A DNA stretch of 64,000 nt from a virus, in the IMG/VR virus record IMGVR_UViG_3300027734_000038; one strand, 5' to 3'. Positions within the stretch are counted from its first letter, which is position 1, and every line of letters begins with the position of its first letter. The notes under the pieces were generated by a model. The model searched no databases. It saw only the letters and a list, made by a program, of their open reading frames with translations, and had not been told where the DNA came from. A program made the position numbers and the translations under genes. Below, piece after piece: positions 1 through 64,000 of this stretch.

Positions 1-1
1 T

Positions 2-328
2 CAAGGTTCTGCAAAGGTTTGGGTAAATTTTAACGGCACAGGCACAGTAGCTATTAGGGCTTCTTATAATGTATCTAGCATTACTGACAACGGCACAGGC
101 AACTACACAGTTAATTTTACAAACGCTTTAACCGATGCTAACTATGCAGTTCATGTAACAGGCACAGAAAATAATACTGGTGAGATTGCTCGTATTGCCA
201 CTGTTTACGGGGACGCAAGCACAGGTGCTTCAGGCAAAACATCAAGTGCAGTAAGAGTAGTTTTTGGTGCATCAAACGCCGCTACTTTTTTTGATTCTGC
301 CGAAATGAATGTAACTTGTTTTAGATAA
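2..328 (+). CDS. 3' part of a tail-fibre tip protein (runs in from left of window)
   Basis: Open frame ...AKVWVNFNGTGTVAIRASYNVSSITDNGTGNYTVNF...MNVTCFR*; paralogous to the C-terminal domain of 1284..2339. Confidence 0.75.
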   Translation, partial: QGSAKVWVNFNGTGTVAIRASYNVSSITDNGTGNYTVNFTNALTDANYAVHVTGTENNTGEIARIATVYGDASTGASGKTSSAVRVVFGASNAATFFDSAEMNVTCFR

Positions 329-345
329 TTTATAAAGGAAAAAAA

Positions 346-765
346 ATGACACAAGTAATTATTTTTACAAACGACAATGGTGGTGTATCAGTATGCACAC
401 CAACAGGCGAATTGCCAATCGAAGCCGTGTTAGCAAAAGATGTACCAGAAGGTCGTGGTGCTAAGATTGTTAGTAACACAGATTTACCAAACGAACACAA
501 TGATTTCTTCAATGCTTGGGAAATGGATGATGACGGTGTTGTTACTGTTAGTCTTACCAAAGCAAAAGAACTCACTAAGGCAAGACTTCGTTTAGAAAGA
601 ACACCTTTGTTGACTGCACAAGATGTGTTATATCAACGTGCTCAAGAAGCTAATGCTGATACTACAGCAATTGTTGCCGAGAAGAACAGACTTCGTGATA
701 TTACTTTGTTAGCTGATGCAGCAACAACTTTAGCTGCACTAAAAGCAATCTCAGTAGAGGCCTAA
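346..765 (+). CDS. small fibre-associated/assembly chaperone protein
   Basis: AAGGA RBS; C-terminal LRLERTPLL...D......EKNRLRDIT resembles tail-fibre assembly chaperones; follows a tip gene. Confidence 0.6.
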   Translation: MTQVIIFTNDNGGVSVCTPTGELPIEAVLAKDVPEGRGAKIVSNTDLPNEHNDFFNAWEMDDDGVVTVSLTKAKELTKARLRLERTPLLTAQDVLYQRAQEANADTTAIVAEKNRLRDITLLADAATTLAALKAISVEA

Positions 766-769
766 TAAA

Positions 770-1273
770 ATGTCAGTCACCATTTCTGGTAGTGGACAAA
801 TTGTAAAACAGATTCAACAGACTGTTGTTACAACTGGATCTTTTACTTCTACATCCACATCAATGGTGGACATTACCGGTATGTCTGTAAATATTACACC
901 TAGTAATGTTGCAAACAAAGTATTGATTACTGTATGCATGACTTATGCACAACAGTCCAACTATAATGTGGCATTTCAATTGTTAAGAAATGGAACTCCT
1001 GTAGGTATTGGCACAAGCGGAACAACAGGACCAAATTATTCTTTTATTGCTTCGCCTGCTGGAACAAATACTCCAAGTAATGTTAATTGGACTTTTTTAG
1101 ATTCACCATCTTCAACTTCTGCACTCACATATAAAATACAATGTAGGCAACAACTTGGTGGTGCAGGAACATTTGCATTAAATTTTGCAAACGGATATTT
1201 AAATGCCACTGCTGATGTATATGGTGGTTGTTATACGTCAACAATCACGGCACAAGAAATAGCATACGCTTAA
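770..1273 (+). CDS. fibre tip protein, type A (QVVQ...ITP...DSP.STS...ITAQEIA domain)
   Basis: Paralog of 15292, 18488 and 19339. Confidence 0.65.
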   Translation: MSVTISGSGQIVKQIQQTVVTTGSFTSTSTSMVDITGMSVNITPSNVANKVLITVCMTYAQQSNYNVAFQLLRNGTPVGIGTSGTTGPNYSFIASPAGTNTPSNVNWTFLDSPSSTSALTYKIQCRQQLGGAGTFALNFANGYLNATADVYGGCYTSTITAQEIAYA

Positions 1274-1283
1274 ATAATAACAA

Positions 1284-2339
1284 ATGACAATACTACAAAG
1301 TTCTATCGCAAGTAATGTAATCTCAGGAGCCACAGGTGCCACAGGTCCTTCTGGTTCTAATGGTACCAATGGAGCTACTGGTGCAACTGGTGCATCACCA
1401 TGGTCATTGAGTGGCTCAGATACATATTACACGGTTGGTAATGTAGGTATTGGTACTACTAGTCCTGCAAGCAAATTAGATGTAAAAGCTGGTACTGGCT
1501 CTGTAATTTCTCGTTCTACTAGCGGTACAAACTTTAAAGCGTTTTACGATGATGGTAGAACTACTTACACTTCTGTAAATTATGATGGCCTTTCTACAAC
1601 AGGAGCGCAAGATTTATTGCTTAATGCTGGAACTACTGCTTCACAAAATATGTTGTTTAGAACTGCTGACACAGAACGGATGCGTATTACTTCTGCTGGC
1701 GAATTGGGCGTTGGTGTAACTCCTAAAGCTTGGACCAATATTAAGTCAATTAGTTATGGGCAAAACGGTGCAGTTTATGGTGATGGTGCTAGTTATTCTT
1801 GGGCTTCTGGTATAGCTCAGAATAGTTACAACGAAACAAACGCATGGAAATATATTGCTTCAGGTTATTCTGCTAATAGATATGAACTTTCTGGTGATAA
1901 TGGAAGTCATGTTTGGTACACCGCTGGGTCAGGCACAGCAGGCGGCACTATTAGTTTTACGGAACAAGGGCGTTTTACTAGCGCAGGTGTTTTTCAGTTT
2001 AATTCAGGTTACGGTTCATCCGCTGCAGCATATGGTTGTCGTGCATGGGTTCATTTTACTGCAAGTAATGGCACAAGAAACGGTTCAGGAAATGTAAGTT
2101 CTGTAACCAGAAATGGCACGGCTGACTACACAGTAAATTTTGCTACTGCAATGCCAGATGGTAATTATGCAATTACCGGTTGTTTAAAACCAACTTCAGG
2201 TCAAACAGGTAATAATGCTCGAGATGTTCATGTAGCAGCAGAAACAGGTGCAAGCACATCTTCATTTAGAATTAGAACTGTTACTGCTGGTGCTGGTTTT
2301 GAAGAACCGGAATATGTTTATGTAGCAGTATTCAGATAA
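1284..2339 (+). CDS. tail fibre protein (short collagen, GNVGIGT/ERMRI repeats, C-terminal tip)
   Basis: GAT triplets; GNVGIGTTSP and TERMRI fibre repeats. Confidence 0.75.
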   Translation: MTILQSSIASNVISGATGATGPSGSNGTNGATGATGASPWSLSGSDTYYTVGNVGIGTTSPASKLDVKAGTGSVISRSTSGTNFKAFYDDGRTTYTSVNYDGLSTTGAQDLLLNAGTTASQNMLFRTADTERMRITSAGELGVGVTPKAWTNIKSISYGQNGAVYGDGASYSWASGIAQNSYNETNAWKYIASGYSANRYELSGDNGSHVWYTAGSGTAGGTISFTEQGRFTSAGVFQFNSGYGSSAAAYGCRAWVHFTASNGTRNGSGNVSSVTRNGTADYTVNFATAMPDGNYAITGCLKPTSGQTGNNARDVHVAAETGASTSSFRIRTVTAGAGFEEPEYVYVAVFR

Positions 2340-2348
2340 AAATAAAAA

Positions 2349-2987
2349 ATGACCTCATTAAGTAACTTAATATCTTCTGCAATCTCTGGTGCCACAGGTG
2401 CCGTAGGTCCTACTGGTCCCACAGGACCAAATGGTGCATCTGGTCCAGCCGGTCCTACAGGTCCATTAGGACCAACTGGTGCAACAGGCGTAACTGGTCC
2501 TACAGGACCAACTGGTGGTCAAGGTGCCACAGGTGTTACAGGTCCTACGGGTCCATTAGGACCTACAGGACCAGCTGGTGCTACTGGTCCTGCCGGTTCT
2601 GTTGGAGTTACATCCCTTAACGGACAAACTGGTGCAATTACTAATACAGACATAGATGCTATTGGTAGTGTGATTGTTGCGGTGTATGCTATTAATGCTC
2701 CTAGCACAGCACCAGGGACATATGGATGGCAAACAACTAATGCAAATACTACAGTTGCGGGTTCAAATTTACGCTATAACTTTACTATACCTACATATAC
2801 AGAAGTTGCGGGAATTAGAAGTTGGTATACAAAAAACGTAGGTAGTAATTCGCCAAGTTATAACGGTGGCGGCACATCGCTTTCAGGAACTTGGAGAACT
2901 TTAAGTTATGAAAACAGATTTGGTTCAGAAGGTGACGGTAATTGGAGTTTTAGTTGGAATCCAGTATTATGTGTAAGAGTTTCTTAA
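2349..2987 (+). CDS. collagen-like fibre protein with C-terminal tip
   Basis: More than 20 G-X-T triplets, then ...LSGTWR...LCVRVS. Confidence 0.75.
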
Positions 2988-2999
2988 AAGGATAAAATA

Positions 3000-3263
3000 A
3001 TGTTTACTATTCAATATGTTAAAGATTTGCAATGGTGTGATACAGAACACACTTTTTTTACTTGCGTTGCTAAATACGAAGAATTTAACGAAGAACATCC
3101 AACTGGTGTAAATGCAACTGACCATTATGCTCATATACAAGAAATTTGGGCTAAAGGTAATGCAGGCGAATATGGGGTAATTGCTGAATACATACCGCCA
3201 CCACCTGAAATCCCACCACTTCCTGATCCCGTAGTAACACCTGAACCGCCTGTTTTGGAGTAA
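3000..3263 (+). CDS. small fibre-assembly partner protein
   Basis: AGGA RBS; GEYGVIAEY-PPP motif typical of fibre chaperones; follows tip gene. Confidence 0.55.
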   Translation: MFTIQYVKDLQWCDTEHTFFTCVAKYEEFNEEHPTGVNATDHYAHIQEIWAKGNAGEYGVIAEYIPPPPEIPPLPDPVVTPEPPVLE

Positions 3264-3265
3264 AT

Positions 3266-3412
3266 ATGGTTTATCCTAACTCTACACCTGAATTTCGCAT
3301 TGTTGTAAAGCAAAATGGTTCAGAAGAACTACAAGTGCGGTATATAAATTCAGCAATGGGTTACACAGGCAAATGGATGCCGGTAAAAATAGAAAAAGAA
3401 AAAGTAGAATAA
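3266..3412 (+). CDS. hypothetical 48-aa protein (not in ORF track)
   Basis: MVYPNSTPEFRIVVKQNGSEELQVRYINSAMGYTGKWMPVKIEKEKVE*; fills the gap between neighbours. Confidence 0.55.
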   Translation: MVYPNSTPEFRIVVKQNGSEELQVRYINSAMGYTGKWMPVKIEKEKVE

Positions 3413-3418
3413 TAATAA

Positions 3419-4327
3419 ATGGCAACTAATTCAAACTTTAAAATCAAGAATGGCCTGACAGTCAACACGACTGATGTTATTGCTGCCAACGGAGCTTGGA
3501 TTGGTATTGCTACAAACTTAGTAGGTGGCACAGGCGCAACAGGTGTTACAGGTCCTACAGGTGCGACAGGCGTTCAAGGACTTTTAGGGCCCACAGGTCC
3601 TACTGGTGCCACGGGTATTACGGGTTCAACAGGACCAGATGGTCCAACCGGCCCAACCGGTTCTACAGGACCAACAGGTCCATTAGGTGCAACTGGTCTA
3701 ACAGGACCACAAGGTGCGACAGGCGTTACTGGTCCATCAGGTCCAGTCGGTTCAACAGGTATCACAGGACCTACTGGTCCTACAGGCCCAGCCGGTCCTA
3801 CTGGTGCAACTGGTGGTTTGCAAGCTTGGCTTGTAATTACTGCTAATACAGCTGCATCAGGCAACACACAATATATTGCTAACACAGCTGCTGGTTCATT
3901 TACATTAACATTACCTGCAACACCAAACATTGGTTCAACAGTTGCTGTTGCCGATGGTTACAGTTGGGGTGCCAACAATTTAGTTGTAGCACGCAATGGT
4001 TCTACTATTGAAAGAGTTGCAGATGATATCTCTCTCAATATTACAAACAGTTTAGTTTATTTTGTATACACAGGCGACACATGGCAGGTTGTATCTACTG
4101 CTGGTCCTGCCGGTGCAACTGGTGCTACAGGTGCAAATGGTAGTAATGGTGCTTCTGGTGCCACAGGTCCTGGTGGTTCATATACTGGATTTGTAATTCA
4201 CACAGATACTATTCAAGCAAACACAACGATTGCTTCAGGCAATAATGCCTTGTCTGTTGGACCAATCACACAAGCAAACAATGTCACAGTAACTCTTGCT
4301 AGCGGTCAACGCTGGATAGTAATCTAA
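3419..4327 (+). CDS. collagen-like fibre stalk/adaptor (gp34-like repeat domain; C-terminal SVGPIT adaptor)
   Basis: MATNSNF N-terminus shared with 7297; GPT collagen; FTLTLPATP...[11 protein letters not shown] domain; ends [24 protein letters not shown]. Confidence 0.75.
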
Positions 4328-4335
4328 GGAATAAC

Positions 4336-4926
4336 ATGGCTCTCATTTTTGATGGCACAACCGGTACAATTAGTGGAGCAGTAGTTGCCAACACACAGTT
4401 GTCTGGCACAATGACTTCTTCACAAATTGGTTCTGTTTCTAATACATCAATTACAGGCACTATGGCATACTCACAGATGCCTTCAGGTAGTGTTGTTCAA
4501 GTTGCTGTGGGTCAAACAGATTTTAACGGTACTTTAACTGAAGGTGCTTCATATACTGTTGGTTCAGCAATTACTCCTGTAACTAGTTATTCTAAACTAT
4601 TAATGGTTGGTAATGTATATTTGCGTTCACCTTATGCTTATGGTGGTTATGGCGATTATACTATTGGACCTAACTACGGTATTGGTAATAGCCTTTCAGA
4701 TTCAAGTAGTACCTATACAATATTTCTTCAAGGCATGAACTCTGGTAATTTTGGAGGAGGTTCTTATACTGCTTCATCAAGCACTCCAAGTATTATGCAT
4801 TATGCTGTAAAAGGCACCGGTTCTTGGACAACTTCTGACACTCCACGATATACTATGCAGATTGGTCCTGTTTATGGCGGAACCTATTGGGGTAAAATGA
4901 CAGTTATCTACTACTTTATTAAATAA
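4336..4926 (+). CDS. fibre tip protein (divergent type A)
   Basis: MPSGSVVQV...ITP...SKLL motif. Confidence 0.6.
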   Translation: MALIFDGTTGTISGAVVANTQLSGTMTSSQIGSVSNTSITGTMAYSQMPSGSVVQVAVGQTDFNGTLTEGASYTVGSAITPVTSYSKLLMVGNVYLRSPYAYGGYGDYTIGPNYGIGNSLSDSSSTYTIFLQGMNSGNFGGGSYTASSSTPSIMHYAVKGTGSWTTSDTPRYTMQIGPVYGGTYWGKMTVIYYFIK

Positions 4927-4933
4927 GAAAACT

Positions 4934-5263
4934 ATGGAACAAGCAATTAAATTTATAGAAGCTGTCATAACATTGAGGCCAAATTCTATTGGTAAATTTG
5001 CCACTAGTGGTATTGAAATTACGGAATGGCACGATGAAAATAATATTCAGCCAACAAATGAAGAAGTCTTAGCAGAAGTTGCAAGAAAAGAATCTGAGTA
5101 TGACAACAATGAGTATCAAAGAAATAGAGCAAAAAAATATCCAGCAATTGCGGACCAACTTGATATGTTATGGCACGCAATGGATACTGGAGCATTACCT
5201 AAAGTTGATTCATTCTATGACGCCATTCAAGCCGTTAAGAATGAGTATCCTAAAGCAGAATAA
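4934..5263 (+). CDS. type-A tip partner protein
   Basis: YQRNRAKKYPAIADQLDMLWH; paralog of 15759. Confidence 0.6.
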   Translation: MEQAIKFIEAVITLRPNSIGKFATSGIEITEWHDENNIQPTNEEVLAEVARKESEYDNNEYQRNRAKKYPAIADQLDMLWHAMDTGALPKVDSFYDAIQAVKNEYPKAE

Positions 5264-5273
5264 ATAATACACA

Positions 5274-6194
5274 ATGAGCACAATATCAGCCGGCACAAGT
5301 AACACTACCTCACTCGTATACACAGGTGATACGACAGGTAACTTAGCGTTCCAAATTAATGGAACTACCGAAGCCATGCGTATCACTTCTGGTGGAAATG
5401 TGGGAGTTGGTACTACTAGTCCAGAAAAGAATTTTGATATTCTTGTGACTGGATCCAACCCAACATCAAATTTGCAAGTTCGAGCAAATCGCACAGGATA
5501 CGGAAATGTTAGAGCAGGACTTTCTGTTTATGCAGCAGGTAGTTCTTCTACAGACATTACAACGTTGGTTAATGAAGGCGGTGTTTTAGCATTTCAAACA
5601 GGATCTACAGAACGGATGCGTATTAAATCTACTGGTGCTGTTGTTGTTGGTAAAACAACTGAATCAGGAATGGCTACTGGCAGTTCTGTAAATATGGGTA
5701 TATGTTTAAATGATAGTGGCAATCCAGGAATCCTTACTATTCAAGAAAATACTGATGCTAATTTATATTTGTCTAAAGCAAGCGGATATTCATCAGGCAT
5801 ATATACAAGATTTTATGTAACAGGTACACAAGTAGGTAAGATTGAAAGTAACGGATCATCTACGTCTTATGTGACTTCTTCTGACTATCGTTTAAAAGAA
5901 AATATTACACCAATGATTGGTGCTTTGGCTAAAATAGCGTTGTTAAAACCTGTTACTTACAAATGGAAAGCTAACGGTTCTGCAAGTGAAGGTTTTATTG
6001 CCCATGAATTGCAAGAGGTTTGTCCAGAGGCAGTAAGTGGAAAAAAAGATGCCGTAAATAAAAATGGAGATATTGAGCCACAAGGTGTTGACACATCATT
6101 CTTAGTGGCTACTTTAACTGCCGCTATTCAAGAACTAAACGCTAAAGTAGATGCACAAGCCGCAGAAATTGCCGCATTGAAAGGAAATAATTAA
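5274..6194 (+). CDS. tail fibre with C-terminal intramolecular chaperone (peptidase S74-like)
   Basis: SSDYRLKENI, GFIAHE, C-terminal coiled coil. Confidence 0.8.
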   Translation: MSTISAGTSNTTSLVYTGDTTGNLAFQINGTTEAMRITSGGNVGVGTTSPEKNFDILVTGSNPTSNLQVRANRTGYGNVRAGLSVYAAGSSSTDITTLVNEGGVLAFQTGSTERMRIKSTGAVVVGKTTESGMATGSSVNMGICLNDSGNPGILTIQENTDANLYLSKASGYSSGIYTRFYVTGTQVGKIESNGSSTSYVTSSDYRLKENITPMIGALAKIALLKPVTYKWKANGSASEGFIAHELQEVCPEAVSGKKDAVNKNGDIEPQGVDTSFLVATLTAAIQELNAKVDAQAAEIAALKGNN

Positions 6195-6982
6195 TGCCTT
6201 CAACCGTCAATGCAGACAATGGTGTATCATCAGGTTCAGTAGGTCTTAAATACGCCTCTGACAATAGCGGAGTATTGGCTCTACAAACAAATGGTAACAC
6301 AGCAGTAACGATTACATCTGCAAACAATGTGGGTATTGGAACAACAAGTCCAGATTCATTACTTCATGTAGTTAATCCATTGAGTGCTTCTATTCGTGTT
6401 GGTTATGCCGGCGGTTCTACAAATTATTATGATGCATCTGTTCACACATTTAGAGCAAACACAGGATCACCTTCTGTATTTGTGGCAAATCAATATGGTA
6501 TTGGATTAGGGACAGTTACACCATCTTCAGGTATGGGTATTGCTTTTCCAGCGGCACAAGTTGCTTCATCTGATCCTAATACATTAGATGATTATGAAGA
6601 AGGTACATTTACACCTATTGTTTATGGTGGCAGTTCTACTGGAACAACAACTTACAGTTCTCAATATGGAAAATATACAAGAATTGGAAATGTTGTAACT
6701 ATTAGCGCCCAAATGGATTGGACTTCTGCTACAGGAACAGGGTCAATGCAGATTGGAGGTTTTCCTTTTACGAGTTCTAGCACAACAGGTATTAATCCAA
6801 TTGGAACCGTAATGATGTATAATATTGCCGTTCCAGCAAGCAGTATTTTCTTTTCTCTATATACAAACGGTAATAATACTGTTGCAAATATTTATGCTAA
6901 TAGAGATAACAATACTTGGACTGCCGTTCAAATGGATTCTAACGCTATATTGTTATACACATTAACTTATTTTACGGCTTAA
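6194..6982 (+). CDS. tail fibre tip protein
   Basis: NVGIGTTSP; DPNTLDDYEEGTFTP...GKYTRIGNVVT domain. Confidence 0.7.
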   Translation: MPSTVNADNGVSSGSVGLKYASDNSGVLALQTNGNTAVTITSANNVGIGTTSPDSLLHVVNPLSASIRVGYAGGSTNYYDASVHTFRANTGSPSVFVANQYGIGLGTVTPSSGMGIAFPAAQVASSDPNTLDDYEEGTFTPIVYGGSSTGTTTYSSQYGKYTRIGNVVTISAQMDWTSATGTGSMQIGGFPFTSSSTTGINPIGTVMMYNIAVPASSIFFSLYTNGNNTVANIYANRDNNTWTAVQMDSNAILLYTLTYFTA

Positions 6983-7033
6983 TTATAAATTATCTAAAGT
7001 GGATTCTTTAGATGGACAAAAGGAGAAGTGAAA

Positions 7034-7285
7034 ATGGCATTAACAAAAGAAGTAGTAATCGATAAAGTAGAAGTAGTAGAAAACGGAATTGTTCAGGTTC
7101 GTCAAGTAACACGAATCATGGAAGATGGTAATCAATTATCTTCTTCCTATCACCGTTGGACATTAACACCAGGTCAAGATGTAACTGACCAAGAATCAAA
7201 AGTTCAAGCAGTATGTAATGCTGTGTGGACAGAAGAAGTTATTGCTGCATACGAAGCACAACAAGAAGCTAACAGACCAGTTTAA
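7034..7285 (+). CDS. small partner protein of preceding tip
   Basis: MALTKEVVIDKVEV...VQAVCNAVWT; AGGAG RBS. Confidence 0.6.
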   Translation: MALTKEVVIDKVEVVENGIVQVRQVTRIMEDGNQLSSSYHRWTLTPGQDVTDQESKVQAVCNAVWTEEVIAAYEAQQEANRPV

Positions 7286-7296
7286 TAAAGTAAATA

Positions 7297-8106
7297 ATGG
7301 CAACTAATTCAAACTTCATAATTAAAAATGGCCTGACAGTAGGCGCTAATACTGTTATTGCCGCTAACGGTATGTGGGTTGGTGCCAACACAAATTTAGT
7401 AGGTGCCACAGGTATTGCTGGTCCAACAGGACCTACAGGTCCACAAGGTTCAACAGGTCCTGCCGGTCCAACTGGTGCAACAGGTACTATTACCGCATGG
7501 ACTAGAGTTACTGCCAATACAAATCTTACAGCCAATGCACAATACATTGCTGATACATCTGGTGGTCCTTTTACTGTAACACTACCAGCAACTCCATCTT
7601 TAGGAACTATTGAAGTTATTTCTGATGGCGCTGCATGGGGTAATAACAATCTGACAGTTGCTCGTAATGGTTCTACTATTGAAGGACAGGCACAAGATTT
7701 AATATTAAATATTTCAACTAGTTTAGTGTATTTAATTTATGATGGCACTACTTGGAATCTTACTTCGACTGCTGGTCCACAAGGTGCCACCGGTCCTTTA
7801 GGTCCTACTGGACCAACAGGTGCGACTGGTGCAGGTTCTACTGGTGCCACCGGTTCTACTGGACCTGGAGGTCCTGCCGGTCCATCCGGTCCAACAGGTC
7901 CAACTGGTGCAACAGGTGCTTTTTCTGGCACGACAGCAGCACAGATTATAACAACAAACACAACTGCAGCTACTTCTAATATAACCGGTTCTATTATTGG
8001 TGCTGGTGGTTTAGGTGTTTCAGGTAATGTTTATGCAGATGCAGTTTATTCTGGTGGTCAAGAAGTTATTGGAACAAGTCTAGCCTTTTCAATTGCTTTG
8101 GGGTGA
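7297..8106 (+). CDS. collagen-like fibre stalk/adaptor
   Basis: Paralog of 3419 (N-terminus, collagen, LTLPATP domain); ends AFSIALG. Confidence 0.75.
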   Translation: MATNSNFIIKNGLTVGANTVIAANGMWVGANTNLVGATGIAGPTGPTGPQGSTGPAGPTGATGTITAWTRVTANTNLTANAQYIADTSGGPFTVTLPATPSLGTIEVISDGAAWGNNNLTVARNGSTIEGQAQDLILNISTSLVYLIYDGTTWNLTSTAGPQGATGPLGPTGPTGATGAGSTGATGSTGPGGPAGPSGPTGPTGATGAFSGTTAAQIITTNTTAATSNITGSIIGAGGLGVSGNVYADAVYSGGQEVIGTSLAFSIALG

Positions 8107-8109
8107 TAA

Positions 8110-8802
8110 ATGAATAGTGGAATATATTGCATAACAAATACTATAACCGGTAAAAAATATATTGGTCAAAGTAAAAATATTAAAAGAAGATTTAATAGCC
8201 ATAAAAGAGCATCTGTAACCAAGAAAAAAGGTGAATGTTTTTATTTACAAAATGCAATTGGTAAACATGGTATAGATAATTTTACTTTTGAAATATTGTT
8301 ATATGCAACAGATAGAGATTATTTAAACATTATGGAACGAAAATGTATAATTGAATTCGATACATTATCTCCTAATGGTTATAATTTGGATACTGGTGGT
8401 TATTTTAATAAAACCATTAGTGAATCAACAAGACAAAAAATGAATGGTAGAACTCCTTGGAATAAAGGTGTTCCTATGTCAGAAGAACAAAAACAAAAAT
8501 TATCTAAAATGAAAAAAGGAAAACCTGCGGCCAACAAAGGAGTTCCTGCTTCAGAAGAACAGAAAAGAAAACAATCAATTGCAATGAAAGGAAAACCTGC
8601 GGTTAATAAAGGTATTCCTATGTCTGAGGAACAAAAAAAGAAGCTTCGTAAAGCGGATAAATCTTACACTCAGACACCAGAGTATAGAAAAAAGATGAGT
8701 GAATCTCTTAAAAAAAGAGTCATTTCACCAGAGCATAGGGCAAAAATTAACGCCGGACAAAGGTTAAGAGCCGAACTAAATAGAAGTAGAAAAGGATTAT
8801 AA
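8110..8802 (+). mobile_element. free-standing GIY-YIG homing endonuclease with NUMOD3-like repeats (Seg-like)
   Basis: SGIYCITN...KKYIGQS, conserved R and E, NGYN; three NKG.P.SEEQK repeats; more AT-rich than its neighbours. Confidence 0.9.
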
Positions 8803-9131
8803 TGGCCAATACATTTACAAGTTATCTCAATAAGAATATTCCAACTACGGGTGCAACTGTTGTAACCGCTTCTGGTGGAACACAGACTACAGTTATTGGC
8901 CTATCTTGTGCAAACATTTCTACTGCAAATACTATTACTGCTGATGTTTATATTACTCGTTCAGCAGTAGATTATTATTTGGTTAAAGGTGCTACAGTAC
9001 CTATTGGTGGTTCTCTTGTGGTAGTTGGCGGAGACCAAAAGGTTGTTCTTGTTGCTGGCGATGCACTCAAAGTGGTGTCATCTGCAAACACTTCAATGGA
9101 TGTTGTTACATCTGCACTAGTCATCTCATAA
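8802..9131 (+). CDS. small virion structural/adaptor protein
   Basis: MANTF...; beta-rich, QKVVLVAGDALKV; type common in fibre loci of T4-like phages. Confidence 0.6.
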   Translation: MANTFTSYLNKNIPTTGATVVTASGGTQTTVIGLSCANISTANTITADVYITRSAVDYYLVKGATVPIGGSLVVVGGDQKVVLVAGDALKVVSSANTSMDVVTSALVIS

Positions 9132-9140
9132 GGATAATTA

Positions 9141-10445
9141 ATGTCTTTTATTGGGAATAGTTTTACTAATCAAACATTTGTTCCACAAGTAGATTACTTT
9201 AATGGTAATGCCTCTAATACTGCATTTACTTTAAGTAGAAATGTTGCCTCAGCTGCTGATGTTCAAGTGGTTATCGAAAACGTACCACAGAATCCATCAT
9301 CAGCATTTACAGTATCAGGTAATGTAATCACATTTACTTCTGCACCACCTAGTGGCACAAACAACATCTATGTTCGTTACACAAGTCCAACAACCAATTT
9401 GGTTAAGCCGGCTCCTGGTACAGTAAGTAATACAGAAATTAGTTCTGCATTTTCTTTGTGGAATTTAAGTGGTGCTGATATTAATTATACAGCAGGTAAT
9501 GTGGGGATTGGTACTGCTAGTCCGACAGGAAAGTTAAATGTTGTTCAAAACGGAACTCCTATTATTTCTCAATTTAATAGGACTGATGCTGGAACAGGAC
9601 TTGTTATAGCTGCAGATTCTTCTGGACCATATTTTAGACCCACAACAAGTAGTGCAATTCGCTGGAATAATTCAGGTAATACAGTAGAATATATGCGAAT
9701 TGATTCTAATGGTAATATTGGTATTGGTGCTACTAGTCCTTGGTCACAAGTTTCAATGTTAACGCCAGCTGGAGGAACAGACGGATATTTTGGTGTTAAA
9801 GACACTACTTATGGTGGTGATGTTCGTTTTGGCAAAGCAAGTGGTATTAACAATAATGCAATTGCAGGAGTTTGGTCAAATAACGAATTTCTGTTTTACA
9901 CCAACGGCACAGAACGGATGCGTATTAGTTCTGGTGGTAATTTTCTTGTTGGCGGCACAACACCAATAGGAACAGATGGAAACTTATTAGCAAGCGCTGA
10001 TTACACATCAACTTATAGAAGCACAGGAACTTCTGGTGCTTATATTCATGCTTTTGCATCTGATATAGGTGGAACAAGAACAGTTAAATATGCCGTTTAT
10101 GCTAACGGAACTGTAGGCGCAGTATCAGACCAAAACTTTAAAAAGAATATTGAACCAGCTAGAAATTACCTTGCTGATTTAATGAATATTGAAGTTGTTA
10201 AATACAACTGGAAATCAGATGAAGAAAATGCACCTAAAGAATTAGGTTACATTGCTCAACAAGTAGAAACTGTTTTTGCTGGAATGGTTGATGAGCAAAC
10301 ATATAAAGATGGTAATGGCGAAGAAGTAACACAAAAAATGTTGAAGAAAGAAGTGTTTGTGCCCATGCTTCTCAAAGCAATACAAGAACAACAAGCAATT
10401 ATAGAAGATTTAAAATCTCGTATTGAAGTATTGGAGGCCAAATAA
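9141..10445 (+). CDS. tail fibre with S74-like chaperone domain
   Basis: MSFIGN; FNG..AFTL...FTSAPP domain; GNVGIGT repeats; VSDQNFKKNI, GYIAQQ. Confidence 0.8.
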   Translation: MSFIGNSFTNQTFVPQVDYFNGNASNTAFTLSRNVASAADVQVVIENVPQNPSSAFTVSGNVITFTSAPPSGTNNIYVRYTSPTTNLVKPAPGTVSNTEISSAFSLWNLSGADINYTAGNVGIGTASPTGKLNVVQNGTPIISQFNRTDAGTGLVIAADSSGPYFRPTTSSAIRWNNSGNTVEYMRIDSNGNIGIGATSPWSQVSMLTPAGGTDGYFGVKDTTYGGDVRFGKASGINNNAIAGVWSNNEFLFYTNGTERMRISSGGNFLVGGTTPIGTDGNLLASADYTSTYRSTGTSGAYIHAFASDIGGTRTVKYAVYANGTVGAVSDQNFKKNIEPARNYLADLMNIEVVKYNWKSDEENAPKELGYIAQQVETVFAGMVDEQTYKDGNGEEVTQKMLKKEVFVPMLLKAIQEQQAIIEDLKSRIEVLEAK

Positions 10446-11539
10446 TGGCAATCTCAAAAATAACTGCCAACTCTTTAGATAATGGTGGAGGTTCAGTTGC
10501 CACCAATACTGCGGTTGGCCAAGGAACTTTAAACTCAAATAGTTCTGGGGGTTTTAATACAGCAATGGGTTATCAAGCTGCATATAATACCACAGGTTCA
10601 AACAATACTGCAATTGGTTATCAATCACTCGTTTCAAATACCACCGCAGGAGGTAGCACTGCTGTAGGATACAGAGCACTATATTCTGCAAATAGAACTG
10701 ATGATGTAAATGGATATAACACGGCGGTTGGATACACCGCTGGGTATTCTCAAGCTACGGGACAGTTCAATGTATTTATTGGTAGAGATTGCGGGTATTC
10801 TGCAACTGGCTCTGAAAACACTTTTGTTGGGCATACATCAGGTTACTACACAACTGGAAGCTCCAACACTTTTATTGGAAAACAAGCAGGTTATCTAGTA
10901 ACAACAGGTTATAACCAAGTATTTCTTGGGAGTTTTAGTGGAAACCAAAATACATTAGATATGCGGACAGCAAGCAATACTATTGTATTGTCTGATGGTG
11001 GTGGGGTTCCAAGAGCGTGGTATCAATCCGCCAACTTTATTATTTCTCCAGTTTCTCCAACAGGTATTCAATATACTGCTGACAATGCACAATTTTATCC
11101 TTATCCAGATAACACAGCTAAATTAGGTTATCCATCATATCGATGGACTGTTGTGTATGCTGTATCAGGAACAATTAATACTTCTGATGCCAATCAAAAA
11201 CAGCAAATTCGTAGTCTTGACGAAAAAGAAAAAGCAGTGGCTACACGCATTAAAGGTTTAATTAAAGCGTTTAAATGGAATGATTCAGTTGCTGAAAAAG
11301 GCGATGGTGCTCGTATCCACGTTGGTGTAATTGCACAAGATGTTCAATCTGCGTTTATTGCAGAAGGTTTAGACCCCAGCCATTATGGTATGTTCTGTTC
11401 TGATACTTGGTATGAAGTTGATGGTAAAGCTGGAAAAGCATCCGATCCACACACAGCCGACACAGAAGGTGCGGTTGAAGTTACGCAACTTGGTGTTCGT
11501 TATGACCAACTTTTAGCTTTTGTGATATCGGCTCTATAA
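10445..11539 (+). CDS. tail fibre (YadA-head-like NTAVG repeats) with S74-like chaperone
   Basis: NTA(V/I/M)G repeats; TSDANQKQ, HVGVIAQ, GVRYDQL. Confidence 0.8.
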   Translation: MAISKITANSLDNGGGSVATNTAVGQGTLNSNSSGGFNTAMGYQAAYNTTGSNNTAIGYQSLVSNTTAGGSTAVGYRALYSANRTDDVNGYNTAVGYTAGYSQATGQFNVFIGRDCGYSATGSENTFVGHTSGYYTTGSSNTFIGKQAGYLVTTGYNQVFLGSFSGNQNTLDMRTASNTIVLSDGGGVPRAWYQSANFIISPVSPTGIQYTADNAQFYPYPDNTAKLGYPSYRWTVVYAVSGTINTSDANQKQQIRSLDEKEKAVATRIKGLIKAFKWNDSVAEKGDGARIHVGVIAQDVQSAFIAEGLDPSHYGMFCSDTWYEVDGKAGKASDPHTADTEGAVEVTQLGVRYDQLLAFVISAL

Positions 11540-11548
11540 GGATAATTA

Positions 11549-12550
11549 ATGTCATACATTGGAAATAGTCCTACACAATCAGCATTTGTCACCGATTTAT
11601 TTAACGGTACCGGTAGCACGACTGCATTTACCATGTCGGTCTCACCAGCTAATCCTGCCTCCATACTTGTTTCTGTATCTGGTGTTCTACAATCTCCTGA
11701 TACATATTCTATTTCAGGACAAACACTCAACTTCTCAGCGGCACCACCAAGTGCCACAGGAAATATTTCTGTAAGATATTTGGGAATACCTGCATCAGGT
11801 GTTACCACTACCGCATACAGAACACTTACCGAATTTACTGCAACGGCTGGTCAAACCACATTTACTCCACCAAGTTACACAGTAGGTTTTATATCAGTAT
11901 ACAGAAACGGTGTCATGTTGGGTTCAGCAGACTTTACTGCGACAAACGGAACTTCTGTGGTGTTGGCAAGCGGTGCAACTGCTGGTGATTTAGTTGTTAC
12001 AGAATCATTCTATGTTAGCTCAGTATTAAATGCAATACCAAATACAGCAAATGCAGTTAATAACTTATTGATTTCTGATGGTGCTATTAGTCAAACTAAA
12101 GTTGCAACTGGTGTGGCAGGAACAGGACCAGCATTTAGTGCTTATAATTCTGTTAATCAAACAAGTATTTCTAATGCTACATGGACTAAAGTAACATTAG
12201 ATACAGAAGAATTTGATACAAATAGTAATTTTGCTTCTAGTCGTTTTACTCCAACTGTTGCTGGTTATTATCAAATTAATGGTGAATTAGACACATATGG
12301 AACAAGTTTAAATTATTCATTAATTGCTATATACAAAAATGGTTCAATTTATAAACGTGGAAGTGGTTTAGGTAATTACACAACCTATGAATTTTATACA
12401 AGCATTTCGTCTATCGTTTATTTAAATGGTACAACCGATTATGTGGAACTATACGGATATTTAAATTCATCTTCTGCTGGAAGTAATATTTTTTATTCGG
12501 GTAATACACAAACTGGTTATTTCAATGGCGCACTAGTGAGGGCCGCATAA
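11549..12550 (+). CDS. multi-domain fibre/adaptor with C-terminal type-B (C1q-like) tip
   Basis: MSYIGN; FNG..AFTM domain; FTATAGQTTF domain; PAFSAY...RFTPTVAGYY...DYVELY. Confidence 0.75.
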   Translation: MSYIGNSPTQSAFVTDLFNGTGSTTAFTMSVSPANPASILVSVSGVLQSPDTYSISGQTLNFSAAPPSATGNISVRYLGIPASGVTTTAYRTLTEFTATAGQTTFTPPSYTVGFISVYRNGVMLGSADFTATNGTSVVLASGATAGDLVVTESFYVSSVLNAIPNTANAVNNLLISDGAISQTKVATGVAGTGPAFSAYNSVNQTSISNATWTKVTLDTEEFDTNSNFASSRFTPTVAGYYQINGELDTYGTSLNYSLIAIYKNGSIYKRGSGLGNYTTYEFYTSISSIVYLNGTTDYVELYGYLNSSSAGSNIFYSGNTQTGYFNGALVRAA

Positions 12551-13500
12551 TGACACAAGCCGCAATACTAGCTTCTTCAGCATCCTCTGGTGTTTCTACT
12601 GGATACAAAAATAGAGTTATCAATGGTGGCATGGTTATTAACCAAAGAGGCACAACATCAGGTGTAACTTCAGGTTACTTTGTTGACCGTTGGCAATTAA
12701 GTGGTTGTAGCACATCAAGTGTTTTAACTTCTAGTCTACCTACAGGATTTAGTAAAGGTATTAGTATTACTGCCACTTCAGGTAATCCAATTGCTATTCA
12801 TAAAATTGAAGCGGCAAATTGTTCTGATTTAAGTGGTCAAAGTGTTACGCTTAGTTTCTATGCACAGAATATTTCAAATGCCACCACATTATACGCATCA
12901 TTGGCATATGCAACTGCATCAGATAATTTTGGTGGCACAACAACCATTTCAGAACAAAATTTAGGAACACTAACGGGTTCATGGGTTAGATATACATACA
13001 CATGGAATAATTTACCAAGTGGTGTGCTTAACGGACTGTCAATCAATATTCTTTGTGGTGGTTCTGGAACATTCACCATGGGCATTACTGGTGTCCAGCT
13101 GGAAGTTGGAACCACGACAACAAATTTTGAATACCGTGATTACGGAAATGAATTGAGAATGTGCCAAAGGTATGCACAAAGATTTGGCGGTGATGTTGCT
13201 TATTCGGCAATAGGATTTGGCTTTGGTGATTCAGCTAATGGATGGGTAGATGCACAAGTCACACCACCAACAGTGATGAGAACTGTTCCTTCAGTAACAT
13301 CAAGTGGAAGTTTTAGAGTAGTACCACCTGATAATACAAGTGGTTTAGCTGTTACTGGAATTTCAATAAATGGTAGCACAGCAAATTCAAAACTATTTTA
13401 TATAATTTGCACGGCATCAAGCATTACTGGTTTTAGAGGTTATGTTTTAAGGGCGGACAATTCAACTTCTGCTTATATTCTTTTTTCTGCGGAGTTATAA
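12550..13500 (+). CDS. fibre tip type C (CBM-like jelly-roll)
   Basis: KNRVING...DRW...VTLSF...ITGVQLEVG...CQRY...SAEL; paralog of 17222 and 20399. Confidence 0.7.
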   Translation: MTQAAILASSASSGVSTGYKNRVINGGMVINQRGTTSGVTSGYFVDRWQLSGCSTSSVLTSSLPTGFSKGISITATSGNPIAIHKIEAANCSDLSGQSVTLSFYAQNISNATTLYASLAYATASDNFGGTTTISEQNLGTLTGSWVRYTYTWNNLPSGVLNGLSINILCGGSGTFTMGITGVQLEVGTTTTNFEYRDYGNELRMCQRYAQRFGGDVAYSAIGFGFGDSANGWVDAQVTPPTVMRTVPSVTSSGSFRVVPPDNTSGLAVTGISINGSTANSKLFYIICTASSITGFRGYVLRADNSTSAYILFSAEL

Positions 13501-13662
13501 ATGTATAAATTAGGACAAACAAGCCCATTAACTAATGAACCAATTTGCATATATAAAACTGATAGCAATTTATCTATTCCATTATGTGCCGACAACACAG
13601 ACTACCAAGCCTACCTTGCATGGGTAGCAGAAGGCAATACTCCTTTACCAGCGGACGAATAA
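13501..13662 (+). CDS. type-C tip partner, 53 aa (not in ORF track)
   Basis: ...IPLCADNTDYQAYLAWVAEGNTPLPADE*; paralog of 18324 and 21484. Confidence 0.75.
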   Translation: MYKLGQTSPLTNEPICIYKTDSNLSIPLCADNTDYQAYLAWVAEGNTPLPADE

Positions 13663-13666
13663 ATAA

Positions 13667-13873
13667 ATGGCACTCACAAAAATACCAGCAACAATGGTGG
13701 GTAATTCCACCGCAAATACTGCTATGTCAGTTGGTGTTCCAATTATTGAGAACACACAGACTGTTTCATATCCGTATACAATCAGCGCCAACAATTCAGC
13801 AATCTCTGTTGGTCCAATAACACTTTCAGCCAATGTAACAATTGGTTCTGGAAGTAGATGGGTAATCGTATGA
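13667..13873 (+). CDS. minimal adaptor protein (MALTKI plug + SVGPIT domain)
   Basis: Ends SAISVGPITLSANVTIGSGSRWVIV, like 3419, 16069 and 18958. Confidence 0.7.
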   Translation: MALTKIPATMVGNSTANTAMSVGVPIIENTQTVSYPYTISANNSAISVGPITLSANVTIGSGSRWVIV

Positions 13874-14409
13874 CAGCATTAGTAATTCTTGGAGATACAA
13901 GTGGTTCAGTAACCTTGGCGGCACCAGCGGCTGCAGGTTCAACTACTCTAACTTTGCCTACACAAACCGGCACGGTTGGTCTAAGTGGTCCTGCATTTTT
14001 GGCTTATGGTACTGCTTTGACTAGTTGTGCTAGTGGTGCTTCCGTTAAGGTTAATTTAGCAGCAAAAGATTTTGATACAACAAGTTCATTTAATACCTCA
14101 ACATCTCGCTGGACTCCACTTGTTGCTGGGTATTATCTATTAACTGCTTCTATGTATTTTCCAAGTGCGGCATCTGGTAAAAACGGAGAATTATTTTTTC
14201 TAAAAAATGCAGCAACAAGCATAACCAACGGATTAATGAGCACTTATAACGGACAAGGTATGATTTTATGTGCATCAACAATTTGTTATCTTAATGGTTC
14301 TACTGATTATGTTGAATGTTATGTATATCAAGATTCTGGTAGCACTTTAAATATGGGTTCCAATTCTTATGGTTATAACTTTAACGGTTGTTTTTTAAGA
14401 GGTGCATAA
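13870..14409 (+). CDS. fibre tip type B (C1q-like)
   Basis: ATGA overlap with upstream stop; GSVTLAAP N-terminus; PAFLAY...RWTPLVAGYY...DYVECY. Confidence 0.7.
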   Translation: MTALVILGDTSGSVTLAAPAAAGSTTLTLPTQTGTVGLSGPAFLAYGTALTSCASGASVKVNLAAKDFDTTSSFNTSTSRWTPLVAGYYLLTASMYFPSAASGKNGELFFLKNAATSITNGLMSTYNGQGMILCASTICYLNGSTDYVECYVYQDSGSTLNMGSNSYGYNFNGCFLRGA

Positions 14410-14573
14410 TGAGTTTATATGATAAAATTGTTGCACTTTATCCAGAATTAGTTGCTACTGATTTTTCTCCGTCTATGGGTTCAATCAGGTTGCAAGATGA
14501 AGGTAATGGTGTTTATATTGCCAAATGGGAACACCCAACATTACCTAAACCTACGGATGAACAGTTAGCATGA
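14409..14573 (+). CDS. XkdW-like small partner protein
   Basis: MSLYDKIVALYP...DF...LQDEGNGVYIAKW...PKPTDEQL resembles PBSX XkdW N-terminus. Confidence 0.65.
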   Translation: MSLYDKIVALYPELVATDFSPSMGSIRLQDEGNGVYIAKWEHPTLPKPTDEQLA

Positions 14574-15091
14574 CCACAACAATTAACGCAAGTACCTCTG
14601 CCGGTTTAATAATTACTCCTGATACTTCAGGTAATATTCAGTTACAATATAATGGTGTGGCTGCACCAGCATTTAGTGCTTATGTTACAGGAAATCAAAG
14701 TATTTCTTCAGGTACTTTTACAAAAATGCAATGTGGTACAGAAGAATGGGATACAGCTAGTTGTTATGATAACGCAACAAATTATAGGTTTACTCCTACT
14801 GTTGCCGGATACTATCAATTTAATGGTATGTGGGGTGCGGCTTCAGGATCACCAACAAGAGTTATTATAGCCTTGTATAAAAATGGTAGTGTTGCTAGAT
14901 ATGGATTAGATTTAGGTATAAGTTCTGCAGGATTCAATAATGGAGCAGGAGATGTGGTTAGTTCCATGTTATATCTAAATGGCACAACCGATTATGTTGA
15001 ACTTTATGCATATGCCGCAGGTGGTGCAACAATCCAAGGCGGAAATAGTGCATCTGGTTATTTTCAAGGTTACTTAGCAAGAGCTGTTTAA
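14570..15091 (+). CDS. fibre tip type B (C1q-like)
   Basis: PAFSAY...RFTPTVAGYYQ...YLNGTTDYVELY. Confidence 0.7.
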   Translation: MTTTINASTSAGLIITPDTSGNIQLQYNGVAAPAFSAYVTGNQSISSGTFTKMQCGTEEWDTASCYDNATNYRFTPTVAGYYQFNGMWGAASGSPTRVIIALYKNGSVARYGLDLGISSAGFNNGAGDVVSSMLYLNGTTDYVELYAYAAGGATIQGGNSASGYFQGYLARAV

Positions 15092-15109
15092 TATTTAAAA
15101 GGAAACAAA

Positions 15110-15292
15110 ATGAAAACTTTATACGAAAAAATTCTATCAATCTATCCAGAACTAACTGATGCTGATTTTATGCCAGGTCGTGGCACAATTATGCTTCAGA
15201 ATGATTCTGACGGCCGTGGTGATTACATCAGAGAATGGAATCATGCAACATTGGCAGAACCAACAGAAGAACAATTAGCGAGCGCTGAATAA
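15110..15292 (+). CDS. XkdW-like small partner protein
   Basis: LYEKILSIYP...LQNDSDGRGDYIREWN...PTEEQL. Confidence 0.65.
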   Translation: MKTLYEKILSIYPELTDADFMPGRGTIMLQNDSDGRGDYIREWNHATLAEPTEEQLASAE

Positions 15293-15738
15293 TGTCTATT
15301 GTATTGAACGGTACTAATAATCAAATTACTGGAGTACCGGGATTGGTATTGCAAGTGGTTAGTTCTACTTTTACTTCTTCGTTTTCTTCTTCATCGGGAA
15401 GTTTTGTTTCTATAGGATTAACCGCATCTATTACACCAACAAGTTCTTCAAGTAAAATTTTGATATTAATAGATTCGTTTGTTCGTAGTGATGCTGCAAA
15501 TTTTGTTGATGCAACAATTTATAAAAATTCCACTAATTTAGGTGGAGCATATGGTTTAAAAAATGCTTATGTAAACGCAGCATTTGTTATGCCAATTCCG
15601 TTTACTTATTATGATTCACCAGCAACAACTTCTTCAACTTCTTATACATTGTATATGCGGACTGAAAATGCCGCCACTTTTTACTTAGAAGCTGCTGGTA
15701 GAGTTTCAACAATCACACTTATGGAAATAGCAGCTTAA
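15292..15738 (+). CDS. fibre tip type A
   Basis: LVLQVVS...ITPTSSSSKILI...YDSPATTS...ITLMEIAA. Confidence 0.7.
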   Translation: MSIVLNGTNNQITGVPGLVLQVVSSTFTSSFSSSSGSFVSIGLTASITPTSSSSKILILIDSFVRSDAANFVDATIYKNSTNLGGAYGLKNAYVNAAFVMPIPFTYYDSPATTSSTSYTLYMRTENAATFYLEAAGRVSTITLMEIAA

Positions 15739-15758
15739 TTTAACAAAAAGGAAACAAA

Positions 15759-16055
15759 ATGAGAATCTCTAAAATTGATGCAATCTTATCTCTATCACCT
15801 GGTGCTGAAGTAGTAGTGCGTGGTGAAGAAGTAGAATGGATTAATCCTTCTACTGCACCTGTAACTGAAGCACAAATTGCTGCTGAGTTGGTAAGACTCC
15901 AAGCAGCCTACGAAGCAAAACAATATCAGCGTGACCGTGCTGGTGAATATCCAGCAATTGGTGACCAATTGGATGCTTTGTTCCATGCAGGAGTATTCCC
16001 TGAAGCCATGGCAGAAATCATTCAGGCCGTCAAAGATAAATACCCTAAATCATAA
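15759..16055 (+). CDS. type-A tip partner protein
   Basis: YQRDRAGEYPAIGDQLDALFH; paralog of 4934. Confidence 0.65.
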   Translation: MRISKIDAILSLSPGAEVVVRGEEVEWINPSTAPVTEAQIAAELVRLQAAYEAKQYQRDRAGEYPAIGDQLDALFHAGVFPEAMAEIIQAVKDKYPKS

Positions 16056-16068
16056 TTTAGGATAATCA

Positions 16069-16692
16069 ATGCAATATCAAAGTTTCGTTGCTGGGTCAGG
16101 AATATCAGGTGCTACCGGTCCAACCGGTGCTACTGGTGTCATTGCACCGTGGACAAGAATCTCCGCAAATACAAGTGCTTCGGCTAATACACAGTATCTA
16201 GCCAACACAGCAACTGGTGCCTTCACTCTAACATTACCAGGTACACCATCAGTTGGTGTTATGGTAGTGATTGCTGATGATTATAACTTTGGTGCAAACA
16301 ATCTTTTTGTTGCAAGAAATGGTTCTACTATTCAAGGCATTGCTGATGACTTAGGTATTAACATCAGCAACTCATTGACAACATTGATTTATGATGGTAC
16401 TACTTGGAGAGTTTCTACAAATGCTGGACCACAAGGTGCAACTGGTGCCACAGGTCCTACAGGAACTTCTGGTACCAACGGTGCCACAGGTGCTACCGGT
16501 TTAGGTGCTACTGGTGCTACTGGTGCCAGTTTGTTTGCTGATTCCAATAATGTTATTTTTTTAAATAATACGTTGATTACTTCTAACACAACATTGCAAC
16601 CAGGTCGTGGTGCATTTTCTGTTGGACCAATCTCTGTTAATACAGGTGTTCAACTTATTGTTTCATCTAACACAAGGTATGTGGTACTATGA
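16069..16692 (+). CDS. collagen-like adaptor (gp34-like domain + SVGPI domain)
   Basis: [11 protein letters not shown]-terminus; FTLTLPGTP domain; ends FSVGPISV...RYVVL. Confidence 0.7.
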   Translation: MQYQSFVAGSGISGATGPTGATGVIAPWTRISANTSASANTQYLANTATGAFTLTLPGTPSVGVMVVIADDYNFGANNLFVARNGSTIQGIADDLGINISNSLTTLIYDGTTWRVSTNAGPQGATGATGPTGTSGTNGATGATGLGATGATGASLFADSNNVIFLNNTLITSNTTLQPGRGAFSVGPISVNTGVQLIVSSNTRYVVL

Positions 16693-17222
16693 GTAATATT
16701 ATTCTAGGCTCAGGACCTTCAGGTTCAGGTTCATTAACCTTACAAGCACCGAATACAAATAGTAATCAGACAGTTAATTTTCCTGATGCTTCTGGCATAC
16801 CCATGGTTAGTGGTAATATGCCAGCGTTTTATGCTTATCAAAATTCAGCACAATCAATTCCAAATGTAACTTGGACTAAAGTATTGTTTCAAGTAGAAGA
16901 ATTTGATACTAATAGTAATTTTGCTTCAAGCCGTTTTACTCCTACTGTTGCTGGTTATTACCAACTTACTTCTCAATTGCAATATACAACTATTGCTGGT
17001 GGAAGAAATATGTTTGTAATATATAAAAATGGTGCTGAGTATAGACACCTACAGGATATGCAAACAAGTTACACTATTGGATTAATGGGAACTTCATTAG
17101 TTTATGCAAATGGTTCATCAGACTATTTTGAAATTTATATTTATACGTCAACTGGTGCATACACATTAGATAATAATTCAGCAATAACATATTTTAGCGG
17201 TTGTTTAGTGAGGGCTGCATAA
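16689..17222 (+). CDS. fibre tip type B (C1q-like)
   Basis: GSLTLQAP N-terminus; MPAFYAY...RFTPTVAGYY. Confidence 0.7.
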   Translation: MSNIILGSGPSGSGSLTLQAPNTNSNQTVNFPDASGIPMVSGNMPAFYAYQNSAQSIPNVTWTKVLFQVEEFDTNSNFASSRFTPTVAGYYQLTSQLQYTTIAGGRNMFVIYKNGAEYRHLQDMQTSYTIGLMGTSLVYANGSSDYFEIYIYTSTGAYTLDNNSAITYFSGCLVRAA

Positions 17223-18322
17223 TGCCATACGGTTCAATCTCAGTAGACCAAATTAATAACACCACAGGATATTCTCTTGGTGCTGGTAACGCTTCTATTA
17301 TGAAGAATCGCATTATCAATGGTGCGATGGTTATTGACCAAAGAAATGCTGGTGCTAGTGTTACGCCAGCAAATAACACTTACACTTTAGACCGATGGAA
17401 TACTTATCAAAGCACTTCTTCTGCTTATAGTGTTCAACAAAATGCTGGTTCTGTAACACCACCATTAGGGTTTACAAACTATCTTGGCGTAACTTCTTTA
17501 GCAGCAACTTCATTATCTGCTGGAAGTTATTTTATGCTTACTCAAATTATTGAAGGATTTAATGTTGCTGATTTAGGTTGGGGAAGTGCTAACGCCAAAA
17601 CTATAACATTATCTTTTTGGGTGCGTAGTTCTTTAACTGGAACATTTGGCGGATCTTTACAAAATGGTGGAACAAGAAGCTACCCATTTACTTACACAAT
17701 TTCTGCCGCAAATACTTGGGAACAAAAATCAATTACTGTTGCAGGTGATACAAGTGGAACTTGGGCAACAGATAATACTGCTGGCATTAAATTACGAATT
17801 GGTCTTGGTGTTGGCACAACCGCAAGCACAACTGCTGGCGCATGGGCAACCGGCGATTACTATTCAGCAACAGGTGCCACTTCAATAGTAGGAACAAACG
17901 GTGCCACATTCTATATTACTGGAGTTCAGTTGGAAGTTGGAAGTGTGGCCACAGGTTATGAATATGAAAATATTGCTCAAACTTATTCAAAATGCCAACG
18001 CTATTACACAGTTTTGTTATCAGGCAACGATAAGAGTTTATGCCTTGCAACTTGGTATAACACTTCAGAATGGGATGCAGTAGTATTTTTTCCAACGATG
18101 CGGTCAGCACCTACAGCATCATCAACAACAGTATCTTCTGGATATTATTTTGATAAATTAGGTGGCAATATTACTTTTGACAATATTAGTGGTGTTTTTG
18201 GTGCTGGCTTAAATGTTGCACAACCATACAAAGTGGCATTAAGTGGCGGTGTTGCTGGTTATTGCGGAAGCATTAGAACTTTAAATGCTTCTTGTTTTAT
18301 TGCTTTAAGTGCGGAGTTATAA
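17222..18322 (+). CDS. fibre tip type C (CBM-like)
   Basis: KNRIINGAM...ITGVQLEVG...CQRYY...LSAEL; TAATG overlap fixes the start. Confidence 0.7.
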   Translation: MPYGSISVDQINNTTGYSLGAGNASIMKNRIINGAMVIDQRNAGASVTPANNTYTLDRWNTYQSTSSAYSVQQNAGSVTPPLGFTNYLGVTSLAATSLSAGSYFMLTQIIEGFNVADLGWGSANAKTITLSFWVRSSLTGTFGGSLQNGGTRSYPFTYTISAANTWEQKSITVAGDTSGTWATDNTAGIKLRIGLGVGTTASTTAGAWATGDYYSATGATSIVGTNGATFYITGVQLEVGSVATGYEYENIAQTYSKCQRYYTVLLSGNDKSLCLATWYNTSEWDAVVFFPTMRSAPTASSTTVSSGYYFDKLGGNITFDNISGVFGAGLNVAQPYKVALSGGVAGYCGSIRTLNASCFIALSAEL

Positions 18323-18323
18323 A

Positions 18324-18491
18324 ATGACCTATCAATTATCAAATTTTCGTGGCAAATTAGCTTGCATTGTAAAAACTGATGGTAACATGAAACATTTTAT
18401 TCCTTTATCGAAAGATAACACCGATTACCAAGAATATCTAAAATGGGTTGCAGAAGGTAACACACCAGAACCAGCAGAAGGCACAGAATGA
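18324..18491 (+). CDS. type-C tip partner protein
   Basis: IPLSKDNTDYQEYLKWVAEGNTPEPA. Confidence 0.7.
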   Translation: MTYQLSNFRGKLACIVKTDGNMKHFIPLSKDNTDYQEYLKWVAEGNTPEPAEGTE

Positions 18492-18961
18492 CAACGACTA
18501 TTGACGGTAATTCAGGAGTTATATTTCCAAATAACACTACACAAGCTAGTGCTGGTCAAGTGTTGCAGGTGGTTAATGGCACTTATTCAGGCCCCTATTT
18601 TTCAACAACAAGTACCACTTTTGTATCTACTGGATTAACGGTAACTATTACACCTAAGTTTGTTACAAGTAAAATTTTATTACTTTTACAAGTTGAAGTT
18701 TATAATGATACAGCAAATAAAGGTGGTGATTTAACCATTTATAAAAATGGTGCAAATTTAGCCTCAGGTTTATTAGGAAGAATGTATCCTATTTCTGGTC
18801 AATTAGCTATTAATATTCCTATTAATTATTACGATTCGCCATCAACAACATCAGCAACAACTTATACACTTTATATTAAAACAACAAATGCTGGATATGC
18901 TTTCAATGCTTTTCAAGATGCTTTTCCATCAACAATTACTGCATTGGAAATAGCAGCATGA
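18488..18961 (+). CDS. fibre tip type A
   Basis: GQVLQVV...ITPKF.TSKIL...YDSPSTTS...ITALEIAA. Confidence 0.7.
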   Translation: MTTTIDGNSGVIFPNNTTQASAGQVLQVVNGTYSGPYFSTTSTTFVSTGLTVTITPKFVTSKILLLLQVEVYNDTANKGGDLTIYKNGANLASGLLGRMYPISGQLAINIPINYYDSPSTTSATTYTLYIKTTNAGYAFNAFQDAFPSTITALEIAA

Positions 18962-19329
18962 CAATATACTTAGGGCAAATTGCTGGTTCTGGAATATCTG
19001 GTGCAACCGGTCCTACAGGTCCAACTGGACCATCTGGTGCTACTGGTGTATTTCCAACAAGCAGTTCAGCTAACTTAGCAATCACTAATGCCAATACATC
19101 AACATCAAATACTACTGGTGCTCTGACTGTTGCAGGTGGTGTAGGTGTTACAGGTAATGTATGGGTAGATACTGTTGTTGTTACGAATGGTTTGATACTT
19201 AATTCTAACACAATAAATAGAAGTTATACAGTACCAGACAATTACAATGCTGGTTCATTTGGTCCAATCACAGTAGCAAACTCTGCGATTGTTACAGTAC
19301 CAAGTGGTTCAATTTGGACCGTGGTTTAA
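18958..19329 (+). CDS. short collagen adaptor with C-terminal GPIT domain
   Basis: [10 protein letters not shown]; TGALTVAGGVGV; ends SFGPITVANSAIVTVPSGSIWTVV. Confidence 0.7.
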   Translation: MTIYLGQIAGSGISGATGPTGPTGPSGATGVFPTSSSANLAITNANTSTSNTTGALTVAGGVGVTGNVWVDTVVVTNGLILNSNTINRSYTVPDNYNAGSFGPITVANSAIVTVPSGSIWTVV

Positions 19330-19338
19330 GGATAAAGA

Positions 19339-19848
19339 ATGACATTCAAAGTTGATGGATCAAACGGATTAACATTTCCAAATAACACTACACAAGCTAG
19401 TGCTGGCCAAGTGTTGCAAGTTGTTCAAGCAGAATATGCCACACAAGTATCTTTATCTTCTATAACATATACAGATACCGGATTATCCGCAACCATTACT
19501 CCTAAATTTGCAACAAGTAAAATTTTAGTTAATATAAGTCAAAATCTATACATATACAGAGAGTTTGCATTTCAATATGGATATCTTCAACTATTGAGAA
19601 ATGGTTCTGTTGCAAAAGATTTTAGATTAGTTATGAATCAAACTGCTGGAAATCCTGCTGGCGGAAGTTATCCTTACCACGACATGAGTGCGGTTGTTGG
19701 ATTAAGTTATTTGGATTCACCAGCAAGCACTTCTGCTTTAACATATAAAACACAACAAAAATGTGGAACAACAAGCAATGGCGGAACAATAATTGCTCAA
19801 ATTGATAGTGCTCCATCTTTCATTACACTTATGGAGATTGCAGCCTAA
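19339..19848 (+). CDS. fibre tip type A
   Basis: GQVLQVVQ...YLDSPASTS...ITLMEIAA. Confidence 0.7.
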   Translation: MTFKVDGSNGLTFPNNTTQASAGQVLQVVQAEYATQVSLSSITYTDTGLSATITPKFATSKILVNISQNLYIYREFAFQYGYLQLLRNGSVAKDFRLVMNQTAGNPAGGSYPYHDMSAVVGLSYLDSPASTSALTYKTQQKCGTTSNGGTIIAQIDSAPSFITLMEIAA

Positions 19849-20399
19849 TGCCAATTAAATTACAATCTTCTTCTGGTGGTTCAGTTACTTTAGATGTGCC
19901 GGTCACAGCAAGTAACTTTAATGTAACTGTACCTAATGCTTCTGGTACTGCTATGGTTAGCGGTAATATGCCAGCGTTTAGTGCTTATAAAACTTCCCAT
20001 CAAAGTTATTCAAATAATACTTGGACAAAAATAACTTACGACACAGAAGAATATGATACCAATAGTAATTTTGCTTCAAGCACTTTTACTCCCACAGTTG
20101 CAGGGTATTATCTGTTTACTGCAAGAAACCAATTTATTGCAGATGGAGTTGCAATGGCTGAAATAAATTCAGCGTTTTTTAAAAATGGCACTATTGCTAA
20201 AACAGGAACTTATAAGTATCAACCAGCGGCACTTACTGCACAATTTGGAAGTAACATTTCTGCTGTAATTTATTGCAACGGTACAACAGATTATGTTGAA
20301 TGTTACGGAAGAACTGACGGAAGCACTTTGTATGTTTATGGTGCAGCTGGTGCGGCGCCTTACACATACTTTCAAGGCATTTTAATGAGGGCTGCATAA
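19848..20399 (+). CDS. fibre tip type B (C1q-like)
   Basis: GSVTLDVP N-terminus; MPAFSAY...FTPTVAGYY...DYVECY. Confidence 0.7.
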   Translation: MPIKLQSSSGGSVTLDVPVTASNFNVTVPNASGTAMVSGNMPAFSAYKTSHQSYSNNTWTKITYDTEEYDTNSNFASSTFTPTVAGYYLFTARNQFIADGVAMAEINSAFFKNGTIAKTGTYKYQPAALTAQFGSNISAVIYCNGTTDYVECYGRTDGSTLYVYGAAGAAPYTYFQGILMRAA

Positions 20400-21487
20400 T
20401 GTCGGTACAATACGGCGGAGATAAAATAACATTTGCTGATGGTTCTTCTACATCTAGTGGATATACTTTTAGAAATAGAATCATTAACGGTGCCATGGTT
20501 ATAAGCCAATATAACGGCACAAGTAGTGTATCAATAGATAACACTAAAAACCAATACTACATTGACAGATGGGCTATTCAAAACAATACTGGTTCTGCGG
20601 TGTTTTCTTATCAACAAGTTACAACTGCACCAACCGGATTTAACAATAGTTTAAAAATAACTGTTACTACTGCTGATGGTTCTTTAACTTCTACTGCTAA
20701 AGCACAAATTTATCAACCAATTGAAGGTTACAACATTGCCGATTTAGGATGGGGAACTGCCAACGCCAAATCCGTTACCTTGTCATTTTGGGTTCAATCT
20801 AGTGTAACAGGAACTTTTGGTGGTGCATTGGGCAACAATGCTAATGATAGAAGTTATCCATTTACATATACAATCTCATCAGCAAATACTTGGGAACAAA
20901 AATCAATTACCATTGCTGGTGATACAACAGGCACTTGGCTAACTACTAATGGTTTAGGCATCAATGTTGATTTTAGTTTAGGTGCTGGAACTTCTCGTAG
21001 TGGAACTGCTGGTACTTGGGGTGGTGCTTGGTACACTTCTGCTACTGGTGCAACTAATTTATTAGCTACAAACGGAGCCACATTCTACATTACTGGTATT
21101 CAGTTTGAAGTAGGAAGTTCATCAACAACTTTTGAAGCTCGTGATTACGGAAATGAATTAAGAATGTGTCAGCGGTATTATCAGTTATGTAATGGATTTC
21201 TTGGAACTCCGGGCGCTTCTACTACAATCATGTATACATCTATTCAATACCAAGTTGCAATGAGAGCAAATCCATCTTTAGGACAAACAGGAGTTATTAA
21301 TATGACTGCACCCGGTGTTGATACATGGCAACAATCTAGCACAGGTATAGCAGCTGGAGGCCAAAATACAACAGGAACATGGATTCAATTAAACAATTTT
21401 TCTGGTTTAACTCAGCATAGACCATATGTCCAGTCCGTTAATTATGCTGGCAATGGATATGTTATTACTTTATCTGCGGAGTTATGA
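20399..21487 (+). CDS. fibre tip type C (CBM-like)
   Basis: RNRIINGAM...ITGIQFEVG...CQRYY...LSAEL. Confidence 0.7.
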   Translation: MSVQYGGDKITFADGSSTSSGYTFRNRIINGAMVISQYNGTSSVSIDNTKNQYYIDRWAIQNNTGSAVFSYQQVTTAPTGFNNSLKITVTTADGSLTSTAKAQIYQPIEGYNIADLGWGTANAKSVTLSFWVQSSVTGTFGGALGNNANDRSYPFTYTISSANTWEQKSITIAGDTTGTWLTTNGLGINVDFSLGAGTSRSGTAGTWGGAWYTSATGATNLLATNGATFYITGIQFEVGSSSTTFEARDYGNELRMCQRYYQLCNGFLGTPGASTTIMYTSIQYQVAMRANPSLGQTGVINMTAPGVDTWQQSSTGIAAGGQNTTGTWIQLNNFSGLTQHRPYVQSVNYAGNGYVITLSAEL

Positions 21488-21648
21488 TGATTTATAAATT
21501 AATGAATGTAATGGGACATGAATCGGTAAGTTTATTTAAAGATACAGAATTTGTAATGAATATTCCATTTGATCCAGATAACACAGATTACCAAAAATAT
21601 CTAAAATGGGTTGCAGAAGGCAACGAACCATTACCAGCGGACGAATAA
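21484..21648 (+). CDS. type-C tip partner, 54 aa (not in ORF track)
   Basis: ...IPFDPDNTDYQKYLKWVAEGNEPLPADE*. Confidence 0.75.
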   Translation: MMIYKLMNVMGHESVSLFKDTEFVMNIPFDPDNTDYQKYLKWVAEGNEPLPADE

Positions 21649-21651
21649 TAA

Positions 21652-23151
21652 ATGCCAATCTATCAATCAGTTGTTGCGGGTTCAGGAATATCAGGTGCTA
21701 CAGGACCTAATGGTGCTACTGGCGTTACAGGACCTACAGGACCAAATGGACCAACAGGCCCAACCGGACCAGCTGGTGCTACCGGTGTAACTGGACCAAC
21801 AGGACCAGCTGGTGCTACTGGACCAAATTCAATTGCAGCTGTATCAGACCAATCAAATAGTTCTACAGGATATCTTGCATTACCGGCAGGTACATCAGGA
21901 CAAAGACCGGGTAGTTCTGCAAATGGATACACAAGATTAAACACCACCGTTGGTGCAGTAGAATCTTATTTCAATGGTAAATGGCAAGCAATTACAACTT
22001 TTGCAACGGTACCTAATGCACCAACTGCTGTATCTGCGGTTGCTGGTGATGCTCAAGCTGTAGTATCGTTTACTGCACCAGCAAATAATGGTGGATCAAC
22101 AATCACATCTTATACGGCAGTATCTTCTCCAGGTGGATTTACTGCATCAGTTTCACAATCAGGTTCAGGTAGTGTTACTGTAACAGGTTTATCAAATGGT
22201 ACTGCATACACATTTACAGTATTTGCCACAAATGCTATTGGTAGTGGTGCATCAAGTTCTGCAAGTGGTTCAGTAACACCAGTTGCACCAGTAGTTGTTT
22301 CTTCACTTATTATTGCTGGTGGAGGAGGCGGCGGAGCGTATTACCAAGCTGGTGGTGGCGGTGCTGGTGGATATATAAATTCATTTGCTTCAGAAACATC
22401 TGGTGGAAACTCAGCTACTGCGGCAAAATCAAGCGTAGCTGTTGGAACTGTTCTTACTGTAACAGTTGGCGGTGGCGGTAATGGTGGATCAGGATTAGGT
22501 TCTGTTGGTTCGCAAGGAAGTTCATCTTCTATTATTGGAACTGGAATGTCGGTGACTGCTACTGGTGGCGGATACGGTTCATCAGGCCAAAATGCAAGCC
22601 CTCCTGCTGGTGGTAATGGTGGTTCTGGTGGTGGTGGTGCTGACTATGTGCCAGGCACAGCATCTGCAGGTGGTTCTGGCATTGCTGGACAAGGATCAAA
22701 CGGGTCTGCTCCCCCTCATGCAGGTCCTTCTTATGGTTCTGGAGCTGGTGGTGGTGCAGGACAAATCGGTCAAACTGGAAGTGGTACTGTTGGCGGTGTA
22801 GGCGGTGCAGGTTTATCTTCGTCTATTACCGGAACTGCTACAACTAGAGGCGGTGGAGGTGGCGGGTCTTGTTACTCAGGTTCTGGTGGTCAAGGCGGTG
22901 CTGGTGGTTCTGGTGGTGGCGGTAACGGGTCTACTGGCGCTGGTGGCGCTGGTACGCCTAATACTGGTGGCGGTGGTGGCGGTGGTGAGCGAGGTGGGGC
23001 TGGAACAGGTGGAAATGGTGGTAAAGGAGTTGTTATTATTAGCGTGCCCACTTCGCAATATTCAGGAACATCTAGCGGAGCCTCCACAATTTCTACGGCT
23101 GGGTCAAATACTTACTTAGTATTTAATGACTCTGGAAGTTATACAGTTTAA
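21652..23151 (+). CDS. collagen + fibronectin type III + glycine-rich fibre/adhesin
   Basis: GPT triplets; PNAPT...[13 protein letters not shown]...[18 protein letters not shown] (FN3); poly-Gly loops. Confidence 0.8.
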
Positions 23152-23164
23152 TTAAGGAAAAAAT

Positions 23165-23563
23165 ATGGCTTATTTTGCAAAATTAAACTCTCAAAATATA
23201 GTAGAACAAGTCGTTTCTGTAGGCAATGAAATGCTTTTAGATAACGGCATCGAGTCTGAAGCTAAAGGCATAGAATTTTTACGTGCCCTATATAACGAAC
23301 CAAATGCCGTTTGGGTGCAAACATCTTATAACAGCAGAGGCGGTATGCATACTAACGGTGGTATTTCATTCAGAAAAAACTATGCGGCTATTGGTGGCCT
23401 ATACGATATAGTTCGTGACGCCTTTATTCCTAGAAAACGATATGGTTCTTGGATATTGAATGAAAATACTTGTTTATGGGAATCTCCGACACCCATGCCA
23501 AATGATGGTAAACAATATATTTGGGATGAAATAACAAAATCTTGGACAGAAATAACAGAATAA
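23165..23563 (+). CDS. partner protein of glycine-rich adhesin
   Basis: MAYFAKL...WVQTSYN...FRKNYA.IG..YD...DAFIP...W...W, a family that follows Gly-rich fibres. Confidence 0.6.
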   Translation: MAYFAKLNSQNIVEQVVSVGNEMLLDNGIESEAKGIEFLRALYNEPNAVWVQTSYNSRGGMHTNGGISFRKNYAAIGGLYDIVRDAFIPRKRYGSWILNENTCLWESPTPMPNDGKQYIWDEITKSWTEITE

Positions 23564-23579
23564 ACCAATATCCTCATCA

Positions 23580-23587
23580 CCTAAATA
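23580..23587 (+). promoter_or_regulatory. putative gp55-type late promoter (CCTAAATA)
   Basis: Variant of TATAAATA upstream of gp13; same context (ACCTAAATAC...ATATCTT) as 39621. Confidence 0.5.
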
Positions 23588-23614
23588 CAGGATATCTTTA
23601 ATGTTGAGGACAAC

Positions 23615-24388
23615 ATGGCAACAGTTACCAATCGAGACCAATTTACAGACTACTGCCTACGCAAGCTTGGCTTTCCAGTTATTGAAATTAACGTAGATCC
23701 AGACCAAGTATCCGATAGGATTGATGATGCACTTCAATATTGGACAGACTATCACTTTGATGGTCTACAGAAAACATATTACATTCACGAAATTACACAA
23801 GAAGATGTCGATAATAGATATCTTGATTTAACTGGTGTAAGAGATAATGCCAACGTTGCTACAGAAATTGTAGGTGTTACTCGTATATTTCCACTTCAAG
23901 ATTCCCAATCAAGCATCAATATGTTTGACTTGCGGTATCAACTTCGTCTAAACGAACTCTACGATTTTACATCTGCATCATACATCAACTACACCATGAC
24001 TATGCAGCATCTTCGTATGCTTGAACAGTTATTTACTGGTGAAGTTCCAATTCGTTATCAGCGTCATACACAAAAGCTCTTTGCTGATTGGGCATGGGGT
24101 GACCAAGAAGCTCCAGTTGGCCAACCAGTTATTATTGATTGTTATACTACTATTAATCCTGAAGTATACAGTCGAATGTGGGACGACCGTTGGTTGAAAC
24201 GTTATGCAACTGCTTTGATTAAACGTCAATGGGGTGAAAATCTTAAAAAGTTTGGTAACATTCAATTGCCAGGTGGTGTCGTATTGAATGGCGACAAAAT
24301 CTTTGAAGAAGCTATGAATGAAATCGATGACCTCGAAAAAGATATGGAAAACAATTACGGTGGCGTTCTTGAATTCTTTATGAACTAA
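23615..24388 (+). CDS. gp13: neck protein gp13
   Basis: YCLRKLG.PVIEINV, ALIKRQWGENL.KF...LPGGV.LNG. Confidence 0.92.
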   Translation: MATVTNRDQFTDYCLRKLGFPVIEINVDPDQVSDRIDDALQYWTDYHFDGLQKTYYIHEITQEDVDNRYLDLTGVRDNANVATEIVGVTRIFPLQDSQSSINMFDLRYQLRLNELYDFTSASYINYTMTMQHLRMLEQLFTGEVPIRYQRHTQKLFADWAWGDQEAPVGQPVIIDCYTTINPEVYSRMWDDRWLKRYATALIKRQWGENLKKFGNIQLPGGVVLNGDKIFEEAMNEIDDLEKDMENNYGGVLEFFMN

Positions 24389-24400
24389 GAAAACGGCACA

Positions 24401-25306
24401 ATGGCTACTTCTCAATACTTTAATAATTACAATTCTCGCTTTCAAGAGCAAAGGCTCGTGGAAGACCTCATCGTTGAATCCATAAAAATTATGGGATTCG
24501 ATGGAATGTATTTGCCTAATGACAATGATGCTGCTCGTGATTTATTGTTTGGTGAAGATCCAGTTAAGAAATTTCAATCGGCATTTCCTGTTGAGATGTA
24601 TCTTTCAGAAGCACTTAACTATACCGGTGAAAAAGAATTCTTTTCTAAATTTGGTCTTGAGATTAAGAACCATACTAAGGTACTTTTAACCAAGAGAACA
24701 TTTGAACAAAGAGTACCACAAAATATTTTTCAAAGACCACGAGAAGGTGATTTAATTTGGATTCCATTTTTAAATGGCACAGGTGAATTGTATGAGATTA
24801 CATTTACCGACCAAGACAAAGACTTCTATATGCTTGGTCGACCAGCACCATATTTCTATGAACTACACTTAGAGAAGTTTAAGTTCTCCAGTGAACTTAT
24901 TGCTACTGGTGTTAGAGATATTGATGATGCAGCCACACAGTCAACATACACTATTGACCTCAATCTTGGTGCCGGCACAGGTGACTACCAATACGGTGAA
25001 ATTGTATATCAATCATCTGCCAATACACAAGCCAATGCAACTGCCGTGGCCGTTGTGCAATCGTGGGTTCGTGGTGCCAATACTTCTACAGCCAACACAT
25101 TATCAATTTCTAATATTGCCGGTGAATTCATTGAAGGTGGTCCACTTAAAGTTGTTGGTGCCACAAGTAATGCACAATATAGATTATCTTCATATGACCC
25201 ATTAAGTGATAATGTAATAGATGATACTTATGATAATTATATCATTGAACAAAATGCAAATTCAATTGTCAACTTTGCTGAAACAAATCCTTTTGGTAGC
25301 ATTTAA
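24401..25306 (+). CDS. gp14: neck protein gp14 with inserted extra domain
   Basis: EQ.LVEDL..ESIKI.G, FSKFG, PREGDLI, ends FAETNPFG. Confidence 0.9.
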   Translation: MATSQYFNNYNSRFQEQRLVEDLIVESIKIMGFDGMYLPNDNDAARDLLFGEDPVKKFQSAFPVEMYLSEALNYTGEKEFFSKFGLEIKNHTKVLLTKRTFEQRVPQNIFQRPREGDLIWIPFLNGTGELYEITFTDQDKDFYMLGRPAPYFYELHLEKFKFSSELIATGVRDIDDAATQSTYTIDLNLGAGTGDYQYGEIVYQSSANTQANATAVAVVQSWVRGANTSTANTLSISNIAGEFIEGGPLKVVGATSNAQYRLSSYDPLSDNVIDDTYDNYIIEQNANSIVNFAETNPFGSI

Positions 25307-26397
25307 TGGCTAATATATTTTACAATCGTGCATTAAGAAAGTATGTGGTAGGTTTTGGTAACCTATTCAACGACATTACTTTGGTGCGATATAATCCAGA
25401 CTATTCTGAAGCACAACGTATGATTGTGCCAATTGTGTATGCACCAAAAGAAGATTATGTTACTCGTTTAGAAACTGATCCACTTTTAAATAAGAAAACA
25501 CAGATTACATTACCAAGAATGTCATTTGAATTACTTGGTTTTAATTATGATTCTAGTCGTAAACAAAATACTAATGTCAAACAGTTTGCACAGACATCTG
25601 CAGGATTAATTTCACAATACAATCCAGTACCATATAATTTTGATTTCAATCTATATCTGTATGTAAGAAACATTGAAGATGGTACACAAATTATTGAACA
25701 CATTCTTTCTTACTTTACACCAGACTATACAATGAAACTAAATATGATACCTGAAATGGGTATCGTTAAAGAAGTTCCTGTTGTATTAAATTCAACATCA
25801 CAAGATATTGATTATGAAGGTGGTTATGAAAGAGATACTCGTGTTATTATTTGGACATTAACTTTTACAGTTAAAGGCCACATCTATGGTAAGATATCTG
25901 AGGCAGGCGGACCAATTACTCATTCAATTACATCTATCTATAATAAAATTACTGAAGATGATGTAATACAATTTACAATGAATTCAAGTTCAGGTGTAGG
26001 TACCTATCAGATTGGTGAAACAGTCTATCAAGGTTACTCTGCACCTTTAGCAATTGCAACAGGTAAAGTAGTTTCATTTAATAATAATCTATTACAATTA
26101 AAAAATATTAACGGTAACTTTGTTTCTAATTTACCTATTCAGTCAACTAGTTCTAGTACCAATTATACATTTACATCATTTAATCCTGTGGCACAGAAGT
26201 TGGTTCAGATAGATACGACACCAATGCCAACTGATGCAAATGTAAATACACCATACATTGTAACTACAGAAATATCAGAAGCGCCATTTATTGAAGAAGG
26301 ATTATTGTTGCCAGAGAACTTTGCTGGTGATGCATTAGACCAAGTTGGTCGAGATGACCTACATATAGAACAAGAAAATCCAACAGATTTAGAATAA
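25306..26397 (+). CDS. gp15: tail terminator / sheath stabiliser gp15 with C-terminal extension
   Basis: FGNLFNDI, VPI.Y.PK, LPRMSFE, QIIEHIL.YFTP. Confidence 0.9.
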   Translation: MANIFYNRALRKYVVGFGNLFNDITLVRYNPDYSEAQRMIVPIVYAPKEDYVTRLETDPLLNKKTQITLPRMSFELLGFNYDSSRKQNTNVKQFAQTSAGLISQYNPVPYNFDFNLYLYVRNIEDGTQIIEHILSYFTPDYTMKLNMIPEMGIVKEVPVVLNSTSQDIDYEGGYERDTRVIIWTLTFTVKGHIYGKISEAGGPITHSITSIYNKITEDDVIQFTMNSSSGVGTYQIGETVYQGYSAPLAIATGKVVSFNNNLLQLKNINGNFVSNLPIQSTSSSTNYTFTSFNPVAQKLVQIDTTPMPTDANVNTPYIVTTEISEAPFIEEGLLLPENFAGDALDQVGRDDLHIEQENPTDLE

Positions 26398-26408
26398 AGG
26401 TAATTAAA

Positions 26409-27302
26409 ATGTCCCGCACATTACAATTCAGACGATATAATTCTGCAACCGTAGCCAATACAATAGGTGCTAACGGTGAATTAATTATCAACTCAACAAA
26501 TCAAACAATCACGGTACACGATGGTGTAACGCCTGGTGGATATGCAACATTAAATTCTGTAACAGATAATAACATCGACCAATATGCTCGAACAACTGCC
26601 AATTCAGCAACTAGTTTGGCACAATCATCATACAATTATGCTAATACAATTGGTTCAAGTTCAATTGATTCGTATGCTCGCACAACTGCCAATACAGCAA
26701 CTAATAATATTACTATTATGACTGGTGTTAATGATACTCAAAATACCAGAATTAATAGTATCGAAACAATTAACACCAACCAAAATAATAGTATTACAAT
26801 TATACAAGGTGTAGATACAACACAAAACACCAGACTTAATAGTATTGAAACAATTGATATTAATCAAAATAATAGTATTACAATTATACAAGGTGTAGAT
26901 ACAACACAAAATACTAGACTTAATAGTATTGAAACAATTAATAACAGCCAAAATACTTCTATTAATGCAGCTGCTCAAACTGTTCCACAAAATGCACAGT
27001 CAACAAATTATGTTTTACAGTTAACTGATGCTGGTAAACACATTTACTATACACAAGCATCTAATACAATACTATACATTCCTACAACATCAAATGTGGC
27101 ATTTTCAAATGGTTCAACCATTATGATTGTTTCAAGAACATCATCAAGTGCAAACATAACTGTATCGCCAAATACTGGTGTAACAATGTATTTTGCTGGT
27201 AATACAACAAGTGCTTCTAGAAATGTTACTACATATGGTATGGCTTCATTAATTCAAGTTGCATCAAACACATGGTTTATTAACGGTACTGGAGTTTCGT
27301 AA
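26409..27302 (+). CDS. fibre protein (Mtd N-terminal-like domain, coiled-coil repeats)
   Basis: LQFRR...GEL......TITVHDGVTPGG; 28-aa repeats; C-terminal YVLQLTDAGK domain. Confidence 0.7.
   Translation: MSRTLQFRRYNSATVANTIGANGELIINSTNQTITVHDGVTPGGYATLNSVTDNNIDQYARTTANSATSLAQSSYNYANTIGSSSIDSYARTTANTATNNITIMTGVNDTQNTRINSIETINTNQNNSITIIQGVDTTQNTRLNSIETIDINQNNSITIIQGVDTTQNTRLNSIETINNSQNTSINAAAQTVPQNAQSTNYVLQLTDAGKHIYYTQASNTILYIPTTSNVAFSNGSTIMIVSRTSSSANITVSPNTGVTMYFAGNTTSASRNVTTYGMASLIQVASNTWFINGTGVS
26700..26951 (+). repeat. three tandem 84-bp coding repeats (NNSITIIQGVDTTQNTRLNSIETI...)
   Basis: Units at about 26700, 26784 and 26868; the last two are near-identical. Confidence 0.85.
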
Positions 27303-28009
27303 TGAGTGGTATGATGGCTATAATGGCCAGTAATGTTCAACGACAAACTACTGTTGCAGCTGCTTCAGCAACATTGGTTTATGATTTGGATGCAGCAAAT
27401 TTTTCTGCTGTGCCAACTAGTGGTGTATCAAAAGATGCAACCGGAACTTACACCTTAACATCAAATGCTGGTACTTCTCTTACTTGGAATAGTGCCAACG
27501 GTGGAACATTTGCCAAGTCAAACTCTACAGGAACAGATTACATCTATGGCGGTCCAAGTTATGTTACTGCACAAAGTTATACTGTATTCATGGCATATAA
27601 ATTATCTGCAACATCAGCAGGTAGATTGTTAAACACTCAAAATGAAGGTGTTAAAGATTGGTTGATGGGTGCTTATAATGGTAATCCAAATACTTTTTAT
27701 CCAAACTTTTCTGTAAACTTACCATCATCTGGAGCTGATACTGTTTGGCATTTAGACTTTGCTACTTGGAATACTTCTACCAACGTTGGTAATTTATACG
27801 CATCAACAAGCACTGCACCATCAGCAGTATCATTCACAGCAACTAATGCTGGTGGCGGTGGTTTTAATCAACTAAGATTGTTTAGTCGTTCAGCTGGTAC
27901 AGAAGTTCAATCAGGAAATATAGCGTTTGTAAAAGTATATAATGGTGTATTGTCTTTGGCAGATATACAATCTTTACACGCAACATATAAGGCAAGATTT
28001 GGATATTAA
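27302..28009 (+). CDS. ConA/LamG-like lectin domain protein
   Basis: LVYDLDAAN...W...GNIAFVKVYNGVLS..DIQS...KARFG. Confidence 0.7.
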   Translation: MSGMMAIMASNVQRQTTVAAASATLVYDLDAANFSAVPTSGVSKDATGTYTLTSNAGTSLTWNSANGGTFAKSNSTGTDYIYGGPSYVTAQSYTVFMAYKLSATSAGRLLNTQNEGVKDWLMGAYNGNPNTFYPNFSVNLPSSGADTVWHLDFATWNTSTNVGNLYASTSTAPSAVSFTATNAGGGGFNQLRLFSRSAGTEVQSGNIAFVKVYNGVLSLADIQSLHATYKARFGY

Positions 28010-28012
28010 ACT

Positions 28013-28429
28013 ATGAATGATTTGAATAAAACTTTATCTGATGTTTTTGATATTGCACCAATACCAGAAGAAAAGAAAGAAAAACTTCCTACGGTGTCGG
28101 TCAAGTATAATGAGCCTGATTTAAAACAAGACCTCACAGACGCCTATCAACAATCAAAAGAAAATCTACAAGGTATTATTGACCAAGGACAAGAAGCCAT
28201 GGAAGAAATACTCAACATTGCCAAAGCAGGCCAACATCCACGAGCATTTGAAGTCTATGGTGGTCTACTAAAAAATATGGTAGATGCCAATAAAGAACTT
28301 TTATCTATTCAAAAACAAATGCGTGAGATGGATGAAGAAAAGAAAAAGAATGCTGGCACAAATATTGATAAGGCCATTTTTGTAGGTAGCACAGCAGAAC
28401 TCAATAAACTTCTCAAAGGAAAAGAATGA
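28013..28429 (+). CDS. gp16: terminase small subunit
   Basis: HPRAFEV, FVGSTAEL; position. Confidence 0.9.
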   Translation: MNDLNKTLSDVFDIAPIPEEKKEKLPTVSVKYNEPDLKQDLTDAYQQSKENLQGIIDQGQEAMEEILNIAKAGQHPRAFEVYGGLLKNMVDANKELLSIQKQMREMDEEKKKNAGTNIDKAIFVGSTAELNKLLKGKE

Positions 28430-29148
28430 AACTTTGGGTGAATGTTTGTTTTTATTATGTAGAAGAACGATTAGAGCAGTTTAGAAAAGTAATAAAAACA
28501 TTATCTGAAATACCAAACATCAAACTCATTATTAACAGTAATGTTAATTTTGATTCTACTTTGCCTATTCATGTATCAGAACTAGGCGACCCATTCTGGC
28601 ACACATGGGAACATAAGAAGTATATGCCAAAATTTTTAGAATCGGACTACACACACTTTGCATACTTGGAAGGTAATATTCAAGTTGAAAAGAAAACATT
28701 TCTTTACTGGAACCAAACTAGGAGTTTATTTTTAAAGAATAATTTAAACTTTATACCTGCCGTTCACCGTGTTCAAAGAGATACAGAAGGTCAAGTGTAT
28801 TCTTTAGATTGCACACATCTACAAAGGCATCGACCAACAATTACAGTAGAAGAACAGAAGTTTATTTCTTTATCTGAACCATATCAAGGTATGTTTATTA
28901 TGGATAAAGAATTGGTCAAAGAACATATTGAATCGGATTACTATAAGTTTGGCCAAAAAGGATCATGGGGTATTCGTGAGTCAGCCAATCTAGGCAATAT
29001 GTTTGTGAACATACCTCCAGGTTATGGACATAGATATATGTTACCACTAAATAATTTCTCCGACACATGGGTTACACATTTTGGTACTGATTACCATGGT
29101 GATAAAAATTCACCTCACGCCAAGATAAAAATTCAGGATTTGTTTTAA
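28426..29148 (+). CDS. hypothetical protein, possibly glycosyltransferase-like
   Basis: YTHFAYLEGN resembles GT-A (Y..F.Y.EDD) region; PYQGMF; inserted between gp16 and gp17. Confidence 0.35.
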   Translation: MKLWVNVCFYYVEERLEQFRKVIKTLSEIPNIKLIINSNVNFDSTLPIHVSELGDPFWHTWEHKKYMPKFLESDYTHFAYLEGNIQVEKKTFLYWNQTRSLFLKNNLNFIPAVHRVQRDTEGQVYSLDCTHLQRHRPTITVEEQKFISLSEPYQGMFIMDKELVKEHIESDYYKFGQKGSWGIRESANLGNMFVNIPPGYGHRYMLPLNNFSDTWVTHFGTDYHGDKNSPHAKIKIQDLF

Positions 29149-30827
29149 TGAACCAAAAAGACTCTTACCGTGATAACCCCCTACTTAAAAAGGTAGGTGT
29201 TGACCATCAGTATACCAAAGAACAGATTGAAGAATATGTAAAGTGTTCTAAGGATCCTGTTTACTTTTGTATGAACTACATTAAGATTGTAAACGTGGAT
29301 GAAGGCCTCATTAACTTTAATATGTGGGACTTTCAGAAAGAAATGCTTAATCTATTCAAAGATAATCGTTTCGTTATTACCAAATGTCCTCGTCAGGTGG
29401 GTAAAACTACTACAACAGTTAGCTATCTTCTTTGGGCAACTATTTTTACCGATTCTCAAAACGTAGCCGTTCTGGCAAACAAAGGTTCACTTGCAAGAGA
29501 TATTCTATCCAAGTATCAACTGGCATATGAGAATTTACCACAATGGCTCCAACAAGGTGTGGTGACATGGAACAAGGGTAATGTAGAACTAGAGAACGGG
29601 TCTAAGGTAATCGCTGCCTCGACTTCCTCCTCTGCAATCCGAGGTGGTTCTTTTAACATTGTATTCTTAGACGAATTTGCTTTCGTGCCAAACAATATTG
29701 CCAATGAGTTCTTTAACTCAGTCTATCCTGTAATCTCCTCTGGTAAGTCCTCAAAGATTATTATTGTTTCTACACCAAATGGTATGAATCTATTCTATAA
29801 ACTATGGATGGATTCAATAGAGAAACGAAATAACTATAAAAACTTTGAAATTCATTGGTCTATGGTACCGGGTCGTGATGATGTATGGAAAGAAGAAACT
29901 ATCCGTAATACATCAGAACGACAATTTGCACAAGAGTTTGAAACGGAGTTCTTAGGTTCTTCCAACACCTTGATTTCTGGTTACAAGTTACAACAATTGA
30001 GGTACATGAACCCAATTGCAGAACATGATAAGATGAAGATATATGAACATCCTATCAAAGAAGGACAGAATGATGAAAAGTCTGACCACTTATATGCAAT
30101 GACGGTTGATGTATCTGAAGGTAAAAATTTAGACAGTTCTACATTCTCAATATTTGATATATCTACCACACCATACAGGCAAGTGGCTACATATTCTAGT
30201 TCATCAATATCACCTATATTATTCCCAACGGTAATTGTCAATGCGGCTAGAGTATATAATGATGCCTATATTTTGATTGAAATCAATAACAATCCACAAG
30301 TGGCAGACTTTATTCATTCAGATTTAGAATATGAGAATCTATTGAAAGTCTTTACTGGCAATAAAAAACCACAACAGTTGTCTGCTGGTTTTGCCAGAGG
30401 TGTTCAAATGGGACTGAAAATGTCTCCTCAGGTCAAAGCGGTGGGTTGTTCTAACCTTAAAACTTTGATTGAAGGTGATAAGTTATTAATTAATGACTTT
30501 GACACTTACTCAGAGTTAACCACTTTTGAACAACATAAAACCTCATTTGCCGCTGCGGAAGGTGCAAATGATGATATGGCGATGACTTTGGTCATCTTTG
30601 CATGGGCAACAACACAGGCCTACTTCAGAGAAATTGTCAACCATGATTTGAGAAAACAGATTCAGTTGGAAAACATGAATCAAATAGATGAAGATGTTTT
30701 ACCCGAACCTATCATAGAAGATGGTTTACAACATGATTTTATGGTAGAAGGCGGTGATGTATGGGAAGTTGCTGGTGGAGGTGATACATATGCATCATAT
30801 CACCATAGTTTCTTTAAGGACTTGTAA
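29148..30827 (+). CDS. gp17: terminase large subunit
   Basis: PRQVGKT Walker A, IVFLDEFAF Walker B, STPNG, nuclease acidic residues. Confidence 0.97.
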   Translation: MNQKDSYRDNPLLKKVGVDHQYTKEQIEEYVKCSKDPVYFCMNYIKIVNVDEGLINFNMWDFQKEMLNLFKDNRFVITKCPRQVGKTTTTVSYLLWATIFTDSQNVAVLANKGSLARDILSKYQLAYENLPQWLQQGVVTWNKGNVELENGSKVIAASTSSSAIRGGSFNIVFLDEFAFVPNNIANEFFNSVYPVISSGKSSKIIIVSTPNGMNLFYKLWMDSIEKRNNYKNFEIHWSMVPGRDDVWKEETIRNTSERQFAQEFETEFLGSSNTLISGYKLQQLRYMNPIAEHDKMKIYEHPIKEGQNDEKSDHLYAMTVDVSEGKNLDSSTFSIFDISTTPYRQVATYSSSSISPILFPTVIVNAARVYNDAYILIEINNNPQVADFIHSDLEYENLLKVFTGNKKPQQLSAGFARGVQMGLKMSPQVKAVGCSNLKTLIEGDKLLINDFDTYSELTTFEQHKTSFAAAEGANDDMAMTLVIFAWATTQAYFREIVNHDLRKQIQLENMNQIDEDVLPEPIIEDGLQHDFMVEGGDVWEVAGGGDTYASYHHSFFKDL

Positions 30828-30838
30828 ATCCTATGAAT

Positions 30839-30846
30839 CATAAATA
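30839..30846 (+). promoter_or_regulatory. late promoter (CATAAATA)
   Basis: T4 late -10 variant upstream of gp18. Confidence 0.6.
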
Positions 30847-30898
30847 TCAATATGGTATTTTAACTGCCAAGAACACATAATAATTCAAGGAGAATAAA

Positions 30899-32599
30899 AT
30901 GGCGTTTCAAATCTCTCCAGGCGTAAATGTTTCCGAGGTCGACTTAACAACAGTCGTCCCATCGGTACTAACTACGGCCGGTGCTTTTGCTGGAACCTTT
31001 GCGTGGGGTCCTGCAAATCAAGTAATTCTAGTAGACAATGAGCTAACTTTCAAACAAATATTTGGTAGTCCAAATGCAAATTCGTTTGTGTCTTATTTTA
31101 CTGCTGCCAGTTTTTTAGCTTATGGTAATAATTTAAGTGTTGTTCGTGCTATCAATGGTAGTTCAAATAATGCCGTTGCCAACACATCAACTGTAAATTC
31201 CACACAAATTGCAAACGAAGAACAATACGAAAATACTATTTTAAACGTCGATAAAAATAACCTTTACGGTGCTTTTATGGCTCGTTATCCTGGTTCTTTA
31301 GGTAATTCTTTATCAGTTTCTATATGCGCCAACACTACTTTGTTTACCTCTTGGTCATATAAATCATATTTCACATCTGCTCCCGGCACTTCAGAATACG
31401 CAACAGATGTAGGTGGTTCAAACGATGAAGTTCACATTGTTGTTATTGATGCAGGCGGCAAATTTACAGGCACTCAAGGAACAGTTTTAGAAGTTTATCC
31501 ATTTGTATCCAAAGCATATGATGCATCTTTAAATGGTCAAACAAATTATTACAAACAAGTTTTGTTTAATAATTCACAATATGTTTATGCTGTAGATCCT
31601 CCAAGTTATTCTACCACAAAAAATAACTGGTTTACATCAGCAGCAAATACAACCTATGTTAGTTTGACAACTAATCAGACTTTACCTTTAAGTTATGGTA
31701 ATGAATCGACTGTAACAAACGGAAATTTACAAACATCTTACGATTTGTTTGCCAATAAAGAATTGATTGATATTTCATTAGTTCTAACTGGTGATGCTAA
31801 TACAGTTGTTCAACAATATGTAATTGATAACATTGTCAACTCTCGTAAAGATTGTGTGGCATTTATTTCACCTCCATACAATGCATTGGATAATTCTGTT
31901 GCAGCTAATCAAATTACTGGTGTTCAAAACTGGTTAACAAGTTTGGCTCGTTCAAGTTCATATGTGGTTGCCGACTCTGGTTGGAAATATATGTATGACA
32001 AGTATAACAATACCTATCGTTGGATTCCATTGAATGGTGACATTGCTGGTCTGTGTGTCAATACAGATACAGTTCGTGACCCATGGTATTCACCTGCTGG
32101 TTTCAATCGTGGCCAAATTAAAAATGCTATTAAATTACTTTGGAGTCCAAGTAAAACATATCGTGATACATTGTATGCCGCAGGTGTAAATCCTGTTGTA
32201 TCTTTCCCCGGTCAAGGTATTGTTTTGTTTGGTGATAAAACACTACAAAGTAAACCATCTGCATTTGACCGTATCAATGTCCGTAGATTGTTTATTGTTC
32301 TTGAAAAATCAATTGCTCAGGCTGCTCAATTTTCATTATTTGAGTTTAACGATGAATTTACCCGTGCTCAGTTTGTGGCATTAGTAACTCCGTTCTTGCG
32401 AGATGTTCAAGGTCGCCGTGGTATCTATGACTTCCGTGTTGTTTGTGATACAACAAATAATACACCACAAATCATTGATACTAACCAGTTTGTTGGTGAC
32501 ATCTACATCAAGCCTGCTCGTTCTATCAACTTCATCCAATTGAATTTTGTTGCAGTTGGAACTGGTGTTGACTTCACAACAATCGTTGGTGCAGCTTAA
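30899..32599 (+). CDS. gp18: tail sheath protein
   Basis: SPGV...E.DLT, PWYSPAG, FDRINVRRLF, YIKPARSINFIQLNF. Confidence 0.97.
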   Translation: MAFQISPGVNVSEVDLTTVVPSVLTTAGAFAGTFAWGPANQVILVDNELTFKQIFGSPNANSFVSYFTAASFLAYGNNLSVVRAINGSSNNAVANTSTVNSTQIANEEQYENTILNVDKNNLYGAFMARYPGSLGNSLSVSICANTTLFTSWSYKSYFTSAPGTSEYATDVGGSNDEVHIVVIDAGGKFTGTQGTVLEVYPFVSKAYDASLNGQTNYYKQVLFNNSQYVYAVDPPSYSTTKNNWFTSAANTTYVSLTTNQTLPLSYGNESTVTNGNLQTSYDLFANKELIDISLVLTGDANTVVQQYVIDNIVNSRKDCVAFISPPYNALDNSVAANQITGVQNWLTSLARSSSYVVADSGWKYMYDKYNNTYRWIPLNGDIAGLCVNTDTVRDPWYSPAGFNRGQIKNAIKLLWSPSKTYRDTLYAAGVNPVVSFPGQGIVLFGDKTLQSKPSAFDRINVRRLFIVLEKSIAQAAQFSLFEFNDEFTRAQFVALVTPFLRDVQGRRGIYDFRVVCDTTNNTPQIIDTNQFVGDIYIKPARSINFIQLNFVAVGTGVDFTTIVGAA

Positions 32600-32627
32600 T
32601 AAATAACCACGATATAGGAGAAAACAA

Positions 32628-33170
32628 ATGGCATTCAATGTAGCAGAATTTAGAGCAAATATGATTGGTGACGGTGCCCGTCCCAATCTATTTCAGGTCT
32701 CTTTAACATTCCCGACAGTTGCAACCAACGGCTCAGCCGCTGCTCAGAAAACAACATTCATGGCAAAAACAGCACAGTTACCAGGTTCTACCGTAGGTAC
32801 TGTGCCTGTGTTTTATTTTGGTCGTGAGTTAAAGTTTGCTGGTAATCGTACCTTTACAGACTGGACATTACAGATTATCAATGACGAGGACTTTGTAGTT
32901 CGTAACGCTCTCGAATCATGGATGAACGCTATTAACAGTCATACAAGCAATGTGCGTAATGGATCAGCAGTTAACCCAGCAGGTTATACAGTTGATGCAA
33001 CAGTTACGCAATATGGTAAATCTGGTAACGAATTGAAATCTTATAAGTTTGTAGGTTTATTCCCACTTGATGTTGCACCAATTGATTTGGATTGGGGTTC
33101 TAACGATGTGATTGAAGAATATTCAACAACGTTCGCTTTCCAATATTGGGAATCAAATACTACCACTTAA
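32628..33170 (+). CDS. gp19: tail tube protein
   Basis: GARPNLF, GRELKFAG.RTF.DW; position; AATAAATA at 32598. Confidence 0.95.
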   Translation: MAFNVAEFRANMIGDGARPNLFQVSLTFPTVATNGSAAAQKTTFMAKTAQLPGSTVGTVPVFYFGRELKFAGNRTFTDWTLQIINDEDFVVRNALESWMNAINSHTSNVRNGSAVNPAGYTVDATVTQYGKSGNELKSYKFVGLFPLDVAPIDLDWGSNDVIEEYSTTFAFQYWESNTTT

Positions 33171-33182
33171 TATGTTTTTGTT

Positions 33183-33210
33183 TGAGGGACTTCGGTCCCT
33201 CATTTATGTT
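33183..33210 (+). terminator. intrinsic terminator / UUCG hairpin
   Basis: TGAGGGAC-TTCG-GTCCCTCA followed by T-rich tail. Confidence 0.75.
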
Positions 33211-33235
33211 TAATTGAATTGGAATAATATAAAAT

Positions 33236-34915
33236 ATGGCAGCTACTAATAAATTCTCTCTCTTTGGTTTTGAGATTGCTCGTAAGAAGTCAGAAGATGA
33301 GCAAGCTCAACAACCTTCTTTTACACCACCTTCTAATGAGGATGGTGCATTAACTATTTCATCTGCGGCTTATTATGGTACATATGTTGACCTAGATGGC
33401 ACCGCAAAGAATGAAGTAGAGTTAATTTCTCGTTATCGTGAAATGGCAATGCAACCAGAGATTGAATCAGCTATCGATGATATTATGAATGAAGCCATTG
33501 TGCAAGACGATGATGGTAAAATTATCGAGATTGTGTTGGACGATTTAGACCAACCAGAAAAAATTAAAAAGGCAATCAAAGAAGAATTTCATACCATATT
33601 GCGATTGCTTAATTACAAGAATATGGCACAAGATATCTTCCGCCGTTATTATATTGACGGCAGGTTATATTACAATGTGCTTATCGATAAAGAAAATCCA
33701 ATTGCTGGTATTAAAGAATTACGGTATATTGATCCACGCAAGCTTCGTAAAGTTCGTGAGCTCAAAAAGAAAAAAGATGAAAGAACCGGTGCCGAGATTG
33801 TAGATGTATTCAATGAATACTACATTTTTAATGACAAAGTGGTATCCGGTTCTTCTTCTAGTTATGGTCCAGTTGGTGTTCGTATTACACTAGATTCTAT
33901 TGTTTCTGTTGTATCCGGTTTGATGGACTCTCGCCGTGCTGTGGTATTATCATACCTACACAAGGCAATCAAACCACTTAATCAATTACGCATGATTGAG
34001 GATGCAACAGTTATCTATCGTATCTCACGTGCACCAGAACGCCGTATATTTTATATTGATGTAGGTAATTTACCTAAATTAAAGGCCGAACAATATCTGC
34101 GTGATATTATGGTCAAGTATAAGAACAAGTTGGTCTATGATGCACAGACTGGTGAAGTCCGTGATGACCGTAAATTTTTATCTATGATGGAAGATTTTTG
34201 GTTGCCTCGCCGTGAAGGTGGAAAAGGCACAGAGATTACTACACTACCTGGTGGCCAAAACTTAGGTGAGTTGGAAGATGTTAAATACTTTCAAAAGAAA
34301 TTATATAACTCATTAAGTGTACCTATTTCTCGTTTAGAACCAAATCAAGGATTCTCGATTGGTCGTGTTGCAGAAGTAACTCGTGACGAATTGAAGTTTG
34401 CAAAGTTTGTTGACCGTTTGCGTAATAAGTTTTCTGATATCTTTAATCAGGCATTACGAGTTCAATGTGTATTAAAAGGTATCTGTACCGCTGATGAATG
34501 GGACCAATTTAAAGAACATATCTATTATGATTTCATTAAAGACAATAACTTTAGTGAACTAAAAGATGCCGAATTGATGAGAGAAAGATTATCTCTCTTG
34601 TCAGCTGTGGATCCTTATACAGGTCGTTACTTCTCACAAGCATGGATTCAGCGTAATGTATTGCGTTTAACAGATGACCAAATTAAAGAAATGCAAACTG
34701 AAATTGATGAAGAAAAAGAAATTGGTATGGGTTTACCAGTTGGTGTTATGAATGATGTGGCACAACAACAGTTGATGTCACAAGTACCAAACCAACCAAT
34801 GAATCCAGCTGATGCAGAACACCAAATGGAACTGCAAAAAAGAGAAGCACAACAGAATCAGACACAAGAAGAAAAGTCGCCTGGTACTTTTGTTAAATTG
34901 AAACAAATATTATAA
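33236..34915 (+). CDS. gp20: portal protein
   Basis: LHKAIKPLNQLRMIEDA.VIYRISRAPERRIFYIDVGNLP, EDFWLPRREGGKGTEI. Confidence 0.98.
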   Translation: MAATNKFSLFGFEIARKKSEDEQAQQPSFTPPSNEDGALTISSAAYYGTYVDLDGTAKNEVELISRYREMAMQPEIESAIDDIMNEAIVQDDDGKIIEIVLDDLDQPEKIKKAIKEEFHTILRLLNYKNMAQDIFRRYYIDGRLYYNVLIDKENPIAGIKELRYIDPRKLRKVRELKKKKDERTGAEIVDVFNEYYIFNDKVVSGSSSSYGPVGVRITLDSIVSVVSGLMDSRRAVVLSYLHKAIKPLNQLRMIEDATVIYRISRAPERRIFYIDVGNLPKLKAEQYLRDIMVKYKNKLVYDAQTGEVRDDRKFLSMMEDFWLPRREGGKGTEITTLPGGQNLGELEDVKYFQKKLYNSLSVPISRLEPNQGFSIGRVAEVTRDELKFAKFVDRLRNKFSDIFNQALRVQCVLKGICTADEWDQFKEHIYYDFIKDNNFSELKDAELMRERLSLLSAVDPYTGRYFSQAWIQRNVLRLTDDQIKEMQTEIDEEKEIGMGLPVGVMNDVAQQQLMSQVPNQPMNPADAEHQMELQKREAQQNQTQEEKSPGTFVKLKQIL

Positions 34916-34918
34916 ATA
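34911..34918 (+). promoter_or_regulatory. late promoter TATAAATA
   Basis: Exact T4 late consensus. Confidence 0.7.
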
Positions 34919-34935
34919 TTTAAATTGGAGATAAA

Positions 34936-35130
34936 ATGGCAGATACAAGACAAATTATAGATTATGCGGCAGAAGATAACGCTAAAGAAATGCGTGATGC
35001 ATTATATGCTGATATTCATGACCGTGTGATGAATCATTTAGGTGCAGCTAAACAAGCAGTAGCGCAAAATATTTTTGCTCAAGAAGAAGAAGAAACGCAA
35101 CCAGAGGATAATTTAGGTGAAAACACTTAA
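34936..35130 (+). CDS. small prohead core protein (gp67-like by position)
   Basis: Acidic C-terminus; directly after portal. Confidence 0.5.
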   Translation: MADTRQIIDYAAEDNAKEMRDALYADIHDRVMNHLGAAKQAVAQNIFAQEEEETQPEDNLGENT

Positions 35131-35344
35131 AGAACTACGCTCTTTGAACGAAAAGGAAGACCATGGTTTGCCTATGGATCCTCCTGCCGTTTTAATTATG
35201 AAACGAAAGTCTATTAGACAGTTTCCAAACAATCAAAGAGTGGCTCTTTACTATGTGGATAAGATTAATAAATATGTAACAGTTCCATATACATCTATGC
35301 AATGGTCCTCAACAGGTAGCATGGACGAAGAAACCGAAAATTAA
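35117..35344 (+). CDS. hypothetical head-cluster protein
   Basis: DPPAVLIMKRKSIRQFP motif; RBS. Confidence 0.55.
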   Translation: MKTLKELRSLNEKEDHGLPMDPPAVLIMKRKSIRQFPNNQRVALYYVDKINKYVTVPYTSMQWSSTGSMDEETEN

Positions 35345-35357
35345 TTAGGATAAAAAA

Positions 35358-35894
35358 ATGGCAACATCAAATAGCACACAAATTTTAGTCGATACAACAA
35401 AACGCACCGTAATTAAACGGGTTGGTATTTTTGATGCCGCTGGCGGAAACGAAGCGTTAACAGTTGTTATTGATCCACGAGCTTTGTCTGGTGCTTTAAA
35501 TGCTAATAACTTACCTTATCAAACAGGTAATACAACTGCACCTGGTTTTGCCAATTCAGCGTTTACGATTTCTCGTGTTATCTATAATGTTGATGCTGAA
35601 GTTGGACATCTGCAATTAAAATGGCAAGGCACAACATCTGATGCCACAATTTTTGCTTTAGGTGTTGGTTCAGGTGATACAAATCCACAATATCAATTGC
35701 CTGCAATTACAAATAATGCCGTTGGACCTACAGGCAATGTAACAATTACAACCGTTGGTACCACAAGTAATGCTGCTTACACATTAATTATTGAATTACA
35801 TAAAGACAATCGTTTCTATAGTTCTGGCCAGTTTACTGATCCAGCTGCATTTAACTATCCTCCATATGGTGTAACTCCAACATCGAGAGAATAA
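35358..35894 (+). CDS. putative virion structural protein
   Basis: Beta-rich; late head cluster. Confidence 0.55.
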   Translation: MATSNSTQILVDTTKRTVIKRVGIFDAAGGNEALTVVIDPRALSGALNANNLPYQTGNTTAPGFANSAFTISRVIYNVDAEVGHLQLKWQGTTSDATIFALGVGSGDTNPQYQLPAITNNAVGPTGNVTITTVGTTSNAAYTLIIELHKDNRFYSSGQFTDPAAFNYPPYGVTPTSRE

Positions 35895-36322
35895 TGCAAG
35901 GTTTTATTTCTAAACTATTGCAGAATAAAATAGTTGAAGCAAAAGAAATTTTGAATCAACGCATACAAGATTTGGTTAATGAAAAAGTTAACCAAGTTAA
36001 ACTGCGTTTGGCGGCTGAAATGTATGATGATTTTGAAGTTGAAGAAGAAGAACTGTCTGAAGCCAATGTGCAAAGGATGGGAAGAACTAAACTTATTCGT
36101 GTAAGATTCCGTGCTGGAAAAGTTCAACGGAGAGTTAAGAAGTCAGCAGTACCAGGTTTTACAATTCGTGGTGGCAAACTTATAAGAATGTCACCACAAG
36201 AACGCAGGCACCGTAAAATGGCGGCACGACGTTCTAAGTTTAAAAGGCGTTCTAAGTTAAGACAAGCGTTACGAAAAAGAACGATGACATTAAGAAAACG
36301 AAAAGCAATGGGGCTACAATGA
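35894..36322 (+). CDS. prohead core protein (gp68-like)
   Basis: Acidic middle and very basic C-terminus; precedes gp21. Confidence 0.65.
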   Translation: MQGFISKLLQNKIVEAKEILNQRIQDLVNEKVNQVKLRLAAEMYDDFEVEEEELSEANVQRMGRTKLIRVRFRAGKVQRRVKKSAVPGFTIRGGKLIRMSPQERRHRKMAARRSKFKRRSKLRQALRKRTMTLRKRKAMGLQ

Positions 36323-36963
36323 AGTTAATAACAGAAGTCACCGAATCATTACAATATCTTGCTGAAGAAAAAGACGGCAAGAAAACTTTGTTTATCGAAG
36401 GTCCATTTCTCCAAGCAGAAGTGGTAAACCGTAATGGCCGCAAATATCTCAAAGAGACCATGGCCAAAGAAGTAGAAAGATACACAGAACAATATATTAA
36501 TAAAAATCGTGCCTTTGGTGAGCTGGGTCATCCAGACACCCCATCTATCAATCTAGATAGAGTATCTCACATGGTCGTGGGTCTCCGTCAAGAAGGTAAT
36601 GATTGGATAGGCAAAGCAAAAATTCTTGACACACCTATGGGTAACATAGTTAAGAGTCTTATCGAAGGTGGTGCACAAATTGGTGTGTCCTCCCGTGGTA
36701 TGGGTTCTCTTAAATCCGTTAATGGTGTTAACATAGTTCAAGATGATTTTCATCTAGCCACAGCGGCGGATATTGTAGCAGACCCTTCTGCTCCAAATGC
36801 TTTCGTTCAAGGTATCATGGAAGGCAAAGAATGGGTGATGGTAAACGGTGTATGGACTGAACAACAATATACTCAGGCCAAGAAGATGATTCAAGAAGCT
36901 TCTAAGGCGGATATAGAGAAAGTAAGTCTACGCATTTGGGAATCACTCGTCAAAAAACTTTAA
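36319..36963 (+). CDS. gp21: prohead protease
   Basis: MKLITE, NRNGR.Y, GELGHP, GVSSRG.GS, ADIVADPSAP.AFV. Confidence 0.96.
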   Translation: MKLITEVTESLQYLAEEKDGKKTLFIEGPFLQAEVVNRNGRKYLKETMAKEVERYTEQYINKNRAFGELGHPDTPSINLDRVSHMVVGLRQEGNDWIGKAKILDTPMGNIVKSLIEGGAQIGVSSRGMGSLKSVNGVNIVQDDFHLATAADIVADPSAPNAFVQGIMEGKEWVMVNGVWTEQQYTQAKKMIQEASKADIEKVSLRIWESLVKKL

Positions 36964-36964
36964 A

Positions 36965-36972
36965 TATAAATA
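36965..36972 (+). promoter_or_regulatory. late promoter TATAAATA
   Basis: Exact consensus upstream of gp22. Confidence 0.75.
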
Positions 36973-37000
36973 TCCAATATAAATCAAGGAGATTTTCAAA

Positions 37001-38191
37001 ATGGGAAAATTTAATCTGTCCGAAGCCGCTAAAGACATTCTTTCGGGTAATGTTTCTGGTAAACAAAGTGGCCAAGATAAACCAGCAAAACTATCTGGTG
37101 ATGTAGCCTATGGCACCGGTGAAGTAGATATCGGTTCCGTATCACTCAAAACAACCGATGCACTTCCTGACTACACAAAAGGTACGCCATCAGCCACACC
37201 TCCTGGTGCTAAACCACCCGTTGGTTCTGAGCCAGCAAAGAAACTTAAAGGTCAACCACAAGAATCTGATGGTGCTGCAATTGAGCAACCTGAAGGCAAA
37301 ACTGGTAAAAACGAAATGCCTTTAAATAAAGGTTCTGTTGGCGTTCAACAATACGAAGAAACCGAATCTGACGAAGAAGTAGTGGCCGAAGAAAAAGAAG
37401 AAGGTCACGAAGATGAGGCACAAGATAAGGCAATGATGAAAAAAATGAAAATGAAAGAAAAAATGAAAGAAGATATGGATGCCATGTTCACAGGCGAAAA
37501 TCTTTCTGAAGAATTTGTTTCTAAAGCAACTACTATTTTTGAAGCTGCCGTTCTTGCTCGTGCAGAAGAAGTTATTGCTGAAGCTGAAGCTGAATTAGTA
37601 GAACAGTTTGAAGCTGCCATTGAAGAAGTTAAAGAAGATTTGGCTGTTAAGGTTGATGACTATCTCAACTACATGGTTGAAGAATGGGTCAAAGACAACG
37701 AAATCGCAATCGAAAAAGGCCTCCGTGCCGAAATCGTTGAAGATTTTATTACAGGATTAAAAGGTTTGTTTGAAGAGCATTACATTGACATTCCTACCGA
37801 CAAGGTAGATGTTGTTGAAGAACTCACTTCTAAAGTTGAAGAACTTGAAGAAGCTTACAACGAACAAATCAAATCTGCCATTGAGATGAAGAAAGAACTC
37901 AATGAGCACAAAAAGTTTGAGGCTATTTACGCAGCTTGTGAAGGCCTTACGCAGACTCAAGTAGAAAAGCTGAAATCACTTGCAGAAGGTGTAGAGTTCA
38001 CTACTGATGAAGAATTTGGTACTAAACTATCAACATTGAAAGAATCATATTTCAAGTCTGATGTTAAAGTTGCTGATTCATCTGCTTTAGACGAAGTATT
38101 GGTAGAAGAAGAAAAGAAAGAGAAAATTATCTCTGATGATCCATCTATCAATATCTATGCAAAAACCATTTCACAAACCATGGTTAAGTAA
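37001..38191 (+). CDS. gp22: prohead scaffold protein
   Basis: LSEEF..KA.TIFEAAV, VD.YLNY.VEEW..DNE.AIE.G. Confidence 0.92.
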   Translation: MGKFNLSEAAKDILSGNVSGKQSGQDKPAKLSGDVAYGTGEVDIGSVSLKTTDALPDYTKGTPSATPPGAKPPVGSEPAKKLKGQPQESDGAAIEQPEGKTGKNEMPLNKGSVGVQQYEETESDEEVVAEEKEEGHEDEAQDKAMMKKMKMKEKMKEDMDAMFTGENLSEEFVSKATTIFEAAVLARAEEVIAEAEAELVEQFEAAIEEVKEDLAVKVDDYLNYMVEEWVKDNEIAIEKGLRAEIVEDFITGLKGLFEEHYIDIPTDKVDVVEELTSKVEELEEAYNEQIKSAIEMKKELNEHKKFEAIYAACEGLTQTQVEKLKSLAEGVEFTTDEEFGTKLSTLKESYFKSDVKVADSSALDEVLVEEEKKEKIISDDPSINIYAKTISQTMVK

Positions 38192-38225
38192 TTAACCTAA
38201 CAATACATATAAAAAGGAATAAAAA

Positions 38226-39557
38226 ATGTATTTGACAGAAGAACTACAAAAGAAATGGCAGCCTGTTCTTGAGCATCCAGAACTCGAAGCCATCAAAGAC
38301 CCATACAAGAAAGCTGTAACAGCTCTTGTTTTGGAAAACCAACAACAAGCAATGCGTCAAGACCGTCTTGCTTTGAACGAAATCGCCGAACCAGGTCCTA
38401 CAAACGTAACTGGTGGTGTTCAAAACTTTGACCCAATCTTGATTTCTTTGGTTCGCCGTGCATTACCAAATCTTATCGCTTATGACGTTGCTGGCGTTCA
38501 GCCAATGACTGGTCCTACCGGTTTGATTTTTGCAATGCGTGCTAAGTATGTTAACCAAACTGGTGACGAGGCATTCTTCAACGAAGCGAACACAATGTTC
38601 TCTGGTGTTGGTTCTGCTAACAACCCATACGGTTTCCGTGGTACAACTGCAACTGACACAGGTACAAATCCTATTGTTTCTGCAACTTTGGCCGCTAACA
38701 CCTACACAACTGGTATTGGAATGCCAACAGCTACTGCTGAATACCTTGGTTCTGACGGTAACACAGCATTTGCACAGATGGCCTTCTCTATTGAGAAAGT
38801 TACTGTAACTGCTCAAAGCCGTGCATTAAAGGCCGAGTATTCACTAGAACTTGCACAAGACTTGAAAGCAATTCATGGTCTTGACGCTGAAACAGAATTG
38901 TCAAACATTCTGTCTACAGAAGTTCTCGCTGAAATCAACCGTGAAGTTATCCGTACCATCTATACTGTTGCCGTTCCAGGTGCTCAGTATGGTACAACAA
39001 CAGCAGGTTTCTTTGACTTAGATACAGACTCAAACGGCCGTTGGTCAGTTGAGCGTTTCAAAGGTCTAATTTTCCAAATCGAGCGTGATGCTAACGTAAT
39101 TGCTAAGCAGACTCGCCGTGGAAAAGGTAACGTGTTAATTGTTTCTTCTGACGTTGCTTCTGCTATGGCAATGGCTGGTGTATTGCAATATACTCCTGCT
39201 CTCCAAGCTGACTTGCAAGTAGATGACACAGGCAACACATTTGCTGGTTTGTTACACGGTCGTATCAAGGTTTACATTGACCCATACTTCGGTGGATACA
39301 CATCTAACCAAGAACTCGTAACTATCGGTTACAAAGGTTCTTCACCATACGATGCTGGTTTGTTCTATTGCCCATACGTTCCATTGCAAATGGTTCGTGC
39401 TGTAGACCAGTATACATTCCAACCAAAGATTGGTTTCAAGACTCGTTACGGAATGGTATCAAACCCATTCGCAGAAGGTCTAGGCGCTGGTTTGGGTGGT
39501 TTGAATGCTCGTACCAACAAATACTATCGTATTTTCGGTGTCAAGAACTTGATGTAA
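38226..39557 (+). CDS. gp23: major capsid protein
   Basis: GVQPMTGPTGLIFAMR, SRALKAEYSLELAQDLKAIHGLDAE, FQPKIGFKTRYG. Confidence 0.99.
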   Translation: MYLTEELQKKWQPVLEHPELEAIKDPYKKAVTALVLENQQQAMRQDRLALNEIAEPGPTNVTGGVQNFDPILISLVRRALPNLIAYDVAGVQPMTGPTGLIFAMRAKYVNQTGDEAFFNEANTMFSGVGSANNPYGFRGTTATDTGTNPIVSATLAANTYTTGIGMPTATAEYLGSDGNTAFAQMAFSIEKVTVTAQSRALKAEYSLELAQDLKAIHGLDAETELSNILSTEVLAEINREVIRTIYTVAVPGAQYGTTTAGFFDLDTDSNGRWSVERFKGLIFQIERDANVIAKQTRRGKGNVLIVSSDVASAMAMAGVLQYTPALQADLQVDDTGNTFAGLLHGRIKVYIDPYFGGYTSNQELVTIGYKGSSPYDAGLFYCPYVPLQMVRAVDQYTFQPKIGFKTRYGMVSNPFAEGLGAGLGGLNARTNKYYRIFGVKNLM

Positions 39558-39587
39558 TAAAAAAAGTCATCGCAAGAATGACATTTC

Positions 39588-39617
39588 AAGAGACCTCTTC
39601 GGAGGTCTCTTTTTTTT
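39588..39617 (+). terminator. intrinsic terminator after gp23
   Basis: AAGAGACCTC-TTCG-GAGGTCTCTT plus poly-T. Confidence 0.9.
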
Positions 39618-39620
39618 GGA

Positions 39621-39628
39621 CCTAAATA
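39621..39628 (+). promoter_or_regulatory. putative late promoter (CCTAAATA)
   Basis: Immediately after the terminator, upstream of gp3. Confidence 0.55.
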
Positions 39629-39654
39629 CCTGTATATCTTATTAGAGAAATACT

Positions 39655-40185
39655 ATGTCCGTATTAACTAGAACTCCTCAAAACACCAATCTACTTCAAC
39701 CTACAAAGTACCTTTTAACCTTTGATAGGATAGGTGCTGCCACTTACTTCTGCCAGTCTGTAAACATACCAGGGGTAAGTGTAGGACAGGCCCCAATCAA
39801 CTTTCCAAGTCTGACTGTATACTCGCCTGGTAACCAAATAACCTACAACAATTTAAATGTCAATTTTCTGGTGGATGAAGCGGTAATATCATGGCAAAAT
39901 CTACATGATTGGTTCCGTTCTTTTGCATCACCGGATGGTACCGATGAACGCAATCTCAAAACGGCACTACAAAATGAGTATAGTAGACAAGACAAAAAAC
40001 AATACTCTGATGCCACTCTAACGGTACTGAACAATCTAAACAATCCTGTAATTCGTGTTCAGTTCACCAATGTATTTCCGGTCTCTTTGTCGGATATCAA
40101 CTTTGATACAAGAATGTCAGCGGATGATATTATTACTGCCGATGCCACATTTGTATATGATGAGTTTAAATTTATACCAGTTTAA
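39655..40185 (+). CDS. gp3: tail completion / tube terminator protein
   Basis: YFCQSVNIPG, YSDATL.VL, FP.SLS.I.F; position after gp23. Confidence 0.8.
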   Translation: MSVLTRTPQNTNLLQPTKYLLTFDRIGAATYFCQSVNIPGVSVGQAPINFPSLTVYSPGNQITYNNLNVNFLVDEAVISWQNLHDWFRSFASPDGTDERNLKTALQNEYSRQDKKQYSDATLTVLNNLNNPVIRVQFTNVFPVSLSDINFDTRMSADDIITADATFVYDEFKFIPV

Positions 40186-40198
40186 TTAGCACAAAGTC

Positions 40199-40227
40199 TT
40201 GCCATTTAACACCGAGTGTGTTAATAT
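40199..40227 (+). promoter_or_regulatory. putative sigma70-type promoter for uvsY
   Basis: TTGCCA-N17-TAATAT. Confidence 0.45.
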
Positions 40228-40258
40228 AGGAAATTGGTGTTAAACTATTGAAAATATT

Positions 40259-40693
40259 ATGGAAAATCTAGAACAAGTATTAAAGTATTGGGAAAAAGAT
40301 GCAGAAATGGACCAGACAGAACCTGGTAAAGAACTTCTGCGTATACCTACTCTACACAATAAGTATCTCTCCATTTTAACAAAACACAAAATTGCTGCCA
40401 AGAAGGCACACTTTGATTATCTACGCCTGCGTAAGATTAAGATTGATTACTACAATGGCAGATTAGACCAAGAAGAATTAGAATCTCGTGGTTGGAAACC
40501 ATTTCAGTTTGTATTAAAGTCCGACATTAATGCCTACTTAGAAGGCGATGATGATTTAATTAAGATGTTGGAAAAGAAAGTATACCATGAAGAATGTGTT
40601 TCGGTTTTAGAATCGGTGATGAATGAATTGAAACAAAGAACTTGGCAACTAAGAGATTTTATTTCATGGGAAAAATTTATAGGAGGTCAATAA
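40259..40693 (+). CDS. uvsY: recombination mediator UvsY
   Basis: IP.LH.KY, YY.G, YLE.D.D, R.WQLR..I.W.KF..G. Confidence 0.9.
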   Translation: MENLEQVLKYWEKDAEMDQTEPGKELLRIPTLHNKYLSILTKHKIAAKKAHFDYLRLRKIKIDYYNGRLDQEELESRGWKPFQFVLKSDINAYLEGDDDLIKMLEKKVYHEECVSVLESVMNELKQRTWQLRDFISWEKFIGGQ

Positions 40694-41331
40694 TGTCTTT
40701 TCTAGTTGCCAATATACCACCCATTAAATGTTTTGTTCGTAAAGAGTTCCTCTACAACCACGAAAAAGGTCATGGTGAATTGGAACCTTGCGTATGGATT
40801 ACTGCCAAGGCCATCAAAGGTCAGGCGTTTCGTATTGAATGTATGTTAACCGATTATGGTGCATTGTTTGATAAATTACCAATCTCTGCATATGTTTGGA
40901 AACCTGTAGAAGAATATCTGCCGTTAGATAACTTACAAATATGGGATTGTCTATCGTATGACATGGCGGTAATTGAAAAATCAAATCTACGAGGCCTTAA
41001 AGTAAAATACTTTGGTAAAGACCGAGTGTTTCATTTTGGTAAATACCTTTTTACAATTGATTTTGCGGCACCAGATTTTAATCGTATTGACACCAGTTTT
41101 TCCGAAGGTGTGCAAGAACATAAGTCATATAATTTTATTCAGTTAGACAATGGACAATTCGCCTGTCAACCAAACAATCGTTGCTTGTGGTATGATGTAT
41201 CATTGGTGCCGCCTGTAGTTAAAACTCCCGACTTTAAAATACCAACAGAGGTATATTCAGTAGAAAATATATCCAAGTGGAGTGTTGGTACCCCAGATTC
41301 GTGGTTCTATAAATTTGATGAAAAAGAATGA
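40693..41331 (+). CDS. conserved phage hypothetical protein
   Basis: TAATG-coupled start MSFLVANIPP; LQIWDC, EHKS, QPNNR motifs. Confidence 0.6.
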   Translation: MSFLVANIPPIKCFVRKEFLYNHEKGHGELEPCVWITAKAIKGQAFRIECMLTDYGALFDKLPISAYVWKPVEEYLPLDNLQIWDCLSYDMAVIEKSNLRGLKVKYFGKDRVFHFGKYLFTIDFAAPDFNRIDTSFSEGVQEHKSYNFIQLDNGQFACQPNNRCLWYDVSLVPPVVKTPDFKIPTEVYSVENISKWSVGTPDSWFYKFDEKE

Positions 41332-42815
41332 GTGATATAACCATAATAAAAAAGGATGAAGTATTTGCCAAGATAACTTGTGAAAAACACGTCTCAAAAG
41401 AGTTATCTGAATTCTTTACCTTTTTTGTTCCTGGTTATCAATTTGTTCCTGCATACCGCAATCGAGTTTGGGATGGAAAAATTCGATTATATAATTTACA
41501 AACAAGCCAAGTGTATCTTGGTTTATTACCATACATTGAAGAATTTTGTAAAGAAAGAAACTACAAATTTGATTATGGTGATCCAAGGCCAGATATCGAA
41601 GATGAGTGTTCAGTCTATCATGCCAAAAAGTTTATTGATTCATTAAACATTCATTCTCGTGGTGAACGAATTGAAATACGAGAACATCAATTGGATGCCT
41701 ATATTCATGCCATGCAAAAACGCCGAGCGTTATTGGTTTCACCAACGGCATCTGGCAAATCTCTTATCATCTATCTAATCTTTCGGCAGTTATTGGAGTT
41801 TCAAAATTTAAAAGGCCTTGTAATTGTTCCCACCACATCATTAGTTGAACAACTGTATTCAGACTTTGGTGACTATAATGATGGTGAAATGACCAATATT
41901 CACCGCATCTATCAAGGCAAAGAAAAAGATACTGATAAACCACTTACCATTTCTACATGGCAATCTCTGTATAAACTTCCAAAAGAATACTTTCATCAAT
42001 TTGATTATATCATTGGTGATGAGGCACACCTATTCAAAGCTCAGTCTTTGACCACAATACTTACTTCCTGTATAAATGCTAAATATAGAATAGGTCTTAC
42101 AGGTACATTAGATGGCACTAAAACACATAAATTGGTATTGGAAGGTTTATTTGGTGCAGTCAAAAAGGTAATTACCACAAGAGAACTAATTGATAAACAA
42201 CAAGTTTCAGATTTTGAAATTAAATGTTTAGTTTTAAAACATGACGATGAAGATTGTTTACAGATAAAAGATAAAACTTATCAAGAAGAAATACAGTATC
42301 TAATTGCAAACGAAAATAGAAATAAATTCATTAAAAATCTTGCAGTTAGCTTAGGCAATAATACATTAATATTATATCAAATGGTTGACAAACATGGTCA
42401 AATCCTGTATGATATGATTAGAAACACCAAAAATATTGGTGATAGAAAAGTATTCTTTATCCACGGTGGTGTAGATGCCAATGATAGAGAAGAAGTTAGA
42501 CGAATTATGGAGATAGAACAAGATGCTATTGTTGTGGCTAGTTTTGGGACTTTTTCTACTGGAATTAATATTAGGAACTTGCATAACATTATATTTGCAA
42601 GCCCATCTAAATCGAGGGTTCGCAATCTGCAAAGCATTGGACGAGGCTTACGACAGAGTGAAGGCAAAACAAAAGCTGTCCTCTACGACATAGCAGATGA
42701 TTTAAGATATAAAAAACATATGAATTTCACATTAAAGCATTTTGTTGAACGAGTTAAGATTTATACAGAAGAACAGTTTCCATTCAAAATATATAAAATA
42801 GGACTTAAAAAATGA
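41328..42815 (+). CDS. uvsW: SF2 helicase UvsW
   Basis: PTASGKS, DEAH, GLTGT, QSIGRGLR. Confidence 0.96.
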   Translation: MSDITIIKKDEVFAKITCEKHVSKELSEFFTFFVPGYQFVPAYRNRVWDGKIRLYNLQTSQVYLGLLPYIEEFCKERNYKFDYGDPRPDIEDECSVYHAKKFIDSLNIHSRGERIEIREHQLDAYIHAMQKRRALLVSPTASGKSLIIYLIFRQLLEFQNLKGLVIVPTTSLVEQLYSDFGDYNDGEMTNIHRIYQGKEKDTDKPLTISTWQSLYKLPKEYFHQFDYIIGDEAHLFKAQSLTTILTSCINAKYRIGLTGTLDGTKTHKLVLEGLFGAVKKVITTRELIDKQQVSDFEIKCLVLKHDDEDCLQIKDKTYQEEIQYLIANENRNKFIKNLAVSLGNNTLILYQMVDKHGQILYDMIRNTKNIGDRKVFFIHGGVDANDREEVRRIMEIEQDAIVVASFGTFSTGINIRNLHNIIFASPSKSRVRNLQSIGRGLRQSEGKTKAVLYDIADDLRYKKHMNFTLKHFVERVKIYTEEQFPFKIYKIGLKK

Positions 42816-43180
42816 TAAAGATAGTTCGATTAAAGAATGGTGAAGATATTATTGGAGATTTAATGAAACTACCAATTGATGATATCCAAATTACAGAACC
42901 AATGTCTGTGGCTATTACAAGTCGAGGACATGAGAATGGTTTAGTCATGTCACATTGGTTGCCAGTTCAATTGATTAAAAAAAATGAAATCACAATTAAA
43001 TCTTGTGATGTGCTTACAATATTTGAACCTAATGATGAGTTTGCAGAGTATTATGTAAATACTGTGGAAAAGATTAAATCTCTTATGAAGGCAAAAGAAT
43101 TAACAGATGAAATGACCGATGAAGAAATTGATGATATTATGGATGCATTGGATGATTCAGAAGGACAGGTAATACATTGA
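42812..43180 (+). CDS. conserved hypothetical (Sm-like) protein
   Basis: IKIVRLKNGEDII; usual position between uvsW and gp55. Confidence 0.6.
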   Translation: MIKIVRLKNGEDIIGDLMKLPIDDIQITEPMSVAITSRGHENGLVMSHWLPVQLIKKNEITIKSCDVLTIFEPNDEFAEYYVNTVEKIKSLMKAKELTDEMTDEEIDDIMDALDDSEGQVIH

Positions 43181-43211
43181 TTAATATTAACATCAAAGGG
43201 GGACACCGAGA

Positions 43212-43240
43212 ACTATACACGTTGTCAAGCCCTTTGTCAA
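43212..43240 (-). promoter_or_regulatory. antisense sigma70-type promoter
   Basis: Minus strand TTGACA(43240-43235)-N17-TATAGT(43217-43212); second TTGACA at 43228-43223. Confidence 0.6.
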
Positions 43241-43261
43241 CAACTTTTAATGGTATATTTT

Positions 43262-43804
43262 ATGGCTAAGCAAAAACACTACATCAATAATGAAGCTTTC
43301 TTAAACTCTTTAATAGATTATAAAGAGGCTTGTAAACTGGCAAAGAAAGAAAAGAAACCTCCTCCAGCCATTCCAAACTATATTGGCGAGTGCTTTATGA
43401 AAATTGCCGAAGGTCTATCTCACAAACCAAATTTCATTAACTATACCTATCGTGATGAAATGATGTCTGATGGTATTGAGAACTGTTTACAATACTTTGA
43501 TAACTTTGATCCGGCCAAGTCTAAGAATCCATTTGCCTATTTTACACAAATCATCTACTTTGCCTTTCTACGAAGAATCTCCAAAGAGAAGAAACAAACC
43601 TATGTTAAGTATAAAGCCACAGAACAAATGGGTATATTGGATGAATTTGAGTTAATGGAGTTTGAAGATGGCACATCCAAACAGTTTGAATTGTATGATA
43701 ACATTGCCGAATTTATTGAAACTTATGAAGATGCAAAAAAGGTAAAGAAGGATATTGCAACGGCAAAGAAAACAAAAGGGCTTGAAAAGTTTTTAGGAGA
43801 ATGA
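43262..43804 (+). CDS. gp55: late-transcription sigma factor
   Basis: HYINN..F, YIGECF.KIA.GLS.KPNF.NY.YR.EM..DGIENC, NPFAYFTQI (alternative start 43250). Confidence 0.96.
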   Translation: MAKQKHYINNEAFLNSLIDYKEACKLAKKEKKPPPAIPNYIGECFMKIAEGLSHKPNFINYTYRDEMMSDGIENCLQYFDNFDPAKSKNPFAYFTQIIYFAFLRRISKEKKQTYVKYKATEQMGILDEFELMEFEDGTSKQFELYDNIAEFIETYEDAKKVKKDIATAKKTKGLEKFLGE

Positions 43805-43810
43805 TATAAT
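43782..43810 (+). promoter_or_regulatory. sigma70-type promoter
   Basis: TTGAAA-N17-TATAAT with TGn. Confidence 0.6.
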
Positions 43811-43970
43811 GTATAAAGTTTCGTATTATTTGGCAAGTTTAGCGGTAAGATTTAAATCATTTGATACCTTACATGAAGCAACTGTATTTGCCAATCAACA
43901 ACCACTCGAATCGGTAATTGAAATTAAATATTATGACCCAATTGACCACAGAAAACCAGGCCGTAACTAA
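43809..43970 (+). CDS. hypothetical 53-aa protein (not in ORF track)
   Basis: AGGAG RBS; MYKVSYYLASLAVRFKSFDTLHEATVFA... Confidence 0.55.
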   Translation: MYKVSYYLASLAVRFKSFDTLHEATVFANQQPLESVIEIKYYDPIDHRKPGRN

Positions 43971-45042
43971 AGTAGCAATTATTACTGACCAGCACTTTGG
44001 AGCTAGAAACGATTCACCCCATTTTTTGGACTACTATGAGAAGTTCTATAAGCACACATTCTTTCCTACTCTTGACAGTAATGGTATTGATACTGTTCTC
44101 ATACTTGGGGACACTTTTGACCGCCGTAAGTATGTAAACTTTTACTCCTTGAAAAGAACCAAGGAAATGTTCTTTGATGAGTTGGCCAAACGGAACATTC
44201 AGGTTCATATGTTGGCAGGTAATCATGATACCTATTTCAAAAATACCAATGAAGTTAATTCGGTAGACCTATTACTCAAAGAGTATACAAATATAAATGT
44301 AATTGATAAACCAACCACAATATGGTTGTGTGATGAGAAGTATCCTATTTGCATGATGCCTTGGATTTGTCCAGACAATCATGATGATTCAATGTTTGTA
44401 TTATCTGATACTGATGCGAATATTTGTATGGGTCATTTTGAAATTGCCGGCTTTGCCATGCACCGTGGTATGCCATCACAAGAAGGATTAAACCGTGGAA
44501 TATTTAAAAAGTTTGATATTGTTTTTTCAGGTCACTATCACCATCGTTCAAATCAAGATAATATCCGTTATCTTGGCAATCCTTACGAACTCACCTGGCA
44601 GGATTATAATGATCCGAGGGGTTTTCATTTGTTTGATATTGATACTCTTGATTTGGAATTTATTGTCAACCCCAACATAATGTTTCATCGTATTACATAT
44701 GATGACAAAGAAACTGCCATTTCAGAGATGTTATCCAAAGATTTAGACAAGTATACCGGAACATATGTAAAGGTTGTGGTAGTCAACAAAACTAATCCAC
44801 ATCTATTTGACCGGTTCATGGACAAATTATACAAGGCTAATCCGGTCGATATTACCATTGCGGAAGACTTTGCTGACTTGACAGAAGGCGTAGATGATGA
44901 TATGATTAATGAAGCTGAAGATACTATCACAATTATTAACAAGTTTGTGGATGGTATTAAAGAAGAACATATTGATAATGACAAACTCAAAACGGTATTA
45001 AAAGAACTGTATGTTGAGGCATTGAACCTAGAACAGGCATGA
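43933..45042 (+). CDS. gp47: Mre11/SbcD-like recombination nuclease
   Basis: TDQHFG, GDTFD, GNHD, GHYH. Confidence 0.96.
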   Translation: MTQLTTENQAVTKVAIITDQHFGARNDSPHFLDYYEKFYKHTFFPTLDSNGIDTVLILGDTFDRRKYVNFYSLKRTKEMFFDELAKRNIQVHMLAGNHDTYFKNTNEVNSVDLLLKEYTNINVIDKPTTIWLCDEKYPICMMPWICPDNHDDSMFVLSDTDANICMGHFEIAGFAMHRGMPSQEGLNRGIFKKFDIVFSGHYHHRSNQDNIRYLGNPYELTWQDYNDPRGFHLFDIDTLDLEFIVNPNIMFHRITYDDKETAISEMLSKDLDKYTGTYVKVVVVNKTNPHLFDRFMDKLYKANPVDITIAEDFADLTEGVDDDMINEAEDTITIINKFVDGIKEEHIDNDKLKTVLKELYVEALNLEQA

Positions 45043-46754
45043 TTATATTTCAGAAAGTCCGTTGGAAGAACTTCTTATCCACCGGCAACGCATTTACCGA
45101 AATCAACTTTCAAAAATCACCAAACACTCTTATCATTGGTCATAATGGTGCGGGTAAGTCTACTATATTGGATGCCTTGTGTTTTGGTCTTTTTGGTAAA
45201 CCATTTCGTAAAATCAACAAACCACAACTTATAAACTCCATCAATCTTCAAGCGGCTGTTGTAGAGATTGAATTTGCCATTGGTAAAAAACAATACAAGG
45301 TAATTCGTGGTATTAAACCAAACACATTTGAAATTTATTGTAATGATGTTCTCGTTAATCAAGATGCAAAAGCGGTAGATTACCAAGAACATTTAGAGAA
45401 GTTCATTCTCAAACTAAATTATAAATCCTTTACTCAAGTGGTTATTCTTGGCTCGGCCTCGTTTGTTCCATTTATGCAATTATCACCGGCAGACCGCAGA
45501 GCAATCATTGAGGACTTATTAGACATTCAAATCTTCTCTTCCATGAATGGTGTTGTCAAAGAGAAGATGTCTATTATAAAAGACATTTCTTCCAAAAACA
45601 AATATGAAATGGATTTAACCTCTGAGAAGATTAACTTCCAGAAGCAGAGTATTGAAGAACATAAGAGCCGTTCTGATGAGGAGATTACCAAGAAACGCAA
45701 AGAGATTGCCGATTCTGTTGACCAAATCTTTACCTTAGAAAGAGATATTGATTTAATACAAAAACATATTAATGTATTGCAGAGTAAAATTGCCGACCAA
45801 ATGTCGGTTCAAAAGAAAAGTTCCAAACTATTACAGTTGGAGTCTAAACTAGAATCTAGAATCAAAAAGATTGATAAAGAGGTATCGTTCTATGAAGAAC
45901 ATTCTGATTGTCCAACCTGTAAACAAGGAATCGAAGAAGAATTCCGAACTGAACAAGTTTCTACTCTCACAAATACAAAGTCAGAGGTCACTACAGCCTT
46001 ATTAGATATCAATACTCAAATTGCTACAACAAGCAAACGAATCGAACAAATTCAAAGTGGTCTTAAACACATCACGGAACACAACAACGAAGTGGTCAAA
46101 CACAATTCAACAATATCGGCAATTAATAAGTTTGTTACAAAACTTCAAAGAGAAGTAGAAGAACTTACCAGTCACAAAGATAGTCTTGAAGATGAAAATG
46201 CCAAGTTGAAAGAACTCAGAGAAGAACTTGGTGTATTGATTAAGAAACAAGAAGAACTGTCCACAGAAAAACAATACTATGAGTTTGCCGGAGCTTTATT
46301 AAAAGATACTGGTATTAAAACAAAGATTATTCGTCAATACTTACCTATTATGAATAAGTTGATTAACAAGTATTTAAGTGCAATGGACTTCTTTGTTAAC
46401 TTCAACATCAATGAAAACTTTGAAGAAACCATTAAGAGCAGACACCGTGATGAATTTGGTTATGCCAATTTCTCCGAAGGTGAGAAGATGCGTATTGACC
46501 TGGCCTTGTTGTTTACATGGCGTCAGATTGCTAAACTAAAAAACTCCACTAATACCAATCTATTAATTTTAGATGAAGTGTTTGATTCTAGTTTAGATAC
46601 AGTAGGCACAGAAGAATTCTTGAAGTTGATTCATGAAATGGGAACAGATACTAATGTGTTTGTTATCTCACACAAAGGCGACCAACTATTTGATAAGTTC
46701 CGTTCGGTCATTAAATTTAAGAAAGTAAATAATTTTAGTCAGGTTGAAAAATGA
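45039..46754 (+). CDS. gp46: Rad50/SbcC-like ATPase
   Basis: GHNGAGKS, CPTC hook, FSEGE, LLILDE, SHK. Confidence 0.97.
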   Translation: MIIFQKVRWKNFLSTGNAFTEINFQKSPNTLIIGHNGAGKSTILDALCFGLFGKPFRKINKPQLINSINLQAAVVEIEFAIGKKQYKVIRGIKPNTFEIYCNDVLVNQDAKAVDYQEHLEKFILKLNYKSFTQVVILGSASFVPFMQLSPADRRAIIEDLLDIQIFSSMNGVVKEKMSIIKDISSKNKYEMDLTSEKINFQKQSIEEHKSRSDEEITKKRKEIADSVDQIFTLERDIDLIQKHINVLQSKIADQMSVQKKSSKLLQLESKLESRIKKIDKEVSFYEEHSDCPTCKQGIEEEFRTEQVSTLTNTKSEVTTALLDINTQIATTSKRIEQIQSGLKHITEHNNEVVKHNSTISAINKFVTKLQREVEELTSHKDSLEDENAKLKELREELGVLIKKQEELSTEKQYYEFAGALLKDTGIKTKIIRQYLPIMNKLINKYLSAMDFFVNFNINENFEETIKSRHRDEFGYANFSEGEKMRIDLALLFTWRQIAKLKNSTNTNLLILDEVFDSSLDTVGTEEFLKLIHEMGTDTNVFVISHKGDQLFDKFRSVIKFKKVNNFSQVEK

Positions 46755-47350
46755 GTGATACAATTATATTTGATACAGAAGCAGCGGTACAAAACAAACC
46801 TTTAATGCAACAGGTAAAAACATTTACCTTGGTGCCAGAGAATCATCCAGCACTACATGAGGTTTTACCAGAATTTGATTTTAGTAATCCGCCTGTAAAT
46901 ACAAATGAATTTGCTTCCACACTGGTAGAAACTTGTAAATTAAATAAAGGTATTGGTTTATCTGCCAACCAATGTGGATTTAAACATAGAGTATTTGTAA
47001 TGGGTGCTGGTGATGAGTATGTGGCATTCTTTAATCCGAAAGTTATTTCCTTATCGGATGAAATGGCATTGATGGATGAAGGATGCCTTTCTTATCCTTT
47101 ACTCTCATTGAAGATTAGTAGACCAAAAGAAATTATGGTTGAATACCAAGACTTCAATGGAGAGATTAGAAATACCAAACTAGTTGGTATATCTGCTCGT
47201 TGTTTTCTCCATGAGCTTGACCATATGAATGGAATAGTGTATACTAGTCGTGTTAAACCTTTGGCATTTCAGGTAGCCATGAAGAAAAGAGATAAACTCT
47301 TTAAAATGGTTAAGAAGATGCAGAAAAATTTGAGTAAGATTAAAAAATAA
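46751..47350 (+). CDS. def: peptide deformylase
   Basis: GIGLSANQ, EGCLS, HELDH motifs. Confidence 0.95.
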   Translation: MSDTIIFDTEAAVQNKPLMQQVKTFTLVPENHPALHEVLPEFDFSNPPVNTNEFASTLVETCKLNKGIGLSANQCGFKHRVFVMGAGDEYVAFFNPKVISLSDEMALMDEGCLSYPLLSLKISRPKEIMVEYQDFNGEIRNTKLVGISARCFLHELDHMNGIVYTSRVKPLAFQVAMKKRDKLFKMVKKMQKNLSKIKK

Positions 47351-48615
47351 TGGCAACACCTATAGAATTCGTTGAGAAACAATGGCAAGCTTGGCAAGAA
47401 AAAAATTCTGCCGATAAGTTTGAACATATTGATGAAGATAATATGAAAGAAGTCCTGATTAAGGATTTAACATATGCTTCTCAAATGGATGTTCGTGAAT
47501 ATACTTTATATCAAAAATGGTGCGAAGTAAAAGAAAGATATCCCGTTCATGAAGTATCCACATTGTTTGGTACTGAAGTTCAAATGGTGGATCCTGAGCA
47601 AAAGAAACTAGTTGATAAAGTCAAAGCAAACTTTTGGGTACCACAATCACCTGATGATTATGAAAATTTAAAACCTAAAATGGTTCTCTCAAATGGTCCT
47701 GATGCCGAAACTTGGAATGCCGTTAGGACATTTTCTTCAACAATGAAGAACAATAGTAACATTGGTCGCAATCTATTTTACATTCTTACCGATGAAGTTA
47801 CCAAAAAATATCTTGGTGTTATCTGTATCTCCTCAGACTTTCTGGACTTGACTCCGAGAGATAATGCAATCGGATGGTCAAGAGATGTTAAGACACAGCA
47901 ACACATGATTAATCACACCGCAATTGGATCCACCATCGTTCCGTTGCAACCATTAGGTTTTAATTACATGGGAGGCAAACTGCTTGCCTTAATGTGTTTA
48001 TCTGATACAGTTCAAAAAGATTGGAAGCGTCAATATGGAGACACTCTTGTTGGCGTTACTACAACGTCACTCTATGGAAAAACAAAAGCCGGAGGCCTCT
48101 CGCAGTATGATGGCCTTGAACATTGGAATCCTATGGGTTTTTCTTCTGGTTCTGTGGCTTTCGAACCATCTAGGTCAACCAAGAAATTAGTCTTTGATTG
48201 GATTAAAGAAAATCATACTCGTAAATATTTTGAATGGTGGGAAGCCAAGAATACACAAGGACTTCCACTTAAGCGTGACCATAAGAATCGGTCTTTAAAT
48301 TTTGCATATTCTAAATTGCAAATACCAAAAGAATTGATTCGTACCGAACATCAGCGTGGTATCTATTTTAGTCCACTCTATAATAATACCTTTGAATTTC
48401 TCCGCAAGGAGATTACCGATTCTGAACTGGTAAAGTCTTTTGATACCAGTGAAGAAACCCTTGCTAATATTTGGAAACAAAAATATGCTAAGGGTCGTAT
48501 TAGGCAATTACAGAAAAAGAATACCGTTTCATACGATTCTTTATTCTATGATGACCTAATATACTTGTCTTGGGAAGATACCAAGGCAAAATATTTGCCA
48601 CAAGTTGGCAGATAA
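47350..48615 (+). CDS. DUF4338 / Druantia DruA-like protein
   Basis: P.G.NY.GGKLLA, TTTSLYG, SQY.GL, G.S.GS motifs recalled from the DruA/DUF4338 family. Confidence 0.65.
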   Translation: MATPIEFVEKQWQAWQEKNSADKFEHIDEDNMKEVLIKDLTYASQMDVREYTLYQKWCEVKERYPVHEVSTLFGTEVQMVDPEQKKLVDKVKANFWVPQSPDDYENLKPKMVLSNGPDAETWNAVRTFSSTMKNNSNIGRNLFYILTDEVTKKYLGVICISSDFLDLTPRDNAIGWSRDVKTQQHMINHTAIGSTIVPLQPLGFNYMGGKLLALMCLSDTVQKDWKRQYGDTLVGVTTTSLYGKTKAGGLSQYDGLEHWNPMGFSSGSVAFEPSRSTKKLVFDWIKENHTRKYFEWWEAKNTQGLPLKRDHKNRSLNFAYSKLQIPKELIRTEHQRGIYFSPLYNNTFEFLRKEITDSELVKSFDTSEETLANIWKQKYAKGRIRQLQKKNTVSYDSLFYDDLIYLSWEDTKAKYLPQVGR

Positions 48616-48616
48616 A

Positions 48617-48663
48617 GTATCATATATGTTACATAAACCGCTTTAATGGCACATATATGATAC
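48617..48663. repeat. 13-bp perfect inverted repeat with 21-bp spacer
   Basis: GTATCATATATGT ... ACATATATGATAC. Confidence 0.85.
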
Positions 48664-48688
48664 ATTAACAAGTATACCGCAAATATGC

Positions 48689-48718
48689 TTGACTTACACA
48701 CATACATAATGATATACT
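48689..48718 (+). promoter_or_regulatory. sigma70-type promoter
   Basis: TTGACT-N18-TATACT with extended TGn. Confidence 0.6.
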
Positions 48719-48780
48719 ATGTGGACTCGTTGAAGATGTTGACGAGATTTTATTATTAACTTTACTATGGAGTATTAAAA

Positions 48781-49050
48781 ATGGCTAAATTATCAGCTAA
48801 ACAAAAAATGTTGAACGCCTTGACACAAACAGAAGGCTACAACACATTCACAACCAAACAAGCTCAACGCCGTTTTGGTATCACCAATGTTTCTGCTCGC
48901 ATCTCTGAGTTGCGCCAAGAAGGTTATGCTGTTTATGGTAACAAGAAAAACATCGGTGGCGAAGTGCAGACTGTGTATCGTTTAGGTACACCAAGCAAGT
49001 CTTTCAAGGCACAATGCCGTGCTAACGGTGTTCGTGTTCAATCAGTTTAA
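48781..49050 (+). CDS. small winged-HTH DNA-binding protein
   Basis: FT.KQA..RFGI.NVSARISELRQEGYAVY. Confidence 0.7.
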   Translation: MAKLSAKQKMLNALTQTEGYNTFTTKQAQRRFGITNVSARISELRQEGYAVYGNKKNIGGEVQTVYRLGTPSKSFKAQCRANGVRVQSV

Positions 49051-49064
49051 TCTGATTTGATGTG

Positions 49065-49099
49065 AGGGGTTTCCACGAAAGTGGTTACCCCTTTTTTTT
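49065..49099 (+). terminator. intrinsic terminator
   Basis: AGGGGT-TT-CCAC-GAAA-GTGG-TT-ACCCCT plus T-run. Confidence 0.8.
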
Positions 49100-49115
49100 A
49101 TTTCTCGGAGAACAA

Positions 49116-49934
49116 ATGGAAATTTCAATTAAGAAAGAAGAACTACAAACAAAAAGCCTATTTGTCGCCACACCAATGTATGGCGGTATGAATCATGGCC
49201 TATACATGAAAGCCTGTTTAGATTTACAAGGACTGTGTATACAATATGGCATTCAGATTAAATTTTCATTTCTTTTCAATGAATCATTAATTACTCGTGC
49301 AAGAAACTATTTGGTCGATGAATTCATTCACCGTTCAGAATGTTCACATATGCTATTTTTAGATTCGGATATTTCATTTAATCCACAAGATGTGATTGCT
49401 TTATTGGCACTAGACAAAGAAGTTTCAGGTGGTCCTTATCCAAAGAAAGCAATTAAGTGGAAATCAGTCAAGAAAGCACTAGAAAGAAAACCTGATATTG
49501 AAGCACAAACACTAGAAAAAGTTACTGGTGATTATGTGTTTAATCCTGTCAAAGGCACGGCACAATTCTCAGTTACAACTCCGTTAGAGGTTCTGGAGAT
49601 TGGTACTGGATTCATGATGATTAAGCGTGAAGTGTTTGCTAAGATGGAACAAGCATACCCGATGATTCGTTATAAGCCAGACCATGTTGGCCAAGCCAAT
49701 TTTGATGGCACAAGATATATTCATGCTTTCTTTGATACAGTCATTGATACAAAAGATAGTATTGTTGGTGGCGGCTCGGATCGTTACCTATCAGAAGATT
49801 ATATGTTCTGTCAGATGTGGCGTAAAATGGGTGGTTCAATTTGGTTATGTCCGTGGATGAGAACAGCACACATTGGTACCTATCATTTCCAAGGAGATAT
49901 GCCAGCTGTTGCCAATTATGTTGGAGAAATGTAA
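49116..49934 (+). CDS. GT-A fold glycosyltransferase-like protein
   Basis: ATPMYGG, ESLITRARN, FLDSD (DxD), GTGFMMIKR, LSEDY.FC, HIG; GGAG RBS before 49116. Confidence 0.8.
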   Translation: MEISIKKEELQTKSLFVATPMYGGMNHGLYMKACLDLQGLCIQYGIQIKFSFLFNESLITRARNYLVDEFIHRSECSHMLFLDSDISFNPQDVIALLALDKEVSGGPYPKKAIKWKSVKKALERKPDIEAQTLEKVTGDYVFNPVKGTAQFSVTTPLEVLEIGTGFMMIKREVFAKMEQAYPMIRYKPDHVGQANFDGTRYIHAFFDTVIDTKDSIVGGGSDRYLSEDYMFCQMWRKMGGSIWLCPWMRTAHIGTYHFQGDMPAVANYVGEM

Positions 49935-50284
49935 TGAACAAGCTTGTTGATGAAGCACCTTATCATCCAGGTTATGAAGATGCTTCCTTTGAAACCAAGG
50001 GTCGTAAGTTTGATGGTGGTAAACTAGAATATGGTCTGGTTCCACCACTTGCATTAAAATCTCTTGCGGAAGTTTTAACTTTTGGTGCTCAAAAGTATGA
50101 AAGAGATAATTGGCAAAAAGTACCAGATTCAAAGCGTAGATATTTTGATGCCTTACAACGCCATGTATGGGCTTGGAAAGAAGGCGAGAAGTTTGATACC
50201 GAATCTGGATTACATCACTTGGCACACGCCATGTGTTGTTTGATGTTTTTATATGAACACGATGTTAAGTATTCCAAAGAATAA
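49934..50284 (+). CDS. DUF5664 (dATP/dGTP diphosphohydrolase N-terminal-like) protein
   Basis: GRKFDGGK...L.FGAQKY...NW...A..RH...W..GE..D.ESGLHHLAHA. Confidence 0.8.
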   Translation: MNKLVDEAPYHPGYEDASFETKGRKFDGGKLEYGLVPPLALKSLAEVLTFGAQKYERDNWQKVPDSKRRYFDALQRHVWAWKEGEKFDTESGLHHLAHAMCCLMFLYEHDVKYSKE

Positions 50285-50285
50285 C

Positions 50286-50314
50286 TTGACAATGTATTTT
50301 GGATGTAGTATGAT
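50286..50314 (+). promoter_or_regulatory. sigma70-type promoter for gp45
   Basis: TTGACA-N17-TATGAT. Confidence 0.7.
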
Positions 50315-50343
50315 AAAAGGACTTTTACATAATGGAGAATCAA

Positions 50344-51018
50344 ATGAAGTTAACCAGTGAAACACTATCCGTATTAAAAAACTTTGCCAGTATCAACCAA
50401 GGCATTGAGTTTAAAAAAGGCAATACAATTCGCACCATGTCATCAGGCAAAACTGTTCTTGCCAAAGCCACTCTGAAAGATGAATTTCCACAAGACTTTT
50501 GTGTATATGATTTGAATCAATTTTTGTCGGTACATTCAATGTTCGATAATACTGAAATTGAATTTGATGATAAGAATGTCATCTTCAAAAGTGGTACTAA
50601 AAAATCCACTAAGTATCGTAAGACAGCAAAAGAAATGATTGTGACCGCACCAGACAAAGAATTATCTTTGCCATCGGTTGATGTTGCTTTCACTCTCACC
50701 AAAGAAGATTTCTCTGATTTGTTGAAGATTGCCTCTATTCTTCAATCACCTCATATTGCTGTTGAATCACAAGGTGATAAAATTTCTTTGACTACTTTCA
50801 ATGCCAAAGATGATTCATCACATACGAATTCTATTGAAGTTGGCGAAGGCAACGGCAAAAAATTTAAGATGGTGTTTTTGACAGACAACCTTAAAATGAT
50901 TCCCGGTGGTTATGATGTTGAAATTTCTGCTAAAGGATTGGCAACATTTAAAAACAAAGCTGTTGATATTCAATATTGGGTTGCAACCGAATCTAAAGAA
51001 TCTAAATTTGAAGGATAA
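50344..51018 (+). CDS. gp45: sliding clamp
   Basis: MKL...TL.VLKNFASIN, F..YDL.QFL, NLKMIPG.Y.V, YWVA.E. Confidence 0.95.
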   Translation: MKLTSETLSVLKNFASINQGIEFKKGNTIRTMSSGKTVLAKATLKDEFPQDFCVYDLNQFLSVHSMFDNTEIEFDDKNVIFKSGTKKSTKYRKTAKEMIVTAPDKELSLPSVDVAFTLTKEDFSDLLKIASILQSPHIAVESQGDKISLTTFNAKDDSSHTNSIEVGEGNGKKFKMVFLTDNLKMIPGGYDVEISAKGLATFKNKAVDIQYWVATESKESKFEG

Positions 51019-51020
51019 TT

Positions 51021-51212
51021 ATGTTAGTATATTTTACTGATGCAACCAATCAACAAAAAGTTGCCATTAATCCAAAATATGTTGTAGTTGTATTTGTTTT
51101 ACCTGACGGTGAAATGAAAGGCAAAACAGTTGTTGGATTAACAAATGGTAACATTGTTGTGGAAGAATCACAAATTGATGTTGTTGGTGTTCTGCAAGGA
51201 CAAATTGAGTAG
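51021..51212 (+). CDS. hypothetical small protein
   Basis: AAGGA RBS; VAINP..V...V.ES..V pattern (FlbD-like). Confidence 0.55.
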   Translation: MLVYFTDATNQQKVAINPKYVVVVFVLPDGEMKGKTVVGLTNGNIVVEESQIDVVGVLQGQIE

Positions 51213-51248
51213 TATTTTTGTTATATATTATATTATGGAGTATGTGAA

Positions 51249-52181
51249 ATGGAACATTTATTATGGGTCGAAAAGTATCGACCAGCTAGAATAGAAGATT
51301 GTATTCTTCCAGATGCGCTCAAAGAAACTTTTCAGGAGTTCGTTAAGAGAAAAGAAATACCAAATCTTCTTTTATCTGGTACGGCTGGTGTTGGAAAAAC
51401 AACAGTTGCTAAAGCATTGTGTAATGAGGTTGGTTGCGATTACATTATCATCAATGGCTCTGATGAGTCTGGCATTGATGTCCTTCGCAATAAAATTAAA
51501 AACTATGCTTCATCAGTTTCTCTTATGGGTGGCAGAAAGGTTGTCATCATTGATGAGGCCGATTATCTTAATCCTAATTCAACTCAGCCTGCATTACGGG
51601 GAGCAATTGAAGAATTTGCATCAAATTGCTCATTCATCTTCACTTGCAATTTCAAAAATAGGATCATCGATCCAATCCATTCTCGTTGTTCTGTTATCGA
51701 TTTTAAAATCAATGGTTCTAAACCAAAACTGGCAGCACAACTTTTCAAAAGAGTGGAAAACATCCTTTCGCAAGAAGGCATTACATACGATAAAGAAGTT
51801 GTCGCAGCCGTCATCACAAAACACTTTCCAGATAATCGTAGGATTCTTAATGAACTTCAGAGATACTCAATTTCTGGTACAATTGATAAAGGCATTCTTG
51901 CTAGTGTTAGTGATATACAACTTGCTGATTTACTTCGAGCCCTCGCAGAAAAAGACTTTGCCTCTGCCAGAAAATGGGTCACAAACAATCTCGATAACGA
52001 CCCAGCCAGAATCTTTCGGAAACTATACGACAACTTATATGAATCGTTGAAATCACAATCTGTTCCACAATTGGTTTTGATTCTTGCTAAGTATCAATAT
52101 CAGGCAGCTTTTGTTGCCGATGCGGAGATTAATCTTATTGCTTGTTTGACAGAGATTATGGTGGATTGTGAGTTTAAATAA
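51249..52181 (+). CDS. gp44: clamp loader ATPase subunit
   Basis: LWVEKYRP, GTAGVGKT, DEAD, SRC. Confidence 0.97.
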   Translation: MEHLLWVEKYRPARIEDCILPDALKETFQEFVKRKEIPNLLLSGTAGVGKTTVAKALCNEVGCDYIIINGSDESGIDVLRNKIKNYASSVSLMGGRKVVIIDEADYLNPNSTQPALRGAIEEFASNCSFIFTCNFKNRIIDPIHSRCSVIDFKINGSKPKLAAQLFKRVENILSQEGITYDKEVVAAVITKHFPDNRRILNELQRYSISGTIDKGILASVSDIQLADLLRALAEKDFASARKWVTNNLDNDPARIFRKLYDNLYESLKSQSVPQLVLILAKYQYQAAFVADAEINLIACLTEIMVDCEFK

Positions 52182-52564
52182 TGCCGGATCTATTCAAGGA
52201 GATTATACCCTCAATACTTCAAACTAAAAAATCTGTAATACATGACGATATCGACCTAAAAGACTATACTCCCTTTGTGGTCAATCGTGCTTTGTCATAT
52301 CATATGGATTGTGTCCTATATGCCAACGAGATGAACCTTCATCCAGAGTTGGAAAAAGACCTTCAATATCAATATCTTCTAAATACCATCAGGTCAATGA
52401 AACGGAAATTTCAACCGTGGCAGAAATCAGAGACCGATAAGAACATAGATTGCGTAAAGACCTACTTCGGTTACTCTAACCAGAAGGCTAAAGAAGCTTT
52501 ACGAATTCTTAATGATGACCAAATCGCTGAAATAAAAAGAAGAACAGATAAAGGCGGAGTATGA
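52181..52564 (+). CDS. gp62: clamp loader small subunit
   Basis: Y.PF.VNR.LS...D....NEMN, YFGYS..KA.EAL..L. Confidence 0.92.
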   Translation: MPDLFKEIIPSILQTKKSVIHDDIDLKDYTPFVVNRALSYHMDCVLYANEMNLHPELEKDLQYQYLLNTIRSMKRKFQPWQKSETDKNIDCVKTYFGYSNQKAKEALRILNDDQIAEIKRRTDKGGV

Positions 52565-52968
52565 TTAACATTACTGATTTAGTTGAAGTGACTTTGAATG
52601 AGAATGATGATTTCCTCAAAGTCCGTGAAACCCTTACACGCATTGGAGTGGCTTCAAAGAAAGACCAAACCTTATTCCAATCGTGTCATATACTACATAA
52701 AAGAGGTCAATACTACATTGTCCACTTTAAAGAGTTGTTTGCCTTAGATGGTAAACCAACCGACATTACCGAAAACGACTTATCTCGTAGGAATGCCATA
52801 GTAAAGTTGTTAGAGGATTGGGGTCTGGTAACTGTTGTCCGAAAACAACAGATTGAAAACCCACCACCTATATTCCTCAGTCAGATTAAGATTCTTTCCC
52901 ATAAAGAAAAGGATGACTGGCAATTAGTACCAAAATATAATATTGGTAAAAAAACACAGGACTATTGA
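52561..52968 (+). CDS. regA: translational repressor RegA
   Basis: DDFLKVRETLTRIGVA, QSCHILHK.G.YYIVHFKELF.LDG. Confidence 0.97.
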   Translation: MINITDLVEVTLNENDDFLKVRETLTRIGVASKKDQTLFQSCHILHKRGQYYIVHFKELFALDGKPTDITENDLSRRNAIVKLLEDWGLVTVVRKQQIENPPPIFLSQIKILSHKEKDDWQLVPKYNIGKKTQDY

Positions 52969-52993
52969 CAAGTCGTATAAATAATAGTATACT
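52965..52993 (+). promoter_or_regulatory. sigma70 promoter with nested late promoter
   Basis: TTGACA-N17-TATACT; TATAAATA at 52976-52983 lies in the spacer. Confidence 0.75.
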
Positions 52994-52998
52994 TATGG

Positions 52999-53058
52999 TG
53001 TGGTGCTCATTTGAGGCCACAGTTTTATTGACTAACTCGCTTAATTAAGGAGAAATCT
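52999..53058 (+). promoter_or_regulatory. ROSE-like RNA thermometer in hsp20 5' UTR
   Basis: Upstream hairpin, then CTCGCTT-AATT-AAGGAG pairing the UCGCU motif with the SD. Confidence 0.6.
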
Positions 53059-53520
53059 ATGACAAGCACAAATCTATTATTCCCACAATGGGCTTCACTA
53101 TCCAAATCTTTGGATCCTTTCTCGGTTGGTTTCGAGGATGTATTGGACCAAATCCGTGATATCTCAGAAACAGTAGCCAAAGCATCACCCGGTTATCCTC
53201 CATACAATATCAAACAAGTAAAAGAAAACAAGTATGTCATTGAAATGGCAGTTGCTGGCTTTGCTAAGACCGACATTGAAGTTACTTTAGAAGGTAACAA
53301 ACTGGTAATCAAAGGTGCTGTAGTTGATAGTTCTGATGATGATAACTATCTCTACAAAGGTATTGCTAACCGTAATTTCAATCGTGCTTTTACTCTTGCC
53401 GACAAGGTAGAAATTAAAGATGCCGAAATTACAAATGGTATGCTTAAAGTTTGGTTGGAGAACATGGTAAAGGTTCAAGATGCGGTAAAGAAAATTACTG
53501 TAAAATCAAAAGATGAGTAA
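53059..53520 (+). CDS. small heat-shock protein (Hsp20/IbpA-like)
   Basis: YPPYNI, IEMAVAGF, YLYKGIA.R.F.R.F.LA, A...NGML. Confidence 0.95.
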   Translation: MTSTNLLFPQWASLSKSLDPFSVGFEDVLDQIRDISETVAKASPGYPPYNIKQVKENKYVIEMAVAGFAKTDIEVTLEGNKLVIKGAVVDSSDDDNYLYKGIANRNFNRAFTLADKVEIKDAEITNGMLKVWLENMVKVQDAVKKITVKSKDE

Positions 53521-53581
53521 TTGGTGGCCTGTATCCGATGAGGAATGGGAACAATTGAACTACCCAAACGGTAGGTAATAT

Positions 53582-53619
53582 AGGGGGCTCTTGACAGCCC
53601 CCTTCTTTTGTGTTACAAT
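53582..53619 (+). terminator. terminator hairpin overlapping a sigma70 promoter
   Basis: AGGGGGCT-CTTGAC-AGCCCCCT-TCTTTT; TTGACA(53591)-N17-TACAAT(53614). Confidence 0.75.
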
Positions 53620-53625
53620 TATATT

Positions 53626-53868
53626 ATGAAAAACTGGAACAAAACTAAACCTTCTCGACCTGGTTATATTGCCACCACAACTGGTGGTAAAGCCATTCTC
53701 AAAAAAGTTCGTTCAAAAACAAACCAAGACATTTATTACACATATTCAAATTGGGCAACCAATGAAATTGATGGCATAACTTTCATTCCTGTTGTTAAGA
53801 GTTCAAGTCAAACTGAAAATCAAGTAATTCATTATATGCGTAAAGATAATTTGGAGTATGTGAAATGA
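53626..53868 (+). CDS. hypothetical protein (probably leaderless)
   Basis: ATG 6 nt after the -10 box; no SD. Confidence 0.55.
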   Translation: MKNWNKTKPSRPGYIATTTGGKAILKKVRSKTNQDIYYTYSNWATNEIDGITFIPVVKSSSQTENQVIHYMRKDNLEYVK

Positions 53869-54068
53869 GTAAATTACTTCAATTACAAATATTGGGTAAT
53901 CCAAAATATTTGTTTGATCCAAAAAATAAGTACCACATAAACTTATTAAGATGTTTTTTAAATGAAAACAAGTGGGGAGCTCCTTGTCCATTTATATTAG
54001 AAGAACCATATCTAACAATACCAGATATGTTGAAAGACAAATATATTAAATCACAATTGGGTATATAA
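53865..54068 (+). CDS. hypothetical protein
   Basis: Coupled ORF; W...CPFILE.PY..IP.M motif. Confidence 0.55.
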   Translation: MSKLLQLQILGNPKYLFDPKNKYHINLLRCFLNENKWGAPCPFILEEPYLTIPDMLKDKYIKSQLGI

Positions 54069-54241
54069 TGATTAATTGGATAATGTATTCCGGATGTAAC
54101 ATTACTTTGAAATTAAATCCATTTCATTGGAGAATTTCTTGTGCATATAATAAAACCAATGAAGCATGGGAACAAGATGCCTTGGTCATTGAGTTATTGC
54201 CTATCACTATTCGTGTATGGTTTGATAATGGTGAGTGGTAA
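54068..54241 (+). CDS. hypothetical 57-aa protein (not in ORF track)
   Basis: TAATG-coupled; MINWIMYSGCNITLKLNPFHWRI...RVWFDNGEW*. Confidence 0.55.
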   Translation: MINWIMYSGCNITLKLNPFHWRISCAYNKTNEAWEQDALVIELLPITIRVWFDNGEW

Positions 54242-54340
54242 TAAATTTTTTTGATAACGCTCATTAAAATATATCATATATCAGATAACGCTTAATTTAT
54301 TGATTTGAGAGATACATAATATTTTAACTATGGAGTAAAT

Positions 54341-54790
54341 ATGTCTATTACAATTAAAAACCTTGAAAGTGCATTGGCTGGCGAATCAATGGCTCATATC
54401 AAGTATCGTTATTTTGCTAAGATTGCTCGTGAAGAAGGATTTGAAGATGTTGCAAAACACTTTGAACACACGGCAGACCAAGAGATTCTACACGCTTGGG
54501 GTCATCTTGAATTATTGGTTGGTAAACCATCTACAAAAGAATGTTTAGAAAAAGCAATTGAAGGTGAAACATATGAGTTTACTACAATGTATCCGTCATT
54601 CTTAAAAGAAGCTCATTTAGAAGGCGTTGATAATTTTGTAAAAGAAATTAATGAACAAATTGCTGAATCTAAAGAGCACGCAGAACAATTTCAGTCAATT
54701 CTTGAAAAAGCAGAAAAACGATTTGCTGCTCTTGCAAAAGTAGAAAAGCGTCATGCCGAATCATATCAACAAGTATTGGAGAAACTATAA
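54341..54790 (+). CDS. rbr: rubrerythrin (di-iron domain only)
   Basis: AGESMA..KY..FA..A.EEG, QE..HA, GETYE...MYP, E..H. Confidence 0.92.
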   Translation: MSITIKNLESALAGESMAHIKYRYFAKIAREEGFEDVAKHFEHTADQEILHAWGHLELLVGKPSTKECLEKAIEGETYEFTTMYPSFLKEAHLEGVDNFVKEINEQIAESKEHAEQFQSILEKAEKRFAALAKVEKRHAESYQQVLEKL

Positions 54791-54921
54791 TGGAACAACA
54801 TATTTGTGTAGTTTGTGGCCATGTCCACGATGAACAGACAGAAGGTAAATGGAAAGATTTACCTGAAACTTTTGAATGTCCTGAATGTGGTGTAGGTAAA
54901 GAAGATTATTACATTTTATAA
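54790..54921 (+). CDS. rubredoxin, 43 aa (not in ORF track)
   Basis: MEQHICVVCGHVHDEQTEGKWKDLPETFECPECGVGKEDYYIL*: CxxC...W..LP..F.CPxCG. Confidence 0.9.
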   Translation: MEQHICVVCGHVHDEQTEGKWKDLPETFECPECGVGKEDYYIL

Positions 54922-55409
54922 TGAAACAAAAATTTATTGATGCTTATATGGATGTGGCAGAAAGATTTGCTAAGTTATCTTCTGCCAAACGATTGCAGGT
55001 GGGCGCCATTGTGGTAAAAGAAGATAGAATCATATCTATTGGATACAATGGTATGCCTGCAGGCTGGACAAATGAATGTGAAGAAAAAGAGTATTTTATT
55101 GGTAATATACCAGAAAAATATAGTACCGACCCATGGATATTCAAAGACGAAGATGGTGGTGTTGGACGCATTAAAACCAAAACGGAAGTGATTCATGCAG
55201 AAGCCAATGCAATCGTTAAGTTGGCCAAAAGTAATGATTCTGGAGATGGTTCTACCATGTTCCTAACCCATGCACCTTGTGTAGACTGTGCCAAACAGAT
55301 GTATGCCATGGGTGTCAAATCGGTATATTACCGCCATTCCTATCGAGATAATGACGGCTTGACATTCTTGGAGAAGTGTGATATAATGGTATCTAAGGTG
55401 GAGAAGTAA
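54921..55409 (+). CDS. cd: dCMP deaminase
   Basis: QVGAIVV, GYNG, HAEANA, PCVDC. Confidence 0.93.
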   Translation: MKQKFIDAYMDVAERFAKLSSAKRLQVGAIVVKEDRIISIGYNGMPAGWTNECEEKEYFIGNIPEKYSTDPWIFKDEDGGVGRIKTKTEVIHAEANAIVKLAKSNDSGDGSTMFLTHAPCVDCAKQMYAMGVKSVYYRHSYRDNDGLTFLEKCDIMVSKVEK

Positions 55410-55443
55410 TTTCACCAGGTGAAATTGATGCAGGTCATAAATA
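55359..55443 (+). promoter_or_regulatory. sigma70 promoter, palindromic operator-like site and late promoter
   Basis: TTGACA(55359)-N17-TATAAT(55382); AATTTCACC-A-GGTGAAATT (55408-55426); CATAAATA (55436). Confidence 0.6.
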
Positions 55444-55481
55444 TGCTTTGTATTGGGTCAATTTACTAAGGAGAAACCCAA

Positions 55482-55985
55482 ATGCAGCTAAGTATAGTTG
55501 GTTGTCCCGATAAAAAGCGATTTAGACCGTTCGTTAAAAGGGCTGCTCAGTTTTACGCAAAAGAATTAATATCCGAGAAAATGTTGGAAAACATATTTGT
55601 TAGGATAAAATTCAATAAGGATATTCCAGCCTACGGTTATGCCTCTGTTGAAGATTATAACGAAAGTGGTAAACCAAGAGAATTTGAAATTGAAATTCAT
55701 TCTGGTATTAGTGGTTATGATATATTAAAAACACTAGCTCATGAAATGGTTCATATTAAACAATATGTTTATGGAGAAACCAACGAAAAATTAACTCGTT
55801 GGAAAGGTGAAAGGGTTGATTCTGATACGATTGATTATTGGGTTCAACCTTGGGAAATAGAAGCACACGGATATGAAGCTGGATTATTTACCAAGTTTGC
55901 TATTAAAGAAAAACTTTGGAATGTATTTCAAGGTGTTCAAAATCCAGATTCAGATATTATTCCAGAACCACTAGGGTGGAAATAG
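55482..55985 (+). CDS. HExxH zinc metallopeptidase-like protein
   Basis: TLAHEMVHIKQ...Y...PWE.EA. Confidence 0.8.
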   Translation: MQLSIVGCPDKKRFRPFVKRAAQFYAKELISEKMLENIFVRIKFNKDIPAYGYASVEDYNESGKPREFEIEIHSGISGYDILKTLAHEMVHIKQYVYGETNEKLTRWKGERVDSDTIDYWVQPWEIEAHGYEAGLFTKFAIKEKLWNVFQGVQNPDSDIIPEPLGWK

Positions 55986-56007
55986 ACTATATAAGTGGCA
56001 AACATTC

Positions 56008-56037
56008 AACCCTAGTTTTTACTAGGGTTTTTTATTT
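56008..56037 (+). terminator. intrinsic terminator
   Basis: AACCCTAGT-TTTT-ACTAGGGTT plus T-run. Confidence 0.75.
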
Positions 56038-56059
56038 GTTGTTTTGGTACAACAGCCAC

Positions 56060-56087
56060 TTGACATATTGTATGGTTCGTGTATAAT
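56060..56087 (+). promoter_or_regulatory. sigma70 promoter of tRNA cluster
   Basis: TTGACA-N16-TATAAT. Confidence 0.8.
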
Positions 56088-56099
56088 GGTTCACTTAAT

Positions 56100-56174
56100 G
56101 CACCTATCGTCTATCGGTTAGGACACCGCCCTTTCACGGCGGGAAGAGGAGTTCGATTCTCCTTAGGTGTACCA
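56100..56174 (+). tRNA. tRNA-Glu(UUC)
   Basis: GCACCTA/TAGGTGT acceptor, CCGCC-CTTTCAC-GGCGG, GTTCGATTC, encoded CCA. Confidence 0.95.
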
Positions 56175-56175
56175 C

Positions 56176-56259
56176 GGAGCAGAAGAATCAATGGTGATTC
56201 AGCGGACTGTAAATCCGCCGCCTCTGGCACGCTTGGTTCGATCCCAAGATGCTCCACCA
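56176..56259 (+). tRNA. tRNA-Tyr(GUA)
   Basis: GCGGA-CTGTAAA-TCCGC, long variable arm, GGTTCGATCC, CCA. Confidence 0.93.
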
Positions 56260-56308
56260 AATTTAACTTTACAATAATTTTAAAAAACTTTACAATCGGG
56301 AGAGTATT

Positions 56309-56470
56309 ATGAAAAAGAAAACTACTCCTCAACCACGAAACTATCTTGTCAAATTGGCATTGTTTCGTAAAGCAGGAGTTCATCGTAAGAGTAACAAAGC
56401 AGTAAGGCGTTCCGAGAAGTCTAAAAAATTGTATCCTATTATGTGCATTAACTTAGGCTATTGTCTATAA
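56309..56470 (+). CDS. basic 53-aa micro-protein, ArfA-like architecture (not in ORF track)
   Basis: GGGAG RBS; MKKKTTPQPRNYLVKLALFRKAGVHRKSNKAVRRSEKSKK-LYPIMCINLGYCL*; stop lies inside a 15-bp hairpin. Confidence 0.6.
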   Translation: MKKKTTPQPRNYLVKLALFRKAGVHRKSNKAVRRSEKSKKLYPIMCINLGYCL

Positions 56471-56481
56471 TAGGATACAAT

Positions 56482-56556
56482 GTGAGAGTGGCAGAGTGGT
56501 CCAATGCAACGGCCTGCAAAGCCGTAAATCCGTGAGTTCGAATCTCACCTTTCACT
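56482..56556 (+). tRNA. tRNA-Cys(GCA), CCA not encoded
   Basis: GTGAGAG/CTTTCAC, ACGGC-CTGCAAA-GCCGT, U73, followed by TCA. Confidence 0.92.
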
Positions 56557-56579
56557 TCAAAATATACCACACAAAGTTG

Positions 56580-56608
56580 TTGACAAAGTAACATAAGTAG
56601 TGTATTAT
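56580..56608 (+). promoter_or_regulatory. sigma70 promoter
   Basis: TTGACA-N17-TATTAT. Confidence 0.75.
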
Positions 56609-56617
56609 GGTTTAAAT

Positions 56618-56684
56618 GCGGTGTGTGATAGCACGACAGAAGATACCCTCTTTTGTTATCTGAGCAAAGCAGACCACCGCTCCA
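56618..56684 (+). ncRNA. 67-nt non-canonical tRNA-like RNA (Gly-type acceptor)
   Basis: GCGGTG/CACCGC-T-CCA acceptor enclosing three hairpins; no TTC T-loop or D-loop GG. Confidence 0.7.
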
Positions 56685-56689
56685 AATTT

Positions 56690-56763
56690 GCGGGATTAGT
56701 TTAATGGTAAAATTAGAGTTTTCCAAACTCCAGTCATTGGTTCGATTCCAATATCCCGCTCCA
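56690..56763 (+). tRNA. tRNA-Gly(UCC)
   Basis: GCGGGAT/ATCCCGC, loop TTTCCAA, GGTTCGATTCC, U73, CCA. Confidence 0.94.
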
Positions 56764-56765
56764 TC

Positions 56766-56985
56766 ATTGAGAATGTGAAAGAAAGAATAAGCAATCCCAA
56801 CTGTTAGGGAAATCACTATCTCAGAAACCGTGTCCGCTATAAGGAGATTATCTAACAACGCAAAAGTTAGATTGAAAACGCAAAGCTGAGAGAACGACTG
56901 ACGAGTGGTAACGCATAAAGATAGGCGCCTATACTTTATGATAATTCCACCCATTAGTTCTTAAACACGAAACAGTATTCTCAAT
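56766..56985 (+). ncRNA. putative ~220-nt structured ncRNA
   Basis: Closing helix ATTGAGAATG/TATTCTCAAT, several internal helices, possible pseudoknot; no credible + strand ORF. Confidence 0.55.
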
Positions 56986-57021
56986 AATGGACTATATACT
57001 AATTTGATTGAAAGGTAAATT

Positions 57022-57279
57022 ATGGTTTTGCAACCTATGAAAGATAAGATTATTGTTTCACGAATTGCTGGAGAAAAACAAACTGAATTTGGTATTATTC
57101 TCAAATCATCAGAAGGTCCTGATAGAGCATTAGTTGAATCTATTGGTCCTAAAGTTGATGAAGTTTCTGTAGGTGATGAAGTTCTAATTAATTGGAATGG
57201 CGCAGTTAAAGTTTCTGGTAAAGAAATTGAAAAAGAATTGTATGTTGTTGCTATCGAACACGTAATATTAATTTTTTAA
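57022..57279 (+). CDS. groES: GroES-like co-chaperonin
   Basis: LQPMKDKIIV, T..GIIL, V.SIGP.V..V.VGD.VL. Confidence 0.85.
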   Translation: MVLQPMKDKIIVSRIAGEKQTEFGIILKSSEGPDRALVESIGPKVDEVSVGDEVLINWNGAVKVSGKEIEKELYVVAIEHVILIF

Positions 57280-57284
57280 TCTAT

Positions 57285-57358
57285 AGCGGGTTGGTGAAAA
57301 GGAATCACAGAGGACTCATAATCCTCAGTTCTTGGTTCGAGTCCAGGATCCGCAACCA
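57285..57358 (+). tRNA. tRNA-Met(CAU), initiator-like
   Basis: GAGGA-CTCATAA-TCCTC; A1:A72 mismatch; CCA. Confidence 0.88.
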
Positions 57359-57371
57359 CTAAGGAGATGTT

Positions 57372-57494
57372 ATGACTGAACAAAAGAAACCAGCAGTAAT
57401 CAAACCAATTCAAAAAGCACCACAACAACCAAAACCAAAACAAACATTTGTTCCTAAGATGACTGTGCAACGCAAAGCAGGTAGGGGAAGATGA
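57372..57494 (+). CDS. basic 40-aa micro-protein
   Basis: AAGGAG RBS; ends QRKAGRGR*. Confidence 0.55.
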   Translation: MTEQKKPAVIKPIQKAPQQPKPKQTFVPKMTVQRKAGRGR

Positions 57495-57604
57495 CACAAG
57501 AACATGATCCTGTTCAAGAACAGGACGACAAAAATTTGGATGACGAATTCAAACGAATTGAAGCCGAACAGAAACTAAAAGAAAAACAAAACCAATCGAG
57601 TTAG
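57491..57604 (+). CDS. acidic 37-aa micro-protein
   Basis: ATGA overlap; MTQEHDPVQEQDDKNLDDEFKRIEAEQKLKEKQNQSS*. Confidence 0.45.
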   Translation: MTQEHDPVQEQDDKNLDDEFKRIEAEQKLKEKQNQSS

Positions 57605-57687
57605 TGTTTTGCTAAAACTTCTAGCGTCATGATTATAAGACTGCCAATTAAACATATGGTAAAAATTATTTGAGGCAATTTATTCAT
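57601..57687 (-). CDS. 28-aa single-TM micro-protein
   Basis: MNKLPQIIFTICLIGSLIIMTLEVLAKH*. Confidence 0.45.
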   Translation of the reverse strand: MNKLPQIIFTICLIGSLIIMTLEVLAKH

Positions 57688-57705
57688 AGTTATCTCACTT
57701 TCAGT

Positions 57706-57795
57706 TTATTTAAATACTGCTCCCGATTCTACTACCATTAGTGTTAAACAGAGAATCAAAACGGCTACGAATATGAATGGTTGCACATCTTTCAT
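57706..57795 (-). CDS. 29-aa single-TM micro-protein
   Basis: MKDVQPFIFVAVLILCLTLMVVESGAVFK*; ATGA overlap with upstream minus-strand gene. Confidence 0.5.
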   Translation of the reverse strand: MKDVQPFIFVAVLILCLTLMVVESGAVFK

Positions 57796-58235
57796 ATTTT
57801 ATACAACTTAAAAAAATAAGTTATTAATGCTGAAGCAGTCATGCACCACCAAAAAACTTGAATTTGTTTTTGACGGTCTTTGTCTACTAATTTGTTTTCT
57901 TCTTCTCTTTCCTTTTGTAGTTTAGACTTTAATGCCTCCACTTCAGTCCAAGCATTTTTTCCATGTTTTCGGATAGTATCTTGTTTGAGTTTTTCTAACT
58001 CTCGTTCATGTGCCTTTTGCTGTTCGTATTTTTCCACAGCACGAACTTCCAACATAGTAGCCCGTCTTTCTTCTGCGAGCTTGGCTTGAACCCGTGCCTT
58101 ATGTTGTTGTTGAACGGCTCTTTCCATGTCGGCTTGTTGGTCACCGACCACGGCACCCAATTGTTTACCAACATTTTGAGCACTTTTTAAAGAGGAAACA
58201 GCGGTCTGTCCGCCAGCAGATATTGGATCAGGCAT
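57792..58235 (-). CDS. coiled-coil protein with C-terminal TM helix
   Basis: Long charged helix, then VFWWCMTASALITYFFKL; minus-strand late promoter upstream. Confidence 0.7.
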   Translation of the reverse strand: MPDPISAGGQTAVSSLKSAQNVGKQLGAVVGDQQADMERAVQQQHKARVQAKLAEERRATMLEVRAVEKYEQQKAHERELEKLKQDTIRKHGKNAWTEVEALKSKLQKEREEENKLVDKDRQKQIQVFWWCMTASALITYFFKLYKI

Positions 58236-58255
58236 CTAAGTATACCATTAAAGTG

Positions 58256-58284
58256 TTGACAAAAAAGACAAAAAATAGTATACT
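58256..58284 (+). promoter_or_regulatory. sigma70 promoter for the polymerase operon
   Basis: TTGACA-N17-TATACT. Confidence 0.75.
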
Positions 58285-58304
58285 GTAACTCAAATCATTA
58301 TAGG

Positions 58305-58312
58305 TATTTATA
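58305..58312 (-). promoter_or_regulatory. late promoter on minus strand
   Basis: TATTTATA on + strand equals TATAAATA on - strand. Confidence 0.65.
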
Positions 58313-58327
58313 TTAAAAAGGAATAGT

Positions 58328-58639
58328 ATGAAAATTTTAGCACTTAAATTGGTAACTGGTGAAGATGTTCTTGGTGAAGTAGAATCTGAATCTGAAACAG
58401 AACTGGTACTAACTAATCCGGTTGGTATTGCAGTAGTTCGAGGTCCTGATGGTAAACCTTCTGTTGGTTTTGCACCATTTCCGATTCATGCCCAACAAAA
58501 AACTGATGCCACGGTTGCCTTGGCTAAGAAGAATATAGTATACTCATATACACCAGCAGAAGATTTTATTACTAACTATAATTCAATCTTTGGTTCAGGT
58601 ATTGTTCTTCCACCAACAAAACAACTAATTACAGGTTAA
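58328..58639 (+). CDS. conserved hypothetical (Sm-like) protein
   Basis: KLVTGEDV.G, Y...FGSGIV.P; usual position before gp43. Confidence 0.65.
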   Translation: MKILALKLVTGEDVLGEVESESETELVLTNPVGIAVVRGPDGKPSVGFAPFPIHAQQKTDATVALAKKNIVYSYTPAEDFITNYNSIFGSGIVLPPTKQLITG

Positions 58640-58640
58640 C

Positions 58641-61178
58641 TTGGCAAATTTCTATACAAATGTTCAGAGTATTGGCGGCAATATTCTGTATCGTGGCATC
58701 AAAAATGGTCAACGAATAAAAGAGAAAATTGAGTATTCGCCTTCTCTTTATTTGCCATCCAAAAAGATTACAAACGTCACTTCACTCGATGGTGATTATC
58801 TCGACCAAAAAATCTTTGGCACAATTCAAAAGGCAAAAGATTTCATCAAACAATTTGATGGCGTTTCTGGTGCCTCCAAAATTTATGGTCAAACACGATT
58901 TGAGTATGCCTATATTGCAGATGAACATAGAGGTATGGTTGATTATGATTATGATAAAGTATCTGTCGCTGTAATCGATATTGAGGTAGGTTCTGAGAAT
59001 GGATTTCCTGACCCATATCAAGCAAATGAACCTATCACAGCAATTTGTATTCGCTTCACCAATAGTGAATCGTATGTGTTTGGTTGTGGTGAGTATGAAG
59101 TAAAAGGCAAAGAAATTTATTTCCGTTGTAAAGATGAATATAATCTCTGTAAATCATTTGTGAACTTTTGGAAAGACCACTATCCTGATATTATCACAGG
59201 ATGGAATACTAAGTTCTTTGATATACCATATCTTGTAAATCGTTTTAATAAAATTCTTGGTGAACCAGAAACTAAAAAACTTTCACCTTGGAATTATATT
59301 ACAGAACGCAAGGCCATCATCAATGGTCGTGAAATGACTTCTTATAGTCTTGTTGGTGTTGAATCGTTGGACTATATTGAACTATACAAATGGTATGCGC
59401 CAGGTGGTAAGTCACAAGAATCGTATCGTTTAGATAATATTGCTCAAGTAGAACTTGGTGAAGGTAAGATTGCATATGATGATTATGATAATCTACACTC
59501 ACTCTATCGTTTGAATTATCAACTGTTTATTGAGTATAACATTAAAGACGTTGAACTCATTATCAAACTGGAAGAAAAGTTAAAGTTACTTGAATTGGCA
59601 GTAACCTTGGCATATGATACCAAAACAAACTTTGAAGATGTCTTTGCACAAACTCGTATGTGGGATTCTTTGACATATGCTTATTTGTTTGAGAAAGATA
59701 TTATTGTTCCGCCAAGAGTTACCAAAGATAAAGATTCTGCATTTGAAGGTGCATATGTTAAAGTGCCACAAACTGGACTACATGATTGGGTTGCCTCATT
59801 TGACTTGAACTCTTTGTATCCACATTTGATGATGCAATATAATATCAGTCCTGAAACTTTGATTGAACCTGAGAACTACACAGATGAAATGCGTGAGGTT
59901 CTTTCTCAAGGTGTTTCTGTTGATAAGATGTTAAGTAAATCAATCAATACCACCAATCTTCAAGATGTAACTCTTACTCCAAATGGTCAATTCTTCCGTA
60001 CCGACATTCAAGGTTTCTTGCCTAAGATGATGGAAGAAATGTATACAGATAGAAGTAAGTTCAAACAGTTGATGTTAAAAGCAAAACAAGAATATGAAAA
60101 TGAAAAAGATTCTAACAAACTTTATGAAATTGAAAAGCGAATTGCTAAGTATAACAACATACAATTGGCCAAGAAAGTATCTCTTAACTCTGCCTATGGT
60201 GCTTTGGGTTCTCAGTATTTTCGTTTTTATGACCTACGCATGGCCTTGGGTGTTACAACAGCAGGCCAGTTATCCATAAGATGGATTGAAAACAAAATTA
60301 ATGCTTGGATGAATAAGATTCTTGGTACAGATGATAAAGACTATGTGATTGCATCTGATACCGATTCAATCTATCTCCGTATGGGAGAATTGGTTAATAA
60401 GTTCATTAAAGATACCTCAGATAAACAAAAAGTAATTTCTCTCATGGATAAAATCTGTGAAGAAAAGATACAACCATATATCGATAAGTCTTATGATGAA
60501 TTGGCTGAATATGTTCATGCGTATGAACAAAAGATGCAGATGAAGCGTGAAGGCCTTTCTGATAAAGGTATTTGGACTGCCAAGAAACGATATATTCTCA
60601 ATGTGTATAACAATGAGGGTGTTCAATACAATGAACCACAAATGAAGGTGATGGGTTTGGAAATGATTAAATCTTCCACACCATCCGCCATTCGTGAAAA
60701 AATGAAAGAGGCAATTCAGTTAATGGTGAATGGAACTCAAGATGATATTCATACCTTTATTGCAGATTTTAGAAAAGAGTTTAAGAAGTTGCCTGTGGAA
60801 GAAATTTCTTTTCCCCGTGGTCTCAATGGCCTAAATACCTATTCTGATGCGGTTAACCTTTATAAAAAAGGTACGCCAATTCATGTTAAAGGTGCAATTA
60901 TCTATAACAACAATCTAAAACGATTGGATCTCACCAAAAAATATCCACTCATTCAAGAAGGTGAAAAGGTTAAGTTTACTTACCTTAAAATGCCAAATCC
61001 ATTTAAAGATACAGTTATCTCGTATCCATCTCGTTTACCAAAAGAGTTTGAACTGCAACAATATATCGACTATGATATGCAGTTCGATAAGGCATTCTTG
61101 GAACCAATCAAAGTTATTCTTGATTGTATGAAGTGGTCAACAGAAAAAACAAGTTCAATAGAGGATTTCTTCTCATGA
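58641..61178 (+). CDS. gp43: family B DNA polymerase (TTG start)
   Basis: DIE exonuclease, SFDLNSLYP, KVSLNSAYG, ASDTDS, KKRY. Confidence 0.98.
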   Translation: MANFYTNVQSIGGNILYRGIKNGQRIKEKIEYSPSLYLPSKKITNVTSLDGDYLDQKIFGTIQKAKDFIKQFDGVSGASKIYGQTRFEYAYIADEHRGMVDYDYDKVSVAVIDIEVGSENGFPDPYQANEPITAICIRFTNSESYVFGCGEYEVKGKEIYFRCKDEYNLCKSFVNFWKDHYPDIITGWNTKFFDIPYLVNRFNKILGEPETKKLSPWNYITERKAIINGREMTSYSLVGVESLDYIELYKWYAPGGKSQESYRLDNIAQVELGEGKIAYDDYDNLHSLYRLNYQLFIEYNIKDVELIIKLEEKLKLLELAVTLAYDTKTNFEDVFAQTRMWDSLTYAYLFEKDIIVPPRVTKDKDSAFEGAYVKVPQTGLHDWVASFDLNSLYPHLMMQYNISPETLIEPENYTDEMREVLSQGVSVDKMLSKSINTTNLQDVTLTPNGQFFRTDIQGFLPKMMEEMYTDRSKFKQLMLKAKQEYENEKDSNKLYEIEKRIAKYNNIQLAKKVSLNSAYGALGSQYFRFYDLRMALGVTTAGQLSIRWIENKINAWMNKILGTDDKDYVIASDTDSIYLRMGELVNKFIKDTSDKQKVISLMDKICEEKIQPYIDKSYDELAEYVHAYEQKMQMKREGLSDKGIWTAKKRYILNVYNNEGVQYNEPQMKVMGLEMIKSSTPSAIREKMKEAIQLMVNGTQDDIHTFIADFRKEFKKLPVEEISFPRGLNGLNTYSDAVNLYKKGTPIHVKGAIIYNNNLKRLDLTKKYPLIQEGEKVKFTYLKMPNPFKDTVISYPSRLPKEFELQQYIDYDMQFDKAFLEPIKVILDCMKWSTEKTSSIEDFFS

Positions 61179-62176
61179 TATTTTTAACACTACTATCCGC
61201 ATTATTACTATCAGGCATTGCAGCCTATTATTCCGTTATTGGTTTGGCTGCAATCTTTACTGGTGCATTTTGGCCAATCGTTTTTATGGGCTCGGTTTTA
61301 GAACTAAGCAAATTAGTTACTACATCATGGTTATATCGTAATTGGAAAACCTGCCCACTTTTATTAAAATCATATTTGACCTTCTCTGTGGTCATTTTGA
61401 TGATTATTACCTCGATGGGTATTTTTGGTTTCCTATCAAAGGCACATATTGATTCGACAATGGATGCCGGTGCCAATACACTTGAAGTCAAAACTTTGGT
61501 GCAACAAGAAAAGATTACTAAAGAAAGATTAGATTATTTGTTGGCTCGTGCTAAAGATCCATCAACGGCAAGTAACCGACTCGACAAACAAATTCAAGAT
61601 ACCCAAAAAGAACTTACCGAAATTAATAAAAGAAAGTTACCATTACTTAAAGAATCAAATAAACTTACCGCAGAAGTTGGTCCTATCAAGTATATTGGTG
61701 ATATGGTATATGGTACTGACGATGAAGATGGCTTAGATAAGGCTGTAAGATTGGTAATCATGTTGATAATGGTTGTATTTGACCCGTTAGCTGTGTTATT
61801 ATTGATAGCAGCGAATATGTCGATGGTGAAAGGAAATGGTAGACCCATCATTGAAAATGGTACGATTGTTGGACTATCAGCAAGCGATATTCCTATATTC
61901 ACAAAGAAAAAAACTGAGCCTGTCAAGCCTGAAGAGCCACAAGATCCGGTTAAAAAAGAAGAACAAACAGTAGAAGTGAATAAAGAAAATATCACCGAAA
62001 TACAAGTTGAAGAAAATATTGTTATTAGTGAAGCTTCAGGTGAAACTATACCACCAATAACAAAAAGCAAACGAGGATTTCCTGTTAGAAAGACTAAAAC
62101 AGAAGATATAAGTAAATATGATGAGAAAGCAGAATTGGCTTTCAAAGAAAAAAGATTAGATGGTGGTGACTTTTAA
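61175..62176 (+). CDS. membrane protein with coiled coil and acidic tail
   Basis: Three N-terminal TM segments, GIFGFLSKAH, EVGPIKY, VFDPLAVLL TM. Confidence 0.7.
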   Translation: MIFLTLLSALLLSGIAAYYSVIGLAAIFTGAFWPIVFMGSVLELSKLVTTSWLYRNWKTCPLLLKSYLTFSVVILMIITSMGIFGFLSKAHIDSTMDAGANTLEVKTLVQQEKITKERLDYLLARAKDPSTASNRLDKQIQDTQKELTEINKRKLPLLKESNKLTAEVGPIKYIGDMVYGTDDEDGLDKAVRLVIMLIMVVFDPLAVLLLIAANMSMVKGNGRPIIENGTIVGLSASDIPIFTKKKTEPVKPEEPQDPVKKEEQTVEVNKENITEIQVEENIVISEASGETIPPITKSKRGFPVRKTKTEDISKYDEKAELAFKEKRLDGGDF

Positions 62177-62187
62177 AAGGAAAAATT

Positions 62188-63270
62188 ATGAGTATACTTG
62201 ACAAAATTAAAAAGAATAGTAGTATTAAAGAATCAGCTATTCTTTCCAAATCAAAATTCTTCACACAGAAGGATATGATTCCAACCTCGGTGCCTATTAT
62301 CAATGTGGCACTTTCAGGTAAATTAGATGGTGGTTTAACACCAGGTCTTACAATGTGGGCAGGTCCATCCAAACATTTTAAGACTGCGTTTTCGTTATTG
62401 ATGGCCAAATCTTACTTGGACAAATATCCCAATGCAGCACTTTTATTCTATGATTCGGAGTTTGGTACTCCGCAATCTTACTTTGATTCCTTTGGTATTG
62501 ATACTGAGCGTGTTCTTCATACACCACTTACTGACATAGAACAACTCAAGTTCGATATCATGCAACAACTTACGAACCTTGATAGGGACGACAAATTAAT
62601 TATCATCATTGATTCTATTGGTAACTTGGCATCTAAGAAAGAAGTTGACGATGCACTTGAAGGCAAATCTGTTGCAGATATGTCCAGAGCAAAACAAGTT
62701 AAATCATTATTCAGAATGGTAACACCTCATTTGACGATGAAAGATATTCCAATGGTTGTAGTCAACCATACTTACAAAGAAATTGGAATGTTCCCTAAAG
62801 ATATCGTGGGTGGTGGCACAGGTTCTTATTATTCAGCCGATAATATTTTCATTCTTGGTCGCCAACAAGAAAAAGAAGGCACAGAGGTTGTAGGTTATAA
62901 CTTTATTATTAATGTGGAAAAATCTCGATATGTTAAAGAAAAATCTAAAATTCCTGTTTCTGTATCTTTTGATGGTGGTATTAGCCGTTGGTCAGGCTTA
63001 CTTGATATCGCACTTGATTCCGGCCTCGTTATCAAACCATCTAATGGTTGGTATTCAAGGGTAGATGTAACCACCGGTGAAGTAGAAGATAAAAAATGGA
63101 GAATTAAAGATACAGATACCAAAGATTTCTGGATGCCACTAATTACAAGTGAAAAGTTCCAAAATTATGTTAAAGACAAATACCAAATTGCTACTGGTGC
63201 CATCATGCAAGGCGGTGAAGAAGAATTATTTGATGAGGTTGTAACCATGAATGGTGCTGAAAATGACTGA
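62188..63270 (+). CDS. uvsX: RecA-like recombinase UvsX
   Basis: AGPSKHFKT, FYDSEFG, IDSIGNLASKKE, GGGTG.YYSA. Confidence 0.97.
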   Translation: MSILDKIKKNSSIKESAILSKSKFFTQKDMIPTSVPIINVALSGKLDGGLTPGLTMWAGPSKHFKTAFSLLMAKSYLDKYPNAALLFYDSEFGTPQSYFDSFGIDTERVLHTPLTDIEQLKFDIMQQLTNLDRDDKLIIIIDSIGNLASKKEVDDALEGKSVADMSRAKQVKSLFRMVTPHLTMKDIPMVVVNHTYKEIGMFPKDIVGGGTGSYYSADNIFILGRQQEKEGTEVVGYNFIINVEKSRYVKEKSKIPVSVSFDGGISRWSGLLDIALDSGLVIKPSNGWYSRVDVTTGEVEDKKWRIKDTDTKDFWMPLITSEKFQNYVKDKYQIATGAIMQGGEEELFDEVVTMNGAEND

Positions 63271-63583
63271 AGGCCTTGATTACTGTTTCATTTATCCCAA
63301 AGATGATGATACTGCGGTAAACATTCGTCTATTGGCTGGACCATATAAAGATACAATATTTAAATATGGTAAGGTAAAGTTCAAAGAAGAAAATGAACAA
63401 ATGTATTTACTTTTTGCTTATGATGTGTTAGAATCTACAGTAGATAAACCCAAGAATTTGGAAAAAGATGACAAGTTTAAAAATTACCTTGGTGATTTAC
63501 TTGTTGAGTTGATGTCAAACAATATTGAGCAGGAAATAGTTGATGAAACTGGAACAGACGATATTAAAAACCCTGATTTATAA
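63263..63583 (+). CDS. hypothetical protein (gp40 position)
   Basis: Between uvsX and gp41; YGKVKF motif. Confidence 0.55.
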   Translation: MTEGLDYCFIYPKDDDTAVNIRLLAGPYKDTIFKYGKVKFKEENEQMYLLFAYDVLESTVDKPKNLEKDDKFKNYLGDLLVELMSNNIEQEIVDETGTDDIKNPDL

Positions 63584-64000
63584 TGATGACTTTCTACGGA
63601 AAGTTTTACCATTTTTAAAGACGGAATATTTTGGTGATAATGTAGAGAAAGTATTATTTAATGAAATCACATCGTTCACGGAAACTTACAATAATTCGCC
63701 ATCGATTGAGGCAGTTGGACTTGCCGTCAAAGAAAGGCGTAACCTTACGGATGACGAAGTTAAGAGATGTGAAGATTATCTTAAAGAAATTGAGGCAAAT
63801 CGTCAAACAGAAACCGAGATTCAATGGCTTGTTGACAAGACGGAAAAGTTTTGCCAAGAGAAGGCCATATATAATGCTGTATTGGGGTCTATTTCGATTC
63901 TCGATGGTAAAGACAAAACAAATGACAAAGGTGCGATTCCCAAGATATTATCGGACGCCTTGGCAATCTCATTCGACAACTCCGTAGGACACGATTATCT
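63543..64000 (+). CDS. gp41: replicative helicase gp41, 5' part (runs off window)
   Basis: MKLEQTILKTLIYNDDFLRKVLPFLKTEYF...WLVDKTEKFCQEKAIYNA...ALAISFDNSVGHDY. Confidence 0.92.
   Translation, partial: MKLEQTILKTLIYNDDFLRKVLPFLKTEYFGDNVEKVLFNEITSFTETYNNSPSIEAVGLAVKERRNLTDDEVKRCEDYLKEIEANRQTETEIQWLVDKTEKFCQEKAIYNAVLGSISILDGKDKTNDKGAIPKILSDALAISFDNSVGHDY

Follow-up and report, generated by a model that had tools for sequence, protein, structure and literature searches.

The first 23,563 nucleotides of the window (the whole stretch of viral DNA analysed here, 64,000 nucleotides) likely encode a single, multi-level branched fibre apparatus of a T4-like virion. The principal evidence is a regularity of gene order. 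Six socket modules, termed SA, SB, SC, SD, SE and AD, predict the N-terminal peptide of later genes, and clustering of N-termini blind to gene order yielded one plug class per socket. In the proposed tree, each fibre would be a small homotrimer composed of an N-terminal docking peptide, an optional socket-bearing stalk, and a tip or terminal socket, and it would most likely dock through its first 10–25 residues on a socket encoded upstream.

The window is part of the genome of an aquatic T4-like myovirus: neck, terminase, sheath and major capsid genes are found from 23615 on, and among cultured phages Methylophilales phage Melnitz has the closest capsid protein (67%). Region 1–23563 consists of 40 abutting genes, all on the plus strand, of which 27 are of fibre type, rich in Ser, Thr, Gly and Asn, with short charged genes interspersed (Table 1). 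The motifs and genes named in the initial annotation, five ISGATG starts among them, all lie where it had placed them. A direct search of 1–24 kb found no canonical T4 late promoter. Invertible or shufflon-type tail-fibre cassettes were considered and rejected: all genes are complete, lie on a single strand and have their own starts, and no strong inverted repeats were found in the window, the best being 25–38 nt at 72–84%.

Table 1. Layout of the fibre locus (genes are cited by start coordinate)
Feature	Position	Strand	Remarks
Tip gene, 3′ end, cut by window edge	2..328	+	tip shared with 1284
Accessory protein of the edge-cut tip gene	346-765	+	
Tip gene, a3 plug	770..1273	+	putatively the third child of an upstream SA socket outside the window (from L322)
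ISGATG (e-plug) collagen tip genes 1284 and 2349	1284..2987	+	parent putatively a two-SE gene before the window start (from L322, L324)
Collagen stalk 3419	3419..4327	+	F.IKNG plug; SE (3821-4108); SA (4193-4324)
SA triad 1	4336..7285	+	4336 (a3), 5274 (a2, S74 chaperone), 6194 (a2); accessories 4934, 7034
Collagen stalk 7297	7297..8106	+	F.IKNG plug; SE (7492-7779); SB, C-terminal hydrophobic helix
GIY-YIG/NUMOD3 homing endonuclease	8110..8802	+	insertion foreign to the tree
AD, stand-alone jelly-roll adaptor	8802..9131	+	after SB, before one g1 and one g2 gene
g1 fibre	9141..10445	+	plug; SC (9186-9395); S74 tip
c-plug fibre (MAIS subtype)	10445..11539	+	S74 chaperone; putative child of 9141 SC
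g2 fibre	11549..12550	+	plug; SC (11588-11794); SD (11813-12016); C1q-like tip
d-plug fibre	12550..13662	+	putative child of SD; accessory 13501
Converter, 68 aa	13667..13873	+	c plug (MALT subtype); SA (13745-13870)
SA triad 2	13870..16055	+	13870 (a1), 14570 (a2), 15292 (a3); accessories 14409 (XkdW), 15110, 15759
e-plug collagen stalk	16069..16692	+	SE (16144-16431); SA (16558-16689)
SA triad 3	16689..18961	+	16689 (a1), 17222 (a4), 18488 (a3); accessory 18324
e-plug short stalk	18958..19329	+	SA (19195-19326)
SA triad 4	19339..21648	+	19339 (a3), 19848 (a1), 20399 (a5); accessory 21487
e-plug collagen, Fn3, Gly-rich tip gene	21652..23563	+	accessory 23165
T4-like neck gene	23615		after the fibre locus

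Profiles for five modules were built from the window and 311 related viral loci. The N-terminal 18-mers of 1,349 fibre genes were clustered and the clusters merged into plug classes by inspection, and next-gene counts were taken in 229 de-duplicated loci, with 1,000 shuffles as control. The next fibre gene carried the cognate plug after 55 of 58 SA sockets (shuffled maximum 28), 107 of 110 SB (29), 69 of 86 SC (29), 70 of 75 SD (18) and 105 of 130 AD (32), and each of these five sockets exceeded all 1,000 shuffles. The expectation that sockets and plugs co-occur and adjoin beyond chance across genomes is borne out for these five, and comparison of genomes, including held-out loci and cultured phages, supports the proposed orthogonal pairing.

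It should be noted that the counts for AD, SC and SD are not independent, as many of their loci have one ancestral block in common. Shared ancestry inflates the counts, and for this reason cases were sought that ancestry cannot explain. The g genes with an SD are followed by a d gene in 58 of 60 cases, those without it in 0 of 92, and loci with two SD genes have two d genes. On unrelated long fibres, SC is followed by a c gene in 11 of 13 cases. In held-out relatives, the socket series EEA is answered by plugs aaa ee, EE by ee and E by e, while a lack of sockets is matched by a lack of plugs. The rules recur among unrelated parents and extend to podo-, myo- and lambda-like phages.

Gene order had been likened to a depth-first walk of the tree. 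A last-in-first-out stack parse finds all 18 window plugs at the top of the stack and, across all loci, 592 of 655, against 32% in shuffled orders (maximum 39%). Of 73 genes with two sockets, 72 have the child of the more C-terminal one in first place, and socket and plug numbers balance within each locus. The parse and the distal-child-first rule together indicate that a depth-first order is right for SA, SB, SC, SD and AD, but the order is broken by three late ISGATG genes (16069, 18958 and 21652), which stand after, not within, the subtrees of their probable parents.

SA is a 44-residue C-terminal domain that ends genes 3419, 13667, 16069 and 18958, each of which is followed by exactly three fibre genes. 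As the initial annotation had recognised, 13667 is a pure converter, its 14-residue plug being joined to SA by a linker. More than 30 different parent N-termini bear SA. Exactly three a-type genes follow it in 29 of 40 complete contexts, and the children number six where one of them carries its own SA. Exactly one short a3 child is present in 33 of 35 triads (chance 15.8 ± 3.0), with the a subtypes defined by hand after the data were seen. The SA profile retrieves 9,268 clusters at 50% identity, and in 149 of the best 150 the domain lies at the extreme C-terminus. Ten distant clusters were picked without sight of their gene context; among them, all seven complete SA sockets have three children, including a nested case, a lambda-like phage and a contractile-tailed phage, and exactly one a3 is found in five of the seven triads, the other two having none. 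In a held-out test the rule applied in seven of nine cultured phages: the fibre ends in SA and three a-type genes come after it in P-SSP7 (gp17), S-SBP1, S-T4, MEP402, MEP301, ICBM1 and Vibrio phage 1.232.O. P-TIM68, with two a genes preceding SA, and S-B43, with a single a gene after it, fit in part; locus L418 has no a gene after SA. A metagenome scan yielded mainly matches to collagen.

SC (the FNG..APP domain) and SD (the FTATAG domain) are paralogous, and their profiles merge on iteration. The pairs first noticed in the window, SC of 9141 and 11549 with the later MAIS and MALT genes 10445 and 13667, and SD, found in 11549 alone, with 12550, hold across the loci counted above. Within the common block, the SC pairing even separates subtypes, g1 SC going with MAIS in 72 of 73 cases and g2 SC with MALT in 57 of 57. 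The predicted SC structure (pLDDT 96) aligns to XD2 of CBA120 TSP4 (7rfv 189–250; Z 9.1, rmsd 1.7, 62 residues); the T7 gp17 anchor fold scores similarly. The SC profile also has two matches in the 9k4a depolymerase (E 2e-10). Docking on XD2 and XD3 trimers is proven in CBA120 and T4 gp10 (PMC8825819). Complex prediction was carried out for one pairing, three copies of 11549(1–175) with three of 13667; its score, 0.59 against 0.00 for the best control, is rated weak. The runs agree in at least 95% of contacts and partner pLDDT is at least 83; the prediction yields no interface and so does not place the plug on SC. The mark for such scores is reached by 58 of 80 solved and 2 of 110 mismatched pairs, and at or below 0.60 by 7 solved pairs and both mismatched ones.

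SB, the AIALG-type helix that ends 7297, precedes the adaptor 8802, as claimed, with the endonuclease gene inserted between them. Within the common block, AD is followed by one g1 and then one g2 gene in 73 of 73 cases; in locus L333, an exception, six genes follow. The identical start context reported for 9141 and 11549 is a 17-nt sequence that occurs exactly twice in the 64 kb, at 9129 and 11537. The AD model is a generic jelly-roll, whose best match, an archaeal virus turret (Z 9.9), is tied with several others. Neither AD nor SA has a convincing family match in Pfam, PDB sequences or the ESM Atlas, which does not in itself prove a new fold.

SE, the TLP.TP domain of 3419, 7297 and 16069, is the least certain of the six modules as a socket. 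It is homologous to XD1 (TSP4 91–179, E 2e-11), to gp10 (58–145, E 9e-9) and to the gp34 N-terminus (98–191, E 6e-11); XD1 is taken to be a spacer, one that cannot bind trimers across its axis (PMC8825819). The suggested association of this domain with ISGATG collagens held as co-occurrence but not as adjacency. SE is followed by an excess of e plugs (odds ratio 7.7, P 4e-10), and in held-out relatives the ISGATG genes are as many as the SE domains of the stalk before them (two and two in L322, L324 and L291, one and one in L325), whereas the cognate plug is in the next gene in only 5 of 27 cases, which is not significant against shuffles. The three SE domains of the window are matched in number by the late ISGATG genes, which do not appear until the end of the locus. 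A lateral, helix-binding role for SE is plausible.

The estimate of about 21 distinct terminal domains was too high: there are 21 tip genes, but they fall into about 8 families. Five are C1q-like and four or five LME-1 orf22-like; a 300-aa family and the S74 fibres have three members each, a short family has two, and the others are singletons. The tips are proteins of 123–499 aa with S74, collagen, Fn3/Gly-rich, C1q-like (E 0.002) and LME-1 orf22-like (E 1e-16) domains. In a scan of 20 fibre proteins, of which the remaining six are paralogues, nothing from a lyase or hydrolase family scored above the cut-off. Within the common block, each plug class carries five to eight tip families. The short charged genes go with tip families rather than with plugs and are probably tip chaperones or caps.

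In the assembly that we propose, a child with a c or d peptide would dock on SC and SD, one on each, and helix SB would recruit AD, which would bear one g1 and one g2 fibre. SA is followed by three different children with β-hairpin-like starts, usually including exactly one a3, and would bind them; SE probably takes one helical e-plug child. Genes are set beside their parent, that of the most distal socket first, because recombination within the conserved DNA of plugs and sockets adds cassettes, removes them and changes their tips. The best explanation of the stack order is that new cassettes are inserted directly behind the parent, and it would not require an assembly programme. The one-to-three and one-to-two rules suggest that the hubs at SA and AD are asymmetric or hetero-assembled, because one gene would be enough to fill a symmetric socket. 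The outcome would be about 20 non-enzymatic tips for multivalent or broad attachment, on a tree up to five links deep from its root (7297, AD, 11549, 13667, 13870). Plug–socket binding, the trimeric state, co-assembly on one virion and the adhesin function of the tips are all presumed in this scheme. A candidate root domain for the F.IKNG plug precedes such genes in five relatives, with counts that are not cleanly matched.

A strict three-gene rule with a non-random mix of subtypes would also be expected if the three SA children each gave one chain to a single heterotrimeric tip continuing the parent fibre, SA being an end-to-end joint and the tips far fewer. In L410, L415 and Vibrio phage 1.232.O the children are indeed proteins of about 120 aa, those of L410 and L415 being paralogues of similar fold. 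We consider this unlikely, however: the children often differ in length and family (196, 306 and 262 aa) or carry S74 chaperones, which act in homotrimers, and some have their own SA and three further children (L322, L416). It is quite improbable, in our opinion, that the pairs bind but a virion carries only a subset, with sockets partly filled or branches alternating at a few baseplate or neck sites to give mixed particles. With six fibres, a full tree would be very large, the root attachment point lies outside the window, and cryo-EM does not resolve the distal parts of the P-SSP7 fibre (10.64898/2026.08.19.745834); nevertheless, sockets and plugs balance in each locus, and the abutting genes share one strand and lack strong inverted repeats.

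The conserved DNA at gene starts marks swap points between relatives, and the AD-g1-c-g2-d-c block is syntenic in many loci. Both observations would fit a purely historical order, in which blocks are co-inherited and the conserved starts serve as anchors for recombination or as the starting points of trimerisation, with no binding to the upstream domain. Such an order is very unlikely to account for rules that persist on unrelated parents and in phages of different tail types, that track the gain and loss of domains, and that involve a known docking fold.

Docking of the branched tree type has precedents. CBA120 (Kuttervirus) TSP1–4 and G7C gp66/gp63.1 form branched complexes with T4 gp10-like XD domains (PMC8825819, PMC11414711). 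Shared with them are the XD2 fold in SC and SD, the XD1 homology of SE, and hierarchical docking of trimers, which we infer here from the genes. CBA120, however, has four enzymatic tailspikes on two levels, whereas about 20 small non-enzymatic tips on up to five levels are proposed here. The short peptide plugs are a further difference, the SA and SB/AD modules have no counterpart in CBA120 or G7C, and the β-helical depolymerase tips of gp10-like branched systems were not found here. In Klebsiella phage KP32, docking of the N-terminal peptide of the next gene on the branching domain of the previous one has been shown experimentally (PMC13352976), but for one pair of two proteins, while several putative orthogonal pairs and sub-pairs are found here. 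For phiKp24, 14 hyperbranched tail fibres in peripheral layers have been modelled on gp10-like docking sites (PMC9700779); its depolymerases were ranked by N-terminal length, with no cognate code or nested gene order described.

Since SC and SD have the XD2 branching fold and SE is XD1- and gp34-like, the principle of a branching domain with a docking peptide is already known. What appears to be new is how deep the tree goes, the nesting of its gene order, and a pair of sockets without a known family, the two-child adaptor SB/AD and the three-child domain SA; no description of an SA or AD docking rule was found in the open-access literature. P-SSP7, S-SBP1, MEP401/402, ICBM1, CRP-13 and HTVC phages share SA, SC/SD, SB and AD modules and plug types, and their downstream genes are annotated in GenBank as hypothetical or tail fibre. 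A bolder reading, offered tentatively and with the balance somewhat against it, is that SA is a very common hub closed only by three different gene products, three child trimers each supplying one N-terminal hairpin to complete every SA chain. If so, SA and the two-way SB/AD adaptor would be a recursive connector kit shared by aquatic phages of all tail types, and virion fibre architecture could be read from gene order by the stack rule.

Phages from marine and fresh waters have fibre regions made up of long series of hypothetical genes, and cryo-EM does not resolve the distal products. The rules would assign roles to thousands of these genes and predict which protein sits on which. They suggest that in P-SSP7, S-SBP1, ICBM1 and MEP402, to which six simple fibres have been ascribed, the fibres end in three tips encoded by the three post-fibre genes, an idea testable in cultured, genetically tractable phages. 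Short orthogonal docking tags may also be useful as a protein-assembly toolkit.

Growth of the system by insertion of cassettes, another early proposal, agrees with turnover among relatives. The near-identical phages of loci L001 and L175 keep the plugs and have swapped tips, L233 lacks the entire segment 16069–21648, with its junction in shared ISGATG DNA, and SD is gained and lost together with the d gene. The GIY-YIG endonuclease gene (8110–8802) is missing from L001, which is 94–98% identical.

The short charged genes that lie between the fibre tip genes (window 346-23563) fall into accessory families, and every tip family is followed by one of its own; the C1q-like tips, for example, were paired with an XkdW-like accessory in all 25 of the 25 classified cases. 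This matching of tip and accessory families is a second layer of pairing.

In P-SSP7 (L312:6413-7356), a fourth a4-type gene, PSSP7_041, which is possibly an alternative tip, is located 3′ of the triad of SA child genes and its accessory. Two to four tandem copies of SA, the 44-residue C-terminal socket domain, are present in the database proteins P0001-P0006 and P0145, which are either real multi-hub proteins or assembly artefacts. In locus L333, six collagen-containing genes whose MSQG starts are near-identical come after the gene for the jelly-roll adaptor AD, which usually precedes one g1 and one g2 gene. In other lineages the valence of AD may be different. A candidate root socket for the collagen stalk genes 3419 and 7297 is the conserved C-terminal domain (YGE..LGTFDA) encoded upstream of stalk trios with F.(I/V)KNG starts (L322:1-4600, L324, L325, and L257).

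Other features of the window
Feature	Window position	Location
Charged ORF, 48 codons	3266-3412	Between 3000 and 3419
GIY-YIG/NUMOD3 homing endonuclease	8110-8802	Inserted between the SB (C-terminal helix socket) gene and the adaptor
Mtd_N-headed fibre with internal repeats, then lectin-like gene	26409-28009	Beyond the neck genes

The Mtd_N-headed fibre and the lectin-like gene are a separate appendage pair of their own. The canonical T4 late promoter (TATAAATA) was not found in the fibre region (window 1-24000) and occurs only three times in the whole window. The homing endonuclease contains three 72-nt repeats, and its insertion is absent from L001. A comparable endonuclease insertion, copying an a1 start, is seen in the cultured phage MEP301.

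Follow-up and report, generated by a model that had tools for sequence, protein, structure and literature searches.

A conserved C-terminal module of fibre proteins in thousands of aquatic phages, termed MOD, and the genes for plug-bearing tips that follow it point to a common plug-and-socket construction of multi-tipped fibres. We analysed a stretch of viral DNA of 64,000 nucleotides (IMG/VR record IMGVR_UViG_3300027734_000038), hereafter the window, whose fibre locus at positions 3419-21648 contains four plus-strand genes (3419, 13667, 16069 and 18958), all with intact open reading frames. An initial, sequence-only reading had assigned these genes a shared C-terminal module of ~40 amino acids, and they do share one, of ~46 amino acids; alignment of the four copies showed an invariant G-P core. 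The genes of the locus are given below, with N1 to N5 denoting N-terminal peptide ("plug") classes and A to C tip types.

3419..4327, + strand: stalk 1, 302 aa; collagen-like repeats, central stalk domain and C-terminal MOD (~4187-4324)
4336..4926, + strand: tip 1a, 196 aa; N4-type N-terminal peptide by plug profile, no match in a Pfam search
4934..5263, + strand: small partner of family P3, 109 aa; 38% identity to the 15759 gene, its phrog_9114 paralogue
5274..6194, + strand: tip 1b, 306 aa; N1-type plug, C-terminal Peptidase_S74 intramolecular chaperone
6194..6982, + strand: tip 1c, 262 aa; N2-type plug by profile
7034..7285, + strand: small partner after tip 1c, 83 aa
13667..13873, + strand: mini-adaptor, 68 aa; scarcely more than MOD (~13742-13870)
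13870..14409, + strand: tip 2a, 179 aa; N3 peptide, C1q-like type B
14409..14573, + strand: partner P2, XkdW-like (Pfam XkdW, PF09636, 27.1 bits, cut-off 24.6)
14570..15091, + strand: tip 2b, 173 aa; N1 peptide, type B
15110..15292, + strand: partner P2, XkdW-like (PF09636, 30.9 bits, cut-off 24.6)
15292..15738, + strand: tip 2c, 148 aa; short N4-like peptide, type A
15759..16055, + strand: partner P3, 98 aa; phrog_9114, E 2.3e-23
16069..16692, + strand: stalk 3, 207 aa; MOD (~16552-16689), 51% identity to stalk 1
16689..17222, + strand: tip 3a, 177 aa; N3 peptide, type B, start overlapping the stop of stalk 3
17222..18322, + strand: tip 3b, 366 aa; N5 peptide, type C with a predicted CBM-like core, phrog_4492 tail fibre (E 7.9e-47)
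18324..18491, + strand: partner P1, 55 aa; P1 always follows type C
18488..18961, + strand: tip 3c, 157 aa; N4 peptide, type A
18958..19329, + strand: stalk 4, 123 aa; MOD (~19189-19326) of the S-F-G-P / W-T-V subtype
19339..19848, + strand: tip 4a, 169 aa; N4 peptide, type A
19848..20399, + strand: tip 4b, 183 aa; N3 peptide, type B
20399..21487, + strand: tip 4c, 362 aa; type C, 54% identity to the 17222 gene
21484..21648, + strand: partner P1, 54 aa

A MOD profile built solely from 62 copies from outside the window was searched against the 468 window ORFs. It matched 3419 (E 9.9e-22, spanning residues 257-302), 18958 (2.7e-20), 16069 (6.9e-16) and 13667 (8.9e-16), and the next-best ORF reached only 0.45, indicating that the window holds exactly four copies and that the match far exceeds chance expectation. 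The 3419 product also passed the Pfam Collagen cut-off (PF01391, 27.2 bits) with 58.7 bits (E 4.9e-16), as did that of 7297 with 39.9 bits, and 16069 scored only 19.3 bits, below the cut-off. Pfam, NCBIfam and PDB sequence searches with MOD and with whole MOD proteins gave no match to MOD, and PHROG matches to the MOD part were confined to the C-terminal ends of fibre families, mostly unnamed; stalk 4 matched those of phrog_5342, 36881, 29752, 18671 and 34255. No paper emerged from searches of the literature with MOD motif strings or on docking peptides of marine phages.

In all 105 local matches, in proteins of 68-1392 aa, MOD ends within 0-1 residues of the stop codon, and it forms the extreme C-terminus in 149 of the 150 best of 9,084 library matches (protein clusters at 50% identity). 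Proteins consisting of MOD alone, of 55-76 aa, also exist. One library protein (P0002) contains four MOD-like repeats, tandem and internal, suggesting that the unit can also serve as plain structural repeat material. This protein favours the view that MOD is no dock but caps fibre proteins at the C-terminus for folding or trimerisation, or is a generic beta-structural repeat of shafts, the tips being attached at other sites on the baseplate or tail and the linkage merely reflecting the conserved gene order of fibre loci; so do the MOD genes that no tips follow (13 contexts in an automatic count, and S-CAM7). We consider it improbable, since the tips contain just 8-40 residues before the globular domain, and profile searches found no recognisable tail-binding domain in the window tips. 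Moreover, MOD-only or plug+MOD proteins of 68-108 aa have nothing evident to cap, the fibre-gene run of the podoviruses SS120-1 and MEP402 opens with a small MOD protein, and plug-bearing genes were never found apart from MOD genes.

The latter linkage was examined with plug profiles. The tips had been described as opening with short, recurring N-terminal peptides, and five recurrent classes (N1-N5) were indeed found, which recur in relatives as well. Plug-bearing genes made up 166 of 424 genes within nine genes downstream of a MOD gene and none of 694 elsewhere. In an unselected phage collection, all seven N3-plug matches were in MOD-bearing records, on the same strand and 0.7-1.5 kb downstream. 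A second round of plug-profile searching gave no new members; some N4-like variants were missed by the profiles and were counted by eye. MOD is conserved in phages of cyanobacteria, Methylophilales, Roseobacter-group bacteria (Lentibacter) and an Enterovibrio host, while the tips are diverse, which fits an assembly part rather than a receptor binder. On this evidence from gene neighbourhoods and peptides, the tips probably dock physically on MOD.

Structure prediction was carried out on the module, on one tip and on a complex. MOD alone, modelled as a monomer (68-aa adaptor, 55-row alignment), gave an unreliable pLDDT of 53, and in the model of the type-C tip 17222 residues 30-245 were confident and residues 1-29 had a pLDDT of 30-38 and were predicted to be unstructured; both would be compatible with folding on assembly. 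Three copies of the 68-aa adaptor were also modelled together with a single copy of each of its three tips; this complex prediction, run without controls, scored 0.16 and 0.06 (mark 0.32) and is neutral on binding.

We investigated the number of tips per MOD gene, for which a strict 1:3 rule had been proposed. All four window MOD genes are followed by three tips: 3419 by 4336, 5274 and 6194 (partners 4934 and 7034); 13667 by 13870, 14570 and 15292 (partners 14409, 15110 and 15759); 16069 by 16689, 17222 and 18488 (partner 18324); and 18958 by 19339, 19848 and 20399 (partner 21484). The gene taken as the next stalk closing the first triad (7297) has no MOD, and at least ten further fibre-like genes, in 7297-13662 and 1-3263, lie outside the rule. 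The automatic count gave three tips in 22 MOD contexts, two in nine, one in five and four in one, and hand curation gave three in 34 of 39 complete contexts, in loci that share phylogeny and in counts without lineage correction; six of the ten cultured phages examined had three. Three is the modal count in myoviruses and in T7-like and Zobellviridae podoviruses, but counts of 0, 1, 2 and 4 exist, indicating that the rule is modal and is strict only within the window. An attempt to define independent MOD lineages by BLAST single linkage was abandoned, as all collapsed into one cluster because the stalks share low-complexity sequence.

The tips themselves fall into recognisable kinds. The last two triads had been read as each holding types A, B and C in different orders, and paralogue families confirmed this (B-C-A, then A-B-C); members differ in size and fold (A, ~150 aa; B, ~180 aa; C, ~365 aa). 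The type-A profile matched the LME-1 tail fibre (PDB 9EFK, E 3e-19), a trimeric podovirus fibre (PMC12407071), over its C-terminal part. The C1q-like nature proposed for type B was suggested at family level by profile matches: 3 of 16 family members matched C1q (best 2e-4), the SS120-1 member passed the cut-off of 23.7 with 36.3 bits, and the family profile matched cerebellin (5.8e-6). The window B tips gave no Pfam match at E 0.01, and 13870 had no C1q match. For type C, the predicted model and Foldseek agreed with the proposed CBM-like character, with a predicted carbohydrate-binding-module-like beta-sandwich core and matches to CBM11, CBM4 and CBM16 (E 3e-6 to 1e-4). Foldseek also returned phage E217/Pa193 chains from entries on a tail baseplate and on a baseplate complex and tail fibre. 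Tip 5274 passed the Peptidase_S74 cut-off (PF13884, 53.1 bits, cut-off 22, E 4e-14), as did 9141 and 10445.

These observations suggest the following mechanism. MOD would be a conserved docking end, or socket, on trimeric stalks and tiny adaptors, and the genes directly after it would encode exchangeable receptor-binding tips, each with its own small chaperone-like partner and each joining MOD through its N-terminal plug. The collagen-like repeats indicate that the stalk is trimeric, so that its end presents three MOD copies, which may hold three tip oligomers at once and form a three-pronged end. A typical triad would comprise one N4-type tip and two tips of other plug classes, and proteins of only plug and MOD may take the place of a tip and open a new branch. 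In the three-way junction suggested at the outset, a tip-bearing adaptor end, usually with three tips, is supported by the comparative data; their joint display on one end is what we infer. For the proposal as a whole, including three tips displayed at once on each fibre end, we put the chances at slightly under even. A stronger form, in which MOD is a three-way junction whose three positions must take different tip oligomers, one of them N4, and mini-adaptors give recursive, tree-like fibres, is possible and held more tentatively.

Several observations speak against a three-pronged end. The tip types look homotrimeric (S74, C1q-like, and type A akin to a trimeric fibre end), so that a single tip in line with the stalk axis would be the simplest way of docking. 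Nor do three identical MOD chains offer any means of their own to distinguish three plug classes. Counts vary, some genomes (L013, L053, L006 and L075) encode two MOD proteins and a single triad, and plugs have no fixed slots, an arrangement ruled out by the observed class pairs, which make a triangle N1-N2-N5. Apart from the lack of fixed slots, these points also favour a reading in which MOD docks one homotrimeric tip axially per stalk end and the three genes are alternatives, the virion carrying mixed fibres. Three would then be an inherited cassette number, maintained through exchanges at conserved borders rather than limited by structure. Within clades (the window with L001, L003 and L004), plug classes and gene order are kept and distal domains differ, as border exchange predicts; the slot of tip 1c in these three loci holds N2 tips or an N2+MOD adaptor. 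We regard alternative tips as rather unlikely, since they leave unexplained the constant three across very different phage types, the multiplication of MOD genes in the window (three tips behind each of four MOD genes, not twelve behind one) and the presence of exactly one N4-type tip in nearly every triad (N-termini read partly by profile, partly by eye). In addition, the short plug-only proteins of 74-112 aa found in tip positions (L009, L056, L066, L093 and L096) would make blank fibres.

The plug+MOD mini-proteins in tip positions (L003, 106 aa; L035, 108 aa; S-B05, 101 aa) suggest serial adaptors. C1q is built from A, B and C chains. A heterotrimeric tip on this model, with one chain per tip gene, a mixed neck continuing the three MOD chains and three monomeric heads, would account for three genes, three peptide classes and the triad of three C1q-like proteins in L015. 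It is very improbable, given that S74-bearing tips are expected to be homotrimeric, as established for the S74 family, that sizes and folds differ widely within triads and that some triads repeat plug classes (L046, L049 and L065). Covariation between MOD subtypes and plug sequences was also sought. Plugs paired with the S-F-G-P / W-T-V MOD subtype tend to contain Lys, and those paired with the R-W-I-V-I subtype tend to have Phe at position 5; this covariation was rejected as evidence, the examples being few and clade-bound.

We compared the MOD loci with known branched fibres. The podophages KP32, K11 and KP34 of Klebsiella use a branching domain and a conserved N-terminal docking peptide (PMC13352976, PMC6872550). 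With the proposed MOD socket they share a docking element on a primary fibre, attachment through a short N-terminal peptide (of a second receptor-binding protein in KP32, K11 and KP34) and exchangeable distal domains, and the five plug classes, found only downstream of MOD, are candidate counterparts of the docking peptide. The Klebsiella dock, however, is internal and gp10-like, in a protein with its own receptor-binding end, and takes one partner, whereas MOD is ~46 aa at the extreme C-terminus, has no detectable gp10 similarity, is usually followed by three candidate partners and also forms proteins of the module alone. Branched tailspike complexes are known from Ackermannviridae CBA120 (TSP1-4; PMC11414711), G7C, phiK64-1 and phiKp24 (PMC9700779). 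They resemble the MOD proposal in several receptor-binding proteins per attachment point and in serial adaptors giving tree-like assemblies. The N-terminal parts of their tailspikes carry gp10-like XD domains; profile searches found no such domain in the window proteins, and the earlier statement that MOD is unlike T4 gp10-like domains stood at sequence level, neither MOD nor MOD proteins giving a match.

In the lactococcal phage TP901-1, the BppU-BppL tripod is an adaptor trimer that holds three receptor-binding trimers via the C-terminal parts of the adaptor. This is the geometry proposed for MOD. The three TP901-1 trimers are of the same protein and are part of the baseplate of a siphovirus that infects Gram-positive hosts, and BppU has no sequence relation to MOD (no Pfam match on MOD). 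T5-like DT57C has branched lateral fibres, LtfA/LtfB (PMC10713586), with two different receptor-binding proteins on one fibre; attachment differs from that in MOD loci, partners number two, not three, and no common module was detected.

MOD was found in 291 cultured-phage records, comprising cyanomyoviruses and T7-like and Zobellviridae podoviruses, so the idea is directly testable. Fibre loci, mostly annotated as hypothetical proteins, set the host range of marine and freshwater phages. A socket module that has no curated family, together with a few plug peptides, would guide annotators to receptor-binding genes, and its recognition would assign tips to stalks. MOD and plug counts would allow the number of receptors addressable per phage to be estimated for cyanophages, Methylophilales phages and roseophages, and the pair would be a compact means of exchanging tips in laboratory phages. 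If three per end is structural, it would be a new branching solution, unlike the gp10-like domains of enterobacterial phages; if true, the three-way junction would be a general, so far undescribed building rule for many aquatic phages, including marine cyanophages.

Along the MOD-tip run, the stop codon of one gene overlaps the start codon of the next or lies very near it; 13667 and 13870, for example, overlap at ATGA. The junctions were also searched for near-identical DNA, and the 20 largest of 37 repeat families showed only paralogous stretches of 60-87% identity. The small partners of the tips are chaperone-like; XkdW, which those of family P2 resemble, is a small protein of the PBSX prophage. 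Small post-tip genes in L003, S-T4, S-B05 and P-TIM68 resemble 7034 at the N-terminus, as judged by eye.

Genes 3419, 13667, 16069 and 18958 (named by start position) share a common C-terminal end of ~46 residues (alignment A1), which we call MOD. When the 468 ORFs of the window were scored with a MOD profile built from 62 copies, none of them from the window, these four genes matched at E 1e-22 to 9e-16, and the next ORF scored 0.45. Within 1-26,000, every relevant gene lies on the + strand. The window phage is a T4-like myophage, and neck-protein genes of Caulobacter phage Cr30 and Methylophilales phage Melnitz match the DNA directly 3' of the fibre locus. Tip and partner families of the window were defined by all-against-all BLAST, and S74 tips by their Peptidase_S74 chaperone domain.

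Tip families in the window (+ strand)
Type A tips: 770, 15292, 18488, 19339
Type B tips: 13870, 14570, 16689, 19848 and the C-terminal half of 11549
Type C tips: 12550, 17222, 20399, each followed by a ~55-aa partner (P1)
S74 tips: 5274, 9141, 10445

Two further small partners were distinguished: P2, which is XkdW-like and exceeds the Pfam cut-off, and P3, a separate family by the same BLAST comparison. The sequence-only reading had assigned three tips to each MOD gene of the window, and this was borne out for all four, as was its claim that the last two triads hold types A, B and C in differing order (B-C-A, then A-B-C). ATGA stop/start overlaps were found at 13870, 16689 and 18958. The three-tip rule does not cover stalk 7297, which lacks the module, the genes that follow it as far as 13662, or those ahead of 3419. 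The window start (1-1273) resembles a further triad cut by the window edge, with the gene order that follows a 383-aa MOD protein in the related locus L003.

Triad-like group at the window edge
2-328, + strand, partial small tip
346-765, + strand, partner
770-1273, + strand, type A tip

A fifth MOD gene is probably located immediately ahead of the window start.

We examined the domain likenesses of the tips. Type A shares homology (E 3e-19) with the C-terminal ~170 residues of a trimeric tail fibre, that of Legionella podophage LME-1 (PDB 9EFK; PMC12407071). Type B appears C1q-like: Pfam C1q matched 3 of 16 family members, the member from cyanophage SS120-1 scored above the cut-off, and the family profile retrieved cerebellin and C1q chains. 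The type C model has a confident beta-sandwich core whose Foldseek neighbours are CBM11, CBM4 and CBM16 modules, as well as E217 and Pa193 phage chains whose entries bear the titles 'tail baseplate' and 'baseplate complex and tail fibre'. Because of these likenesses, the tips are plausible receptor binders. Residues 1-29 of the type C model had a pLDDT of 30-38, and the short tip N-termini are probably unstructured, as judged from the model.

Scanning viral contigs with A1 yielded 243 confirmed matches, of which 80 loci were kept. These loci and the window, searched across all their ORFs, contain MOD 105 times; in every case (105/105) the stop follows within 0-1 residues, and the carrier proteins range from 68 to 1392 aa. 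When 1.84 billion representatives were searched with a profile, 9,084 MOD proteins passed E <= 1e-3, of which 5,392 also passed E <= 1e-10. MOD is terminal in 149 of the best 150 matches; nearly MOD-only proteins of 55-76 aa were found among the library matches. The sole best-150 match whose best-matching stretch is non-terminal, a 329-aa protein (P0002), contains four tandem internal MOD-like units of ~48 aa each. By tblastn, MOD was present in 291 of 50,697 phage records, predominantly T4-like cyanophages, but also in Methylophilales phages, Lentibacter phage ICBM1, the T7-like cyanophage SS120-1 and a Vibrio phage. No sequence match to MOD was found in Pfam, NCBIfam or PDB, and a literature search did not find its motif strings; in PHROG it matched families at their C-terminal ends, all of them either fibre families, one of 3319 aa, or unnamed. 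A recurrent family with a Phe/Ala/Pro-rich N-terminus adjoins MOD genes or triads in several lineages (L006 5635-6828, L040 10277-11200, L079 6784-7626 and L081 11169-11885).

Genes after MOD start with a few recurrent peptides, or plugs, which fall into five classes (N1 to N5); the three N-terminal patterns of the sequence-only reading recur as N4, N3 and N1. Plug profiles, whose seeds were picked by pattern among all ORFs, detected 166 genes, each of them one of the nine genes that follow a MOD gene (166/424 there vs 0/694 elsewhere). In an unselected phage collection the N3 peptide occurred in seven records, all of which carry MOD (7/7), and each match sits on the strand of MOD, 0.7-1.5 kb further downstream (7/7). 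Differing distal domains follow one and the same plug class, so plug and distal domain are separate modules. A 106-aa protein of L003 consists of an N2 peptide and MOD and is followed by three tips of its own; in relatives, the window included, its slot holds an N2 tip. Similar proteins occur in L035 (108 aa) and cyanophage S-B05 (101 aa). Proteins of 74-112 aa that amount to hardly more than a plug (N1 or N2) fill tip positions after MOD.

Plug-only proteins
L009 9204-9524
L056 9122-9388
L066 7151-7432
L093 3138-3401
L096 4481-4705

These results suggest that MOD is quite likely the docking end for tips, since it is conserved in phages whose hosts are unrelated, its position is always terminal, and it is linked to hypervariable genes downstream that have nothing in common but a short N-terminal peptide. 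The MOD-only and plug-plus-MOD proteins make sense as adaptors and as hardly anything else.

We then asked how strictly three tips follow each MOD gene. An automatic downstream walk, restricted to contexts ending inside the available sequence, counted no tip in 13 cases, one in 5, two in 9, three in 22 and four in 1. It under-counted where homing endonuclease genes split triads and where the profile missed N4-like variants, and reading N-termini by eye turned most contexts of two into three. By hand curation, 34 of the 39 complete contexts that have at least one tip hold three; these contexts are phylogenetically non-independent and could not be separated into lineages. The strict 1:3 rule of the sequence-only reading held in the window, and three was the commonest count in relatives, but counts of 0, 1, 2 and 4 occur. 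An independently drawn 76-kb contig (L094) again carried a triad, of N1, N3 and N4. The zero-tip class comprises mainly large MOD proteins, and a second, small MOD protein a few genes later bears the triad. In L013 (4752-7380) and L031 (4743-7370), three genes lie between the large (893 aa) and the small (251-254 aa) MOD protein, the first with a family-2 glycosyltransferase-like start by eye. Homing-endonuclease-like genes (GIY-YIG or HNH, by eye) lie between tips at L033 4225-4875, L031 10350-11018 and L058 2445-3095.

Tip counts in the cultured phages examined
Three tips: Venkman, MEP402, SS120-1, S-T4, S-B05, Vibrio phage 1.052.A
Three tips, dispersed: MA01
Two tips: ICBM1
One tip each: P-TIM68, S-RSM4
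No adjacent tip: S-CAM7

Nearly every triad contained exactly one N4-type tip (N-termini read partly by profile, partly by eye), and the remaining two were usually of differing plug classes. Fixed slots for plug classes were rejected, as the classes showed no such sorting.

Because the stalks are trimers, three MOD copies converge at each stalk end, where three positions would be filled together. The proposed geometry resembles that of TP901-1 BppU/BppL, a tripod arrangement. Three points speak against such joint filling: the tip domains belong to homotrimeric kinds and could instead dock one-on-one along the stalk axis, identical MOD chains are unable to tell plugs apart, and the tip count per MOD gene varies. 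Three jointly filled positions are favoured by the recurrence of the number three, by the four MOD genes with three tips each in the window genome and by the short plug-only proteins at tip positions. On this sequence evidence, simultaneous three-fold display at each fibre end has slightly less than an even chance of being correct.

Klebsiella podophages (PMC13352976) and Ackermannviridae (PMC11414711) have well-established branched receptor-binding systems, in which a docking domain goes with a conserved peptide at the N-terminus. Their dock is an internal gp10-like domain, whereas MOD is terminal and without gp10 sequence similarity, which agrees with the earlier view that the module is not obviously similar to gp10-like docks. 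By analogy, MOD would work in a like manner despite differing in sequence and position, and for this reason we class it within the known branched-docking kind. Branched docking itself is already known; MOD would be a new docking module, very common and uncurated, and its partners show a new regularity.

The module-less stalk 7297 (269 aa) is like stalk 18958 until the expected MOD start and then has a different end. Next come a homing endonuclease gene, GIY-YIG-like by eye (8110-8802), and a 109-aa gene at 8802. L003 and L005 likewise contain a module-less stalk, a 109-aa gene and an S74 fibre, related to the layout of window 7297-9131. This arrangement may represent a second kind of junction. 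At the locus close, a 499-aa protein (21652-23151) contains collagen-like repeats, an fn3 domain and the glycine-rich domain PF21722; similar glycine-rich ends were found in gp50 of Lentibacter phage ICBM1 and in S-RSM4, where the protein concerned (350 aa) comes after the giant MOD fibre. Judged by eye, genes with an N-terminus like that of the following 132-aa gene (23165-23563) border the fibre loci of L009 (116 aa) and S-RSM4 (193 aa).

Follow-up and report, generated by a model that had tools for sequence, protein, structure and literature searches.

Conserved small basic proteins encoded in phage tRNA operons are candidate ribosome rescue factors made from non-stop mRNA

The window, a 64,000-nucleotide stretch of viral DNA (IMG/VR record IMGVR_UViG_3300027734_000038), contains a very basic 53-residue ORF (56309..56470, plus strand) amid phage tRNA genes. 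This ORF is a real protein-coding gene. Its amino-terminal core and the junction between that core and a structured RNA are conserved among its phage relatives, and a transcription terminator is present inside the ORF in some of its bacterial homologues. The combined analysis assigns a probability of roughly 0.5 to the reading that the ORF represents a new, independent, and unnamed family of ArfA/BrfA-like rescue factors that would be produced from non-stop mRNA.

The ORF is part of a tRNA operon that spans window positions 56060-56560. A terminator-like hairpin of the preceding gene (56008-56029) lies upstream of a sigma-70-type promoter (56060..56087, plus strand) consisting of TTGACA, a 16-nt spacer, and TATAAT, which matches the consensus at 12/12 positions. 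Judged by its sequence, this promoter would drive a unit composed of tRNA-Glu, tRNA-Tyr, the ORF, and tRNA-Cys. The tRNA-Glu(UUC) (56100-56174) and tRNA-Tyr(GUA) (56176-56259) genes precede the ORF in the same orientation, and the spacer between tRNA-Tyr and the ORF is 49 nt. The first-pass annotation had described a 53-residue ORF with a good ribosome-binding site among the tRNAs, and this description holds: a GGGAGAG Shine-Dalgarno sequence (56298-56304, plus strand) is located 4 nt ahead of the ATG. The relatives of the ORF have AGGAGAG at the same spacing. Codons 1-40 (56309..56428, plus strand; MKKKTTPQPRNYLVKLALFRKAGVHRKSNKAVRRSEKSKK) encode the conserved core, which is the predicted functional protein. 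Codons 41-53 (LYPIMCINLGYCL) together with the TAA stop at 56468-56470 form a non-conserved tail (56429..56470, plus strand) that is a translated hairpin, and these 13 residues are predicted to be rarely or never made. The hairpin itself (56428..56481, plus strand; arms 56428-56443 and 56466-56481) encloses the stop and abuts tRNA-Cys(GCA) (56482..56556, plus strand) on its 3' side.

Several other features surround the ORF. A promoter-like site (56268-56296, plus strand; TTTACA, a 17-nt spacer, and TACAAT; 10/12) is positioned directly upstream of the Shine-Dalgarno sequence, and if it were used, the transcript would begin at the ribosome-binding site. A near-consensus promoter (56580-56608, plus strand; 11/12) is followed by a structured stretch of ~70 nt and then by tRNA-Gly (window 56580-56689), and the same structured stretch recurs downstream of the gene in several relatives (e.g., L012-L014). 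Another 40-residue basic ORF (57372-57494, plus strand), which has the C-terminal sequence ...QRKAGRGR, directly follows tRNA-Met (57285-57358). Its match to the family profile is weak and non-significant (E 0.88 within the window), and it may be either a degenerate paralogue or a chance ORF. The tRNA island is flanked by a dCMP deaminase gene (54921-55409) and a GroES-like (Cpn10) gene (57022-57279). The phage belongs to the T4-like viruses as a distant member. Among GenBank phages, a near-identity DNA search gave no close relative for the window, and a distant DNA search returned the tRNAs and nothing else.

RNA folding of 56400-56500 pairs 56428-56443 with 56466-56481 in an uninterrupted 16-bp stem that is lengthened to about 22 bp by 3+2+1 inner pairs. 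The folding energy of this 101-nt stretch is -25.3 kcal/mol (z = -2.4). The hairpin begins at the final base of codon 40, the TAA stop is inside its 3' arm, and the arm ends at 56481, with tRNA-Cys starting at 56482. A hairpin with perfect arms and the stop in the 3' arm had been claimed from the first inspection of the sequence, and folding reproduces it. The hydrophobic tail noted at the same time is real in the window, where it is the translation of the hairpin, and its conservation does not extend outside the closest subgroup. The hairpin has no T-run and is followed by a tRNA; it is not a terminator. Within the window's stem group, 89.5% of pair cells are paired compared to 31-51% in slid registers, and compensatory changes are found at one pair that occurs as UA, AU, GC, and GU and at another that occurs as UA and CG. 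The ORF and its hairpin are more than a chance arrangement because the homologues are many and the stem recurs at the same place with compensatory changes. The hairpin is a candidate for cleavage by RNase III (or for another processing step), the result of which would be a non-stop mRNA. The stop lies 11 nt upstream of tRNA-Cys and thus survives RNase P cleavage, so the non-stop status of the window message depends on the putative cut in the hairpin. A hairpin at the 3' terminus could just as well stabilize the mRNA or act as a processing signal.

A word-indexed search identified 151 close homologues of the window ORF, which are 43-93 residues long and all unnamed. The family occurs at 55 loci in IMG/VR, and an exhaustive profile search (E<=1e-3) expanded it to 579 clusters at 50% identity. 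The consensus over the first ~40 residues is MKxKxxxxxRNPFVxLALFRKAGxHRKSNKAxRRxEK. Asn11, Gly23, Lys30, and Arg33 are invariant family-wide, and Arg10, Val14, Ala22, His25, Lys27, and Ala31 are >90% conserved. The basic 40-residue core proposed in the first-pass annotation therefore coincides with the conserved codons 1-40. The pN/pS ratio is 0.29 across 45 distinct phage cores. In the same cores, the third codon position varies at 29/29 sites compared to 14-17 for the first and second positions, and the core motif is maintained in genomes from 33% to 72% G+C. These data show that selection acts at the protein level, and that it acts on the core only. The family tails range from 2 to 110 residues with a median of 21, neither the position of the stop nor the tail sequence is conserved, and many of the tails in the databases are translated tRNA sequence. 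We did not detect a known family for the window protein in Pfam (0 matches, E<=10), PHROGs, or NCBIfam, and ~160 family members (142 + 20) had no family in the same three libraries. DUF7230 (PF23876), a protein-atlas lead that accounted for 10% of one neighboring cluster, was not confirmed: 142 + 10 members gave no match at E<=0.1 to 10. Acidovorax phage ACP17 has an unannotated core copy (151751-151855) between two annotated genes, and its host belongs to the Burkholderiales, the order carrying the chromosomal homologues. This copy has no in-frame ATG, GTG, or TTG start and no tRNA nearby, and it may be decaying or using an unusual start.

The end of codon 40 was located in 49 distinct viral loci, including the window, and the sequence that follows was inspected. 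Structured RNA begins within a few bases of codon 40 in 49/49 loci. A stop ahead of the structure was found in 0/49; the stop is always inside or beyond it. All of the phage copies in this tally are inside tRNA clusters. The first-pass annotation had suggested looking among homologues for a conserved core plus a stop-containing hairpin, and the outcome is positive and stronger than expected. The structure is an uninterrupted 15-26 bp stem in 31 of the 49 loci, with its start at -5 to +8 nt relative to the end of the core. The stem sequences are of at least three unrelated kinds, with the 5' arms TTGTATCCTATTAT, GTGGTTATAGTAAAG, and ATTATTATAGTGAAG. The stop of these stem loci is in the 3' arm (18 loci), in an insert enclosed by the stem (6), or beyond the stem (7), and the 3' end of the stem adjoins the next tRNA (-2 to +4 nt) in 21/31. 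A stop beyond the stem is sometimes within the next tRNA, which explains why many database tails end in ...HSVHSTTDSAVAF, a translated tRNA-Arg. In the other 18 loci the structure is a tRNA: tRNA-Lys(UUU) has its start at -9 to +3 nt relative to the end of the core, and the stop is 7-86 nt into the tRNA. The overlap of the ORF with tRNA-Lys is also found in contigs of 52% and 59% G+C. The cultured Synechococcus phage BUCT-ZZ01 has it as well; there the ORF is annotated as a hypothetical protein, and its end is 21 nt past the start of tRNA-Lys.

In the distant phage clades (L036-L055 and L109-L111; 33-59% G+C), the gene is directly followed by tRNA-Lys(UUU) in every case. The gene and tRNA-Lys(UUU) are a deeply conserved pair. 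The anticodon nuclease PrrC acts on tRNA-Lys, and a link between the pair and PrrC defence is conceivable. The stems of eight relatives (L018, L020, L022, L025, L027, L031, L034, and L035; ~3120-3250 in each) are long-range, 19-26 bp in length, and close around structured inserts of 75-100 nt. Some of the inserts have a T-loop-like GGTTCGAAAC hairpin, and an Rfam scan found no Rfam family in them. The inserts may be degenerate tRNA-like elements. Within a phage tRNA array, L031 2810-2893 matches the tmRNA model weakly (26.9 bits vs a gathering score of 47) and is probably a tRNA-like element.

The family is also a single-copy chromosomal gene in the Burkholderiales, including Thiomonas species. 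It is present in 30/201 sampled Burkholderiales genomes and in only 11/401 genomes of a phylum-wide sample, 7 of the 11 being the same Burkholderiales genomes. The chromosomal copies are not adjacent to tRNAs; the Thiomonas copy is near pilin, O-antigen ligase, and Uma2 genes, and an Rfam scan of 20 bacterial loci returned only a TPP riboswitch and one tRNA, with neither result being informative. An intrinsic terminator is located between the core and the stop in 11/42 bacterial loci (L072, L077, L079, L081, L082, L084, L085, L087, L089, L090, and L097) compared to 0.6 expected from the background rate in these loci. In these terminators an A-run precedes and a T-run follows a GC-rich stem; they start 13-57 nt past the core, and the stop comes 3-97 nt further on. 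Their sequences vary between genomes, their position is constant, and their translation gives rise to tails such as GRDDFPPFFF. In roughly three quarters of the bacterial members, and in the phage members L112 and L114, an ordinary stop is reached without any preceding structure. Thus, non-stop control is not a family-wide rule. ArfB is encoded by 14/30 family-positive genomes compared to 114/201 of all sampled Burkholderiales genomes, and no complementarity between the two distributions is apparent from these counts. ArfA is present in only 3/201 Burkholderiales genomes and is too rare for a comparison of this kind.

AlphaFold2 produced a confident model of the Leeia oryzae member (pLDDT 86.5). 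From an N-terminus that is extended, the model runs through a short helix covering the RNP-hydrophobic segment and an AG.H loop to a long, basic helix at the C-terminus. Foldseek did not find a structural neighbor of this model in the PDB. Burroughs and Aravind describe charged helices for rescue factors (PMC6514570), and the predicted C-terminal helix is of this kind.

The proposed mechanism begins with the release of a small mRNA from the tRNA precursor by tRNA processing. In the window, 3' processing of tRNA-Tyr would set the 5' end of this mRNA, RNase P cleavage at 56481/56482 would end it at the base of the hairpin, and cleavage within the hairpin would truncate it at about codon 40. RNase III is the most plausible enzyme for the putative cut in the hairpin type because the stems amount to about two helical turns of nearly perfect duplex. 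The truncating tRNA gene of many relatives points to RNase P rather than RNase III. In the tRNA-Lys type, an RNase P cut at the 5' end of the overlapping tRNA would create the non-stop mRNA, and in the bacterial homologues transcription would stop at the terminator within the ORF. Ribosomes would then reach the 3' end of the non-stop message, and tmRNA would normally tag the product for degradation, so the protein would accumulate only when trans-translation is saturated. The trigger in a phage could be broken mRNAs and tRNAs arising from the infection, from the phage's own host shut-off, or from host nucleases. The basic C-terminal helix of the untagged 40-mer would enter the empty mRNA channel and promote peptide release, probably with the involvement of a release factor, and ribosomes would stay available for the phage. 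A bolder form of this reading, that the family is a fourth independently evolved solution to stop-codon-independent rescue, common to Burkholderiales chromosomes and T4-like phages, and that its phage members are sensors set by tRNA processing and gated by tmRNA, with which the phage would turn on a rescue factor of its own when nucleases attack host translation, is offered tentatively and falls short of an even chance.

We hold the rescue reading at about one half because the window stop is retained after RNase P cleavage, some members have ordinary stops, the family co-occurs with ArfB, and the cleavages are predicted ones. Its chief competitor is the reading that the same protein has another role connected with the ribosome or with tRNA. 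The protein would be a small basic RNA- or ribosome-associated factor that works, for example, as a cofactor of tRNA maturation or protection, a modulator of the ribosome, or an inhibitor of host trans-translation, and tRNA processing may still govern its expression. The location of the phage copies in tRNA clusters, always directly before tRNA-Lys(UUU) in the distant clades, would suit such a job, as would a highly basic protein with a predicted long helix. Resemblance to the known rescue factors is absent and the family co-occurs freely with ArfB, both of which also favor this alternative. Yet the bacterial homologues are away from tRNAs and 11/42 still have a terminator inside the ORF, a design described for arfA and brfA (PMC8012679). 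On balance, we consider a different job for the protein less likely than rescue, though more likely than the other alternatives.

The overlap with hairpins and tRNAs might instead reflect genome compaction and RNA processing only. The protein would then carry the tail that its frame happens to give and end at its annotated stop, free of any tmRNA-linked control, and the hairpin would be a processing signal, a 3' stabilizer of the mRNA, or an element for tRNA-Cys maturation. The abutment of the stem on the next tRNA in 21/31 stem loci is what a processing or stabilizing element would show, the stop inside the hairpin in 18 stem loci, including the window, is kept after RNase P cleavage, and some members have plain stops. 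A functional C-terminus is hard to reconcile with a stop whose position is unconserved even among close relatives and with tails of 2-110 residues, however, and the stop of the tRNA-Lys type falls within a tRNA whose excision is required. In independent lineages of bacteria, a terminator also precedes the stop. These observations make an explanation by compaction and processing improbable. Least probable by far is the idea that the ORF lacks a function of its own and either arose by chance or encodes a leader or attenuator peptide. The ORF is very short, upstream of a structured RNA, and unannotated in some records, as such an element might be, but its amino acids are conserved in 579 clusters at 33-72% G+C with a pN/pS of 0.29, its Shine-Dalgarno site is conserved, and 40 conserved residues are not the behavior of a leader peptide. 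This conservation pattern effectively refutes the idea.

If the rescue reading is correct, the window ORF would encode the first alternative rescue factor from a phage, and its family would be a new protein family for the rescue function. Reviews expect further rescue solutions that are hard to find (PMC8012679), and the literature searched describes no phage-encoded Arf-like factor. A tRNA gene that overlaps an ORF would be a new route to a deliberately stop-less mRNA. A function would be assigned to one of the enigmatic small ORFs of phage tRNA islands, and phage tRNA clusters would be tied to counter-defence against host systems that cleave tRNA or mRNA. The bacterial members would be candidate back-up rescue factors for the Burkholderiales, the order in which only 3/201 sampled genomes have ArfA.

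The ORF had originally been called ArfA-like. One part of this idea stands, which is the structure inside the ORF before the stop, as in genuine arfA; no sequence test identifies the family as a relative of ArfA. The N..L..LFR resemblance on which the original comparison drew is not significant. When the family was compared with an ArfA alignment by hhalign, 'LFR' was the only aligned stretch (probability 0.09%), and ArfA homology is rejected. The wider profile comparison with ArfA, BrfA, and DUF families by Pfam, hhalign, and PDB profile searches gave no match. PF03889, the family of alternative ribosome-rescue factor A as found in E. coli and Neisseria, matched 0/142 family members in Pfam and was detected neither in three phage records nor in five host-type genomes that carry the family. 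Profile searches across the full set of PDB chains, which has ArfA and BrfA entries, gave no relevant match at E<=10. All ArfA sequences of the comparison set have KGKGSY, and this type of motif, located in the channel-binding tail, is absent from the family, which has G..H.K..KA.R (AGxHRKSNKAxRR) instead.

The architecture of the two families is nevertheless alike. Both ArfA and the family are small and basic, with a core of ~40-55 residues and an unconserved, often hydrophobic tail, and in both the tail results from translating a hairpin or terminator in the RNA ahead of the stop. The genuine ArfA set has the same pattern of a conserved core and free-running tails. The arfA locus L067, a Neisseria-type ArfA recovered with PF03889, has an A-run, a GC stem, and a T-run inside the ORF; this terminator translates as WRDGFDTVPPFLCL, and the stop follows 45 nt later. 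The family differs from ArfA in having HRKSNKA in place of KGKGSY, a shorter core (40 residues), phage-encoded members in tRNA operons, and a truncating element that is often a tRNA gene.

ArfA, BrfA, and ArfT are reported to be independent small basic families (PMC8012679), and in its independence the family described here resembles BrfA. The arfA message has a hairpin with RNase III cleavage or premature termination, the brfA message has a terminator before the stop, and the truncated-mRNA design lets trans-translation repress the products of both genes (PMC8012679). The rho-independent terminator inside the BrfA ORF (B. subtilis YqkK) has its counterpart in 11/42 bacterial members. BrfA is reported to be limited to Bacillus, whereas the family is found in the Burkholderiales and in phages. 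The family does not match the solved BrfA chain, and the window has a hairpin and a tRNA rather than a terminator. The BrfA-ribosome entry in the PDB is 6SZS (PMC8012679). ArfT of Francisella tularensis is a 40-residue protein with a KKGGSTNKK stretch and is reported not to be regulated through a truncated mRNA (PMC6299226). The family core is also 40 residues long, both have a basic C-terminal S/T-N-K-K, and some family members share ordinary stops with ArfT; KKGGSTNKK and RKSNKA were compared by eye, from the quoted ArfT motif alone. The tRNA islands of T4-like phages, like the window, have small ORFs interspersed among tRNA genes in one operon. In the literature searched, no ORF is described that has its stop codon within the following tRNA. 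The proposed rescue factor would belong to a known kind, the tmRNA-gated small rescue factors, and what would set it apart is that its protein family is unrelated, that it is encoded by a phage, and that a tRNA gene can be the putative truncating element.

Follow-up and report, generated by a model that had tools for sequence, protein, structure and literature searches.

A covarying, structured RNA family from tRNA arrays of uncultivated T4-like phages

Introduction

Phage tRNA clusters with extra stable RNAs of unexplained role, such as species 1 and species 2 of T4, have been known for about 50 years. The locus analysed here raises the question of what occupies the stretch between a tRNA gene and a co-chaperonin gene in the tRNA array of IMG/VR virus record IMGVR_UViG_3300027734_000038, of which 64,000 nucleotides, called the window throughout, were examined as a whole. 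A preliminary description made from the letters of the window alone had proposed a multi-helix RNA of about 225 nt directly behind tRNA-Gly. We followed this proposal through homologue search, covariation analysis and comparison with known RNAs, and find that window 56762-56989 (+) is a single-copy gene of an uncatalogued structured RNA family, and that the family is found within tRNA arrays of uncultivated T4-like phages.

Genomic setting of the element

Judged by its gene content, the source region of the window is a T4-like phage, and the features that bear on the locus are the following.

54921-55409: dCMP deaminase gene
56100-57358 (+): tRNA array with Glu, Tyr, Cys, Gly and Met
56580-56608 (+): promoter-like site of sigma-70 type, TTGACA, 17 nt, TATTAT (consensus scan, 11 of 12 matches)
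56690-56763 (+): tRNA-Gly (TCC) with encoded CCA (called by ARAGORN; Rfam tRNA model, 63.3 bits)
57022-57279: Cpn10/gp31-like co-chaperonin gene (cpn10)
58641-61178: family B DNA polymerase gene
62188-63270: UvsX gene

The covariance model that we built for the family, R1, places a structured non-coding element at 56761-56990 (+) with 170.8 bits, between tRNA-Gly, whose CCA ends at 56763, and cpn10; the RNA in the window is about 220 nt long. The single-sequence fold of this 230-nt stretch beats all 200 of 200 dinucleotide shuffles (z = -3.85), and this, taken with the R1 placement and the 60 relatives described below, bears out the structured RNA that had been proposed here. Folding energy alone cannot settle the strand, as the opposite strand folds well too. 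The strand is settled by the scores, members scoring 125-196 bits on the tRNA strand and the reverse matches, obtained for few members, at most 24 bits, and by the many G-U pairs, which together put the RNA on the + strand. Since no open reading frame spans the element in any member on either strand, and the member lengths are distributed over all three phases, we take the RNA to be non-coding.

The promoter-like site at 56580-56608 lies upstream of a mini tRNA-like RNA, of tRNA-Gly and of the element, and no terminator-like site was found between it and cpn10. Also, four near-perfect sigma-70 promoter-like sites with 11-12 of 12 matches (55359-55387, 56060-56087, 56580-56608 and 58256-58284, all +) fall in the 3 kb round the tRNA array, which suggests that the array region may have several start points for the host polymerase.

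Secondary structure and its support

Plain MAFFT alignment with RNAalifold gave P1 and P2 only, as the middle of the molecule was misaligned, and an alignment by covariance model was used instead. Diverged members were folded as single sequences, unconstrained or lightly constrained, and these folds converge on one layout; R1 was built from an alignment with the layout common to them, and all members were realigned to R1. The outcome supports a four-way junction formed by P1, P2, P3 (carrying the hairpins P4 and P5) and a variable arm P6, with these parts in the window.

56762-56766 (+): 5′ strand of the P1 extension, CAUCA, paired with 56985-56989
56767-56774 (+): 5′ strand of P1, UUGAGAAU, paired with 56977-56984
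56775-56794 (+): junction J1/2, GUGnnnGAAAGAnUAAGCAA, which holds G56781 and G56791-C56792
56795-56810 (+): P2 hairpin, UCCC(AACUGUUA)GGGA, 56795-56798 paired with 56807-56810
56811-56818 (+): junction J2/3, AAUCACUA, which holds C56816
56819-56891 (+): P3 domain, P3 being 56819-56824 paired with 56886-56891 and enclosing P4 and P5
56833-56835 with 56843-56845 (+): P4 hairpin, inside P3
56850-56856 with 56866-56872 (+): P5 hairpin, loop 56857-56865, inside P3
56892-56960 (+): variable arm P6, its base GAAC 56892-56895 paired with GUUC 56957-56960
56961-56976 (+): junction J6/1, UUAAACACnnAACAGU, in which AACAGU 56971-56976 is the 3′ strand of the pseudoknot
56977-56984 and 56985-56989 (+): 3′ strand of P1, AUUCUCAA, and extension UAAUG

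Standard pairs fill 95.4% of the cells in the 60-sequence alignment, a percentage inflated by the fitting of the alignment to the model structure, as against 82.1% with shuffled 3′ partners and 37-54% with a shift of the partners by 1-3 columns. Of the 45 pairs, 29 show compensatory (two-sided) change among the 60 sequences. The pair-type numbers and the agreement of the independent folds do not depend on model fitting. The closing helix of the preliminary description is P1, which covaries together with the extension that lengthens it; P1 itself is nearly invariant, and its rare variants are compensatory (UUAAGAUU/AAUCUUAA, UUGAGAUU/GAUCUCAA and UUGAGAAC/GUUCUCAA). The TCCC/GGGA, TCTCAG/CTGAGA and ATCTAAC/GTTAGAT helices named there reappear as P2, P3 and P5, each covarying across the 60 homologues. 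The P2 loop AACUGUUA is invariant and the P2 closing pair is CG in 31 cases and UA in 28, while compensatory change is found in 5 of 6 P3 pairs and in all 5 modelled P5 pairs, with up to six pair types per position in P5. Independent single-sequence folds give the same layout for the P3 domain. All 4 basal pairs of P6 covary; the outer part of the arm is lineage-specific, and the GTGG/CCAC helix described round CATAAAG.../...CTTTATG is real as the window's version of it (GUGG/CCAC with CAUAAAG/CUUUAUG). Most of the 155-226 nt size range of the family is due to the length of this arm. Around the junction lie about 55 invariant nucleotides, and two candidate additional pairings, GUG:CAC and UAAG:CUUA, are made up wholly of invariant bases.

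As a separate observation, the P6 arm of one sub-lineage (L060, L057, L070, L088, L096, L107 and relatives) contains GACCUUAAACGUC, a repeat of the conserved J6/1 motif UCUUAAACAC, which may be an internal duplication or a mimic of that motif.

Long-range contacts

Tertiary contacts were sought by a scan for covarying columns outside the helices and by direct counts, and three were obtained. The first is a pseudoknot between ACUGUU of loop 2 (56800-56805) and AACAGU of J6/1 (56971-56976), with all 360 of its cells paired; the 45:271 pair is UA in 55 sequences, CG in 3 and UG in 2, a compensatory change with wobble intermediates, and two other positions vary to wobble only. The second joins G56781 of J1/2 to C56816 of J2/3 (columns 21:60; GC 46, AU 11, GU 1), with the AU form present in several sub-lineages. 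In the third, G56791-C56792 of J1/2 pair with G56860-C56861 of loop 5, where column 31:110 is GC in 60 of 60 and column 32:109 is CG in 56 and GC in 4; it is the weaker evidence, as the change from C:G to G:C occurs in one lineage of four sequences and is a single event. A different pseudoknot, CGTGT (56829) with ACACG (56965), had been thought possible, and it did not hold up, its positions being paired in 1 to 28 of 54 homologues. A likeness of loop 2 to the anticodon loop of tRNA-Asn was also considered and set aside, the loop 2 pseudoknot being the simpler explanation.

Relatives, copy number and distribution

Patterns taken from the conserved ends and the hairpin-2 region were run over IMG/VR and JGI metagenome contigs, and gave 60 distinct relatives of 155-226 nt from viral and metagenome contigs; five pattern matches (L013, L016, L082, L105 and L109) were dropped as chance. 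All 54 variants examined for context lie in tRNA arrays and on the tRNA strand. R1 finds exactly one copy in each of the eleven viral contigs that carry the element (the window and ten from IMG/VR), and the latter include complete genomes of 235.8 and 161.8 kb with one copy each; one copy per contig fits a gene and not a repeat. The conserved neighbour genes are those for cpn10, rubrerythrin, dCMP deaminase, DNA polymerase and a WYL_2 protein, and no candidate emerged from them when a conserved protein partner was sought. At 15 loci the element stands directly upstream of cpn10, in its 5′ leader.

The neighbouring cpn10 led to five related viral contigs, three of which have the element at 90-94% identity. 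In L003 the ends are as in the window and the interior differs. In L004 the CCA of tRNA-Gly is followed directly by CAACGACTACATAC and cpn10, without the element (L004:2893-3010 as compared to L003:2528-3010 and window 56690-57030), and an R1 search of the whole 71.6-kb L004 contig found no copy anywhere. As the cpn10 of this relative is 89% identical and the element is missing both from the same site and across the 71.6 kb, the element may be dispensable.

The smallest natural member has 155 nt (L079, the same element as L075:3315-3469). It lies 3 nt behind tRNA-Leu and 4 nt ahead of tRNA-Met, in an array of about 20 tRNAs.

Outside these contigs the searches were negative. A blastn search of 50,697 phage records with this region matched the tRNA alone, and the core pattern gave a single match in 185,579 prokaryote genomes, a chance one in coding DNA. 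The closest cultured phages by UvsX (64-55% identity) are Phage C48C1, Stenotrophomonas DLP6, Xanthomonas BUDD, Caulobacter Cr30 and Acidovorax ACP17, and R1 found no copy in these five; a match of 12.7 bits in Cr30 (E = 0.037) was taken as noise.

The terminal helix and the CCA of the upstream tRNA

P1 continues outwards beyond the invariant part. In 54 homologues the pairing of -1 to -5 with +1 to +5 is kept at 89-100%, and compensatory changes are seen at -1 (AU/GC), -2 (UA/AU) and -5 (CG/UA); pairing is about 65-75% at -6 to -8 and at background level farther out. Two of these positions hardly vary, A(-4), which is A56763, being present in 53 of 54 and U(-3), which is U56764, in 52 of 54. 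P1 and its extension thus make a terminal helix of 13 bp that takes in C56762 and A56763 of the tRNA-Gly CCA.

This overlap with the tRNA end is kept in register. Of the 27 cases with a tRNA no more than 20 nt upstream, 19 have a spacing of exactly 3 nt before P1, and the tRNAs concerned are of five identities (Gly, Asn, Thr, Leu and Tyr). The background is 2 spacers of 3 nt in 147 tRNA-tRNA gaps; since many junctions are inherited the independent count is nearer 5 of 11 junction types, which is still far above the background. The 3-nt register makes C75 and A76 of the tRNA the helix bases -5 and -4, and the CCA is encoded by 238 of the 243 array tRNAs (98%). The next tRNA downstream stands at a variable distance of 4 to 20 nt. 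A candidate cut site after CCA would stand at the outer end of a regular helix, separated from the junction core by 11-12 bp.

Comparison with known RNAs

On cmscan of the whole window against Rfam 15 at gathering score only tRNAs were found, and with E up to 10 nothing overlaps the element in region 55500-58000 of the window or in 11 further member loci, so that no known family covers the element in these 12 members. This agrees with the preliminary description, which had recognised no hallmarks of tmRNA, RNase P, SRP or group I. The models for tmRNA, 6S, SRP, RNase P RNA, group I/II introns and the known self-cleavers in Rfam 15 gave no match. A tRNA identity was rejected, as neither ARAGORN nor Rfam RF00005 calls the element and it has no T-loop. 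Four likenesses seen by eye were discarded for want of a matching architecture or model: the hammerhead CUGANGA...GAAA, the hairpin-ribozyme AAACAG/CUGUU helix with AGAA/AAACA loops, RNase P CR-I/CR-V with an AAG:CUU 'P4', and the L11-binding region of 23S rRNA.

The nearest comparison is with T4 species 1 (rnaC, 139 nt) and species 2 (rnaD, 119 nt), the function of which is unknown (PMC3014915, PMC9697503). Like the element they are structured RNAs other than tRNA inside a T4-type tRNA cluster, on the tRNA strand and abutting tRNAs. However, rnaC ends in a T-arm-like hairpin and rnaD in CCA, whereas the 3′ end of the element has neither, and the element is larger, with a four-way junction and three long-range contacts. 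R1 gave no match at E up to 1 to the T4 tRNA region with rnaC and rnaD (L055, T4 69500-74500), and by inspection no motifs are shared. In kind the element is closest to T4 species 1 and 2, but without homology to them.

Theta ribozymes have a minimal double pseudoknot of HDV type and cleave themselves at the 5′ end. The HDV-like theta ribozymes of gut phages resemble the element in being phage RNAs directly after a tRNA gene, but the element has 155-226 nt and a four-way junction, and its upstream bases are paired into the terminal helix; the HDV-family models gave no match in 12 members at E up to 10. GOLLD and ROOL are complex-folded phage or prophage RNAs of unknown function, have about 500-800 nt and are often near tRNA genes. 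They form homo-oligomeric cages (cryo-EM, bioRxiv 10.1101/2024.12.08.627333). The complex fold is a likeness, while the element has about 200 nt as against about 500 nt or more, and the GOLLD and ROOL models of Rfam do not match it. Lastly, the DNAVirus_N catalogue of structured-RNA candidates, drawn from the same data source, IMG/VR, has entries of 29-151 nt, some of them tRNA-like or tRNA-adjacent (PMC10690425); every member of our family is longer, and a fragment of the RNA may be listed there. The suggestion of a new non-coding RNA class is thus upheld for a well-populated, covarying family that is unmatched by Rfam 15, by T4 rnaC/rnaD and by the cultured phages.

Other features of the array

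A mini tRNA-like RNA of about 69 nt lies at window 56618-56686 (+), between the promoter-like site at 56580-56608 and tRNA-Gly. It has an acceptor-like stem of 6-7 bp ending in UCCA, a D-like hairpin of 3 bp that covaries (GUG..CAC with GUA..UAC), a covarying arm of 6-9 bp that has GAUACCCUC as its invariant loop, and a third, short hairpin; neither ARAGORN nor the Rfam tRNA model calls it. It is 74-97% identical in about 60 loci, the element-less L004 included, and no intermolecular covariation was found between J2/3 of the element and the co-resident mini-RNA. A module of about 170 nt is found between tRNA-Gly (or tRNA-Asn) and the element in L003 (2603-2773), L044, L047, L049 and L050, with a possible small ORF behind AGAGG and a conserved end hairpin GACACAAGGYCTTTTGTTTAGGGACAGAAGGCA; it is absent from the window. 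Also, a very basic ORF of 53 codons without a Pfam match lies at window 56309-56470 (+), between tRNA-Tyr and tRNA-Cys, and a promoter-like site at 56268-56296 precedes it.

Discussion

We give about an even chance to the reading that the element is a stable RNA cut from a tRNA precursor and that its folded core works in trans, as the RNA partner (decoy or cofactor) in a specific complex with protein. The element would be co-transcribed with the tRNAs, the transcript starting at the 56580-56608 site and running through the tRNA-like mini-RNA and tRNA-Gly and on into cpn10. The 13-bp terminal helix, which includes the CA of the upstream CCA, would mark the ends of the RNA. As there is no single-stranded spacer between the element and the upstream tRNA, an endonuclease cut would be needed, and host tRNA- or dsRNA-processing endonucleases of RNase P or RNase III type could make it. 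Conservation at the A(-4)/U(-3) step, together with the constant 3-nt spacing, argues for a 5′ cut after A(-4), that is, exactly after CCA, and the 3′ end may come from RNase P cleavage of the next tRNA or from an equivalent cut. RNase P and RNase III leave a 3′-OH, while small self-cleaving ribozymes leave a 2′,3′-cyclic phosphate; the former would give a ready tRNA end. Also, a cut 11-12 bp from the core, which is the length of the acceptor/T-stem stack of a tRNA, would agree well with an enzyme that has a helical ruler and poorly with self-cleavage. Against these enzymes it may be said that the pairing of -4 to -6 with +4 to +6 would hinder RNase P at the proposed cut, and that the terminal helix is short for a classical RNase III site.

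Once excised, the RNA would be closed by a helix of at least 11 bp, from which resistance to exonucleases is expected, and it would persist as a globular RNA. Its four-way junction P1/P2/P3/P6 would be locked by the pseudoknot of loop 2 with J6/1, by G56781-C56816 and by the contact of J1/2 with loop 5. With about 55 invariant nucleotides lining the junction, we infer action in trans by the folded core and not by repeated short motifs, and an invariant junction with three tertiary locks points to action through a specific three-dimensional surface. Catalysis or the binding of a small molecule would be as compatible with the invariant pseudoknotted core as protein binding is.

The element could be a ribozyme, either self-cleaving to help the adjoining tRNA mature or acting in trans on tRNA precursors, and the compact pseudoknotted core with its invariant nucleotides, the fixed register to the upstream CCA and the precedent of phage tRNA-adjacent ribozymes (PMC10879173) all speak for it. 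We nevertheless regard it as unlikely. The Rfam 15 models for hammerhead, hairpin, HDV, twister, twister-sister, pistol, hatchet, glmS, VS, RNase P and group I/II are unmatched in 12 members at E up to 10. The site constrained by the register, at the outer end of a regular helix and 11 bp away from the core, has poor geometry for self-cleavage, an argument that leaves room for catalysis elsewhere in the molecule, and a 2′,3′-cyclic phosphate would block a CCA end that is already encoded. The CCA is encoded in only 4.5% of the tRNAs associated with theta ribozymes (PMC10879173) as against the 98% found here. One copy per genome next to changing tRNAs also argues against a dedicated processing device.

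No more probable is a cis-acting module for processing or stability of the polycistronic tRNA/mRNA transcript. The sole task of its long terminal helix would be to guide an endonuclease or to keep exonucleases out, and the RNA set free would have no function itself. Such a module would account for the covarying P1 extension that takes in the tRNA CA, for the fixed 3-nt register and for the 15 loci at which the element is in the cpn10 leader, directly upstream of the gene. But a processing stem needs no four-way junction, no three covarying or invariant tertiary contacts and no set of some 55 invariant bases; the element is present at one of about 10-20 tRNAs per array, its neighbour varies in identity, and downstream of many copies there is a tRNA and not cpn10.

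Quite improbable is that the invariant pseudoknotted core is catalytic or the RNA subunit of an enzyme. The element would then represent a new ribozyme or RNP class that docks on its own tRNA-like helix of 12-13 bp, or on tRNA precursors, and makes ready CCA 3′ ends; the exact 3-nt register would in that case result from a helical ruler.

It is very unlikely that the element is a selfish or mobile cassette, MITE-like or otherwise, or another element at DNA level, with the 13-bp terminal inverted repeats as sites of recombination or transposition. The conserved terminal repeats, the difference in presence between the close relatives L004 and L003 and the different tRNAs adjoined in different phages would be expected of one, but there is exactly one copy in each of the eleven contigs, no target-site duplication is visible at the empty site of L004, no transposase or endonuclease gene is consistently nearby, the interior helices covary, and the G-U pairs with the large difference in strand score show selection on the + strand RNA. 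The protein sponge of the preliminary description, which would titrate a regulator through repeated AACGCA loop motifs, is hardly credible: the three copies are indeed in the window, in or near loops and junctions, and in its two closest relatives, but a set of three is confined to these 3 of 54 members, the majority carrying a single copy or none, of the window copies one is in a helix strand and another in the variable arm, and what is conserved instead is the pseudoknotted junction core. By the same count the element does not belong with CsrB-like sponge RNAs, the repeated loop motif not being family-wide.

The reading that we favour remains that of a stable, trans-acting RNA excised from the tRNA precursor. 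We rate the element as a new RNA family among the extra stable RNAs of phage tRNA clusters, and a much better-constrained example of a tRNA-cluster RNA, with 60 variants, a four-way junction supported by covariation and three long-range contacts. The minimal natural version of 155 nt and the sharp CCA register lead to concrete constructs, and the family model could enter RNA catalogues, by which the gene would be annotated in viral metagenomes. If the core is catalytic or directed at tRNA, the family would be relevant to the ways in which large phages keep themselves supplied with tRNA.
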